Positions 1 to 64,000 of a stretch of DNA of 64,000 nt are shown here, piece after piece (the stretch's first letter is position 1; the number at the start of each line of letters is the position of its first letter). Both the position numbers and the translations under genes were made by a program. The notes under the pieces were generated by a model. It ran no database searches, was not told the origin of the DNA, and saw only the letters and a list, made by a program, of their open reading frames with translations. The DNA is from Leucoraja ocellata (lineage: Eukaryota), in contig JAWMAR010000076.1 in assembly GCA_036785375.1 (NCBI GenBank), forward strand, positions 7,874,001 to 7,938,000, given 5' to 3'.

Positions 1-624
1 GGCGCGGCCTTTCCCGGAGACGCGCCCGGGGCTTCAGCGGCGGGTGCAGCGTGGACTCTCGGCGTGGAGCGGGTGAGCCCTCGCTGGGGCTCGCTGGAGG
101 AGAGCGCTCCGTTTCTCTGGCCCGGGGCTGCCGGCAGCCTGAAGCAGCGGTCTGCAGAACTCCAGCTGGTGCGGCGTCTACAGCCCGGGATTCCTCGTGG
201 GGGACCCGGGGGAAGAAGAAGCCATCACTGCTGGCCCGCGGCCAACTTCTACCGCGGGGCCGGAGGGGAGCTTCGACCATCGGCCCTGCGGTCTGCGGTG
301 CTTCTGGCTGCGGCGCGGCGAGAACCTTAAATCTTCGACCGCCGGCCTGCGGCCTACACCAGCCTGAAGCCGCGGTCTCCGGTGGGGCAGAGCCGATCCT
401 GGACTTACCTTGACTTTGACTTTGTCCCTTACCATCTGGACGCCTGCAGCAACGGCTGCGGAGGTGGAGGTCCCGACCACGGGGGAAAACGGAGGAGGTC
501 TGACCACGCTCTGTGCCTTCCACCACAGTGATGAATGCTGTGGTGGATGTTTGTGTAAAATGTTTATTGTGGTTGTGTGTTCTTTATTACTGTACCGCTG
601 CTGCAACCCAATTACCACCGACCC
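1..624 (+). repeat. GC-rich interspersed repeat (unclassified)
   Basis: 1-257 is closely similar to 25344-25615; its ORFs show no recognisable domain. Confidence 0.7.
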
Positions 625-1773
625 NNNNNNNNNNNNNNNNNNNNNNNNNNNNNNNNNNNNNNNNNNNNNNNNNNNNNNNNNNNNNNNNNNNNNNNNNNNN
701 NNNNNNNNNNNNNNNNNNNNNNNNNNNNNNNNNNNNNNNNNNNNNNNNNNNNATATAAATTAGGAGAGGAAAGGGGCAAGAAAAAATATCACTGACAGTC
801 AAAATTAAGAAGAATCCCAAGGATTGAACAATTGTATTAGAGTAAGAGGGTAACCAGGGAAAGAGTAGGAGCCAAGGAAAGTGAGGGCTGTTGCAAAGAA
901 CAATGGGGACCCGGCATGGGGTGGACTGCATTGAGGGACAGTGGGCGAACAAAGTGGGAACTTTAATTTTAGGATCCTCTTCTGCGTTTGTTTGTTTTGT
1001 TTGTTTGTTCGTTCTGGTTAAGGCGCTGTGCACACGCCAGCCAACAGTTGCTTTGCTTTTTCTTTTTTTCACTTTTAATTTCAAGTATTTGTGTACCTTG
1101 TGTGTTGTGACTGTTGGCAGAACAATTTCCCTCCGGAGATGAATAAAATGTTATCGTATTGTATCATAAAACTGCTGCCAGATGCTGTGAAGTTTTGTAT
1201 CTTCTGCCCGACAGGACAGGGGACAAATAGGAATGACAGGGGAGAGAATGGTCTTTCACTATGTTGGTTGCTTTCCCGAGGCAGCGTGGAGTGTAGGGTA
1301 GAGTAATTGTCAAACTAGGCTGTGATGTAATCAACAGGATGCTTTATGCGGTCCATGTGTAGACATTTGTAAGAGCTGTTGGAAGCATGCTGAATATCCT
1401 TAGTCTTCTTTATCTGACTCTGCAACAGAATCTTACATATACTAAATGAATGTTACTAGAACTGCTAGCTTTGTTCCTGATTTACTGCTCTGTTTAACAC
1501 ACTGTGTACAGTCAACAAGCATTTACATGGAGCAGGATTTAACCTTTGGTATTCAGTGTTTGTACTTTTGAGCTGTTGCTTTTACCAAAGATATTGTTTG
1601 TAATTTCAGTGCAGAGTGAAAGAGCGAAGCTCAGGAGAAAACAAAAGAGTTTACAAATTGAGGATACATGTGCAGAACATTCATGAATATCCAAGAGCTT
1701 TCATGCTGCCAGTCATTTTAAATTATTTTTGTTGTCATCATCTGTTCTGATCTTTGGTTGTTATTACCCATAG

Positions 1774-2124
1774 GTCTAACAGCAAACACAGTCATGATCC
1801 AATCCCCAGGAGCTCTGGTGGTGCGTGAAGGTGAAACAGTGGAGATACGGTGTGTCCTGAACAGCACCAATGTGAAAGTCATTGTGAAATCATTCCACGT
1901 TCACTGGTACAACTCACGTAATGGAGGAATCAAACTTAGTCTTTTGGTCAATGGCATCACTTACAGGTCACTGGGCTTCTCCGAGCGATTTCAGCTTTCC
2001 AGGAACGTCACCAGTAACAGCTACTCACTGACCATCAGAGAGGTGAAGATTGCCGACTCTGCTGATTACATCTGTGGCCTTTGGGGGGTTTTATTTGGAG
2101 ATGGAACCAAGCTGAATGTAACCA
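1774..2124 (+). CDS. Gene A exon V1: Ig V-set domain with in-exon J-like G strand
   Basis: TAG acceptor ends 1773, GTGAGT donor at 2125; 351 nt, phase 1-1, open. Translation LTANTVMIQSPGALVVREGETVEIRC..VHWY..RF..YSLTIREVKIADSADYICGLWGVLFGDGTKLNVT has both Cys, the Trp, DxAxYxC and FGxG. Confidence 0.88.
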
Positions 2125-2214
2125 GTGAGTATTTAAATTGGTTCTATTTCCAATCCTAACATCATGAGGAATCATGATGTCATGTTGTCAGTTTTACAGA
2201 GACAAACAATGTAA

Positions 2215-2700
2215 AGATTTACTAGAATGTTGCCTGAGTTTCAGCAACTAAGTTACAGAGAAAGGTTGAACAAGTTAGGGCTTTATTCTTTGGAGCGCAG
2301 AAGGTTAAGGGGGGACTTGATAGAGGTTTTTAAAATGATGAGAGGGATAGACAGAGTTGACGTGGAAAAGCTTTTCCCACTGAGAGTAGGGAAGATTCAA
2401 ACAAGGGGACATGACATGAGAATTAAGGGACTGAAGTTTAGGGGTAACATGAGGGGGAACTTCTTTACTCAGAGAGTGGTAGCGGTGTGGAATGAGCTTC
2501 CAGTGAAGGTGGTGGAGGCAGGTTCGTTTTTATCATTTAATAATAAATTGGATAGTTATATGGATGGGAAGGGAATGGAGGGTTATGGTCTGAGCGCAGG
2601 TATATGGGACTAGGGGAGATTATGTGTTCGGCACGGACTAGAAGGGTCAAGATGGACTGTTTCCGTGCTGTAATTGTTATATGGTTATATGGTTATAACA
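2215..2700 (+). mobile_element. CR1 LINE 3' fragment
   Basis: ORF 2227-2613 (YRERLNKLGLYSLERRRLRGDLIEVFK..FFTQRVV..WN); TTATATGG tail repeats. Confidence 0.9.
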
Positions 2701-3502
2701 TCATTAGAAGTTCACACTGCAAAATAGAGAATGAAAATAGGCCAAATTTATTTTTAACTGAATAATGCAGATCATTCGTTACTGCGTTCTGAGATCAGGA
2801 TGGAGAATGTAATTTGGCATTGCCATAGAGGTACACATAGTGTGAACAGATGAATGTAAAGAAATTACAGTATAGGTAGGCTAGTTTCTTCATTTATAAT
2901 CACTTTGCTTGAGTTTACCTTATCATGTCTACCGAGGTACAGTGAAAAGCTTTTGTTGCCTGCTAACCAGTCAACAATATATGATTACAATCGAGCCATT
3001 CACAGTTTATGCACAGTCACTATTAGTTGCACCATCTGCCACACTGAGATCAATAACTCAATGGTCAGCATGGGCTCAGTAGACTGAAGGACCTGTTTCC
3101 GTGCTGCATCTCTACACTAAAGTGAACTAACATTACCACCTCAATGATCTATCTGTGCTATTTCCATACCCTCTTATTGCTCCAATATACAGAGATCTGC
3201 TTATCTCTGTGTAGAAGGCAACCAAGGACTAAATAAACGACTAAACCAAGCTAAATGAAAAATGAAATCCCCATTGTGAGGCAACACCGGAGGGAGAAAA
3301 AGAGAAAGAGAGACTGAAAGATAATCGTGAACAGTTGCAATCAGCTGCAATCATGATTTTAATATCAGATACTAACCAAGTTAGCATCACTTTTACATGA
3401 GGTTATCTAATGTCAAAGGATGAATGTATTTTAAGTTGAAACATATGAAGTATTTAGCAACTACAACATTATTGTTCATCTATTGATATTTTCCCTTTCA
3501 AG

Positions 3503-3847
3503 TTGCAAATCCTCCGATCCTGATCCAATCCCCGAGGCTGGAGCGTGTCACTGAGGGTCACACGGCACGGTTACGGTGCTCCATGGAGAACGCTGAAGTG
3601 GGAAACACTGATGTCCACTGGTACCGAGAACTACCCGGGCAGGACATGGAGTGGGTTTTAACACACGAGGCAGGAGGCAGCATACGAAGGAGACCAGGCT
3701 TCACTGAGCGGTTCCAGTCGTCCAAAGACGCCTCCAACAGCAGCTTCATCCTGACGGTCACAAACGTGACGCTCAATGACTCTGCCGTCTATTACTGCAC
3801 AGTGTGGGGAGATATCAGAGGGAATGGAACACAGGTCAACGTAACCA
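3503..3847 (+). CDS. Gene A exon V2: Ig V-set (VJ-type) domain
   Basis: ttccctttcaAG acceptor, GTGAGT donor at 3848; 345 nt, phase 1-1, open: ANPPILIQSPRLERVTEGHTARLRC..VHWYRELPGQDMEW..DSAVYYCTVWGDIRGNGTQVNVT. Confidence 0.9.
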
Positions 3848-4309
3848 GTGAGTACAAATTATAGTTGGTTTTATTAACCTATGTGTAACTATATTGGGTC
3901 TAATTCACTTCCCTTGATTAGGCACATGAGCCGGAATTACTGAAAGATTAAGGAGATAATACCGGAGCCCTGATTTTGGAGACCAAAACATTGTGGCCCC
4001 GCACTAATGGTGTGAGCACTGATATGGTAACGGATGTCAGATCTGGGTTGTGGGAAATAAATTTCAATGTGCAGTGTGTTCTTCATTGTAGAGAAAACTA
4101 GAAATAGTGTTCAGTGCTCAGTGTAATAGCAGGGCACCGCTCACAGCTGTTTGAGTTAAGGTACAGGAGAGCAGAACTACAACTTGTCATGGCTTTAGAT
4201 TAACCAATGCTGCCTCCTTATTTCAATGGTTCAATAGTTCTTTATATGTCACATATGCAACTGGGCAGTGAAATTATTTTTGCATATATTACACATGCTG
4301 GCATGGCCA

Positions 4310-5946
4310 TGTATTGTATTCAAATTTATTGTCATTGTCTCAATTTGAGACAACGAAATGAATTTCCCTTACAGGCAGTATCATAAAAAAAATCACAAAA
4401 AAATAATAAAAATAAATAATAAATAAATAATACAACATATTAAAAATAAAATTGAAATTGAATTAAAAATTTAAAAATTAAAAAAAAAGCACAAACACAG
4501 AAAGTCCACGACACAACATAACATAAATGGCACCAAGGTGAGGAAGGCACCATAGTCCAGCCAGCCTCCCCTCCATGTTCATCCGTGGTCGGGGCCTTCC
4601 GAGCACCCGCAGTCGCCGCCCCGGGTGGCCCGATGTTCAGGCCCTCACGCCGGGCTGGTGGAACGCCGACGCCGAACCCCGACGGTGAGCATCCTCCTCC
4701 TCAGCGGCCCGGACCTTCTGATCAGCCGCCTCCCGCTGCCGGAGTCCGCAGCTCCCTAGTCCGCAGGTCGAGCCGGGCAGAGTCACAGGACCCCGCGCTG
4801 TCCATCAGCGCCGCCCACGTTGGGAGCTCCGCAAACCGCAGCTCCATGATGTTGGTGCAGCAGGTCCAGCACTCCGGGCTCCAGACGGCGACCCCCGGTA
4901 AGGCATCGCCAGCCCTGCGATGTTCCAGCGCTGTCCCGCCGCTGCTGGAGCTCCGGTCGATCCCGGCAGGAAAGGCCGCGCCAATCCAGGTAGGTAGGCC
5001 GCTGTGGGGGGAGGGGGGGGAGGGGGGGGAGGGGGGGGAGCATGGACGCGACTCGAATAATAGTCGCGTCCTCACCAGGAAGCGGCCGAAGGACGGTATC
5101 CCCCGCACCGTGCCCTCTTCCCCCACATAAAAACACCAAAAAACACAAAAAAAACATACTTCAACATAACTAAATAAACAAAAAAACAAAAAGATACCGG
5201 GCTGTAGGTGGAGGCTGCTGGCACCAACTACCTTTCAGGGTCCCTACCTGGTCGGAGAGGCAGCTTTTCTCCGGGCTGCAGCTTCGACCCGTCCTCGCGG
5301 CCTACAAGCGGGCCTGGAGCGGCGTTTCCTGTCGCGGACCGCCCAGGACCAATGCTTCGGCGGCGGCACAGCGCTGGAGCGCTATCGCTGAGTGGGCGAT
5401 GCCTTGCCCGGGTTACCGCGCTGGAGCTTCAGTGAGCTGAGACCGCCAGGTAAAACATCGCGGAGCTGCGGGACTGTGGAGCGACCAGCTGCGGGCGGCG
5501 GCGCTGAACTTTACACCGGGAGCCTGGGATCTCTAGATGAGATCGCCAGTTGTGGAGCTCCAACCGGCGTGGCCTTGTTGGCTTTGGAAGCCGCAGCCTC
5601 CAGTGTGGAAGCGGCTGTTCCAGGGTTCCCAAGCCGCTGGGAGGACTCTCCCGACGCCGAAGCAACATCACCCGGCGAGAACGGCCTGGAACATCGGGCC
5701 TCCGTAGAGGCAACTGTGGAGGCCTCAATGGGCCCGACTATGGGTGAACTGGGGTTGGGGACTGGACTTTGTGCCTTCCCTCATGGTGGGAGCCATTGTG
5801 GGGGGATGTTCTTTGTGTTTAAGACTCTTATTGGTGTTATGTCTGTATTCTTTTTTTGTGTGCTGCAAAATGGCAAAAAGCATTTCACTTCACTACACCT
5901 GGGTGTATGTGAATGTGACTAATAAAATACCTTTGATACCTTTGAA
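4310..5946. repeat. Two divergently oriented GC-rich SINE-like repeats (about 4310-5225 minus, 5226-5946 plus)
   Basis: Architecture resembles the 25118 repeat (T-rich leader, GC-rich body). LINE-like 3' tail ..gtgactaataaa followed by short ATACCTTTG repeats. Confidence 0.5.
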
Positions 5947-6749
5947 TAGGGTCAACGTGGATGTATGAAATAGACATCATGGTTGAGGAATATTTTAAAG
6001 CTCACATTGTTAGATGTTTGTAACTAGCAAAGTAGGGTTGGGTTTTTCAATGAGCCATACGGAGACAGTAGCTGTAGATGAGATTGACCATTATTCATCA
6101 CAAGCAGACACATAGATGGAAGAATCTCCTGGAGGAACTAGAATTAGCAGCAGGTATTCAAGCTGAGAGGCTGTGACTAGTGATTGGTGGTGCAGGGTTT
6201 GGTGCTGGAACCCTCACTGTTCACAATCGAGGATGAGGAGATCAAGTATAATATATCCAGGTTAGTTGGTAGGTGATGCAACATGTGAGGAGGCTGCAGG
6301 AGGCACAGGCAAGTATAAAGAGCAGGACAAGCCAGATGGACTATATCTTGGAAAAATATAATCATTCACTTCTGTAAGGAAAACACACATGCAAAGTATT
6401 TTTTTGAATGTTGTTAGACTGTAATGTCAGAAGAATCTGGGTGTTCATATACACAAAATAACTTAAGATAAACATGTAGATTGAATGAGCAGTTTAGAAG
6501 GCAATCAATATATATTTTTTAAAAAGGCACAAGCCTTTTAAGAGTAACTTAAAAGGTCAGCCAGCAAGTCTAGAGAAGGTATATATCTGACATCCTCGAT
6601 AATCTTACTCTTCAATTATCCTGAGCATCCCTGGGCAGTATGTGGTGGGATTCAAATTTTAGAATCTGTTATACACTAAATGCTGGAAAAATATGATGCT
6701 TTCCATTGAGCTCCATGTATATCCACATAGTATGAAAGATACATCTTCT

Positions 6750-7573
6750 AGATGCACTGGGACGCATCCTCAATAATGTGACCTGGGGTCATCGGGTGTT
6801 TCAGGTCTCACAACATCAGGCACCCTCGCCAAGGCGTCCCAGCCAGGGTTGATCAGGTCCCAACTTGCGTCCAAGCAGCAACCGCCCACGGATCAGCCCT
6901 CTTAATCCAAAGCCACCTAGTGGCTTTCTCTGTGGCTTCGCTTGCGGATTGAATGGTCCTCTTCTTTGCCAGCCCCGTAAAGCCCAACTGGTTGAGGACT
7001 TTCAGAGTGAGCGTCCTGCAAAGCCTCTACAGCCCATCTCTATGGGATCATAGTATGTCTTCCAGCCTCTGTCCTGGCACATCTCCACCAGTTCCTGGTA
7101 CTTTGCACGTATCATCTCGTTAGCCTCTTCAATACGCTCTTCTCAGGGCACTGTCAGCTCCAGAATGATCAGCTGTTTTGTCACTTCGGAGGTGATGATC
7201 ATGTCTGGCCGGAGTGATGTTGCTGTGATGTGCTGTGGAAATTTCAGCTGTTTGCCCAGATCGACATGCAGCTGCCAGTCAGTGGCTGTGTAGAGGAGGC
7301 CCGTCCTTGTTTTTGGTTGTGGTCGAGGCTTCTCTCCAGCTTTGACAAATGTGATTGATTTCTATGGGGCGTTGTGGTGTTTGCTGTTACCAATGGCAGT
7401 GGCTATGCTCGCAGCAACCACCTTGAGCACCTGATCATGGCGCAGCCAATAGCAACCTTCCCCAAGGGACTTTGGACAGCTGATGAGGAGATGTTCTAAT
7501 GATCCTCTGCCTGAGCCCCACCGTCCTGTTCTCACACTCTTCCTCCACACCTGCTCGGACCTCTTCCTGAGCC
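6750..7573 (-). mobile_element. 5'-truncated Hero-like non-LTR retrotransposon (REL endonuclease C-terminus)
   Basis: Minus strand reads QEEVRAGVEEE..SLEHLLISCPKSLGEGCYWLRHDQVLK and LRPDMIITSEVTKQLIILELTVP (PD..E motif). Clade assignment is from recalled motifs. Confidence 0.7.
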
Positions 7574-7688
7574 ATGAACAACAGTAACATTCTGACCATC
7601 ACCAATGTCTCCATCAATGACACTGCTGTCTACAACTGCAGTGTGTGGAGTTACATCTATGGAGCAGGGTCCCAGCTCAATGTAACTG
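7574..7688 (+). pseudogene. Gene A exon V3 remnant (3' third only)
   Basis: NSNILTITNVSINDTAVYNCSVWSYIYGAGSQLNVT followed by a GTAAGT donor at 7689. It abuts a Hero-like LINE; I found no acceptor or B/C strands upstream. Confidence 0.8.
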
Positions 7689-10600
7689 GTAAGTCATTGT
7701 TTGCCTACACTGACGATAACAGCAGCTCACACTTCAACCTTCACGCAAGGTCTCACCGACACATGGAAACTCTGTGACCACTTCCAGTAAAACAGAGAGT
7801 AGGGAAGTTATCCTTGGCGTGTAAAGTGCAACAGCTAGGAAATAGAAAAGTGTGTGAAAGGACGAGTACAAGAGAACAAAAATCAAAAGTGTAAATAGTC
7901 TCCGCAAATGGTTTGTGAATGAAAAAGGATTATTCTTTGCGTTTCAGTTGTCAGAGATGGAAGATATTACCAACTAATAGCAGAAAGTCAAATAGTCATA
8001 CAGTGTGGAAACATGCTCTTCTGCCCAACTTGCCCACACCGGCCAACATGTCCCAACTACACTAGTCCCACCTGCTTGTGTTTGGCCCATATCCCTCCTG
8101 AAACAAATCAGAATAAGGAGAGAAAGAGGATAACTTGAGTTATTTTACTTTGGAGTCACGTGAGTGACTACGTGAAGAGCCCGCCAGCGCGTCATTACGT
8201 CTAACGCATGGCGCACGACTGGCTGGCAGGCACATCACTCCTCCAGCGGTAAGTTTCGAAACCTGAAGGTAAGTTTCAAACTTATTTTTCAGGTTGTGCT
8301 TATTACTTGCAGGAATCTCTTTCACAGAGTTCCTGCTGGATGACGTTCCGGGGTCTAAATCCTGTCTCGTCGGGGAAACCCGGCTACGGAGACCGCAGGG
8401 AATCGCGGCTCCGTGGGGGGTACCCGGCTCGTCAGGCCGGTTGACTTGGACGAGTCCGGCCGGGAGGGTTCACCTCCTGCTGTGGGGAACGTCTTCGGAT
8501 GTCTTTCCGGGATGGAGCATCTCATGGAAAAGATGCTCCACCATGATATACTCCAAGGAACGGAGTCATATCAGCGCGGGTCTCGGGGGTCCGCGGCAGC
8601 ACCTGGTGCAGGGCTGCATTATATCTCCCTCTCTGAGGAGGGGAGCGTAGGCAGTCAGTTTTGGGCTGACTCGTAGTTCGGTGGTATGTCTGGGGAACAT
8701 TCCACGACACGCCAGCTGCGTGAAGTAAAAAGGAGGGTTCCCCTCCATGGGTACGTCTTCGGACGTTTACCCAGGTGGAGCATGGATGCGTCCGCAGGGC
8801 GTTCATCCCACTGAGGAGATGCTCCATCCTGATATGGTCCGTGGACGGGGCCATATCAGCACATGTCTTATCGGGGACCTGCAGCAGCATCTGTTGCAGG
8901 GCTGCTTACAAATCTCCCTCTCTGTGGAGGGGAATGCGAGGGGTCAGTGTGTGACTGACTACAAACTCGGACGTATGTTTGTGAAACATACTAGAGTGCA
9001 TGCGTGAGGTTCAAGAATCCTGTTATGGCATCAAGAGTTGCGATATCCACGCAAACGGAGGAGCCGCTGCAAGGAAGAGTTGGCTTCCAGCCTAGCAGAA
9101 AATCCGGGGGGCGGGGGGGTGCAGAATTTCCCCTCACATTACAAGCTTGGTAAGCATCAGTGACCTCACGTCACATCATTACAGGAACAAAGTGCCGGCA
9201 ATGAACAGCGCTATCCGGGGAGACTATGGATGGTGAGGCCAGCAATGTCCAGCCGCCAAATCTTCTCCTTGGAGAAGACCTAGCCAAACAGGTAAAAAAC
9301 CTGGATGAGGTAGTAAAGCTGTCGGACTAGTCAAGGTACCTACGACGAGCAAAAGTCTCACCGTTTTGGCAACAACACCCCTACACCTCCATCGGCAGTA
9401 AGTGGTTCACTGAAGCTGGTGGCAGCTTGAAAGCTGATTCTCTGGGCAGATGTCTTTTAGTCCAATGCCCAAGCCAGCCCTGAGGGAAAATGTGCAATCC
9501 ACACACCCCAGCAGTCCTATCCTCCAATTCAAGGAAGGAATTAGAACCTGAGGATGGAAACAGAATCCGCACCAGGAGCCTTTGGGCTTACCATAAGACC
9601 ACCGATAACCATGGAGGTAGGTGGGTCTGGTTCTTTCCGAAACATGGGATGTGTGGATGAGTTACGAGTCGGCAATAGGTTACACTTGTTTTTGCACGAA
9701 TGTCGACGAATAACATCAGATCAGTTTATGCTGCACAGTATACAAGGATTCCAAATTGAATTTCCTTTAACTCATTGCCACCCATACAATATATACCAAA
9801 TTGGACATCTATTCATTCCAAACAAAAAGGTTTGGGTATACAAGAGATATGGATGAATTTGGATCACCCTTGATTAACTCACATTCACGTGCAGTATAGA
9901 CTTTTTAGAATGGAAAACTTCGTTACTGTCTAACAACGGATTTCCATAGGATACTTTATGGTATGCATTGATCTCAAAGATGCATACTATTCAGTTCCCA
10001 TTCACAGGATTGATCGGGGATATTTGAAATTTAGCTGGATGGGCAACGATAGCAGTTAAAGCGTTGCGAAATGGGCTAACATCAGCTCCCAGGTTGTTTA
10101 CCAAATTACCAAGCCAGTGCTTGGGCTGCTCAAAGCTCGAATATACATATTTATGGCCTATCTGGATGATATTCTAAAAACGCTGAATCTTGGTAAATTA
10201 GCTGTTTCAGCCGCAAAACTAATATTTTAGAAATTGGGGTTTCTCATCCATCCAATTAAATTTAAGTTAATATCAACTAGAGTCATAGATTGCGATTTAC
10301 CTTTAATTCTATTAATTGTCTGTGACTCCACCCTGGGGCAAGAGATTAGAATTAATGGAAGCTTGTAACAATCTTGTTGTTCATTCATCAGTGGACAGCT
10401 AGTGGCAATTTAGTGGCTGTTTTTCAGCTGCGTAATTGGGAGCTTTGCATTATCAGAACTTACATTGTACAAAGGAGCAATGACCTCAAGTACCATGTAG
10501 GTCATTGTTAACAGATCTATGCTATTACCAGCTGAAGCTATAAAGTCACAATGATGGACAAACAGTATGCAGCACTGCTCCAGTACTTTTGGTCATTTAA

Positions 10601-12249
10601 CCTTCAGTTATATTACAAACTGATACTAGTGCTCAAAGATGTGAAATTACTATCCCATCTCTAGTCACAGAGGCGGATGGGATGTGCATGAGTTACAAAT
10701 CCCTCAGTTATATGGTATCAACTACCTGAAGTCACTTGGTGCGTTCTATGAGTTAAAGGCTTATTGTGCAAATATGCATTTCTGCATGCTCAACGACAAG
10801 TTGATACACTACGGCGGTGGCATATATTAATCACATGGGTGCAATCAAGTCAATATCCTGTGATAGTTTACCTAACCTCATTTGGCGCTGGTGTATCATT
10901 CACGTAAATCAATGACAACACAGTTGGATCACAAAGTATTTAATTACATTGTGGCTTGATGGAACACCAAATATCGATTTGTTTGCAACTAGTCTCAATC
11001 ACCAGTTGCAAAAATATCTGGCATGGCGGCCATTCTCAGGGGCAGTGGCAATGAATGCATTCTCGCTACACTGGGGAGGAATGTTCTTTATGTCTTTCCT
11101 CCATTTTGCCTCATCAGTCGGTGCTTGCTTAAAATCCAGCAGAACTCTGCCTCAGGCTTTTGATGGTGCCTGCCTGGCCTACACAGCCATGGGTCCACTC
11201 ATACTGGGAATGATAACAGAGCCTTTTATGGCTGTTCCCAAACACAGAAATCTGCTGGTTTACCCCGTGACTGGGGAGAACCATCCTTTGCGTGAGCGAA
11301 TCAAATTGTTGGTTTGCAGACTATGAGAAGACCCTTCTTGGGGTACGGACTGTCAGGTTGTACGGTGGATGTAATCACAGCGGCCTGTAGAGATAGTACC
11401 AAGAAACAGTACATCTCCTATATCAAGGAATGGGAAGTGTTCTGTTTACAGTCCAATATATCGTATGACACGGTACGTATAACAGATGTCTTGGAATTCC
11501 TCTCAAAGCTATATTTCATGAGAGATGGCGTTATAGTGCTATAAATTATGCCAAAAGTGCCTTTTCGTCATACTTCCTGCTGGGGTCTGGACAACACGCT
11601 GTCGGGTCTCGACCTCTGATATCCAGATTTATGAAGGGTACCTTCAACTCAAATTCTCCCAGACCCAGGTACTCGGAGATATGGGATGTTTATGTCCTAC
11701 TGACATTGTGTCGCCGGTGGGCTCCAGCTACATCCCTGTCCTCAGTCAAAATCACTTACAAAGTGGTTATCCACATGGCGATGGGTTCAGCGCAACGGGT
11801 CCAGTCGTTACATAAGCTACGTCTGGACAGGATGGTTACATCTGCAAATAATATGATACTTTATGTTCATGACTTAGTCTTGCAGATTAGACCGGGTGTG
11901 TCAGGTCTCAAACTCGTTTCATGGCGTACCCCATGGACCTTTGGTTGTGTGTGTGGTCACACATCTACAACAGTCATTATGTCACCTAGAGCCTTAGAGG
12001 GTCCGAACTAGCAATGTTTGTTAGTTACAAAAAACCTCATACATAGGTATCAGTATAGACCATCCCCAACTGATTAAAACGGGGTTTGGCTTGTGCAGGA
12101 GTGAACACTGATGTTTTCAAATCTCACTCCACCAGGGCTGCAACATCATCAGCAGCGAGGGTTATGGATGTTTCGCTGGACCACATCCTAGCGGATGCAG
12201 GATGGTCAAACAAGCAAATTTCCAAATGTGTTATAACAAACCCATTGCC

Positions 12250-13150
12250 CTTAGAGAAGAGTGGGAACGGGAATTAATGATAAAAATTACGAAGGTTAAA
12301 TGGGAAAAATACCTGATATATATTCACAAATGTTCAATTAATGTAAGACATAATCTAATTTCAATTTAAAATTATACATAGATTATATTATTCAAAAACA
12401 AGATTGAACAAATTTTATCCAAATATATCCGCCACTTGTGACAAATGTCTAGCCCAAAAGGCAACTATAACATACTCCTTAGTTTCCTGCATAAAACTTT
12501 ATAGATTTTGGAATGATATTTTTGAAATACTTACAAAATTATTCAAGACAAGAATGGAACCTGATACTGAAATGATTATATTTGGTGTAATGGAAGATGG
12601 GAATAAATTGAACACATCTCAAAATCTATTCCTTAACTATGGTTTAATAATAGCAAAAAAATTAATACTTAAATTTTGGAAAGGTACATCAATACCAACG
12701 CTTAAAATGTGGATTGCAAGTATGTTGGACCGCTCATCTTGAGGAAATGCGATTCCTCCTAATGGATAAATCAGACCAATTCATAACGAGTTGGTCTCCA
12801 TTCGTCGTTTTTTTGGAATCATATGGTGCAACACAATTGTAAAAAATAACTGTTTCAGGACTGGACAAGGGTTGGTCAAGATTATAAATAATGATCTCCT
12901 TTTCTTTTTTATTTTATTTTTTCTCTATTTTCTCTCTCAACTTTCTTCATTTATTCGTTTTCTTTCTTCACACACTATATATTTCACATCTTTCTATCCT
13001 TTACTATCTAACTTATTTTTCTTATTCTCATCTTTTTTCAATGTAACAAAAAAAAAGTTGTACATAAAATGCATTATGAAATATATATATTAGGCACTTT
13101 GGTGCCATATGACTGTACTTACTTCTAATAAAATAAAATATTTAAAAAAA
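12250..13150 (+). mobile_element. L1-clade LINE 3' fragment inside DIRS
   Basis: Cys-rich C-terminus CDKC..LVSC..FW, AATAAA and A-tail; 15-bp TSD AACAAACCCATTGCC at 12235-12249 and 13151-13165. Confidence 0.85.
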
Positions 13151-13528
13151 AACAAACCCATTGCCAGACCAGGGTTATTTGCCAACTCTATTTTTAGGTT
13201 CTGTTTTATAATTCCTCCTGGATGAGTGAGATTACTATGATTATCATTTCATCATTAAAAACCATCAGCATGTTTAAATCTATGTTGTGGTGGTTCCTAA
13301 GGGTCGTGCCATTATACTGCCGAACCCCTCGGCACAGGAGTGGCGCAGTCCGGAGGCAGTCCTTAGCCGGAGGGTATAAAAGGCAGGGTTTGGGTGCCAT
13401 CTTTTCCTGGTTTCGTCTTCCCCTGAACCGGGAGGAATTAAAGTAAAGTGCTTCTCAAACTTCGGACTACTTGCCTCATTTTGAGACCCACGCACTACAT
13501 TGGTGACCCCCGACGCTCCATTGGCATC

Positions 13529-14482
13529 ATGATGGAGACAGAACAAAGCCCTACCTCTTCACACGCCAGCCCGACCCTGTCTCTGGACGCGGTCTCCGTG
13601 AAACTGCCCAGCTTCTGGACCACACGGCCGCTCATCTGGTTCCAGCAGGCGGAGGCCCAGTTCAACCTGCGGGGCATCACGGTCGATGCCACCCGCTTCT
13701 ATTACCTGGTGGGAGCCCTCGACCAGGATGCGGTGGAAGAAGTATCGGACTTCCTCGCAGCCCCCCCGGACAATGATAAATACCTCGGCCTGAAACAGCT
13801 CCTGCTCCAAATTTACGGACTAAGTAGGATGGAGCGGGCAGGTAGGATCCTGCATATGGGTGGCCTGGGCGACCGGCGGCCATCTACCCTCCTAAAGGAA
13901 ATGGTGGCGTTATTAGACGGGCACACGCCGTGCCTGTTGTTCGAGTACACTTACCTGCATCTGCTGCCGGCCTACATTCGATTGCAACTCACCGACGCCT
14001 CATTTGCCGACCTTCGGGCCCTCGGGAGGCGCGCCGAAGCCATGTGGTTGGTGCGCCCTGATGACGTCAGCGCGCTGGGCGTCAGCAGAGACGAGGTCGC
14101 GCTCAGGTCGACGCGCCCGGATGACGTCAACGCGCTGGCCGTCGGCAGGCACGCCGATGACGTCAACGCGCTGGCCGTCGGCAGGCACGCCGATGACGTC
14201 ACCCCAGCAACTCCCGATTTCCTCCGGTGGGGCGGGGGAGCTGTGGAAAGAGTGACAGCTCCAGCCCGACGGCCCGCACGATTACCCCCAGCGGCAGTGA
14301 GGGGTACTGCACCTGCAGTCCAGCGCCAGCAAGCTGCAGGCACCACCAGCAGGGGCAGGCAAGCTCCAAATAGCACAAACACAAGGAGCTGGTGCTATTT
14401 CCATCAGTGCTGGGGTGCTGCAGCACGACAATGCCGCCAGCCATGCACGTTCCCGGGAAACGCCTGGGCTGGCTGCCAATAG
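13529..14482 (+). CDS. gag: Gypsy Gag
   Basis: AVSVKLPSFW N-terminus; C-terminal CYFH-x9-C-x3-C (CHCC) knuckle; internal 36-bp repeats encoding ADDVNALAVGRH. Confidence 0.88.
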   Translation: MMETEQSPTSSHASPTLSLDAVSVKLPSFWTTRPLIWFQQAEAQFNLRGITVDATRFYYLVGALDQDAVEEVSDFLAAPPDNDKYLGLKQLLLQIYGLSRMERAGRILHMGGLGDRRPSTLLKEMVALLDGHTPCLLFEYTYLHLLPAYIRLQLTDASFADLRALGRRAEAMWLVRPDDVSALGVSRDEVALRSTRPDDVNALAVGRHADDVNALAVGRHADDVTPATPDFLRWGGGAVERVTAPARRPARLPPAAVRGTAPAVQRQQAAGTTSRGRQAPNSTNTRSWCYFHQCWGAAARQCRQPCTFPGNAWAGCQ

Positions 14483-17400
14483 TCCCCGCGGTGGCCGGCC
14501 AAATTCACCGCCTTTTCGCTTGGGATCGGCGCTCCGGGGCCCGCTTCCTCGTGGATACAGGAGCGGAGCTCAGCGTCCTGCCCCCTTCGCTGGCCGACAT
14601 TCGTTCCGGTAAGCGGGGGCCCGTCCTCACCGCGGCGAACGGCAGCCCCATCCGCACATATGGACTGCGCATGGTTCCCATCATGCTCGGCTCCTGCCAT
14701 TTTTCATGGAACTTCACCATTGCCGACGTCTCCCAACCATTGCTCGGGGCCGATTTTCTCCGGACGCATTCCCTCATGGTGGACGTCGGGCGTCAGCGTT
14801 TCGTCAACGCCACTACAATGGAGCCGATCACGTTGCGTTTGGATCAACCGGTGGGACGGCCACTGGCGTCCGTGGACTCCCGATTCGCACGAATCTTGGC
14901 TGCGTTCCCGGACATTCTCACTCCGCAGTTTCATTCAGCAACCCCCAGCCACGGAGTTGTACATTATATCCCGACTACCGGCCCACCGCTCCATGCACGA
15001 GCACGACGACTGCCACCAGATAAACTGCGTCTGGCACGGCGGGAATTCCGCACGATGGAGGCCTTGGGGATCGTCCGCCCTTCGAGCAGCCCTTGGGCGT
15101 CCCCACTCCACATGGTCCCTAAGTCAAGCGGGGGCTGGCGACCTTGTGGGGATTACCGATGGCTGAACGCTGCAACAACAGCGGATCGATTCCCCGTACC
15201 CCACATCCAGGATTTCACGGCCCATTTGGCTGGGGCCACATTTTTTTCAAAAGTGAATCTGGTGCGGGGTTATAATCAGATCCTGGTTCACCCGGATGAC
15301 GTACCCAAGACGGCTATCATCACGCCATTCGGGCTTTACGAGTTTACTCGGATGCCGTTCAGCCTCAAAAACGCTGCACAGGCCTTTCAACGCCTCATGG
15401 ATGGGGTGTGTCGTGACCTCGAATTCGTGTTCGTGTACCTGGATGACATCCTGGTGGCCAGCCGCTCGCAGCAGGAACACTGCGCTCACCTTCGACAGCT
15501 CTGTCAGCGGCTCAGCGAGCATGGTTTGGCCATCAACCTGGACAAGTGCCGTTTTGGGGTCAACGAAATTGACTTTCTCGGCCACCGCGTGACTGCGCAA
15601 GGCGCGGTTCCCCTGCCTGACAGGGTTGACGCCATCCGGCGGTTTCCCCGCCCACGCACGGTGCGTGGCCTGCAGGAATTTGTCGGCATGGTGACATTCT
15701 ACCATCGTTTCGTGCCATCCGCGGCCCACATCATGTATCAACTTCTGGCGGGTGGGCAGCAAAAGCGCGTTGAGTGGACCCACGAGGCGGAGGCAGCTTT
15801 CGACGGTGCAAAGGAGGCCCTTGCTCGGGCCGTGCTGCTGGTGCACCCACGGGAAGATGCCCCAACTGCTCTCACTGTGGACGCCTCGGAGTCGGCAGTT
15901 GGTGCTGTACTGGAGCAGCTGACAGGCGGAGTTTGGCGGCCTCTGGCCTTCTTCAGTCGGCACCTCAACCGCGCGCAGACCAAGTACAGCGCGTTCGATC
16001 GTGAGCTCCTGGCTCTGTACCTGGCTGTGCGCCATTTTTGTTTCTTCCTGGAGGGCCGCCTCTTCACCGCCTACACCGACCATAAGCCGCTCACTTTCGC
16101 CCTGCAGAAGGTTTCCGACCCCTGGTCCGCACGTCAGCAGCGGCAGTTGGCTTACATCTCCGAGTACACCACAGCCATCCGCTACGTCAAGGGGAAAGAG
16201 TACCGGGTGGCCGACGCATTGTCCCGCCCTGCTATAAATGCCGTGTTTGAGGTGGCGCCCGGATTGGACTATTCTGCTCTGGCGGCGGCACAGCTCACGG
16301 ACGACGAGGTGCCCACCTACCGGACTGCCATCTCCGGCCTCCGTCTTGAGGATGTCCCTCTCGGTCCTGGGGGTGTGACAATCCTGTGCGATGTGTCGTC
16401 CGGTCAGCCGCGCCCCATCGTCCCTGCCACCTGGCGCCGGAGAGTGTTCGAGGTGATCCACGGACTGGCTCACCCATCAATCCGGGCGACAACGGCACTG
16501 GTGGCAGCTCGCTTCATGTGGCACGGTCTGCGCAAGCAAGTTGCCCATTGGGCTCGCACCTGCATCCCGTGCCAGACGGCAAAAATCCAGCGCCATGTCC
16601 GCGCACCCCTCCAGGAGTTCGGTCTACCTCACCGGCGGTTCGACCATCTCCACGTGGACATTGTGGGGTCCCTTCGACCGTCCCGGGGCATCACCCACCT
16701 TTTGACCATGGTGGACCGCTTCACGCGGTGGCCGGAGGCCATTCCGTTGGCTGACACCTCATCGGCTACGTGTGCTCGTGCGTTGTCCGCGCACTGGATT
16801 GCTCGCTTCGGGGGGCCGGCACACATCTCCTCCGACCGGGGGCCACAGTTCACCTCCGAGCTGTGGTCAGCCATGGCTCGCTTGCTGGGGGTGCAGCTGC
16901 ACCACACCACGGCTTACCACCCGCAGGCTAACGGTCTGGTGGAGAGGTTCCACGGGCAGCTGAAGGCGGCATTGAAGGCACGGCTCACCGGCCCGGACTG
17001 GATGGACGAGTTGCCGTGGGTCATGCTGGGCATCCGGACCGCTCCCAAAGAGGACTTGGCCTCATCATCGGCGGAGCCGGTGTACGGGTCGACACTCACA
17101 GTGCCCGGGGAGTTCGTGCCGTCGGCGCCGGAGCAGCAGGAAACGCTCTCCTCCACCCTTCAACGCCTTCGCGAGCGAGTTGGCAGGCTCGCACCCGTCC
17201 CGACGTCCCGCCATGGGATATTTCACCCACACGTGCCAATGGCCCTCACGGACTGCCCGTACGTCTTCCTGCGCCGTGATGCCCACCGGACGCCACTCCA
17301 GAGGCCGTACGAGGGCCCGTTCCGGGTGCTGGAACACGGGCAGTCGACTTTTGTCCTGGACATGGGGGGCCGGCCGGAGGCCGTGTCGATTGACCGTTTA

Positions 17401-17727
17401 AAGCCGGCGCACCTGAACATTGACCAGCTGGTTGCTCAACCTCGGCCCCGAGGGCGCCCCCCCTCACGACTCCCTCCACCTGTCCCTCCACCTGTCCTCC
17501 CGCCGGTCCCTCGACCTGTCCCTCCACCTACGCCCCCGCAAGCCCCGGGATCTGCTGACTTCCGCACGCGGGCCGGCCGGGTCGTGCGCCCGCTGGTGCG
17601 TTTTGTGCCTCTGGTTCTGGGGGGGGGGGGTCCTGTGGCGGCTCCTAAGGGTCGTGCCATTATACTGCCGAACCCCTCGGCACAGGAGTGGCGCAGTCCG
17701 GAGGCGGTCCTTAGCCGGAGGGTATAA
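14455..17727 (+). CDS. pol: Gypsy Pol (PR-RT-RNaseH-IN) in the -1 frame
   Basis: LVDTGA protease, YLDD, RNase H DAS/YTDH, HHCC and DDE integrase (HVDIVG, SSDRG, LVERF). Slippery G GGA AAC at 14455-14461. Confidence 0.92.
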   Translation, partial: GKRLGWLPIVPAVAGQIHRLFAWDRRSGARFLVDTGAELSVLPPSLADIRSGKRGPVLTAANGSPIRTYGLRMVPIMLGSCHFSWNFTIADVSQPLLGADFLRTHSLMVDVGRQRFVNATTMEPITLRLDQPVGRPLASVDSRFARILAAFPDILTPQFHSATPSHGVVHYIPTTGPPLHARARRLPPDKLRLARREFRTMEALGIVRPSSSPWASPLHMVPKSSGGWRPCGDYRWLNAATTADRFPVPHIQDFTAHLAGATFFSKVNLVRGYNQILVHPDDVPKTAIITPFGLYEFTRMPFSLKNAAQAFQRLMDGVCRDLEFVFVYLDDILVASRSQQEHCAHLRQLCQRLSEHGLAINLDKCRFGVNEIDFLGHRVTAQGAVPLPDRVDAIRRFPRPRTVRGLQEFVGMVTFYHRFVPSAAHIMYQLLAGGQQKRVEWTHEAEAAFDGAKEALARAVLLVHPREDAPTALTVDASESAVGAVLEQLTGGVWRPLAFFSRHLNRAQTKYSAFDRELLALYLAVRHFCFFLEGRLFTAYTDHKPLTFALQKVSDPWSARQQRQLAYISEYTTAIRYVKGKEYRVADALSRPAINAVFEVAPGLDYSALAAAQLTDDEVPTYRTAISGLRLEDVPLGPGGVTILCDVSSGQPRPIVPATWRRRVFEVIHGLAHPSIRATTALVAARFMWHGLRKQVAHWARTCIPCQTAKIQRHVRAPLQEFGLPHRRFDHLHVDIVGSLRPSRGITHLLTMVDRFTRWPEAIPLADTSSATCARALSAHWIARFGGPAHISSDRGPQFTSELWSAMARLLGVQLHHTTAYHPQANGLVERFHGQLKAALKARLTGPDWMDELPWVMLGIRTAPKEDLASSSAEPVYGSTLTVPGEFVPSAPEQQETLSSTLQRLRERVGRLAPVPTSRHGIFHPHVPMALTDCPYVFLRRDAHRTPLQRPYEGPFRVLEHGQSTFVLDMGGRPEAVSIDRLKPAHLNIDQLVAQPRPRGRPPSRLPPPVPPPVLPPVPRPVPPPTPPQAPGSADFRTRAGRVVRPLVRFVPLVLGGGGPVAAPKGRAIILPNPSAQEWRSPEAVLSRRV

Positions 17728-18214
17728 AAGGCAGGGTTTGGGTGCCATCTTTTCCTGGTTTCGTCTTCCCCTGAACCGGGAGGAATTAAAGTAAAGTGCT
17801 TCTCAAACTTCGGACTACTTGCCTCATTTTGAGACCCACACACTACAATGTCATGCTTTATTAAATTTTACTCATCCATGGTCAATTGATGCAGTGTGTG
17901 ACGCATGGACTCGTGTCCATGGTATGAAATCACAGAGCTTTGAAATATTCACGTAGTCACTCACGTGACTCCGAAGTAAAATAGTAAGATTAAACAAGAA
18001 ATTACCAGTTTGAAGTTTGATCTTTATCTTATGAGGAGTTACCATGAGCCCATTCCTGTGCTGTGCACACATATGGCCCTAATCAAAAGGACTCCATTTT
18101 GCATGATTTAGTATGACTAATAAAATTCTACAAATTTAGTGTTAGATTCTGTGCACTCTTCAAGCATGACTGTGCTGAGTGTTTTTTTTAAGAAGACATA
18201 TTTTCCCATTAAAG

Positions 18215-20209
18215 ATGCAAATCCTTCGATCCTGATCTAATTCCCGAGGCTGGTAAGGATGACACGGCACGGTTACGGTGCTCCATGGAGAACATAGAAA
18301 ATAGGTGCAGGAGGAGGCCATTTGGCCCTTCGAGCCTGCACCGCCATTCATTGGGACCATGGCTGAACATCCGCAATCAATAACCCGTGCCTATCTTTTC
18401 CCCATATCCCTTGATTCCGCTAGCCCTTAGAGATCTAACTCTTGTAAATTCATTGTGAATTGGCCTCTACTGCCTTCTGTGGCAGAGAACTTCACAAATT
18501 CACAACACTCTGGGTGAAAAAGTTTTTTCTCATCTCAGTTATAAATGGCCTCCCCATTATTATTAGACTGTGGCCCCAAATATGTACACAATGCACCAGA
18601 ATTGGCCTCACCAATGCCTTGTACAATTCTAACATTACATCCCAACTTCTATACTCAAAGCTCAGATTTATAAAGGCCAGCACACCAAAAGATTTCTTTA
18701 CCACCCTATCTGCATGAGATTCCACCTTCAGGGAACTGTGCACAGTTATTCCTAGATATCTCTTTTCAACTGCATTCATCAATTCACTACCATTTACCAT
18801 GTACGTCTTATTTTGATTTGTCCTGCCAAGATGTAGCACCTCACACTTATCAGCATTTAACTCCATCCGCCATCTTTCAACCCACTCTTCCAAATGGCCT
18901 AAACCTCTCTGTAGACTTTGAAAATCTACTTCATTATCCACAACACCACCTATCTTAGTATCATCTGCATACTTACTAATCCAATTTACCACACCATCAT
19001 CCAGATCATTGATGTACATGACAAACAACAGTGGACCCAGATCCCTGTGGCATCCCACTAGCCACTGTCCTCCAACCTGACAAACAGCCATCCACCATTA
19101 CTCTTTGGCATCTCCCATTCAGCCACTGTTGAATCCATCTTGCTACTCCACCATTAATACCAAACAATTGAACCTTCTTAAGCAACCTTCCATGAGGAAC
19201 CTTGTCAAAGGCCTTACTGAAGTCCATATATACAACATCCACGGCTTTACCCTCATCAATTTTCCGAGTAACCTCTTCAAAAAATTCAAGAAGATGAGTC
19301 AAACATGATCTTCCAAGCACAAATCTATGTTGACTGTTCCTAATCCGACCCTGTTTATCCAGATGCTTATATATATTATCTCTAAGTATCTTTTCCATTA
19401 ATTTGCCCACCACTGACGTCAAACTAACAGGTCTATAATTGCTAGGTTTACTCTTAGAACCCTTTTTAAACAATGGAACAACATGCACAGTACGCCAATT
19501 CTCCGGCACTATTCCCATTTCTAATGACATTTGAAATATTTCTGTCATAGCCCCTGCTATTTCTATACTAACTTCCCTCAATATCTTAGGGAATATCCTG
19601 TCCTGACCTGGAGACTTATACAATTTTATATTTTTTAAAAAGAGTCAGTACTTCCTCTTCTTTGAATCTCATAGTTTCCATAGCTATTCTACTTGTTTCC
19701 CTTACCTCACATAATATCCTTCTCCTTGGTGAATACCGAAGAAAAGAAATTGTTCAATATCTCCCCCATCTATTTTGGCTCTGCAGATAGCTGTCCACTC
19801 TAACTCTCTAATGGACCAATTTTATCCCTCGTTATCCTTTTGCTATTAATATAGCTGTAGATGTCCTTCCTCAAATTAGCAGACCAAAACTACACACAAT
19901 ATTTCAGATGTGGTCTCACCAGGGCCCTGTACAACTGCAGAAGGACCTCTACTCCTGAAGTGGGAAACACTGACGTCCACTGGTACCGAGAACTACCCGG
20001 GCAGGACATGGAGTGGGTTTTAAAACACGAGGCTGGAGGCAGCGTACAAAGGAAACCAGGCTTCACTGAGCGGTTCCAGCCATTCAAAGACGCCTCCAGC
20101 AGCAGCTTCATCCTGAATGTCACAAACGTGATGCTCAATGACTCTGCTGTCTATTACTGCACAGTGTGGGGAGATATCAGAGGGAACGGGATCCAGATGA
20201 TTGGCATTA
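18215..20209 (+). pseudogene. Gene A exon V4, inactivated and split by CR1 insertions
   Basis: 5' piece 18215-18293 has a CAA>TAA stop and a 10-nt deletion relative to V2. 3' piece 19955-20209 reads EVGNTDVHWYRELPGQ..YYCTVWGDIRGNG, with a GTAAGT donor. CR1 sequence fills 18294-19954. Confidence 0.88.
18294..19954 (-). mobile_element. Two CR1 subfamilies, apparently nested, inserted in exon V4
   Basis: RT ORFs 18492-19091 (YADD) and 19006-19623. CATAGAAA tail of the other subfamily at 18293 and its RT piece at 19861-19954. Confidence 0.88.
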
Positions 20210-22435
20210 GTAAGTTCAGTTTACACAATACTAAATGATCTCCGTTAGTGTAGATATAGAGCGTGCCAGGGGTGAGATAGCAGTTTTGCGCATTTATTTT
20301 AATTTCAGTTTACAATATTTACAATATTAAAAACTTTAAAGTATCTTATAATTGAATCTTATAATTATATGTGAATCTTATAATTTTCAGTCATAGCGTG
20401 AAAACAGGCCCTTCGGCCCAACTTGCCCATACCGATTCATTTTCATGTATTTATTTATGCTTTTTAATGAATTGGACTAACAAATACACATCTGATGGCT
20501 ATTTGTAGAAAAACACATTTCTGCCCCGGCTCCTAACTCCAAACTTACACACTTCACCTTATTGTGTTAGCCTGAATCTGACCCCACCATTTTTTGCTCC
20601 AGAACAGGGCCCCATCTTTCAACCAAGCACGTTATAACCTTCCAGGGACAGCAATTAATTAAGTAATTTCCTATTGAATTTCCTCCTCCCACACCCTTTT
20701 TTCTGCTACACCACTACACCTTCTAGTAACTGTCAACATTCCTTCATTGGTAGCTGCATCTATCTATCTATATCACCTACCTACTCTACCTATCTACATA
20801 CCTACTTACCTCTGTCTAAAACACTCATCATCTTTGTTTGTTTGTTCACGAAATACAGCCAAAACAGTGCACGACAGCGCAACAATTTTTGGCCCACCTT
20901 ACTTGCCGTTGTCTTGCGGTGTGCAGCAGCATGTTTTGTTCAGATTGATGTAATATTTAAAAAGTTTTGATTTTTTAAAGATTAATAAACCTGGCATTTG
21001 CGCTCCCACTTGCCGGCCGCACCTGCTTAGTTGCGGGCGGGTTACCGTGACTCGCCTCATAACAGGGATCTCTGACGTCACAACGGGAACCCATCAGCCA
21101 TGCCACTGCAGTTGGGGGCTGTGGGTGAGTGTTGGAATATTACGTCGGGGGATGGCGGACCCAACAGGTCCGTATATAGTTGTATAACTCTCGTCTTGTA
21201 TGTATGTATATTTGTTTGTTTGTTTGTTTTGTTGTATGTCTGTATCTATCAAAACATGGGGGGACACACAATTTCTTGATGGCCGCACGCCCGCTCACAT
21301 GCGCGAGGCTTCAGCCGTTGGCCCTGTGCACGATAACATCAGGATCAGACCTGGTTGGTGACCAACTCCAAACTCCAGCAACAGCAGCTTCGTCCGCCCC
21401 GAATCGTGGGGCTTGAATCGGCCCATTCGCGGGGCCTTTCATCGCCCGAGGCCGATTTCAGTCCGTGCCGGGTGATGAAAGGCCCCGCGAACGGGCCGAT
21501 TAATGCTCCGCTCTATGATCTTTGCTCCACCAGGACGCCTCCCTTCTCCAATCACCGCGCTTTATACTCAGTCCCACCCCCCTACTTCTGCCTCTGACCG
21601 ACACTCCCTCCTCCAATCATCGCGCTGAATCATCATGTTCCCCCCCCCCCCCCCCCCCATTGCTTGCTAACCGGCATCTCTCTAGTCCAATCGGCGCCCT
21701 CGAACATCCGTCCCACCCCCTCTGTCTTGCGGAGTGCAGGGTGTAAACATGGGTTCTAACCCGAAACGTCACCCATCCTTTTTATTCAGAGATACTGCCT
21801 GACCCGCTGAGTAACTCCAACACTTTTTGCCTGTCTTCAGCATAAACCAGCATCTGCAGTTCATTTCTACACAGATGGAGTGAATGCTTTGTGGAGTATT
21901 TCCACTTCATCTACAGGAGTGACCTTGAGCTTCCTGTTGTCACCACTTTAATCCCCCTCCACTGCTACCCTGACCTCTCTATGTGTCACCTCCGCACTGT
22001 TACAACGGGACACAATTGAAGCTTGCTGACATTTAATGATTTCTAAATTAATGCTTATTTGGTTCATTAGGATGTATTCCAATAAATGGCCAGGTAAACG
22101 CACTGGTGAACACTCGGTGCTCCCCTTCTTTCCTTTATTACAGTACATTTATATCAGAATGGTCAATGAAAGTTGAAGGAACATGGTGCCTCTGCGAACT
22201 TCGCTTTTTTCAGTGGCCAGTTGGGTCAGCTGGTGGACGTTGGTTGAATAGCAATATTCCACTAGTAATTGGATAAATTCCAATGAGAACCTATTGCAGG
22301 GTGGGGAAATAAGTGGGTTAGGATCAGTGGACCACTCTTTCAAAGAGCTGGCACAGAACGATGGGCCAAGTGGCTTCCTGCTGCACTGACATTACTTTTC
22401 CCTGATGTTGACCCAATGATGTGATTTCTTTGCAG

Positions 22436-22570
22436 TTTCTCAAACGAAGGAGAATCAAGTTGCGGTGATGTACCTTGCCTGGATCATTCTACCTTTGGTG
22501 CTGGGAGTTCTTGCTGTTATTGGAGCCATTTGCCTCATCAGACGCAGAGCATCTGGAAGCCACCAGTCCT
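22436..22570 (+). CDS. Gene A transmembrane exon
   Basis: tttctttgcAG acceptor, GTATGT donor; 135 nt, phase 1-1: SQTKENQVAVMYLAWIILPLVLGVLAVIGAICLIRRRASGSHQS (uncharged TM, RRR stop-transfer). Paralogous to 50095-50229. Confidence 0.88.
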
Positions 22571-22735
22571 GTATGTGTAACTAAATAATTCAGCCTGAGC
22601 TGATTGCTGTGTGGTTAGTGAAATTGGAAGGGCTAGTTCCGATTGTCAAAAAGCCGTCATTATGCTGTTGGGTAGCAAAGTGGGATTCATAGCTCCGAGG
22701 CTGCTCATTGTGGGACCTTGTTCTCTATTTCACAG

Positions 22736-22809
22736 CCCAGTCTGGAGTGGATGATGATCAGACCCCAGGAGCAGATTATGAAAACATATCCGTGGCAAGA
22801 AATGTCCCG
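22736..22809 (+). CDS. Gene A cytoplasmic exon 1 (YENI motif)
   Basis: tttcacAG acceptor, GTGAGT donor; 74 nt, phase 1-0: SQSGVDDDQTPGADYENISVARNVP. Conserved in gene B. Confidence 0.85.
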
Positions 22810-22922
22810 GTGAGTTATGATAGTTTTCTGTGATAAGCAGACCTGTGCTGGGATCCCTCTCCCTGATGGTGTGCTATTAGCTTCCCATCAGGTATTTACT
22901 CCACTAGCTTTGTGGATCATTG

Positions 22923-24308
22923 TAGGCTGTGGGCCGATAAAATATAATTGAGAAGGATGTCATAACTCGTCAGTGCCAAACGTTGCACATTAATTAATTA
23001 AACTAATTAGAAAATGAGATTAAAAAATGTACGCGCCATCTAGTGTCCAATGCCCATATTACACCATGGAGTGCCTATTTCCGTGATGCAGTCTATTTAA
23101 ACTATATATTATTATACCATATATATATGACTTGTGAATATGACTATAAAATAATATAATTAATATAATATAATTTTTATAATATAATTCTTTGCGCTTT
23201 TTGACTGAGTGCCGCAGAGGTCCAGCTCCTGAACCAGCCTAATTAATGGGTGAGGGCAGTTCTTCTGGGTTCCCCTGTTTACTGAACCCCACTGACTACC
23301 AGTGTGCAGAATGGGGGTCATGGCCATAGTGGGACTGGGACCGTGCCAGGCTGGGAGAAAGGTAAGGCATCTTCCACTGAGAGGAAAATGCCTAACCCTA
23401 ACCCTAACTCGCCTCCCTTCCAGAGCTGCCCACGGCTGGAGCTGGTGCTGCTTTGGGACCGGCTGTGGGTTGCGTACGTGTGGCCACTCAGCGAGTCCAC
23501 CTCGGCCAGCATGCCCTTCTGGATCATTGTGGTGATGATGGTGGGGAGTAGCACTGCCTTGCATGCTGCCCAGGCCACCTTCAGCACCCCATAGCGCCAG
23601 CTCCGTCAGTCCGCCTGCTCGCTCGTTGCAATACCGGCCGGCCGACAACCTGACCGAACCCTCGCAGCACTCACAGGCCTACCAACTGCCTGACCGACCC
23701 CTCGCAGCATCCACTAGCGGTCCGTTCCCCGACCGATCCTCCACAGCATCCATCGGCCTACCGACAAGCCCGACCGACCGATTGACTGACCCTAACCCTG
23801 ACCCTGGCCATGACCCTAACCCTGACCCTAACCCTGACCCTAACCCTGAACCTAACCCTGAACCTAACCCTAATCCTAACCCTAGCTGTACATTTGTTAA
23901 TTATAATTTTTATTTAACATCCAAACTTTATATAGATAAATCAATTGAAAAACAAAATTATCAACAAGGTTAGCATTACCTTTATCCTTGGAAACCTTGT
24001 TATTGCTATTGATGTAATGAGGAGGCAGCCATGATCCCAGAGTCCTCGCTGCCTAGCGACCATAAAACAAACAGTATGCGGGATTGGTCAATTTGCGTCC
24101 GACCTTAATGTCAAACGTGTATTGATTGGACAATTACTACTCGGATAATTGGAAGTTTTTGTCATATTTAAATAAAATGTGCAGGTTTTGTTCTTGACGC
24201 GTTTCAGGTATGATTTATATTATATTTTTACACAATATGTTAAAAATTCAGGATAGTTCTGAGATGGGTCACGAACCTGAACGAAAAAGCTCCTCGGCCC
24301 ACAGACTA
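22923..24308. mobile_element. Non-autonomous DNA transposon (TAG..CTA termini, 3-bp TSD; Academ-like)
   Basis: 15-bp TIR TAGGCTGTGGGCCGA / TCGGCCCACAGACTA, TTG TSD; empty site in the paralogous gene B intron at about 49740. Confidence 0.8.
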
Positions 24309-24912
24309 TTGGGTATTGTAAATGTACATGGTGCATCTGTTGATGGAGAGTGGGACATGCACTGCTTGTGAGCAGGTGTGTGAGAGCACACTACCAGGTC
24401 TAACAATCCACTGAAGGTTCAGCTTCAGCTGCTTAACCTGAGAGGAGATCAACCTCAGGGTCTCTCCTACTTTTGTCTGCTCAGAACCATCCTTTCTGGC
24501 CAAACATTTGGCCATCAGCTCCACCATTAGCACAACTACAACAATTGTCTGATAATGTTCGCTTCAAACTAATAGGAATGTTTAACCACAGTAAAGGCAG
24601 GTTCCTGATTAATATGGTTTCGGAATTCTTTCAAAAATCTCTCCCCATGACTTTGATGATAATTATTCTTAGTACTTCAGCTCCGCTGAAACTGCTGACT
24701 CCTGCGTGACATGGAGTGTGTGTCCAAGATTAAAGATAGCAGTCGTTTCAGTGGAGAAGTTATATTTTTCTTATGAGTGTAGTTGCATCATGTCTCAACA
24801 TCGCACTAAAAATATTCAGTACTTGTTCTCCTGAACAATGAAGGGAGCTGCCAGCTGAATTCTGAAGCCAGCTTTTTGGCCAAAGTAACTGTTTGATTGT
24901 GTTGTGTTGTAG

Positions 24913-24954
24913 AATTCAAGAGATCACCAGGCAGATCCAAACGCCATCTACATG
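24913..24954 (+). CDS. Gene A cytoplasmic exon 2 (first half of ITAM)
   Basis: ttgtAG acceptor, GTAAGA donor; 42 nt, phase 0-0: NSRDHQADPNAIYM. Paralog at 47192-47233. Confidence 0.82.
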
Positions 24955-25044
24955 GTAAGAAAAGTCACATTTAAGACGTTGAAGCGTTTCGATGAGCTCG
25001 AGTTGCTAAGTTGCTGTTTCCAACATTTCTGTGTTTTCTGCTAG

Positions 25045-25087
25045 GATTTACAAAGACCCACTCAGTCCATCTACGGTCATCTCGAAG
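25045..25087 (+). CDS. Gene A cytoplasmic exon 3 (second half of ITAM)
   Basis: ttttctgctAG acceptor, GTACGT donor; 43 nt, phase 0-1: DLQRPTQSIYGHLE. Paralog at 47059-47101. Confidence 0.82.
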
Positions 25088-25117
25088 GTACGTTCCAGTA
25101 ACTGTTGACAATGACTA

Positions 25118-25620
25118 CTATCGGTGGGGGCGCTGCAATGGCGGCAGCCCTGTCAGCAGCGCGTTAGTTTTTTCAACTTTTTTAATTTTTTTTAGTATGT
25201 TTTAAAGTATGTTTTGAATGTTTCTTTGTGTGTTTTGTGTGGAAGGTGGTGTGGGGGGTGAGGGTGAAACCGTTTCGGCCGCCTCCTCCATGGAGAGGCG
25301 ACTTTTTCCAGGTCGCCTCCCCCGTGGCCTAACAGCAAGGATCGGCGCGGCCTTTCCCGGAGACGCACCCGTGGCTCCAGCGGCGGGCGCAGCATGGACT
25401 CTCGGCGTGGCGCAGGTGAGCCCTTGCTGGGGCTCGCTGGGGCTCGCTGGAGGAGAGCGCTCCGTTTCGCTGGCCCGGGGCAGCCGGCAGCCTGAAGCCG
25501 CGCGCGGTCTGCACAGCTCCAGCTGGCGCGGCGACTACAGCCCGGGATCCCTCATGGGGGACCCGGGGGAAGAAGAAGCCATCACTGCCGGCCCGCGGCC
25601 AACTTCTACCGCGGGCGCAG
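25118..25620 (+). repeat. GC-rich interspersed repeat, second copy
   Basis: Matches window positions 1-257. Confidence 0.7.
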
Positions 25621-25629
25621 TGGTGACTT

Positions 25630-27417
25630 ACTTATTCTAAACTGGATTAAATTCATTTCTTTATCATCAATCTACACACAATATCCCATAATAAAAAAGC
25701 AAAAGCAGGTGTTTAGAAAAATTTGCAAAGTAATTGAAAATAAATAACTGAAATATCACATTTACATAAGTGTTCAGATCCTTTAGTACTTTGTTGAGGC
25801 ACCTTTGGCAGCGATTACAGCCATGTCTTCTTGGGTATGATGCTCCAAGCTTGGCACACATGTATTTGGATAATTTCTCCCATTATTCTCTGCAGATCCT
25901 CTCAAGCTCTAACGGTTGGATGGGGAGCATCGGTGCACAGCTATTTTCAGGTCTCTCCAGAGATGTTCGATCGGGTTCAAGTCCGGGCTCTGGTTGGGCG
26001 ACTCAAGGACATTCACAGACTTGTCACGAAGCCACTCCTGCGTTGTCTTGGCTGTGTGCTTGGGGTTGTTGTCCTGTTCAAAGGTAAACCTCCACCCCAG
26101 TCTGAGGTCCAGGACGCTGTGGAGCAGGTTTTCATCAAGGAAATCTCTGTACTTTGTTCCATTCATCTTTCCCTCGATCCTGAATAGTCTCCCAGTTCCT
26201 GCCGCTAAAAAACATCCCCACAGCATGATGCTGCCACCACCATACTTCACGGTAGGTATGGTATTGGGCAGGTGATGAGCAGAGCCTGATTTCCTCCAGA
26301 CATGATGCGTGGCATTCAGGCCAAAGAGTTAAATCTTGGTTTCATCGGTCCAGAGAATCTTGTTTCTCATGCCTTTTGGCAAACTCCAAGCAGGCTGTCA
26401 TGTGCGTTTTACTGAGGAGTGGCTTCCGTCTGACCAATCTATCATATTGGTGGAGTGCTGCAGATATAGTTGTCCTTCTGGAAGGTTCTTCCATCTCCAC
26501 AGAGGAACTCTGGGGATCTGTCAGAGTGACCATCGGGTTCTTGGTCACCTCCCTGACGAAGGCTCTTCTCACCCGATTGCTCAGTTTGGCCGGGCAGCCA
26601 GCTCTATGAAAAGTCCTGGTGGTTCCAAAGTTAAGAATGACTGAGGCCACTGTGCTCTTCGGGACCTGCAATGCTGCAGAGTTTATTTTATACCCTTCCC
26701 AGATCTTTAAGAATAAGGAGTAAGCCATTTAGAACGGAGACGAGGAAACTCTTTTTCTCACAGACAGTGGTGAGTCTGTGGAATTCTCTGCCTCTGGTGG
26801 AGGCAGGTTCTCTGGCTGGTTTCAAGTGAGAGCTAGATAGGGGATGTGGGGAGAAAGCAGGAATGGGCTACTGATTGTGGATGATCAGCCATGATCACAT
26901 TGAATGGCGGTACTGGCTCGAAGGGCCTAATGGCCTTCTCCAGCACATATTATCTATTGTCTATTGTGTCTCGACACAGTTCTGTCTCAGAGGTCTACGG
27001 ACAATTCCTTCATCTTCATGGCTTGGTTTTTGCTCTGAAGTACTGTCAACTGGGGGACCTTATATAGACAGGTGTGTGCCTTTCCAAATCATGTCCAATC
27101 AATTTAATTTACCACTGATGGACTCTAATCTAGTTGTAGAAACATCTCAAGGATAATCAATGGAAACAGGATGAACCTATGCTCAATTTTGAGTGTCAAA
27201 GCAAAGGGTCTAAATACTTATGTAAATGTGATATTTCAGTTATTTATTTTTAAATACTTTGCAAAAATTTCTAAACACCAGTTCTTGCTTCTTCGTTCTG
27301 GGGTATTGTGTGTAGATTGATGATGAAAAAAATGAATTGACTCCATTTTTAAATAAGGCTGTAACATAACAAAATGTGGAAAAAGTGAATGGGTCTGAAT
27401 ACTTTCGGAATGCGCTG
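25630..27417 (-). mobile_element. Degenerate Tc1/mariner element with a CR1 fragment inside (about 26708-26966)
   Basis: [31 protein letters not shown]; long TIRs, left one truncated. Confidence 0.88.
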
Positions 27418-27419
27418 TG

Positions 27420-28030
27420 GAAAATAGGTGTGGGAGTAGGCCATTCGGCCCTTCGAGCCTGCACCGTCATTCAATATGATCATGGTTAATCATCCAACTC
27501 AGTATCCTGTACCTGCCTTCCCTCCATACCCCCTGAACCCTTTAGCCACAAGGGCCACATCTAACTCCCTCTTAAATGTAGCCAATGAACTGGCCTCAAC
27601 TACTTTTTGTGACAGAGAATTCCACAGATTCACCACTCTTTGTGTGAAAAAAAATGTTCTCATCTCGGTCCTAAAAGACTTCCCCCTTATCCTTAAACTG
27701 TGACTCCTCGTTCTGGACATCCCCAACATTGGGAACAATCTTCCTGCATCTAGCCTGTCCAACCCCTTAAGAATTTTGTAAGTTTCTTTAAGATCACCCT
27801 CAATCTTCTAAATTCTAGCGACTTCAAGCCAAGTCTATCCAGTCTTTCTTCATATGAAACTGTGACCCCTGGTTCTGGACTCCCCCAACACCAGGAACAT
27901 TTTTCCTGCATCTAACCTGTCCTATCCCTTAAGAATTGTATATGTTTCTATAAGATTCCCTCACATCCTTCTAGATTCCAGTGAATATAAGCCCAGTCAA
28001 TCCATTCTTTCATCGTATGTCAGTTCTGCC
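27420..28030 (-). mobile_element. CR1 3' fragments
   Basis: ORF 27499-27762 (FFTQRVVNLWNSL). Confidence 0.85.
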
Positions 28031-28790
28031 ATCCCGGGAATTCACCTGACTATGCTGGGCAGAGAGCAGCAACTTGGTCGGGCAGCAAATCTCGAAGGAG
28101 AGGTGCATTGGCTGGAACTTTCATATTTGGAGCGTAGGAGTCTGTGGGGTTGTCTTATTGTGGTGTTCAAGATGATGGGGGACATGGATAAAGTGAATGT
28201 TCACAGTCCTTTACCCATGGTAGAGGATTGTAAAACTAAAGGGTATGCGTTTGAGGTGAGAGGTGAGAACTTTTTGAGGGACCTTTAGAAGCAACTTTTT
28301 CATGCTGACAGTCCATTTCCCAAATGAGTTGCCTGAGAAAGTTGTAGAATCTGATACAATTACGACTTTCAAAGAACATTTGGACAGATATTTGAATAGG
28401 AAGGGTCGAGAGGGCCAAATGCAGGTAAGTGGAATTAGCCCAGAATGACAACTTGGTTGACATGGACAAGGTGGGCTTAAGAGTCTGTTTCCATGCTATA
28501 TAGCTCTGTGACCATGACTGTGACTGTGACTTTAAGATCCCATGGGGCTCAACATTATTCGAGAACAGAGATACATACCATAGATTGGGCCTGTGTTCAG
28601 ACACTCAACGGAACAGTTCGGGCAATGACTGGAACTGATTTGAACTCATGCATTGAAGCACAGAAAGTGCTGTATTATCACTGGGGGTCGGGCAGCATCT
28701 CTGGACAACATGAACAGATGACCCTTCAGACATGCATTCTTCACCATTTTGCTTTGTGTAACTGGGTTTTGTTTAATTTTCTTTAAACAG

Positions 28791-28801
28791 GAAGCAAATA
28801 A
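28791..28801 (+). CDS. Gene A terminal coding exon (GSK-stop)
   Basis: Strong polypyrimidine acceptor ttttgtttaattttctttaaacAG, then (G)GA AGC AAA TAA. The downstream UTR aligns to gene B at about 43400-43480. Confidence 0.65.
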
Positions 28802-28893
28802 GCATCCCACAGCTGAACTGTCTCAGTGTCCTCGTTTAGATGATGGAAGATTGGATGATATCTGCACAGGCAGACACGTCAGACATCTAAAGG

Positions 28894-31800
28894 TATAGAA
28901 ACATAGAAAATAGGTCCAGGAGTAGGCCATTCGGCCCTTCGAGCCTGCACCGTCATTCAATATGACCATGGCTGATCATCCAACTCAGTTACAAATCCCT
29001 GCCTTCTCTCCATACCCCCTGATCCCTTTAGCCACAAGGGCCACATCTAATTCCCTCTTAAATATAACCAATGAACTGGCCATCAACCACCTTCTGTGGC
29101 AGAGAATTCCAGAGATTCACCACTCTCTGTGTAAAAAATGATTTTCTCATCTCGGTCCTAAAAGACTTCCCTTTTATCCTTAAATTGTGACCCCTAGTTC
29201 TGGACTTCCCCAACTGGGAATAATCCTCCTGCATCTAGCCTGTCCAACCCCTTAAGAATTTTGTACATTTAAGATCCCCCCTCAATCTTCTAAATTCTAG
29301 CGTTTACAAGCCAAGTCTATCCAGTCTTTCTTCACGTGAAAGTCCTGCCATCCCAGGAATCAGTCTGGTGAACCTTCTCTGTACTCCCTCTATGGCAAGA
29401 ATGTCTTTCCTCAGATTAGGAGACCAAAACTGTACGCAATACTCCAGGTGTGGTCTCACCAAGACCCTGTACAACTGCAGTAGAACCTCCCTGCTCTTAT
29501 ACTCAAATCCTTTTGCTATGAATGCTAACATACCATTTGCTTTCTTCACTGCCTGCTGCACCTGCATGCCTACTTTCAATGACTGGTGTACCATGACACC
29601 CAGGTCTCGTTGCATCTCCCCTTTTCCTAATTGGCCACCATTCAGATAATAGTCTACTTTCCTGTTTTTGCCACGAAAGTGGATAACCTCACATTTATCC
29701 ACATTATACTGCATCTGCCATGCATTTGCCCACTCACCCAACCTATCCAAGTCACCTTGCAGCCTCCTAGCATCCTCCTCACAGCTAACACTGCCCCCCA
29801 GCTTTGTGTCTTCTGCAAACTTGGAGATGTTGCATTCAATTCCCTCATCCAGATCATTAATATATATTGTAAATAGCTGGGGTCCCAGCACTGAGCCTTG
29901 CGGTACCCCACTAGTCACTGCCTGCCATTCTGAAAAGGGCCCGTTTACTTCTACTCTTTGCTTCCTGTCTGCCAGCCAGTTCTCTATCCACATCAATACT
30001 GAACCCCCAATAACGTGTGCTTTAAGTTTGCATACTAAGCTCTTATGTGGGACCTTGTTGAAAGCCTTCTGGAAGTCCAGATATAGCACATCCACTGGTT
30101 CTCCCTTATCCACTCTACTAATTACATCCTCGAAAAATTCTATGATTCGTCAGACATGATTTACTTTTCATAAATCCATGCTGACTTTGTCCAATGAATT
30201 CACCACTTTCCAAATGTGCTGCTATCCCATCTTTAATAACTGACTCCAGAATTTTCCCCACCACCGATGTTAGACTAACTGGTCTGTAAATCCCCGTTTT
30301 CTCTCTCTCTCCCTGTTTAAAAAGTGGGGTTACATTAGCTACCCTCCAGTCCTCAGGAACTACTCCAGATCTAAAGAGTTTTCAAAAATTATCACTAATG
30401 CATCCACTATTTCTGCGGCTACTTCCTTAAGTACTCTGGGCTGCAACTTATCTGGCCCTGGGGATTTATCGGCCTTTAATCCATTCACTTCACCTAACAC
30501 CACTTCCCGGCTAACCTGGATTTCACTCAGTTCCTCCATCTCATTCAACCCCCGGTCCCTTGCTATTTCCGGCAGATTATTTACGACTTCCTTAGTGAAG
30601 ACAGAACCAAAGCAGTTATTCAATTGGGCTGCCATGTCCTTGTTCCTCATGATCAATCCACCTGTTTCTGACTGCAAGGGACCTACATTTGTTTTAACTA
30701 ATCTTTTCCTCTTCACATATCTATAAAAACTATTGCAGTCAGTTTTTATGTTCCCTGCCAGTTTTCTTTAAAAATCAATTTACCGTTCCTAATTAAGCCT
30801 TTTGTCCTCCTCTGCTGGACTGAATTTCTCCCAGTCCTCTGGCTAATTTGTACGCTTCATCTTTTGTTTTGATTTCCCTTGTTGTCCACGGATGCACTAC
30901 CTTCCCTGATTTATTATTTTTCCAAACTGGGATGAAGAATTGTTGTAGTTCATCCATGCAGTTTTTAAATGCCTTCCATTGCATATCCACCGTCAACCCT
31001 TTAAGAATCAATTGCCAGTTTATCTTGGCCAATTCACGTCTCATACCCTCATAGTCACCTTTCTTTAAGTTCAGGACCCTTGTTTCTGAATTATCAATGT
31101 TACTCTCCATCCTAATGAAGAACTGTAAAGAAGTGATAGCGACACACTGTAACTTTACTTCATTTTATTCATACTGTATTTTATACAGAGAGCACTAGCT
31201 GTACGTGGTCTGTCACGGAAACTAGAGAGCGATATGTGGGTGGGGAGGTTGTAATTATACTTGTGATATGGGGAGTGGTTAGTAGTGATGAGGTAACTAT
31301 ATTAAAGGCACATGCATATCTCATCTACAAGAACACAGCCATATTATCATATAATCATAAGGTTCCTCTTGCCCAAGGGGCCACGCACAACAAGACTGCT
31401 AACTAACTCTTCCTCATTACTCAATACCCAGTCGAGAATAGCCTGTTCTCTCGTTGGTTCCACTACATGTTGGTTTAGAAAACTATCCCGCATACATTCC
31501 AAGAAATCATCTTCCTCAGCATCCCTGCCAATTTGATTCACCCAATCTATATGTAGATTGAAGTCACCCATTATAATTGTTTTACTTTTGATGCACGCAT
31601 TTCTAATTTCCTGTTTGATGCCATCCCCAACTCCACTACTACTGTTAGGTGGCCTGTACACAGCTCCCACTAGCGTTTTCTGCCCCTTAGTGTTTCGAAG
31701 CTCTGCCCATATCGATTCCACATCCTGCAAGCTAATGTCCTTCCTTTCTATTGCGTTAATCTCCTCTCTAACCAGCAACGCTACCCCGCCTCCTTTTCCT

Positions 31801-33549
31801 TTCTGTCTATCCCTCCTGAATATTGAATATCCCTGGATGTTCATCTCCCAGCCTTGGTCACCCTGGAGCCATGTCTCCGTGATCCCAACTATATCATATT
31901 CATTAATAACTATCTGCACATTCAACTCATCCACCTTATTACGAATGCTCCTTGCATTAAGAAACAAAGCCTTCAGGCTTGTTTTTACAACACTCTTACC
32001 TCTTATACAATTATGTTGAAAAGTGGCCCTTTTTGATTTTTGCCCTGGATTTGTCTGACTGCCACTTTTACTTTTCACTATTGCTTCTACCCTCATTTTA
32101 CACCCCTCTGTCTCTCTGCTCTTGCACCCGTCCTCCCACCACATTAGTTTAAATCCTCCCCGACAGCACTAGCAAACACTCCCCCAAGGACATTGGTTCC
32201 GTTCCACCCAGGTGCAGACCGTCCTGTTTGTACTGGTCCCACCTCCCCCAGAACTGGTTCCAATGCCCTAGAAATTTGAATGCCCCCCCCGCACCATTTT
32301 TCAAGCCACGTATTCATCTGCAATATCCTCCTATTTCTACTCTGACTAGCCCGTGGTACTGGTAGTAATACAGAGATTATTACCTTCGAGGCCCTACTTT
32401 TAAGTTTATCTCCTAGCTCCCTAAATTCACCTTGCAGGACCTCATCCCTTTTTTTAATCTATATCGTTAGTGCCAATGTGCACCACGACAACTGGCTGTT
32501 CACCCTCCCCCTCCAGACTGTTCTGCAGCCATTCAGTGACATCCCTGACCCTTACACCAGGGAGGCAACATACCATCCTGGAGTCTCATTTGCGGCCGCA
32601 GAAACACCTATCTATTCCCCTTACAATTGAATCCCCTATTGCTATTGCCCTTCCAATTTTTTTTTCTCCCCTCCTGTGCTGCAGAGCCACCCATGGTGCC
32701 ATAAACTTGGCTGCTGCTGCCTTCCCCTGATGAGCCATATCCCCCAACAGTTTCCAAAATGGTATACCTGTTTAGGAGGGAGATAACCGCAGGGGACTCC
32801 TGCACTACCTGCCTACTGCTTTGCTGGCTAGTGGCCACCTGTTCCCTTTCTGTCCTCTTACCTTTTACCTGCGGTGTGACCAACTCACTGTACGTGCTAT
32901 CCACGACTTTCTCAGCATCGTGGATGCTCTAGTATGAATCCAGCCACAGTTCCAATCGTTCAATGTGGTCTGCCAGGAGCTGCAGCTGTACACACTTCCT
33001 GCAAACGTAGTCACCAGGGACACCGACCATATCCCTGATCTCCCACATGTTGCAGACTGATTAAACCACGGGGTCAATCTCCACTGACATGGCTTACCCC
33101 CAAATTAAATCAACACCCTCACACTATAAAAATCTTTATCCTTTAATCTGTACCTTTACTAATAAATACTGTACCCTTAACCTGAAAGCAGAAAGGCAAT
33201 CCTGGGGTTGCACCCAATCAGCTGCTTCCTCTGGTCCGCTTCCACCAATCAGAGGCTTCCAATCAGACCCCTTCTCTGGAAGTGTGATGGAACGCTGCAG
33301 ATCGGGTAACTCCTCCTCGCACTCGATTTTTAACTCACCGCCCAGGTAACTCCTCCTCTCGCTCCAACGGCTCCTCGGGCCTCTGTGAAAGCAAGCCCCA
33401 AGCTCGATTTTTAACTCACCGCCCAGGTAACTCCTTCTCTCGCTCCAACGGCTCCCTGGGTCTCTGTGAAAGCAAGCCCCAAGCTCGATTTTTAACTAAC
33501 CGCCCAGGTAACTCCTCCTCTCGCTCCAACGGCTCCCTGGGCCTCTGTG
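28894..33549 (-). mobile_element. Near full-length degenerate CR1 LINE (ORF1, APE, RT)
   Basis: RT 29304-30113; APE LNARS/GITETW/GDFN at 31347-32144; ORF1 remnants about 32200-33077; 81-bp tandem repeats 33322-33549 at the 5' end. Confidence 0.9.
31124..31329. mobile_element. Solo LTR inserted in CR1
   Basis: TG..CA, 206 bp, 5-bp TSD AGAAC on both sides; AATAAA on the minus strand. Confidence 0.8.
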
Positions 33550-33595
33550 CCAGAGGTTCCATTCGCTTTATGTATGACCCAAGAGACGTTTATTA

Positions 33596-33824
33596 CAGGG
33601 CCGTCTTAACACATGGGCACGCTGGGCAGTTGCCCGGGGCTCCACGAGCACAGGGGCCACATGCTAATCTATGTATTGTAGAATGTTATTGTAGAACATG
33701 AAAACAGAGAAGAACATCGCAAGTGCATGACGCCATATTTGATTCAGAATAAAGAAACTGGAAATGTAGAGGCCCTAGTGCACTGCTTTGCCCAGTGGCC
33801 TAGAATGATGTTAAGACAGCCCTG
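33596..33824. mobile_element. hAT-like MITE
   Basis: TIR CAGGGCCGTCTTAAC / GTTAAGACAGCCCTG; perfect 8-bp TSD GTTTATTA. Confidence 0.85.
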
Positions 33825-34862
33825 GTTTATTAGAAGGATCATTTGGGATATGTGCAACAAGAAAAAACATCCCTTTCCTCATAATTCTCCCATTGATAGA
33901 AGTATAGGGAAAATAAGTGGTATCTACATTGAAGCTGGTTGATTAGATGGCATGTGTCAGCTAGTTAGTTGCTTCCCAAAGTAAGATAAGAATTTAAAGA
34001 CAATCAAGTATATGGAGACTTTCCAATGGTTGTATAGACTTCCTCGTTATTGTTTACTGCTTTAAAATATTGTATTGATTGTTCAAATTGTTCAATTGCT
34101 TGAATATAGATGTTGCTGCTTTCTAATAAACATGCAGCTTAAACTGTGACGCTATTTTTAAGATAATATAGGAGAGGGCTGAGTGAAATGTTGCATTGTG
34201 GTCTCTCTTAAATATCACCCCTCTCACCTTTAGCCAATGTCCTCGAGTTTTACAATCTGTACCATGAGGAAATAAACTGTGTGTTCACCTTATCCATGCC
34301 TCGTGTCATTTTACATACTTCAGAAATCTCACCCTTAAGCCAATCACCCTTCAGTTTCCTATGCTCCAAAGGAAAAAGGTCGCAGCCAATCCAGCTTCAC
34401 TTTATAACTTAGACCTGCAAGGATCAGTAAAATCCTGGTGAATCTTCTGCACCTTCTCCAACGTTGTGACATCTTTCCAATAACTAGCGACTGGAACTGC
34501 ACACAGTATTCCAAGTGTGGTCTCACCAATAATTTGTACAGAAATATCATGATGTCCCAATTTTTTTATATGGTCAAGAGTACTTTTGTAATGGTTAGGA
34601 GTTTGAAGAAAAAGGCATTGGACAGGTCTAGGCAGCTGGGATCAAGTGTATCCTGGGAGGAGTTTCGGGAACTAAGCTAATAAGGGAAATCTGAAGAGTA
34701 AAAAGGGGACAGGAGATGGCTCTGGTATACAGCACTAAGAATAATCCCTAGAGATATTAAAAGCACATAAAAGGAAAAATAGTAACCAGCAAAAGTGTGG
34801 GGCCCCTCAGGATTCTGTGTGTAGTGGTCAATTCTGTGTGGAGCCACAGGAGATGGGCAAGA

Positions 34863-35906
34863 TAGCAAAGTTACAAAATTTTGAGATTTTAAAAATCAAG
34901 TCTGAAATTTATCCCATCAGATAAAGCATAAAAATAAGTTTAATTTGACGCCTAATTTACTTTCATATCTTCAGTATTAAAAAGGTTATGGCCATTTTCA
35001 TACTCGGAAATTAGCATATTGTTCCCTATTGCTTTTCCATTGACTTAACTCGAAAGCTGTGATCAAGGACACTCAAAAGCCCATAACTTTCTTAAAAATT
35101 AAGAGAACTGAATGAAATTTTCAGTTATTACAGATTGAAGCATTCTGAAACAAATATGAAACAATCTTACTTGGATGTCCTGAAATTAAAGCATATAATT
35201 AGTTAGTTACCTAATTGTAGCTAATTATAAAATTCAATTACTAGATCAAAACATCTATCCATTTCTTAAGAAAAAGTTAACTTTTTTTAAATAGCCCAGG
35301 TGTCCAAATAACATTCACACAAGAACTCACAATATAACATGATTTTTAAATCTCATTGTCATGAATTTATAGGCCAAATGGAAGGAATTTAGTGTTTAAT
35401 GCCCGTAAATTAATGGCCATTTAAATCATCTTGCGAGTGGATTTTTGTGGAACGCGATCGTTTGGAACGTTGCGGTTTGCGGTGAATTTAAACCCCATAT
35501 CGGCAGGAAAAACACTGCTGTTTTGTATGGGGCCTAAATCACCTTTTCACAACGTAAATTTTGGATTAAAGTAATCCTAAGAAGCAAGTTTATATGTAAA
35601 ATAAATGGCTTACCTTTATTTGTCCTGTACGGAAGATCCATCCTGTTGTCGGCATTGACGGCGTTAGAAGTCGATTTTTATTTTACTCCAGCCATTAAAT
35701 TGTCCAGCGATGTTTTAAAACAACTTCAGAGAACGGAAGTCGGAGTGATTTTTCTGCAGCAGCTGAACAGGCTGAGAAAGATCGACTCCGACAGGCAGAA
35801 GAAAATGGTATTTTAATCCTGCCCCCCTCTCAAAGGTGCCAAAGTCGCGCGCACAGCCAGTGGCAGAACTGCAGCGCCGCTGAAGGTAAGTTTTGTAACA
35901 TACCTA
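34863..35906. mobile_element. Non-autonomous DNA transposon interrupting a CR1
   Basis: Imperfect TIR around GTTACAAAA / TTTTGTAAC..CCTA; partial GGCAAG duplication; CR1 sequence continues on both sides. Confidence 0.5.
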
Positions 35907-37470
35907 GGCAAGGTCTTCAACAAGAGTTTTTATCGTGGAGAAAGACAGGAGGATGAGGGATCTTGGGGTAGTCACTGGAAGTGGCTTGAGAGCAGTCAGT
36001 ATTATGGCCAATAGACAATAGACAATAGGTGCAGGAGTAGGCCATTCGGCCCTTCGAGCCTGCACCGCCATTCAATGTGATCATGGCTGATCATCACCAA
36101 TCAGTACCCCGTTCCTGCCTTCTCCCCATATCCCCTGACTCCGCTACCTTTAAGAGCCCTACCTAGCTCTCTCTTGAAATTATCCAGAGAACCGCCCTCT
36201 GAGGCAGAGAATTCCACAGACTCACAACTCTCTGTGAGAAAAAGTGTTTCCTCATCTCCGTTCTATGTGGCCCCTGGTTCTGGACTCCCCCAACATTTGG
36301 AACACGTGGCAGAGGTCGCAGAGGTGCTGAAGGTACCTGAAGCGCATGAAGATAGGCAAATTTCCCGAGTCTGATCAGTTATATCCTCGGGCACTGTGGG
36401 AAACGAGGAGCCCTTGCAGAGACTTATGAATCATTGTTCAATACAGCCAAGTTGCCGGAAGAGTAGAGGGAGGCAAATTATTCTGCCTCTATTCAAGAAG
36501 GGCTGCAGGGAAAAGGCTGGAAACTACAGGCCAGTGAGCTTAACATTTGTGGTTGGAAAGTTACTAGGGAGTATTCTGGGGGATACGATACGATATATAT
36601 ATATCTGCACTTAGATGGGCAGGGGCTGATTTGGGATAGTCAATATGGTTTTGTCCATGGGAGTTCGTGTCGCCCGAATCTGTTTGAGTTATTTGAGGAT
36701 GTGACCAAAAAGGTCGATGAAGGTAGAGCTGTGGACATTGTATACATGCATTTTAGTAAGTCATTTGACAAGGTACCGCATGGTAGGATGCTCGAGAAGC
36801 TTAGATCCAATGGAATTCATGGAGAAATCGATGAATGGATGGGTAATTGACGTCATTGAAAGAAGCAGAGGGTGATGGTAGAGGGTTGTTTTTTCAGACT
36901 GGAGGCCTGTGACTGGTGGTGTGACTCGGGGTTTAATGCTGGGCCCATTGCTGTTTGTCATCTGTATCAATGATTTGTACGAGAACGTGCATGGCATGGT
37001 TAGCTAGTTTGCAGATGACACAAAAGTGGTTGGTATTGTAGATAGTGAACATGGTTATCAAAAGTTGCAGCAGGATCTTGTTGATTGGGCAGGTGGGCTG
37101 AGCAATTGTTGATAGAATTTAATACAGAGAAATGTGAGGTGTTGCATTTGCGAGCACTAACATGGGCAGAATCTACACAGTAAATGGTAGAGCAGAGGGA
37201 TTTAGGAGCACAGGTATATAGGTAATTGAAAGTGGCATTACTGGTAGATAGGGTGGTCAAAAAGGCTTTTGGCACATTTGCCTTCATCAGTTAGAGCCCT
37301 GTATAGAAGTTGGGAGGTCATGTTGTACACGTATAAGACGTTGGTGAGGCTGCATTTAGTGTATTGTCCCCAGTTTTTGTAAACATGTTATGGGAAAGAT
37401 GTTATCAAGCTGAAAATGGGCGCAGAGAAGATTTACGAGGATTTTGCCAGGACTCAAAGATAGCTTGGGA
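35907..37470 (+). mobile_element. Degenerate CR1 RT region (with an antisense CR1 tail near 36010-36300)
   Basis: PLFKKGCREKAGNYRPVSLT, FADD-like motif, many stops. Confidence 0.8.
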
Positions 37471-37929
37471 GTACATAATAATGTTATAGTCTCGATCTCC
37501 CAACCTACTCACTGCGGTAGGTACATTGTACAATTTTATTTGGACTTTCTCTGTGTCTGTAACACTGTATTCTGTACGCTTGATATTTTTGCACTCCCTG
37601 TTGTACTTGTGCCTGGTGTGATTGTACTCATCTGTGGTATGATTTGCATGGATAGCACACAAAACAACGTATTTTCACTCTATCTCAGTACACGGGTTAA
37701 TAATAAACTAATATCAATGCAAATGTGTGTCGGGCCAGGGAGATGGTGTCTGCCAAGGATCTGTTTTGTTGCTGGTTGAATTGTAATGGATCAATTCTGT
37801 GTTTGCCAGCAAACATCTTACTCCAATTAACCTTTGCAAGCTCTTGACTAACACTGTTAAAATTAGCCTTGCCCTAATTTAAAACTTAAATTGTGATCAG
37901 ATCAGTTCTTTTCCATAGCTATTTTAAAA

Positions 37930-38146
37930 TGGTGCGGCACAGTGGCGCAGCAGTAGAGTTGCTGACTTACACTGTTTGCAGTGCTGGAGACCCGGGTTCA
38001 ATCCCGACCACAAGTGCTGTCCCTACGGAGTTTGTACATTCTCCCCGTGACCACATGAGTTTTCTCCGAGATCTTCGGTTTCCTCCCTCACTCCAAAGAC
38101 GTACAGGTTTGTCGGTTAATTGGCTTTGGTTTGCATACTAGGTATA
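37930..38146 (+). mobile_element. tRNA-derived V-SINE (HE1-like); other copies at about 41294-41472, 41900-42185, 46440-46753, 52054-52358
   Basis: A/B-box head (cagtggcgcagc..gggttcaatccc), V-core gagtttgtacattctcccc..ggtttcctccc, (CTAAA)n tails. Confidence 0.75.
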
Positions 38147-39741
38147 TAGTGCATTCAGAAAGTATTCAGACCCCTTCACTTTTTCCACATTTTGTCACGT
38201 TACAGCCTTATACTAAAATTCTATTTTTTTTATCATCAATCTACACACAATATCCCTTAATAAAAAATCGAAAACAGGTTTAGAAATTTTTGCAGTATTA
38301 AAAAGAAATAACTGAAATATCACATTTACTTAAGTATTCAGACCCTTTGCTATGACACTCAAAATTGAGCTTGGTTGCATACTGTTTCCATTGATTATTC
38401 TTGAGATGTTTCTACAACTTTATTAGAGTCCACCAGTGGTAAATTAAATAAATTGGACATGATTTGGAAAGGCACCCACCCGTCAATATAAAGACCCCCA
38501 GTTGACAGTACATGTGAAAGCAAAAACCAAGCCATGAAGACGAAGGAATTGTCCGTAGACCTCCGAGATAGGATTGTGTCGAGCACAGATCTGGGCAAGG
38601 GTATAAAACAATTTCTGCAGCATTGCAGGTCCCGAAGAACATAGTGGTCTCCGTCAAGAACTTTGGAACCACCGACTCTTCATAAAGCTGGCCACCCGGC
38701 CAAACTGAGCAATCGGGGGAGAAGGGCCTTGGTCAGGGAGGTGACCAAGAACCCGATGGTCACTGACAGAGCTCTAGAGTTCCTCTGTGGAGATGGAAGA
38801 ACCTTCTGAAGGACAACTATATCTGCAGCACTCCACCAATCAGACCTTTATGGTAGAGTGGCCAGACGGAAGCCACTCCTCAGTCAAAGGCACATGACAG
38901 CGTGCTTGGAGTTTGCCAAAAAGCATGAGAAACAAAATTCTCTAGTCTGATGAAACCAAGATTGAACTCTTTGGCCTGAATGCAAAGCGTCACGTCTGGA
39001 TGAAACCAGGCACCACTCATCACCTGGCCAATACCATACCTACGGTGAGGCATGGTGGTGGCAGCATCATGCTGTGGGGATGTTTTTCAGCAGCAGGAAC
39101 TGGGAGACTAGTCAGGTTTGAGGGAAAGATGAACGGAGCAAAGTAAAGAGAGATCCTTGATGAAAATCTGCTCCAGAGCATGCAGGACCTGCTCCAGAGC
39201 ATGCATGGGGAAGAGATTCACCTTCCAACAGGACAATGAGCCTAAGCACACAGCCAAGACAACGCAGGAGTGGCTTTGTGACAAGTCTGTGATTGTCCTT
39301 GAGTGGCCCAGCCAGATCCCGGACTTGAACCTGATCGAACATCTCTGGAGGGACCTGAAAATAACTGTGCATCGAATCTCCCCATCCAACCTGACAGAGC
39401 TTGAGAGGATCTGCAGAGAAGAATGGGAGAAATTACCCAAATACAGGTGTGCCTAGCTTGTAGTGTCATACCCAAGAAGACTTGAGGCTGTAATCGCTGC
39501 CAAACGTGCCTCAACAAAATACTGAGTAAAGGGTCTGCATACTTATGTACATGTGATATTTCACTTATTTCCTTTTAATTACTTTGCATAAGTTTCTAAA
39601 CACCTGTTCTTTTTTTAAATAATGGAGTATTGTGTGTAGATTGATGATAACAAAAATGAATTTAATGAATTTTAGAATAGGGCTGTAATGTAACAAAATG
39701 CGGAAAAAGTGAAGGTGTTTGAATATTTTCTGAAGTCACTG
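38147..39741 (+). mobile_element. Tc1/mariner element, degenerate transposase, inserted at TA within a SINE
   Basis: TA-flanked TIRs of about 200 bp (tagtgcattcagaaagtatt.. / ..tgaagtcactg); FQQDNEPKH..PDLNLIEHLW; SINE halves at 37930-38146 and 39742-39846. Confidence 0.9.
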
Positions 39742-42700
39742 TATGTGTAAATAGTCTCCAGTGTGTGTAGGCTTGTGTTAATATGTGGACTCGGTGGGCC
39801 AAAGGGCCTGTTTCCGCACTGTCTAAACTAAACCAAACTAAACTAATAGACCTCTGATCATTTTTCCAAAGCACTACCTCACTGACACGTCAGTCACTTA
39901 CTCTATTTCCCAAGAGTAGGTTAAGCCCTGCCCTCTCCATAGCAGAGTCCTCTATTATGTGTGGTGAAACCATTCTGAACACATTCAACACATTCCATCC
40001 CATCTAAGCCTTTAAAACTATTGCAGTCCCGGCCTATATTAGGAAGGTTAAAATATGCTTTGAATTGGGAAAAACTATGATCCAAAATGCTTATATTGCA
40101 ATTTCATTGGTAAGTGGAGAACCACTTAAGATTACTTTGGAGATTGATAAGCAGAATAAAATGTATCTTTGGAAAAATAACAATTCAAATGGAATAATGG
40201 AACAGCACTGCCCTCTGGTGGTAATGGGGATACCTGCCACAGATCCCTATCTCTTCCAATTCACAGCACTTTTCCTTTAACCTTATGGGTGAGGATAGAA
40301 CGGTTTGGGCTGGTAGCAGAGAGGCCGGGATGTTGACTCCAGCACCTTCAGGGTCAGCTGCAGTAAGTGTTCCCTGAGACACAGAGACGGACGGGCGAGG
40401 AGAGGGACTTTGGTCAGTGGGCCGAGCTGTTTGAGGGTGATGGAGAATCTTGAATAAAAAAACCATTGAACCATCCTCAACATTCACCCACTCCACCACA
40501 GGTACACAGTAGCAGCGGATTGTAGCATCTTCAGGATACATTGCAGCAACTCGTCAAGACTCCTTCTACAGCACCTGCCCAACCCTGGACCTTTCAATCT
40601 CTCCCAGATAGAAGGACAAGGGCAGCAAAAGCATGGGAACGCCACCCACCTAGAAGTTGTGTTCCAATCCACACATCATCCTGACCTGGAAAAATAACGA
40701 TGTTCCTTCACCATTGCTGGTTCAACAACTTAGAACTCTCTCTCCCTCATAGCATTGTGGGTGTACATTGATTAGTACAGGTGAAAGGGGCGATGAGGAG
40801 AAGGCAGGAGAATGGGGGTTGAGGGGAAGAGATAGATCAGCCATGATTGAATGGTGAAGTAGTCTTGATGGGCCAAATGGCCTAATTCTGCTCCAATCAC
40901 TTATGACATTATGACCTCCAGGATCATAGTGTTCAGCTCTTCTCAAGGGCAATGAGGGATGGTTAATGAAAAGTTATCTCAGCCTGCAAAGCCCTCATCC
41001 CTTCACTGAGTGAAATAAGAAATAGCTCATCATTTAGGAAGGTTTGATTTAATTAATCCATGGCAACATGATCTTATTTTGTGTGTATTCTTTTATATTT
41101 TTTGAGGATGTTACAAGCAGAGGGAAGGGAGGAGACCCTGTAGATAGAGAGTATTTACATTTCTAAAGGCATTTGACACTAAAGATGGTGCACATTGTAT
41201 TACAGGGTGAATTTTAGGAAGGATTTAAAGCTGGTCCTCAAATAGAAAACAGGAAGTTGGCATAAGTGGGCTTTAATCATGTTGGATGTAATTGGGCAGC
41301 ACAGTGGCACAGCTGGTAGAGATACTGCCTCACAGTGTCAGAGACCTGGATTTGATCCTGACCTCGGGTACTGTCTGGGTGGAGTTTGTACGTTCTCCCT
41401 GAGACTGTGTGGGTTTCTTCCGGGTGTTCCAATTTCTTCCCACATCCCAAAGACATGCGGGTTTGCAGATTAGGCGGGGGGGGGGCAGAGATAGAATGTA
41501 GTCAGAGACAGTTAGACTGGTGGGAGAACTGGGAAGGGGGAGGGGATGGAGGGAGAGGGTGGATGATGAGATGTTTTCACCAAAGGGAAAATCTCAAACA
41601 AGGGGACACAGTTTCAAGGTCAGAGAGTGATTGTTTAAAGCTGAGGTATGCACTATTCTCACATAGGGTGGTGAATGTTTTTACCGTAGAGAGTCGCAGA
41701 GACCAGATTATTTAAAGTAGATGTCGGAGAAGGTTTGAATGTGTGAGGGATTGAGAGTGGTGGTCAGATTATATTGAATGGTGGGGCAGGATTGAGGGGC
41801 CATGTGGCGTACTGCTGCTCCAATATTCTTGTGTTTGCTTGCATTGGGTCTCATCTTTGGAGGGTAGAAAACTGCTCTGTCCCAGTTATCTTTTCTCAAG
41901 TCCAGTGTCGTAGTGGTAGAGCTACTGCCTTGCAGCACCAGAGGCCCAGGCTCGATCCTTGTCTGTATGGAGTTTGTACGTTCTCCCCGTGACCTGCGTG
42001 GGTTTTCTTCAAGATCTTTGGTTTCCTCCCACACTCCAAAGATGTACAGGTTTGTAGGGTAATTGTCTTGGTCTAAATGGGAAGTTGTCTCCAGTGTGCG
42101 TGGAGTAGTATTAATGAGCAGGGATCGCTGGTCGGCATGGGCCGAAGGACCTGTTTCCGCGCTGTATCTTAAAAACTAAAAAAATAACACCGTCTCTTTC
42201 CATTTCTGATCTTAGCACCACTTCTCCTTTGCTTCTTAACGTTGCTCCATGCTAATACTTAAGTGACACATCACACCCTTCCTTTGATAATCTATGAAAT
42301 ATTGCTCCTTATCGGTAATGATATTAAGAAACACCAGAATCACTTTTATGTATGTTTATGCATGGTATTTAAAACATCAATAACATCTGCTCAAAGAACG
42401 AGTGTCATGTCTTTACCACAATGACATGTAGGACTCAGAAATGCTGCAGCTGCAAGGATATTTGACCTGCCTCACTAACTCTGGAAAGGGTGTAGGAGTG
42501 ATTTACAAAGGAGGTTGATGGGATTGTAAGGTATGAGTTATACGGAGAGATTGGATATGTTGGGATTGTTTTCCTAGAGGACAGGAGGAGCATAGATAAG
42601 GTTCACACACCCCAAAATCTGGGAAATGTAAAACTAGAGGGCAAAGTTTTAAGGTAAGAGGGGAAAAATAATTAAAGGGGTTTTGAGGGGCAAGTTAATC

Positions 42701-43482
42701 AAGCAGAGGGTGGTGAGTGTGTGGAGCGCAGTGCCAAAGGAAATGGTAGAAGTGGGTATGACCGCAATGCTTCAAGTTAAGCAGGTCCATGGATAGTAAT
42801 GGTTTTGAGGATATGGGCCAAATACAGGGAAATGGGACTTGCTGAGATAAGCACCCTGGTGGGTATGGACGAGTTGGGCGGAAGGACCTGTGTCTGGGCT
42901 ATTTCACTTTATGAATCTATGACAATTACATTCCCATTGGCCGTGATGTGATGAAATGTCTCCAAACGGGACCTTGAGCAGCTCGGTCTCGATGACCTTT
43001 CACCTTTTGATCTCCACCCGCCGCCAGGAAGGATATTGCTTTGGATAGAGTTCTCTTGTCTCACACCATCGGATAGCCGTTGGAGAGCCGAAGGAGGCCG
43101 CCGTTGAGCGAGGAAGGCTGCCAAGAACAGGGTAAAACAGGGGGACTAGGTGGAGGGGGCCACTGAGAATGAAGGGGGACCCGGCAGAGGGGGAGGGGGG
43201 AGGTAGAAGATAGGACTGTTCGGTGAACTTTTGTAACTTTGACGGTGCCAAAAACATGGCCACACTTGTGTACTGCCCAGGTGAGGTCCGATGTATGATT
43301 TTACTGGGTTGTCTGCAAAACAAAGCATTTCACAGTGCCTAGGTGCATGAGACAACAATGTATAATTGAAATGGAATATCTGGGCCTTAAAACGTTGCAC
43401 ATCTGATGTGTTTGCCTGTGCAGAAATCCATCCAAGCTTCCTTTATCCAGACGAGACTGCAGAGACAGATTCCAGCTGTGGT

Positions 43483-43508
43483 TCAGATGTAGGACGTGCG
43501 TTTACTAC
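43483..43508 (-). CDS. Gene B terminal coding exon (GSKRTSYI-stop)
   Basis: ctgtttaattttgtttaagcAG acceptor, then (G)GT AGT AAA CGC ACG TCC TAC ATC TGA. Homologous to 28791 onward. Confidence 0.7.
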
Positions 43509-43569
43509 CTGCTTAAACAAAATTAAACAGAAAGTATTTACGTAAAACAAACAAGCAAAGAATGTTAGT

Positions 43570-43798
43570 TACTCAAAAATGCTGGAGAAACTCAGCGGGC
43601 GCAGCAGCATCTATGGAGCGAAGGAAATAGGCAACGTTTCGGGCCGAAACCCTTCCTCAGACGAAGAAGGGCCTGAAGAAGGGTTTTGGCCCGAAACGTT
43701 GCCTATTTCCTTAGCTCCATAGATGCTGCTGCACTGGCTGAGTTTCTCCAGCATTTTTGTGTACCTTCGATTTTCCAACATCTGTAGTTCCTTCTTAA
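43570..43798. mobile_element. Penelope-derived palindromic insertion
   Basis: Inverted arms of about 85 bp; 17-bp direct repeat AAGCAAAGAATGTTAGT at 43553-43569 and 43799-43815. Confidence 0.75.
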
Positions 43799-46700
43799 AA
43801 GCAAAGAATGTTAGTGTCTGTTTAAGGTTTCCCAACCAAAAACATCCCCTCTCCAAGTTCTCCAGAGGTTTCCTGACCCGCTGAGCTACTCCAGCACTCT
43901 GTGTCTGCCAACGTGTTAGTTAACGTCGGTTCGAGACATTGCCTAAACCGTTCCATCGAGTGTCTAAACACAGAGGTTGGGTCTCAGGGCTGTGTGGCCT
44001 CTGCTGCTCCTGAGCCTGGTGTGTGGCCAGGTACAAGGAACGAGTTCACATGGCCAGTCCTCACCACTGCCCTGGGCTGCTGCTGGTTGCAAGGGACATG
44101 GGCGGAAGCGGCCTTGACTAGAGGCTCAATCAGCAACCCTCAACGCTGGTGTTAGGGCAGTGGACCTACACCATAGAGCAGTGAACACTCTGTGTCAAGG
44201 GGAGGCAAAGTGGATGTGAAGAACAGGCCATTCGACCCTCACGTCTCTCCTGTTATTTGATCAACTGACTGACTTATCTCAACTCCAATCACCCATCTCT
44301 GTCCACATCTGAAACTCAAACCCAACAAAAATCAATTTTTGGTCAATGCTGGAATTTCTGATTATCTGGGAGAGGGATGCACATTCCCACTGAGTCATAA
44401 TGGTGCCTAGCATGGAAACAGGCCCTTCGGCCCAACCTCTCAATGCTGAACAAGTTGCCTACCTGATCAACCTACCAGCATGTGGCCCATATCCCACTGA
44501 AAATGTAGGATCCATGGATCTATGTTTGAAACATTGTAATTGCACACTTCTCTTCCACTTTGGCTGTTAGTACCAAATACCCATCAGCCTCTGTTGCCCC
44601 GCAAATCTCATTTAAGTCTTTCCCATCTCTGTTAAATTTATGCCCTCTAGTTTTAAACTCTCTTCTGGAGAAAAACAATGTTACAATTCACCTTATCCAT
44701 TAACCACCATAATGTCACCTCAAAGTCTCCTACACTAATGAAAGCAGCCTCAGACTATCCAGCTTTTCCTTGTAAGTCAAGCCTTCAAGTCCTGCTAACA
44801 TTGATGTGAATCTTTTCTTCACTCTTTCCAATTTAATATCATCCTTCCTTTACTTGGATGATCAGAACTGTTCACCGTACTCCAAGTGCGGTCTTACCAA
44901 TGTCGTGCACAATTGTAACATCCTAACACTTGTCCTCACCAACTCACAAATGAAGGCATACATGCAACCTTGTCAAACTGAGTCACCACTTTCAGAAATA
45001 ATGTGTTCTATATTTCTGTGCTAAAACACTCTGAAGGTTTACCATTGAATGTAATGCCTGCCTTTGTGTAATTTACCAAAATTCAACACTTTATACTTTT
45101 CCGAGTTAAATTAGAAACGTAGAAAATAGGTGCAGGAGTAGCCCATTCGGCCCTTCGAGCCAGCACCGCCATACAATTTGATCATGGCTGATCATCCAGA
45201 ATCAGTACCCTGTTCCTGCTTTCTTCCCATATCCCTTGACTCCATTAGCCCTAAGAGCCGTATCTAACTCTCTCTTCAATACATCCAGTGAATTGACCTC
45301 CACTGCCTTCCGTGGCAGAGAATTCCACAGATTCACAATTCTCAGGGTGAAAAAGTTTTTGTTCATCTCAGTCCTAAATGGCCAAAACTATGACGCCTGG
45401 TTCTGGACTCCCCCAACATGGGGAACATTTTTCCTGCATTCTAGTGAATATCTTCTTCTTCTTTTGTGTGGCGTGCACAGCCTAAAGTTGTTGGATAACT
45501 TGTTCTATTTGATCTTCCGTTTGTGCACGTCGAGTTGATTGCATTAGTCGAAACCAGGCGAATCACATGAAGGTTGCAACCTTCCACCCCACTAGTGAAT
45601 ATAAGCCCAGTAGACCCATTCTTTCATCATATGTCAGTCCCGCCATTGTATCTACCAGTCTTTGGCCCACTTTCCCGGTTGATCTAGATATTGTTGTTTT
45701 CTTAACTAACTTTTTTAAATTATCCATTCACTTTGCTGTAATCCACAATCTTATTAACCTTTCCACCTACATTCTCATCCAAATCGCTAATATAGATGAT
45801 GACCAACAGTAGACTCAGCACCAATCCCTACAATGGTCACTGGACTCCAATCTGAAAAGCAACCCTCCACCATCAGCATCTGACCTGCCACCAAGCCAAT
45901 TTTGTATCCAATTGGCTAGCTTGCCCGAGATCCCTTGTGATGTAATCTTCTGGGCCGGCTTTCCGTGGGGGATCTTGTCAATGGCCTTGCTAAATTCCAT
46001 GCAGATAATGTGCACTGTACCAAACTAAACTAAGTCTCCTGACATCACCCTGAAGAAGTGGGCTCTAATGTTGTTGCACCCTTGTGTTCTGGACTCATAG
46101 CCACTCCAGTGGCGTCATTCTCTCCAGCATAAAGAACCCACTAAAATGTTTACCCACTTCAGTAAGATCACAATTTCACCGTCTAAACTGAAGGAACTTA
46201 ATCCAATTTGTGACGATTTGCCCAGATAATTGAAATCTGCTGCGTCCTGACAGTAGTTCAGGTACAAATGCTCAAAACAAAGATCTTGGAGAAGGCAGAT
46301 GCCCTCTCCTTGAAATCACTGTGAACGATCACTGACGTTCATGGAGCAGGATGTGGACTGGGATTGTGAGCATTACCTTGATCACTACCTTCCAACCCAA
46401 ACAATTCATGGAACAGCTGTTGGAAAGGTCAGAGACAATGGGCGGCACGGTGGCACAGTGGTATAACTACTGCTTTACAGTGCCAGAGACCCGGGTTCGA
46501 TCCTGTCTATGGTGCTGTCTGTACAGAGTTTGTACGTTCTCGCTGTGACCTGCGTGGGTTTTATTCCAAGATCTTTGGTTTCCTCCCACACATCCTAGAT
46601 GTACAGGTTTGTGGAATAATTGGCTTGGTGTAAATGTGAACTGTCACTAGTGTGTATGGGATAGTATTAATGTGCAGGGATCGCTGGTCGGCGCGGAGTC

Positions 46701-47058
46701 AGTGGGACGAACAGCCTGTTTCCGCGCTGTATCTCTAAACTAAACTAAACTAAATAGCTTGTTTAATCCTAAAACCAAGGTGAGATAATGAATTAAAAAT
46801 ATAATTGCACTGGTTCCCTTCTCCTGGATTAGATACCGAACATTACCAGAATTGCAATGATGTATTTTCCTAACTAAATGATCTGACTCGATGATGGGTG
46901 TTAATTTACTCTCTACACCAAACCCGTTATCAGACTGAGCTCCTTTGGGCCCACCTTCATGCTGGTTGTTCCTGTCTGAAGCTTCCCTGCAGTCTCGCCA
47001 TATCTGCACAGGTAACAGATATCATATGGTGCAACAGTCAACAGTTACTGGAACGTAC

Positions 47059-47101
47059 CTTGGATATGACCGTAGATGGACTGAGTGGGTCTTTGCAAAT
47101 C
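47059..47101 (-). CDS. Gene B cytoplasmic exon 3 (ITAM second half)
   Basis: 43 nt, AG/GTACGT: DLQRPTQSIYGHIQ. Confidence 0.82.
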
Positions 47102-47191
47102 CTAGCGGAAAACACAGAAATGTTGGAAACAGCAGCTTGGCAACTCGTGCTCAGTGAAATGCTTCAGAGTCCTAAACGTCACATTTCTTAC

Positions 47192-47233
47192 CATGTAGAT
47201 GGTGTTTGGATCTGCCTGGTGATCTCCTGAATT
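47192..47233 (-). CDS. Gene B cytoplasmic exon 2 (ITAM first half)
   Basis: 42 nt, AG/GTAAGA: NSGDHQADPNTIYM. Confidence 0.82.
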
Positions 47234-47269
47234 CTACAACACAACACAATCGAACTGTTACTTTGGTCA

Positions 47270-48550
47270 ATAGAGACACAAGGAACTGCAGATTATGGAA
47301 TCTTACATGGAATTATGGAACATGGATACTTCAGCAGGTCAGACAGCATCTCTGGATGACATGGATAGGTGACGTTTCAGATCAGGGCCCTTCTTCAGGC
47401 TGATTGTAGTAGGGGGCAGAAAGCTTGAAAAGAGGTGGGAGCAGGACTAAGCCTGGCAAGTGATAGGTAGATACAGGTCAGGTGTCTTTTGATTGACAGA
47501 TGAGCGGACAAAGGCTAGAGATGAAAAGGAGACAATAGGGTGAGAAAAAGGGAAAATAGGAGACAAAAAGGACACAAGGATACAAAGTAACTCAGTAGGT
47601 CAGAGAGCATCTCTGGAGAACATGGGTAGCTGATATTTCAGCTCGAGACCCTTCTTTAGACTCAAGGACACAAGGAATGTCAGGTAAGGAGGGAAGAGGT
47701 GAGATACATTAGTGAAACGTAAGCAATAAAAGTGAAAGAGGAAGGGAGATAAAAGAGGGCGGAATAATGGGAAAAATGATCAGGCACTAAGGTGGAAGGA
47801 TACGGGAAAGAGAGATGGGGGGGGGGGGGGGTCATCAAAAAGGAAGGTGCTTAACAAAATTGGAGAATTTACCATTCATACTGTTGGGTTGTTAGCCACA
47901 CAAGTAGAATATGTGGTGTTGTTCCACTGGTTTGTGTGTGGCTTCACTCTGGCAATGGAGGAGACCCAAGCAGAAGCATCGGGATGGGAACAAGAGTTGA
48001 AATCTTCTCAACAAGGAGTTACAGCAGGTCTTGGGAGGCTGAGCATGAAACAACCGCTTAGTCTATGCCTGGTCTCACCGAGATAAAGTAAACCATGTTG
48101 GGAGCAAATGTAGTAGATGAGGTTATAGCATCCACTGTGATACTCTGCTTCACCTGGAAGGGCTGCTAGGGTCACAAGATGGAAGTGAGGGAGGAGATTT
48201 AGGGACAGGAGTCTCCTGTAGTTTCGGTGGGGAGGGATGAGGGAAGCAAATAGTTGCAGAGGGAGCAACCTCTGCAGAAGGTGCAATGGGTGGAGATGCG
48301 AAGATATGACTGTTGGTAGAATCACCTTGGAGGTAACGGAAATATTGTAGGATGTCATACTGGATGCAAAGTTGGTGGGGTGAAAGGTGAGGAACAGGGA
48401 TCTTTATCCTTCTTCCGTCTGTAGGAATAGGGGGTGAGATCAGAACTGCTGGACACAGAAGAGACATGGGCTTGGGAACAAGAGACGGGGGAACAAGACA
48501 TTTGAAGAGGCGTTGGTGAGGCAGGGCCAAACAGATACAATGGGTTTGTC
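47270..48550. mobile_element. Degenerate Penelope-like element remnants
   Basis: Repeated cagcatctctgga..gacgtttc..cccttcttcag motif; LYLGETRHRL (GIY-YIG-like) in ORF 48008-48358. Confidence 0.55.
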
Positions 48551-49853
48551 AAGACAGTCTTACTTGTGCTTGTTCTTTGGTCAATAGGTTTAGGTTGAAG
48601 TGTAATATCATCATGTGTATCGAGGTGCAGTGAAAAGCTTTGTTTCACATACTATTCAATTAACCAGATAATATTATACATCAATATAATCAAGTCAAAT
48701 TCACAAACAATATGTTGATCAGAGGGAAGGGTACAGGTGCTGAATATAGTTCTCAGCATTTATAGTTCGCAACATTGTAGTGAACGAGTTCTATAGACAA
48801 AGACCAAAATCTGCCATAGGGTAGAGGTGAATCTGCCAGTACCCTATAAAGGACCATTCAGAAGCCTGATGACGGAGGAAGAAGTTCCTAAAGGGCCTGT
48901 CAAGCTTGATGAAAAATGTCCACGAGTAAAAAAGGTCGTGAATTAGGTTGTGAAAGTAGGACAGGCCCTTAAATCTGGTGATGTGTGCTTTAAACTTTTG
49001 TATCTTCTGTGGAATGGGAATGAGGAGAAGAAGAAATTATGTGGTGGGATGTCTTTGATTATATTGGATGCTTTTCCAAAACGATATGAAGTGTGGATGG
49101 AGTCAATAGTGGGGAGTCTGGTCTGTTTCCCAATCTCTGAAACTCACAGTCAGTTTGTGGTAGAACAACTGAAGGGTGGGAGGAAATATATCAGAGCCGA
49201 GGTTCTGAAATATTGGAGAGGAATTCACTAATTGTTCAGGAGAACAAGTGCTGAGTATTTTCAGCATGATGATGAGAGATGTTAGAACTACACTCATAAG
49301 AATAATATAATGTCTCCACACACACTGCATGGGAATAGGAACAGCAAGCACATACATACACACCACACGTTTCATGTCATGGAGGATTCAGCCGTTTCAT
49401 GGGGAGTGTCCTTTGAAAGGATTCTGAGACCATGTTAAACCTGCCGTTTATATGGATACACACTCCATGGCGTTTGGAATGGAAGTTATCAGACAACAAT
49501 TGAAGCAGTTGAGCTAACGGTGGAGCTGATGGCCAAATGTTTGGCCAGAGAGGAAGGTTTTAAATAGACTAAAGCAGGAGAGGTCCAGAGGTTGAGCTCC
49601 TCTCAGCTGAAGCTGAACCATCAGACGGGTTGTGAGACGTGGGAGTGTGTTCTCACTGCTCACGAGCAGTGCAAGTCCCACTCTCCATTGACCAATCCAC
49701 CATGTACATTTACAAATCATAAAGACATTGCGATAATACTCAATGATTAACAAAGACGGTGGAATAAATACCTGATGGGAAGCTAATAGCACACCATCAG
49801 GGAGAGAGATCCCAGCACAGGTCTGCTTATCCCAGAAAACTATTAGAACTCAC

Positions 49854-49927
49854 CGGGACATTTCTTGCCACGGAAATGTTTTCATAATCTGCTCCTGGGG
49901 TCTGATCATCAGCCGCTCCGGACTGGG
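49854..49927 (-). CDS. Gene B cytoplasmic exon 1 (YENI)
   Basis: 74 nt, AG/GTGAGT: TQSGAADDQTPGADYENISVARNVP. Confidence 0.85.
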
Positions 49928-50094
49928 CTGTGAAAAAGAGAACAAGGTCTCAGCAAGAGCAGCCTTGGAGCTGTGAATCCCACTTTGCTACCCAACAGCA
50001 TAATGACGGCTCTTTGACAATCGGAACCACCCTTTCCAATTTCACTAATTCCACACAGCGATTGGATCAGACTGAATGATCTAGTTACACATAC

Positions 50095-50229
50095 TGGACT
50101 GGTGGCTTCCAGAAGCTCTGCATCTGATGAGGCAAATGGCTCCAGTAACAGCAAGAACTCCCAGCACCAAAGGTAGAATGATCCAGGCAAGGTACATCAT
50201 CGCAACTTGATTCTCCTTTGTTTGAGAAA
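50095..50229 (-). CDS. Gene B transmembrane exon
   Basis: 135 nt, AG/GTATGT: SQTKENQVAMMYLAWIILPLVLGVLAVTGAICLIRCRASGSHQS. Confidence 0.88.
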
Positions 50230-51647
50230 CTGCAAATAAATCACATCATTGGGTCAACATCAGGGGAAAGTAATGTCAGTGCAGAAGGAAGCCACTTGGC
50301 CCATTGTTCTGTGCCAACTCTTTGAAAGAGTGGTCCACTGATCCTAACCCACTTATTTCCCCGGAGTCCTGCAATAGGTTCTCACTGGAATATATCCAAT
50401 TTCTGGTGGAATGTTGCTATTCAACATGCGTCCACCAGCTGACCCAACTGGCCACTGAATAAAGCACAGTCCCCAGAGGCACCCTGTTCCTTCAACCTTC
50501 ATTGACCATTCTGATATAAATGTACTGTGATAAATGAAGGAAGGGGAGCACCGAGTGTTCACAAACCAGTGAGTTTACCTGGCCATGTATTGGAATGCAT
50601 TCAAATTAACCAAATAAGCATTAATTTGGAAATCATTGAGTGTCAGCGAAATTTGACTCTGGAGCTTGAATTGGGTTTCGCTGTAACAGTGCAAAGGTGA
50701 CACACAGAGAGGTCAGAGTAGCAGCGGGAGAGGGGATCAGAGTGGTGACATCAGGAAGCTAAAGGTCGCTCCTGTAGATGGAGTGGAAATACTCCACAAA
50801 GCATTCACTCTATGTGTATAGAAAGGAACTGCAAATGCTGGTTTATACCGCCTACATGCACAAAGTGCTGGAGTAAGTCAGTGGGTAAGGCAGCATCTCT
50901 GGATAAATCGGGTGGGTGACGTTTTAATGTGGTCCAGCACAACCCATGTTTAGACCTTGCACTGTTACTGTGTCTGATGAAGGGTCGCTGACCCAAAACG
51001 TCACCCATCCTTTTTCTCCAGAGATGCTGGCTGACACACTCCAAATTTGGCTGAACCAAAATTGTATACAGATACAACAAGATCTGCTTACATTAACCCT
51101 TAACACCTTGACCACAGAAGGCAAGTTTGCTGGAGAGTCTTTTATTACCTTATCTACTTGAATAGCACTTTTAGGGAGACATGGACTTACACCCCAAGAT
51201 GCATGTATGTGTCCTGCCAACCCTGCCTGCATTCAATGGTATTAGCTATAAGGCACAGTTGGATAAGCTTGGAGTATCAGATACTGAGGTGTGTTCCTAT
51301 ACAGATATATAAATTTTAAAGAGGTATAGATAGAGTAGATGTAGTTGGGGTACGTTGGTCGGCGTGAACAAGTTTGGCTGAAAGGCCTGTCTCCATGCTC
51401 TTTGACTCTATGTGTATTTCTCTGCCCAATATTGCAGGGTCTTAGAACTTCCTAAATTTTAAATGCATTAGAAGAAAGCATAAATAAATTCAGATAAACA
51501 AAAGATTGAATACATCATATTTTTTAAAACACTGAAATGCATCATAGGTTAAACTTTAAATTAATTTGTAAACCTGCAGTCCCAGCCCTTGCATGTTCCA
51601 TATCTACACTAACAGAGATCGTTTAGTATTGTGTAAACTGAACTTAC

Positions 51648-51992
51648 CAGTGACATTGACCTGTGTTCCATTCCCTCTGATATCTCCCCACACTGTGCAG
51701 TAATAGACGGCAGAGTCATTGAGCATCACGTTTGTGACCGTCAGGATGAAGCTGCTGCTGGAGACGTCTTTGAACGGCTGGAACCGCTCAGTACAGCCTG
51801 GTTTCGTTCGTACCCTGCCTCCTGCCTCGTGTGTTAAAACCCACTCCATGTCCTGCCCGGGTAGTTCTCGATACCAGTGGACGTCAGTGTTTCCCACTTC
51901 AGCGTTCTCCATGGAGCAATATAACCGTGCCGTGTGACCCTCAGTGACACGGTCCAGCCTCGGGAATTGGATCAGGATTGGAGGATTTGCAT
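51648..51992 (-). CDS. Gene B V exon (positional paralog of A-V4), intact
   Basis: 345 nt, phase 1-1, open: DANPPILIQFPRLDRVTEGHTARLYC..YYCTVWGDIRGNGTQVNVT. Downstream intron gtaagttcagtttacacaatactaaa matches that of A-V4. Confidence 0.9.
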
Positions 51993-52559
51993 CTTTAAAG
52001 GAGGATATCAATAGGTTATCATTGGAATATAAGGGTTGCTAGAAATTATTTCAAACAGTGGCGCAGTGGTAGAGTGACTGCCTTGCAGCGCCACAGACCC
52101 GTGTTTTATTCTGACTATGAGTGATGGCTGTATGGAGTTTGCACGTTCTCCCTGGGGATGTGTGGGTTCCCTCCAGGTGTTCCGGTTTCCTCATACATCC
52201 CAAGGACGTGCAGGTTTGTAGGTTAATTGGCTTCTATAAATTGTCCCGAGTGCGTAGGTTATAATCAGTGTACGGGTGATCGCTGGTCGGCGTGGAATCG
52301 GCGAGTCGAAGGGTCTGTTTCCATGCTAAAATATATCTGTAAACTAAACTAAACTAAAGTTTGGGACTTACAAAATGTAACTTACCTTACTCAAAGACAG
52401 CATCAGACATTAATTCCTGGGCAAGGAGGCAAATTAAATCAGTACTGGTGAAGAAATGTATCGGAGGGTTTAATGAGCTTAAAAAACAATCAATCCCAAC
52501 AAATGGAGAGTTGTGGAAGTCGCCCAGACTCCTTTTGTTTGTAAGTTTGTAAGTCCGCT

Positions 52560-53095
52560 TGTAAGTAAGAAGTAAAAACACAGCCTGGTGATCAGATTTA
52601 CTGAAGTGTGGTCTAGGAATTGAACAGTATGCATCTGTATGGCTGTGCAGCAGTGTCCAAGGGCCTCTGGTTGGGCAGGAGACTTGCTGATAATATTTTG
52701 AAGTCCCAGACAATTATCTGAACAAATCCTCGGGATACCGTTTCAAGGCTGGGTTAAAGTGTGAAGTTCCTCGTGCAAACTTACCATCATCCTGGGGCGG
52801 GATGTGGACTGCTGTCAGGAGAGCCTAAGTGAATTCCCACAGTAGGGGTAGTAAGGAAAACACTTCACTGTAAGAGATTCCAGTTCTGGGGAGCAGGAGC
52901 TCGCCAGGACAGTCACGTCCAAGCGACCAGGCGGAATTAATTAAAAAGTAACCATCTTTAATCAACTTTTGATCAACTTTAGTTGATCCATCTTTAATCT
53001 TGCCTGAGTAGTGAGAAGCCCTCAGGTTGAATGGCACAATCAGGTGAGGCAGGGGGAGCCATGTCTCGGTAAAACACAGCATACAGTAGTCCCTG
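52560..53095 (-). mobile_element. Rex1/Babar-like LINE endonuclease remnant
   Basis: LCFTETWL; CPTRG..PRPHFSKSDH. Confidence 0.6.
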
Positions 53096-53096
53096 A

Positions 53097-53870
53097 TGAT
53101 ATTTAGGAGATTGAGGGGGGATCTTATAGAAACTTACAAAATTCTTAAGGGGTTGGACAGGCTAGATACAGGAAGATTCTTCCCGATGTTGGGGAATTCC
53201 AGGACAAGGGGTCACAGCTTAAGGATAGAGGGGAAATACTTTAGGACCGAGGTGAGAAAACCAATTTTCATTACCTTTTCATAGTGGTGAATCTCATGGA
53301 ACTCTCTGCCACAGAAGATAGTTGAGGCCAGTTCATTGGCTACATTTAAGAGGGAGTTAGATGTGGCCCTTGTGGCTAAAGGGATCATGGGGTACGGAGA
53401 GAAGGCAGGTACGGGATACTGAGTTGGATGATCAGCCATGATCATATTGAATGGCAGTGCAGGCTCGGGGCCGAATGCCCTACTCCTGCACCTATTTTCT
53501 ATGTTTCTAACTGCCTTCTAGAAGCAGCCGTTCCTGTACATCACTTTAACATCTGGGAGGTTCCCGATGTTGGGGGAGTCCAGAACCAGGGACCACAGTT
53601 TAAGTATAACGGTAGGCCATTTAGAACAGAGATGAGGAAAAACGTTTTCACCCAGAGAGTTGTGAATCTGTGGAATTCTCTGCCTCAGAATGCAGTGGAG
53701 GCCAATCCTCTGGATGCTTTCAAGACAAGAGTTAGATAGAGCTGCTAAAGATAGCGGAGTCATGGGATATGATGAGAAGGCAGGAACGGGGTACTGAATT
53801 TGGATGATCAGCCAAGATTACAGTGAATGGTGGTACTGGTACTCCTGCACCTATTGTCTATTGTCTATTG
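53097..53870 (+). mobile_element. Two CR1 3' fragments
   Basis: RRLRGDLIETYKIL; FTQRVVNLWNSLPQ. Confidence 0.85.
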
Positions 53871-54017
53871 GTTAATATCTATAATGACCCCAAAAATTTT
53901 AACTTCTTTCTGCAACCTCATTTATTCTTGGGCATTCAAGACCATGATACAACCAGTAAGTGTGCTCGCTACTGTGCACCATGGAGTATTCAGCAACATA
54001 CCCCTCACACCTCTGAG

Positions 54018-56508
54018 CAAAGATCCTAGAGGAGCAAGATAGACCACTCCTTCGAAATTCAATGGGCTGGCGTGTAGTATGTGACGGAACGTCACGGCCG
54101 CCATTTTTTAGTGCGACATGCGACTTCCGGTATGCCACCCGCTGTGATCCAAAGCAAAGATTATAGAGCTCCGCTATAATCTTTGATCCAAAGCAAAGAT
54201 CCTCGAGTATCTTGTAACGGGAACAGCCCCCTCCTTTGCGTAGTTTCCCTTGCATTGTATTGCTTTAACACACACTGCACAAAATTAAATTTAACGTATA
54301 CATATTATATATATTTATATGAATGTGTGTCTGTGTGTGAGAGGCAAGTTACAGATAGTTAAGTTTATTCTCATGGATCAGAAGCAACTTTGATTTAAAT
54401 AATCACTATTAATTTATTTGTCTTGTAAGATGATATACATAAACCATAAAGGNNNNNNNNNNNNNNNNNNNNNNNNNNNNNNNNNNNNNNNNNNNNNNNN
54501 NNNNNNNNNNNNNNNNNNNNNNNNNNNNNNNNNNNNNNNNNNNNNNNNNNNNNNNNNNNNNNNNNNNNNNNNNNNNNNNNNNNNNNNNNNNNNNNNNNNN
54601 NNNNNNNCATATGGATACATTTNNNNNNNNNNNNNNNNNNNNNNNNNNNNNNNNNNNNNNNNNNNNNNNNNNNNNNNNNNNNNNNNNNNNNNNNNNNNNN
54701 NNNNNNNNNNNNNNNNNNNNNNNNNNNNNNNNNNNNNNNNNNNNNNNNNNNGTAGAGGAACCAACGAGAGAGCAGGCTATTTTAGACTGGGTATTGAGTA
54801 ATGAGGACGGGTTAGTTAGCAATCTTGTTGTACGTGCCCCCTTGGGCAAGAGTGACCATAATATGGTTGAGTTCTTCATTAGGCAGGCAGTGACTAGTGG
54901 GGTACCGCAAGGCTCAGTACTGGGACCCAAGCTATTTACAATATATATTAATGATCTGGATGAGGGAATTGAAGGCAATATCTCCAAGTTTGCGGATGAC
55001 ACTAAGCTGGGGGGCAGTGTTAGCTGTGAGGAGGATGCTAGGAGACTGCAAGGTGACTTGGATAGGCTGGGTGAGTGGGCTAATGTTTGGCAGATGCAGT
55101 ATAATGTGGATAAATGTGAGGTTATCCATTTTGGTGGCAAAAACAGGAAAGCAGACTATTATCTAAATGGCGGCCGACTAGGAAAAGGGGAGATGCAGCG
55201 AGACCTGGGTGTCATGGTACACCAGGCATTGAAAGTAGGCATGCAGGTGCAGCAGGCAGTGAAGAAAGCGAATGGTATGTTAGCTTTCATAGCGAAAGGA
55301 TTTGAGTATAGGAGCAGGGAGGTTCTACTGCAGTTGTACATGGTCTTGGCGAGACCACACCTGGAGTATTGCGTACAGTTTTGGTCTCCAAATCTGAGGA
55401 AGGACATTATTGCCATAGAGGGAGTGCAGAGAAGGTTCACCAGACTGATTCCTGGGATGTCAGGACTGTCTTATGAAGAAAGACTGGATAGACTTGGTTT
55501 ATACTCTCTAGAATTTAGGAGATTGAGAGGGTATCTTATAGAAACTTACAAAATTCTTAAGGGGTTGGACAGGCTAGATGCAGGAAGATTGCTCCCGATG
55601 TTGGGGAAGTCCAGGACAAGGGGTCACAGCTTAAGGATAAGGGGGAAATCCTTTAAAACCGAGATGAGAAGAACCTTTTTCACATAGAGAGTGGTGAATC
55701 TCTGGAACACTCTGCCGCAGAGGGTAGTCGAGGCCAGTTCATTGGCTATATTTAAGAGAGAGTTAGATGTGGCCCTTGTGGCTAAGGGGATCAGAGGGTA
55801 TGGAGAGAAGGCAGGTACGGGATACTGAGTTGGATGATCAGCCATGATCATATTGAATGGCGTTGCAGGCTCGAAGGGCCGAATGGCCTACTCCTGCACC
55901 TAATTTCTATGTTTCTATGTTTCTATTATTTTCCAACGATCAATAGATTTATGATCAGTTCCTGTGGATTGGAGGATAGCTAATGCTATCCCACTTTTCA
56001 AGAAAGGAGCGAGAGAGAAAACGGGGAATTACAGACCAGTTAGCCTGACTTTAGTGGTGTGAAAGATGCTGGAGTCAATTATTAAAGATGTAATAATGGG
56101 GCAATTGGATAGCAGTAAAAGGATTAGTCCAAGTCAACATGGATTTATGATTTTACAATGCATTTAAGCCTCTCCCATTTTTATGAGATGAATTCCTGGA
56201 ATATGTAAGAAGTTTATTGTAACCTAGTGCTACTTGCCTGAACAATGGATGATATATCACTTAAATGCAATTGTTTTCAGTTGTGTGGAGAGACCTGTAT
56301 ATTGAAAATGCGTTTTGGCTCTAATATGTCAATTTACCTTAAATGTAGAAGAGCTTATTAAAATCTTCTTACAAAGAACATTAAGTATTTTCTATCTATC
56401 CTCTTTTGGACCCAAGGCATAGCAGAGCTGCCAACTCTCACGAAGAGGTAAGGGAGGGAGAGATGGAAGGGAGGGAGAGAGGGAAGGGAGGGAGATCGCG
56501 AAGAAAGG

Positions 56509-56542
<34 letters not shown>

Positions 56543-57492
56543 GAGAGAAGAGAGGGGAGCGAGAGATCGAGAGGAGGGGAGAGAGAGATCGAGAGAAGAG
56601 AGGGAGAAGGGGGGAGAGGGAGAAGGGGGAGGGAGAAGGGGAAAGGGGGGGACAGGGAGAAGGGGGGAGGGAGAAGAGGACAGGGACAAGGGGGAGAGGG
56701 AGAAGGGGGAGAGGGAGAGTGGAACGATAGCACATTATAACGCGCAGCCGTCCCATTCCGACCAAAGATTATAGAGCAGAGCTCCACTAGTATCTTTGAT
56801 TGCGGCCGCCGCCACCGAACCCCCCGACCCACCATTGCACCCAAAGATGATAGAGCAGAGTTATATAATATTTGATTGCACCCTTCTTCACGGCGGGCTT
56901 GTGATCTTTGCTTGTGATGTCTTGTACGTATGTGAGTGTTGTTTGCTACGTCCCTATGTTCGAGGAATATAATGGGTAACAGCCGCCCATTCTCGGACTT
57001 GAATCTGAGCTCGAAAAATCTCCTGGTCACTGGACCTAATGTGTCCGCGGGCCATATTGTGGAGACTAATCCCTTACAAAACAAAACCAAAAACGTACAG
57101 AAGTGTTAAAATTGTCTTTATTATTGTGGTGAGTAAAGAACTATTAAAAATAAGTCTAATAACTTTCTAATGTACCGACAAACCAAGTTTCCCAATGGCC
57201 GTTGATGGGAGAACAGAAAATAACATTTTCACGACAGAATATCGACTGAAAATAATAAAAATATTTTCTCACCTTTCTTTTTTATTGGGGAACCTAAAGA
57301 ATGACAGGTTGGGTCGTTTAGATTTACGATTAGAATACTTGATAGCAGAGCAGTGAGATGAAATTTAGATAAGGACGCCATGACAGTGTGGGGGAAGTCC
57401 AATAAATGCCTCGAAAAATGGCGTCGACGATCACACACGTCATACTACGCGTTTTTCGAGGAGTGGTCTATCTTGCTCCTCTAGGATCTTTG
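54018..57492. mobile_element. Non-autonomous P-like DNA transposon with nested CR1 (about 54752-56150)
   Basis: TIR of about 39 bp CAAAGATCCTAGAGGAGCAAGATAGACCACTCC; perfect 8-bp TSD CCTCTGAG (54010-54017, 57493-57500). Confidence 0.8.
56450..56720. repeat. Polypurine (GA/GGA-rich) low-complexity tract
   Basis: Almost purely A/G on +, includes (GA)n. Confidence 0.9.
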
Positions 57493-57743
57493 CCTCTGAG
57501 GAAGTAGAGGCTTTGATACATTTTCTTTGGGATTGTATCGATGTGGTGGGCCCAGGACAGATCATCAGAGATGAGTATGCTCGGGAACATGAAGCTATGG
57601 CCTCTCTCCTCCTCCATCCTACCGAGGTAGTCAGGTTAATGGACCCTTAACGTTCCCTTCCCAGGCAACAATCAGCTTCTTGAAGCTCATCCATTATTTT
57701 CCAATATGAAAGATGAATAAAACCACCAAAAAATTGTACTCAC

Positions 57744-58088
57744 TGGTTACGTTGAGTTGGGTTCCATTCCCCCTGATATCTCCCCACACTGTGCAGTAAT
57801 AGACGGCAGAGTCATTGAGCATCACGTTTGTGACCGTCAGGATTAAGCTGCTGTTGGAGGCGTCTTTGAACGGCTGGAACCGCTCAGTGTAGCCTGGTCT
57901 CCTTCGTACGCTGCCTCCTGCCTCGTGTGTTAAAACCCACTCCATGTCCTGCCCGGGTAGTTCTCGGTACCAGTGGACGTCAGTGTTTCCCACTTCAGCG
58001 TTCTTCATGGAGCACTGTAACCGTGCCGTGTGACCCTCAGTGACACGCTCCAGCCTCGGGAATTGGATCAGGATCGGAGGATTTGCAA
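57744..58088 (-). CDS. Gene B V exon (positional paralog of A-V2)
   Basis: 345 nt, phase 1-1, open, AG/GTGAGT. 14 nt differences from A-V2 by manual count; upstream intron aligns to about 3390-3502. Confidence 0.9.
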
Positions 58089-58946
58089 CTTGAAAGTGAA
58101 AATGTCATTACATTAGCACTAATGTTGAGTTTGCTAAATACTTTACATTTCAACTTAAAATACATTCATCCTTGGTCATTAGATAACCTCATGTAAAAGT
58201 GAAAAAAAACCTTTGCTTCTGATATTAAACGCCACCCAAGAGGTTTAATAGCCTGATAATCTGGAGCTGGCTTGAAGGGCCGAATGGTTTACTCCTGCAC
58301 CAATTGTCTATGGTCTATTGTCTAAAATGAATAAATCCAGAGGACTCAATGATCTTCATCACAGAGTTGAAAGGAATGGCATAGGAGATAGATATTAGAC
58401 CGTTTTGTCTCCCCTTACCGTGCATCCTTTTGTTTCCTTTTCATCTCTGCCCTCTGCTCACCCATCTGCCAAGAACAACCTCCCTCTTGTGTATCCTCCC
58501 ATCACTTGCCGGGCTTTGTCTCACCCCACTTCTTATCCAGTTTCCTTCCCCCTGCTTCATTCAGTTTGAAGATAATCTGGTTATCACTTTCCAAAGTTCT
58601 AGAGATTTTGGAATTGTTTCCGTACATTGGAGGGGAACAAATGAGGCCTCATTGTTTAAAAGTGGAAGAAAAACTGTTAACTTTGTGAAGTGTGTGCATG
58701 TGCGGGGGCTCGGGCCGTGTGGCCTGCGGAATCAGCGATAATTTCCAGGGGTCTTGAAGATGTGTATTACAGAAATGAGTTGCTTAAAGCTTAAATAAAG
58801 TTTAAGTAAATTACAAGTACTGTAAAGGTTTCATTTGCCTCACAACAATTTAAGCCACTCAATCTCAGAAGTGAAGCAGTGTGACATCGAGATGGAGAAA
58901 CTATTGAAACCACAACGCTTGGATCTGGATCCCAACTCACCTACTG

Positions 58947-61152
58947 ATTGGAGAAAGGCTAACTTTGATGCGTTGCGAGTTGATTTAAAAGGAGTGAACT
59001 GGGACATTTTGTTTTATGGGAAAGATGTAGAAGAGAAATGGAGGACATTTAAAGGGGAAATTTTAAGAGTACAGAATCTTTATGTTCCTGTTCGGTTGAA
59101 AGGAAACAGTAAAAATTGGAAAGAGCCCTGGTTTTCAAGGGAAATTGGACATCTTGTTCGGAAAAAGAGGGAGATCTACAATAATTATAGGCAGCATGAA
59201 GTAAATGAGGTGCTTGAGGAGTATAAGGAATGTAAAAAGAATCTTAAGAAAGAAATTAGAAAAGCTGAAAGAAGATATGAGGTTGCTTTGGCAAGTAAGG
59301 TGAAAGTAAATCCAAAGGGTTTCTACAGCTATATTAATAGCAAAAGGATAACGAGGGATAAAATTGGTCCATTGGAGAGACAGTGGACAGCTATCTGCAG
59401 AGCCAAAAGAGATGGGGGAGATATTGAACAATTTTTTTTCTTCGGTATTCACCAAGGAGAAGGATATTGAATTATGTGAGGTAAGGGAAACTAGTAGAGT
59501 AGCTATGGATACTATGAGGTTCAAAGTAAAAGAAGTACTGACACTTTTAAAAAATATAAAAGTGGATAAGTCTCCAGGTCCTGACAGGATATTCCCTAGG
59601 ACATTGAGGAAGTTAGTGTAGAAATAGCCGGGGCTATGACAGAAATATTTCAAATGTCATTAGAAACGGGAATAGTCCCCGAGGATTGGCGTACTGCGCA
59701 TGTTGTTCCATTGTTTAAAAAGGGTTCTAAGAGTAAACCTAGCAATTATAGACCTGTTAGTTTGACTTCAGTGGTGGGCAAATTAATGGAAAAGATACTT
59801 AGAGATAATATATATAAGCATCTAGATAAACAGGGTCTGATTAGGAACAGTCAACATGGATTTGTGCCTGGAAGGTCATGTTTGACTAATCTTCTTGAAT
59901 TTTTTGAAGAGGTTACTAGGGAAATTGACGAGGGTAAAGCAGTGAATGTTGTCTATATGGACTTTAGTAAGGCCTTTGACAAGGTTCCTCATGGAAGGTT
60001 GGTTAAGAAGGTTCAACTGTTGGGTATAAATGCAGGAATAGCAAGATGGATTCAACAGTAGCTGAATGGGAGAAGCCAGAGGGTAATGGTGGATGGCTGT
60101 TTATCGGGTTGGAGGCAGGTGACTAGTGGGGTGCCTCAGGGATCTGTGTCGGGTCCTTTGTTGTTTGTCATGTACATCAATGATCTGGATGAAGGTGTGG
60201 TAAATTGGATTAGTAAGTATGCAGATGATACCAAGATAGAGGGTGTTGTGGATAATGAAGAGGATTTCCAAAGTCTACAGAGTGATTTAGGCCATTTGGA
60301 AAAATGGGCTGAAAGATGGCAGATGGAGTTTAATGCTGATAAATGTGAGGTGCTACACCTTGGCAGGACAAATCAAAATAGGACGTACATGGTAAATGGT
60401 AGGGAATTGAAGAATACAGTTGAACAGAGGGATCTGGGTATAACCGTGCATAGTTCCTTGAAGGTGGAATCTCATATAGATAGGGTGGTAAAGAAAGCTT
60501 TTGGTATGCTAGCCTTTATAAATCAGAGCATGGAGTATAGAAGCTGGGATGTAATGTTAAAATTGTACAAGGCATTGGTGAGACCAAATCTGGAGTGTGG
60601 TGTACAATTTTGGTCGTCCAATTATAGGAAGGATGTTAACAAAATAGAGAGAGTACAGAGGAGATTTACTAGAATGTTGCCTGGGTTTCAACAACTAAGT
60701 TACAGAGATAGGTTGAATAAGTTAGGTCTTTATTCTCTGGAGTGCAGAAGGTTAAGGGGGGACCTGATAGAGGTCTTTAAAATGATGAGAGGGATAGACA
60801 GAGTTGATGTGGACAAGCTTTTCCCTTTGAGAATAGGGAAGATTCAAACAAGAGGACATGACTTCAGAATTAAGGGACAGAAGTTTAGGGGTAATATGAG
60901 GGGGAACTTCTTTACTCAGAGAGCGGTAGCGGTGTGGAATGAGCTTCCAGTGGAAGTGGTGGAGGCAGGTTCATTGGTATCATTTCAAAATAAATTGGAT
61001 AGGCATATGGATGAGAAGGGAATGGAGGGTTATGGTATGAGTGCAGGCAGGTGGGACTAAGGGGAAAAAACATTTGTTCGGCACGGACTTGTAGGGCCGA
61101 GATGGCCTGTTTCCGTGCTGTAATTGTTATATGGTTATATGTTATATGGTTA
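58947..61152 (+). mobile_element. CR1 LINE (ORF2 3' half)
   Basis: ORFs 59636-60061 and 60086-61060 (YADD); TTATATGG tail; TACTG duplication at both ends. Confidence 0.92.
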
Positions 61153-61907
61153 TACTGCTGCAAAGGAATGGAAGCACTGGCTTCGTACACTAAATAACTT
61201 CTTTGATGAGTGTGGCGACAATGCACCAGACAAATTCAGGACATTAATAAGCTCTGTCTCTTATGATGTATATGATTACATAGAGGAATGGACAACTTAT
61301 GATTCTGCTATTGATGTGCTAAGCAGACTCTTCGTTAAGACACCCAATGTAATATTTGCTCGACACCTCCTTGCTACTCGTAAACAAAAACCTGGTGAGT
61401 CAAGTGATGAATTTTTACAAGAACTTCAAAGACTGTGCCCTCAAGCTACAGCTGATCAATATTGACAGGAACTTATTTGAGACTCTTTTATCAATGGTTT
61501 GGCATGGTTTGACAATTTGAAAACAAAACCTTGGATTTACAGTCAGCTTACAATCAAACTTACTTATTCGACTTGGCTTTGAAAAATTAAGATGCTTATG
61601 GCTCATCTAATGTGTTTCTGCTGCAACTACTACAAAAGAATCTCACCCAAGTACTAATATGGAACAAGCTGAAACAATTTCTACTGATAAAAGTGCCCCT
61701 GCTGCAGCATATACTTATTCAAAAAGGAAGTGTTACTTTTGCGGGGGTAATATTCATAATAGAGAGATATATCCAGCTTGAGAGGCAACTTTTAATAGTT
61801 GTAGCAAGAAGGGACATGATTCTAGGGCATGCAAGTCCAAAGCAACGACTAAAAGTGTGACTGCTGCCATGTATATGCCTTCTTTATGTGCAATTACACC
61901 TGCATTT

Positions 61908-63110
61908 CATAGAAACATAGAAACATAGAAATTAGGTGCAGGAGTAGGCCATTCGGCCCTTCGAGCCTGCACCGCCATTCAATATGATCATGGCTGATCA
62001 TCCAACTCAGTATCCCGTACCTGCCTTCTCTCCATACCCCCTGATCTCCTTAGCCACAAGGGCCACATCTAACTCCCTCTTAAATATAGCCAATGAACTG
62101 GCCTCAACTACCCTCTGTGGCAGAGAGTTCCAGAGATTCACCACTCTCTGCGTGAAAAAAGTTCTTCTCATCTCGGTTTTAAAGAATTTCCCCTTTATCC
62201 TTAAGCTGTGACCCCTTGTCCTGGACTTCCCTAACATCGGGAACAATCTTCCTGCATCTAGCCTGTCCAACCCCTTAAGAATTTTGTAAGTTTCTATAAG
62301 ATCCCCTCTCAATCTTCTAAATTCTAGACAGTATAAACCAAGTCTATCCAGTCTTTCTTCATAAGACAGTCCTGACATCCCAGTAATCAGTCTGGTGAAC
62401 CGTCTCTGCACTCCCTCTATGGCAATAATGTCCTTCCTCAGATTTGGAGACCAAAACTGTATGCAATACTCCAGGTGTGGTCTCACCAAGACCCGGTACA
62501 ACTGCAGTAGAACCTCTCTGCTCCTATACTCAAATCCTTTTGCAATGAAAGCTAACATACCATTCGCTTTCTTCACTGCCTGCTGCACCTGCATGCCTAC
62601 CTTCAATGACTGGTGTACCATGACACCCAGGTCTCGCTGCATCTCCCCCTTTCCCAATCGGCCACCATTTAGATAATAGTCTGCTTTCCTGTTTTTGCCA
62701 CCAAAATGGATAACCTCACATTTATCCACATTATACTGCATCTGTCAAACATTTGCCCACTCACCCAGCCTATCCAAGTCACCCTGCAGTCTCCTAGCAT
62801 CCTCCTCACAGCTAACACTGCCCCCCAGCTTAGTGTCATCCGCAAACTTGGAGATATTGCCTTCAATTCCCTCATCCAGATCATTAATATATATTGTAAA
62901 TAGCTGGGGTCCCAGTACTGAGCCTTGGGGTACCCCACTAGTCACTGCCTGCCATTGTGAAAAGGATCCATTTACTCCTACTCTTTGCTTCCTGTTTGCC
63001 AGCCAGTTCTCTATCCACATCAATACTGAACCCCCAATGCCTTGTGCTTTAAGTTTGTATACTAATCTCTTATGTGGGACCTTGTCGAAAGCCTTCTGGA
63101 AATCCAGATA
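61908..63110 (-). mobile_element. CR1 LINE 3' part
   Basis: ORFs 62745-63113 (FADD) and 62007-62741; (CATAGAAA)n tail. Confidence 0.92.
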
Positions 63111-63414
63111 CACCTCAGAGCTTGTCTCATGCAGCTACAACGGTATCCGTCAATGGACATACATTTAATGTTGTACTTGATTCTGGCAGTTCAGAAAGTT
63201 TTATAAATGAACAACTTGTGTCTTGTCTAAATCTAACTATAATTTCTTCAAATAGAGAAATCTCAATGGCTCTTACAACTCTCAATACACAAATTATTGG
63301 ATCTTGTATTGTAGACTTTATTCTAAACAAAACTAGTTAGAAATCTGTATGTCTTGATATTTTGAAAGATTTGTGTAGCGATATAATTCTAGGTCAGGAT
63401 TTTCAGAAACACGA

Positions 63415-64000
63415 AAATTTAATGACAACACCGAATGGATGTTGAACCATAAAGTGTTTGCTGATATTACAAAGCGGTATGGAACACCTGATATCGATCT
63501 CTTTGCATCCCGACTGAATCACCAGTTACCAACATATGTTGCTTGGGAACCAGACCTTGAGGCAGCAATGATGGACGCTTTTTCGCTGAATTGGGGAAAA
63601 TTGTTTTTCAATGCCTTTCACCCCTTCTGCCTCATCAGTCGGATCCTACGCAAAATACAAATGGACTCAGCTTCAGGTAATTTGGTAGTACCTGACTGGC
63701 CTACACAGCCATGGTTCCCTGTGGTCCTCGACATGGTCACTGAACCACTCATGACCATTTCCAAAAGACCAGATCTGTTGGCCCATCCTGTTACGGGCGA
63801 AAGTCATCCGTGCCATGACAGGATAAATCTGTTGGCTTGCAGAATTTGAAATGGCCTCTGTTGGATCTGGGATTATCGGACAGGACCATGAAGATGATCA
63901 TGGCGGCCTACTGAGAATTGACCAAGAAGCAGTACCTCTCCAGCATTCGGAAGTGGGAAGCGTACTGCTCGAGGACTGGGGTAGCATACAGATCAGCTAC
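63415..64000 (+). mobile_element. DIRS fragment (methylase-like domain and start of YR ORF)
   Basis: DIDLFASRLNHQL..VVPDWPTQPWF; similar to 10910-11450. Confidence 0.8.

Follow-up and report, generated by a model that had tools for sequence, protein, structure and literature searches.

Two genes arranged tail-to-tail in the skate Leucoraja ocellata combine variable domains of antigen-receptor type with a signalling motif in their own cytoplasmic tails, and the locus raises the question of where such receptors come from. Single-exon VJ genes have been sought as relics of the gene that was split by the RAG transposon (PMC12227049, excerpt), and a first-pass annotation of this DNA had proposed relevance to the ancestry of antigen receptors. 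The window, that is, the whole stretch of 64,000 nucleotides analysed, covers positions 7,874,001-7,938,000 of JAWMAR010000076.1 (contig C76), with gene A on the forward and gene B on the reverse strand. The probable reading is that each gene specifies a single-pass receptor whose pre-joined VJ domains stand in tandem and whose tail contains a spliced ITAM; the two receptors would act as activating partners of neighbouring ITIM/ITSM genes, and their V domains would stem from a germline-joined sigma-2 light chain.

Organization of genes A and B

The initial description of two convergent multi-VJ genes holds as a whole. The motifs lie at the places reported, and an exon-by-exon check found AG/GT ends on all exons of gene B and on the intact exons of gene A, with compatible phases and an open spliced frame in each (Table 1). 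The order V1-V2-[V3]-[V4] given for gene A is correct for V1 and V2. V3 survives as a remnant, which is present on contig C5 too, and V4 has been wrecked by a stop codon, a frameshift and a LINE insertion, so that gene A has two V domains; a search for V4 on C5 found none. The leader of gene A is located upstream, 19.4 kb from the window, and the junction to its terminal exon was not seen in reads. For gene B, both annotated V exons stand, and the gene additionally has a V1 exon and a leader 10-23 kb downstream of the window, giving three V domains in total. The 217-base repeats of the Gypsy-type element in gene A are 97.7% alike.

Table 1. Features of genes A and B; positions refer to the window unless contig coordinates are given
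Feature	Position	Strand	Basis
Gene A V1 exon, split-leader end and distal VJ domain	1774..2124	+	AG/GT, open frame, V-set match
Gene A V2 exon, conserved VJ domain nearest IgL sigma-2	3503..3847	+	V-set match, exon check
Remains of gene A V3, unusable as exon: the 3' third with its donor	7571..7688	+	
Gypsy-type LTR retrotransposon, intronic, no part of receptor	13286..17850	+	Repeat matches
Gene A broken V4, 5' piece, with stop codon and frameshift	18215..18293	+	
LINE-type insertion within gene A V4	18294..19954	-	RVT_1 and repeat matches
Gene A broken V4, 3' piece	19955..20209	+	
Gene A stalk and uncharged transmembrane exon	22436..22570	+	Under X1 contig
Gene A cyt1 exon, carries YENI	22736..22809	+	Exon check, X1 contig
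Gene A cyt2 exon, last residues YM (first ITAM tyrosine), phase 0	24913..24954	+	Exon check, X1 contig
Gene A cyt3 exon, completes ITAM	25045..25087	+	Exon check, X1 contig
Gene A probable last coding exon, with three residues and a stop	28791..28801	+	Homology to downstream DNA of genes B and Z
Gene B likely terminal coding exon	43483..43508	-	Homology to downstream DNA
Gene B cyt3 exon, second ITAM tyrosine	47101-47059	-	Exon check
Gene B cyt2 exon	47233-47192	-	Exon check
Gene B cyt1 exon, carries YENI	49927-49854	-	Exon check
Gene B transmembrane exon, uncharged	50229-50095	-	Exon check
Gene B membrane-proximal V2-type exon, intact (first labelled V4)	51992-51648	-	V-set match, exon check
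Gene B middle V2-type exon	58088-57744	-	Exon check
Gene B V1, outside window	C76:7948760-7948410	-	
Gene B leader, outside window	C76:7960678-7960630	-	

Membrane segment, tail and splicing

The intrinsic ITAM (YMDL-x7-YGHL/I) exists only after cyt2-cyt3 splicing at a phase-0 intron, and a first YxxL split in phase 0 is the typical ITAM layout (PMC2110893, excerpt). The same tail recurs in 25 database proteins, and chance origin is excluded by this conservation; the ITAM is retained in 14 shark and ray species. Transmembrane segments were present in 99 of 126 homologues, none of them (0/99) with a charged core residue, in line with the uncharged segments first reported for A and B; the transmembrane segment of the neighbouring gene Z contains an acidic residue. 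By tail type, these 99 proteins comprise 25 with an ITAM, 49 of ITIM/ITSM type, eight with a double YxN and 17 other or short tails. Searches of the receptor tails against Pfam and PDB returned zero matches. The AlphaFold model predicts two V folds, a transmembrane helix and a disordered tail, and confirms no more than that. YENI would be a Grb2-type site.

Splicing is documented by one 668-base contig of run X1, from a related organism, which joins TM to cyt1, cyt1 to cyt2 and cyt2 to cyt3 at GT..AG boundaries; the run is classed as RNA by an automatic guess, and the support amounts to this single contig of another species. Of the junctions predicted at the outset, the three tail joints are thus present in a relative; the joints are confined to the tail, and V to TM is not among them. 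From the PolyA run X11, 85 reads were placed on the locus, with no joint listed. It is scarcely credible that A and B are copies in decay, or artefacts of modelling, and that this species makes no such ITAM: that view would fit the two broken V exons of gene A, its two retroelement insertions, and a skate database model (P0013) that stops at the transmembrane exon, but both genes keep open frames and intact splice sites on C76, their exons have matches on C5, the tail is spliced in a relative, and the ITAM persists across sharks and rays.

A paired-receptor cluster in cartilaginous fish

The two genes are convergent, as first described, but they do not form a stand-alone unit. They belong to a six-gene cluster on C76 in which Z, A and B carry ITAM tails, C and D are of inhibitory type, and one gene encodes V-V followed by a long stalk. 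Genes C (six V) and D (four V) have tails with LYADI and TEYAAI (ITIM/ITSM) and the same V types as the ITAM genes, and these siblings lie 50-170 kb from the A/B pair. Gene order on C5 is that of C76; from intron identity of about 98%, we infer that C5 is the second haplotype of the locus. Similar ectodomains with opposite tails are clustered on C76 and on C5, and both kinds of tail recur in the homologue census; genes A and B are predicted to be the activating half of a paired-receptor cluster. No additional family members were found in C76 7.484-8.740 Mb; two weak V matches at 7.68-7.69 Mb were not confirmed on recheck and were dropped.

A setting in an MHC paralogon, put forward for checking at first, is not supported by the neighbours, which are GULO-like, CHRNA alpha, PAQR, MCM3, stathmin and TRIM genes, none of them MHC. 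MCM3, PAQR8 and four family-member identifiers are absent from the supplement of the MHC paper. A C1 domain was lacking from the first description, and none was matched in 856 kb.

Homologues, all named automatically only, come from 22 species of elasmobranch and from the elephant shark, so the family, first proposed as an elasmobranch one, reaches holocephalans as well. As first proposed, it is apparently undescribed: the literature searched contained no description, and several key papers on the subject lay outside that search. Among the matches listed, every member belongs to a cartilaginous fish. Long multi-V matches in a snake, hake, tree shrew and lizard were read as models that fuse tandem Ig segments, not as orthologues.

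Variation of V1 and proposed function

The distal V1 is polymorphic. Between the two assembled haplotypes, 13-22 of 116 residues differ (15 in gene A), mostly through non-synonymous changes in CDR-like loops. The counts are 87 non-synonymous per 1046 sites vs 10 synonymous per 346 sites (p=3.5e-4), these substitutions being non-independent owing to gene conversion. pN/pS reaches about 5 in the CDR1- and CDR2-like loops of V1 vs 0.52 in V2-type domains.

Under the preferred reading, V2 and V3 would form a conserved stalk that raises V1, and V1 would bind a variable ligand, most likely either a microbial molecule or a self surface molecule mimicked by pathogens. When receptors cluster, the ITAM would be phosphorylated by Src kinases, Syk/ZAP70 would dock on it and YENI would serve as a Grb2-type site, while SHP-1/2 would be recruited by the inhibitory siblings. 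The activating copies may be a defence against pathogens that make use of the inhibitory copies, which is the relation of CEACAM3 to CEACAM1. The cluster is compact, conserved and highly polymorphic, and comes from a group in which few activating/inhibitory receptors have been described; if the reading is true, the family could supply the missing KIR/LILR-like receptors of sharks. With a defined variable domain and ready-made tails, its ligand (MHC class I?), cell type and signalling are open to direct test.

Ancestry of the V domains

In sequence, the family V domains come nearest to the Ig light chain sigma-2 (also called sigma-cart, type I or NS5) and not to NITR or SIRP-like domains; the sigma-2 label is that of a named cluster member. 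For 26 of the 27 family V domains compared, the nearest domain outside the family is sigma-2; for the 27th it is a sigma-2-like shark light chain. Gene A V2 aligns to the sigma-2 exon of this genome over 302 bases without a gap (61% DNA identity). Such gapless alignments cover 263-302 bases for three sigma-2 exons vs at most 79 bases for ten other Ig/TCR V exons. An F.PSRD-like motif occurs in 20/27 family, 7/7 sigma-2, 1/3 sigma-2-like and 0/46 other domains. The two groups also share Cys-Trp-Cys spacings of 13 and 58 (in most family domains), a split leader of the same form and a joined VJ in one exon. Sigma-2 VJ is germline-joined in this genome, as described for skate (PMC5192425, excerpt) and for coelacanth, gar and turtle (PMC5985310, excerpt). 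Synteny lends no support to the link, because the sigma-2 genes lie on contigs other than C76. With the divergent shark light chain P0236 as query, no orthologue was found in this genome (best match 43%). Sequence and fold searches of PDB turned up engineered antibodies with several V domains, which gave no ranking of families, and the ESM Atlas yielded generic V-set clusters only.

Two unrooted trees, built without NCR3, UrIg, PRARP, XMIV or MDIR sequences, unite the family with sigma-2 (support 97/85 and 95/87). On whether the family nests within sigma-2 or is its sister, a coelacanth light chain groups with the family at 90/84, but sigma-2 monophyly without the family is not rejected (AU p=0.42). 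The AU tests, eight in number and of little power on 98 columns, reject only the grouping of all light chains without the family, and that marginally (p=0.039). Groupings of the family with SIRP-like domains (0.33), NITR (0.19), both (0.13), lambda/kappa (0.13) or TCR gamma (0.21) are retained.

The unrooted split between family and sigma-2 also fits a root on the family branch, which would make the family a pre-RAG relic: a V exon that was never split, sister to all antigen receptors, with sigma-2 close as a slow, early-branching isotype. This is unlikely. The unrejected SIRP-like and NITR groupings would allow it, V and J share one exon with no near-consensus heptamer-spacer-nonamer RSS pattern in 290 kb, and cartilaginous fish do retain such relics in UrIg and UrIg2 (PMC12227049, excerpt). 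However, the family is nearer to sigma-2 (mean identity 41%, V2-type 45%) than sigma-2 is to other isotypes (31-35%; 35% to lambda), despite fast evolution; the restriction to cartilaginous fish among the matches listed, the locus outside the MHC/antigen-receptor complex and the missing C1 argue against it as well. UrIg and UrIg2 share the single-exon VJ, split leader and homogenised tandem domains, but they have C1 domains, reside in the MHC/antigen-receptor complex and root outside Ig/TCR (PMC12227049, excerpt), whereas the family groups with one light-chain isotype.

The family differs from sigma-2 in its tandem V domains, membrane anchorage, ITAM/ITIM tail and other locus, and the sigma-2 layout of one V and one C1 without a transmembrane segment is not found in it. 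All its domains are V-set with a J strand, as first annotated; the J phenylalanine then reported is missing from most (present in 41 of 302). The junction measures six residues in 301/302 domains vs 8-12 in sigma-2, and pairing residues have been lost: the light-chain pairing proline is absent at its position in 302/302. A J-strand glycosylation site of the family is found in some true light chains too.

Light-chain ancestry, together with the Kabat 87 tyrosine kept in 178/302 domains, would suit a lymphocyte co-receptor or surrogate light chain whose V pairs with IgH or TCR V and whose tail signals without an outside ligand, and VpreB is a precedent for a light-chain-derived, non-rearranging V. 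The scarce J phenylalanine, the missing proline, arrays of up to eight V domains and selection focused on the V1 tip loops make this very unlikely.

The proposed ancestry in antigen-receptor evolution appears reversed, with the evidence favouring descent from the rearranging sigma-2 lineage. A sigma-2 exon with V and J already joined, and in phase 1 at either end, would have been inserted beside transmembrane and tail exons before the chimaera-elasmobranch split, presumably more than 400 million years ago, then lost its C1 partner, multiplied in tandem and stopped pairing with a heavy chain. Because their outer domains most resemble one light-chain type, an antibody gene was likely recycled to yield A and B as sensors of innate immunity. 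The fuller statement has about an even chance of being right: that cartilaginous fish recycled a RAG-made, germline-fixed VJ exon into an entire system of innate paired receptors, whose members are of ITAM, ITIM/ITSM, Grb2-type and giant-stalk kinds and whose V1 tip is still diversifying in the CDR loops, by germline selection in place of somatic rearrangement. Adaptive immunity would then have given rise to innate receptors. Unsplit VJ genes can apparently arise later, from a joined light chain, so an unsplit VJ alone is no sign of ancestry.

Relation to known receptor families

A divergent orthologue or ohnologue of SIRP, NCR3/XMIV or NITR, with the sigma-2 likeness due to convergence or a retained ancestral state, is quite unlikely. 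Several members bear the automatic name SIRP-alpha-like, SIRPs are paired VJ receptors with ITIM+ITSM tails, and lungfish SIRP-like proteins have tandem V. The inhibitory tail also looks like the generic pairing of ITIM and ITSM known from SIRP-alpha, and the SIRP region of the human genome would be an ohnologue of this block; the two points count for this alternative. SIRP-beta activates via a charged transmembrane segment, while the family has no C1 and is predicted to activate through its intrinsic ITAM. V identity is 20% to lungfish SIRP-like domains, the only SIRP-like rows compared, and with a lungfish SIRP-like V as query nothing in this genome, not even the cluster, matched at E<=1e-4. 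Convergence, moreover, hardly yields gapless DNA identity of about 60%.

NCR3 appears in the name of an Atlas cluster (NCR3-like, feature score 0.95), and NCR3/NKp30 shares the single-exon VJ domain and G-x-G J strand. NCR3 membership, left open initially, is not supported: one V, a transmembrane arginine, adaptor signalling and MHC class III location (PMC6514059, excerpt) are all missing, and A and B have two to three V domains, homologues up to eight.

NITRs have VJ-type V domains, are clustered and carry mostly ITIMs and few ITAMs (PMC3022915, excerpt). They usually combine V with a V/C2 domain, which the family lacks, and their V groups with TCR alpha/delta in one of the trees; in both trees NITR V, represented by five unnamed teleost proteins that we read as NITR, stands apart from the family (24% identity), although a joint clade is not rejected (p=0.19).

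An intrinsic ITAM on a VJ-type receptor, judged unusual at first, is present here but not unique, since NILT and some NITR (PMC3022915, excerpt) and CEACAM3 (PMC2110893, excerpt) have one on V-type receptors. Teleost NILTs likewise are clustered and polymorphic and bear an ITAM or ITIMs within one family, but their NKp44-like V has extra CX3C/CX6-7C cysteines (PMC3022915, excerpt), whereas the antigen-receptor-type V1 and V2 have the two canonical cysteines only. CEACAM1/CEACAM3 show an ITAM across short exons with a phase-0 split, an ITIM/ITSM counterpart, a distal V under selection and a pathogen-decoy logic (PMC2110893, excerpt); they have IgC-like domains and non-VJ N domains, and their likeness to the family is one of working. 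Skate MDIR, set apart by its description, resembles CD300/TREM/pIgR (PMC3031540, excerpt), and the CD28 family has a single extracellular V in which the J consensus is generally absent (PMC11599192, excerpt), as opposed to the tandem VJ found here.

Structure of the receptor genes

The convergent pair of multi-VJ receptors with an intrinsic ITAM, proposed in the first-pass annotation, is real, as judged from six-frame scans, exon assembly, and tail joints in a relative. The scans recover the V, TM, and tyrosine motifs at the positions first reported, self-comparison of the window identifies genes A and B as inverted paralogs, and exon-by-exon assembly yields AG/GT ends, matching phases, and open frames in both. 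Gene A runs leader-V1-V2-TM-cyt1-cyt2-cyt3-end. Its V1, V2, TM, and cyt exons are intact as described, but the V3 and V4 also assigned to it are, respectively, a 3' remnant and an exon disrupted by a stop codon, a frameshift, and an inserted LINE. Gene B runs leader-V1-V2-V2type-TM-cyt1-3-end, its leader and V1 lying past the end of the window. The terminal exons of both genes are predicted by homology.

The ITAM arises on splicing, with a phase-0 intron falling within the first YxxL, a layout typical of ITAMs according to a figure legend in PMC2110893. All three tail joints occur at GT..AG on one 668-base contig of run X1, which may be RNA and comes from a related organism, not Leucoraja ocellata. 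The V-to-TM joint is absent among the joints listed for this run, and no joint of any kind is listed for PolyA run X11 (85 reads aligned; about 6 in 100 of the run sampled).

The six-gene cluster and its second copy

Scanning the whole 7.484-8.740 Mb interval of C76, within which the window occupies 7874001-7938000, revealed six family genes. In gene Z, the TM holds a glutamate and YENN replaces YENI, both features being present on both haplotypes. The LYADI and TEYAAI motifs of genes C and D are taken to be ITIM and ITSM from the consensus of these motifs. The stalk of the long-stalk gene comprises 1870 Asn/Ser/Gly-rich residues with 99 N-glycosylation sequons and lies in one exon with V2, which shares 92% identity with the V2 of the receptors and does not differ between haplotypes; the tail has no tyrosine motifs. 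This gene has a copy on C5 (locus L150) and an ortholog in another skate (protein P0059), and its product is possibly a tether, decoy, or ligand. No C1 exon or RSS was found at the cluster. Gene content and order recur on C5, whose introns, ~98% identical to those of C76 (96% in one), lead us to read it as the second haplotype.

Features of the cluster and its surroundings (G000, L. ocellata assembly; C76, contig JAWMAR010000076.1; C5, contig with the second cluster copy; L-numbers, loci)
Feature	Position	Strand	Description
Gene Z	G000:C76:7835702-7844323		One V, ITAM tail
Gene A		+	ITAM tail
Gene B		-	ITAM tail
Gene C			Six V; inhibitory-type tail, LYADI + TEYAAI
Gene D			Four V; inhibitory-type tail, LYADI + TEYAAI
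Long-stalk gene (L032-L035)	G000:C76:8533425-8564991		Two V, stalk, TM, short tail; 420 kb beyond the other five
PAG1/LIME1-like transmembrane adaptor exon (L062)	G000:C76:8143135-8143890	-	Weak Pfam PAG match, E=6e-4
Coiled-coil gene, upstream	G000:C76:7703794-7706874	-	Matches the C-terminal portion fused into horn shark model P0054
Coiled-coil gene, upstream	G000:C76:7503513-7505591	-	
Gypsy-type LTR retrotransposon, young	window 13286-17850		Gene A intron; gag-like and long pol frames; terminal repeats 97.7% identical
Telomere-like hexamer repeats	window 23390-23890		Gene A intron between cyt1 and cyt2
81-base tandem repeat	window 33322-33549		Between genes A and B
Heavy-chain V segment with RSS (L130)	G000:C5:19658154		~19 Mb from the C5 cluster copy

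Diversification of V1

The C76 and C5 copies of V1, compared for four genes (gene Z omitted for its length difference), disagree at 13-22 of their 116 residues; the corresponding figures are 3-8 of 114 for V2-type exons, 2-6 of 108 for V3, and 0 for both V domains of the long-stalk gene. The V1 changes comprise 87 non-synonymous at 1046 sites and 10 synonymous at 346 (Fisher p=3.5e-4). Over all 28 V1 pairs, which are not independent and are likely affected by conversion among paralogs, pN/pS is 2.15; by region it is about 5 for CDR1-/CDR2-like windows, 1.8 for CDR3, and 1.3 for framework. The values for V2-type exons and V3 are 0.52 and 0.68.

Range and tail classes of the family

Searching with V2 gave 257 candidates, of which 106 proteins passed E<=1e-10; 105 are assigned to 22 named species of sharks, rays, and skates, and the remaining one has no species given. 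Their database names are automatic and inconsistent. Among the 120 profile matches listed of 173, every species-named one is elasmobranch. An all-protein profile search extends the family to elephant shark, where one member has three V plus a TM; the 30 identified of its 150 listed matches include no bony-vertebrate member. In a census of 126 proteins from the V2 and profile searches, with isoforms and partial models counted, a TM is present in 99, always with an uncharged core, and the tails of these 99 divide into 25 ITAM, 49 ITIM/ITSM-type, 17 other or short, and 8 with two YxN motifs. The double-YxN class, without ITAM or ITIM, occurs in sharks (P0069, P0073, P0078, P0081, P0084, P0090) and was not found in the C76 cluster.

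Ancestry of the V domain

Outside the family itself, the sequences of the genome that best match its V are joined VJ-C light-chain genes; the relatives of these genes in the database fall into one cluster with a record named Ig sigma-2. Gap-free alignments of V2 to three sigma-2-type exons extend for 263-302 bases (about 60% identity), compared with at most 79 bases for ten further Ig/TCR V exons in this genome. With the J removed, sigma-2 is the nearest non-family domain for 26 of 27 family domains, the remaining one being nearest to a sigma-2-like shark chain. Mean identity to sigma-2 is 41% for the family (V2-type 45%), compared with 35, 34, and 31% between sigma-2 and lambda, kappa, and sigma, and 24 and 20% between the family and NITR and SIRP-like domains. 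In trees of 83 and 51 rows, a single clade (support 97/85 and 95/87) holds the family, sigma-2, and three sigma-2-like chains; outgroup labels are mostly our reading of the sequences, and the rows include no NCR3, UrIg, PRARP, XMIV, or MDIR. Counting against the sigma-2 link, seven of the eight placements put to AU tests were not rejected (p=0.10-0.42); the one rejected was 'all light chains without the family' (p=0.039). Recycling of the V from a sigma-2 light chain is, on balance, slightly favored. Three divergent joined VJ-C light chains, from bamboo shark (P0236), sevengill shark (P0246), and coelacanth (P0274), share a J-strand asparagine with the family and are candidates for the lineage that donated the V exon.

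A junction of 6 residues in 301 of 302 family domains, a J Phe retained in just 41, and a light-chain pairing position (its numbering less comparable in V1) that is proline in none argue that these V domains do not pair. In the 51-row tree, teleost NITR-type V (few rows) joined TCR alpha/delta V with 98/99 support, a hint that another innate receptor may likewise stand close to a single antigen-receptor lineage.

Relation to known systems and proposed working

Receptor families that pair V-type members and use intrinsic ITAMs have precedents; what appears to be new is such a family spread across the chondrichthyans and based on the VJ exon of a light chain. NILT (PMC3022915) and CEACAM1/3 (PMC2110893) are the closest working models. 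The family lacks the defining features of NILT/MDIR (PMC3031540), as well as those of UrIg (PMC12227049) and the CD28 family (PMC11599192). The NCR3 relation raised earlier is likewise not supported, the defining NCR3 features being absent (PMC6514059). Six member ids are missing from two supplement files of PMC12227049, and the accessible part of PMC6795676 mentions no such family. Full-text literature queries, including six gene ids, returned no description, though the text or supplements of pertinent papers may still name it.

To the architecture, paired tails, tail splicing, and V1 polymorphism established here, a working model can be added in which V1, carried by conserved V domains that act as a stalk, would bind ligand. 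Signaling would run via Syk/ZAP70 in ITAM members and via SHP-1/2 in inhibitory members, with pathogens or a polymorphic self ligand possibly driving V1 selection.

Genomic neighborhood

The order on C76 is GULO-like (identified by its ALO domain), nicotinic receptor alpha, five receptor genes, PAG-like adaptor, PAQR, MCM3, stathmin, TRIM, and long-stalk gene. With these neighbors, the block is not the MHC, and the MHC-paralogon setting previously considered is not supported. The nicotinic receptor is of alpha-2/4 type, presumably alpha-2. The block may be ohnologous to the human SIRP region. PAQR8, MCM3, and STMN4 likewise sit side by side at the IL-17A/F locus of teleosts (PMC8276262). Neither MCM3, PAQR8, nor four member ids appear in the one supplement file of the paper on the shark MHC, PMC10751288. 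The PAG-like exon adjoins the receptor cluster, has several tyrosine motifs, and may represent an extra adaptor paralog. From the match to the fused part of P0054, horn shark has the same coiled-coil neighbor.
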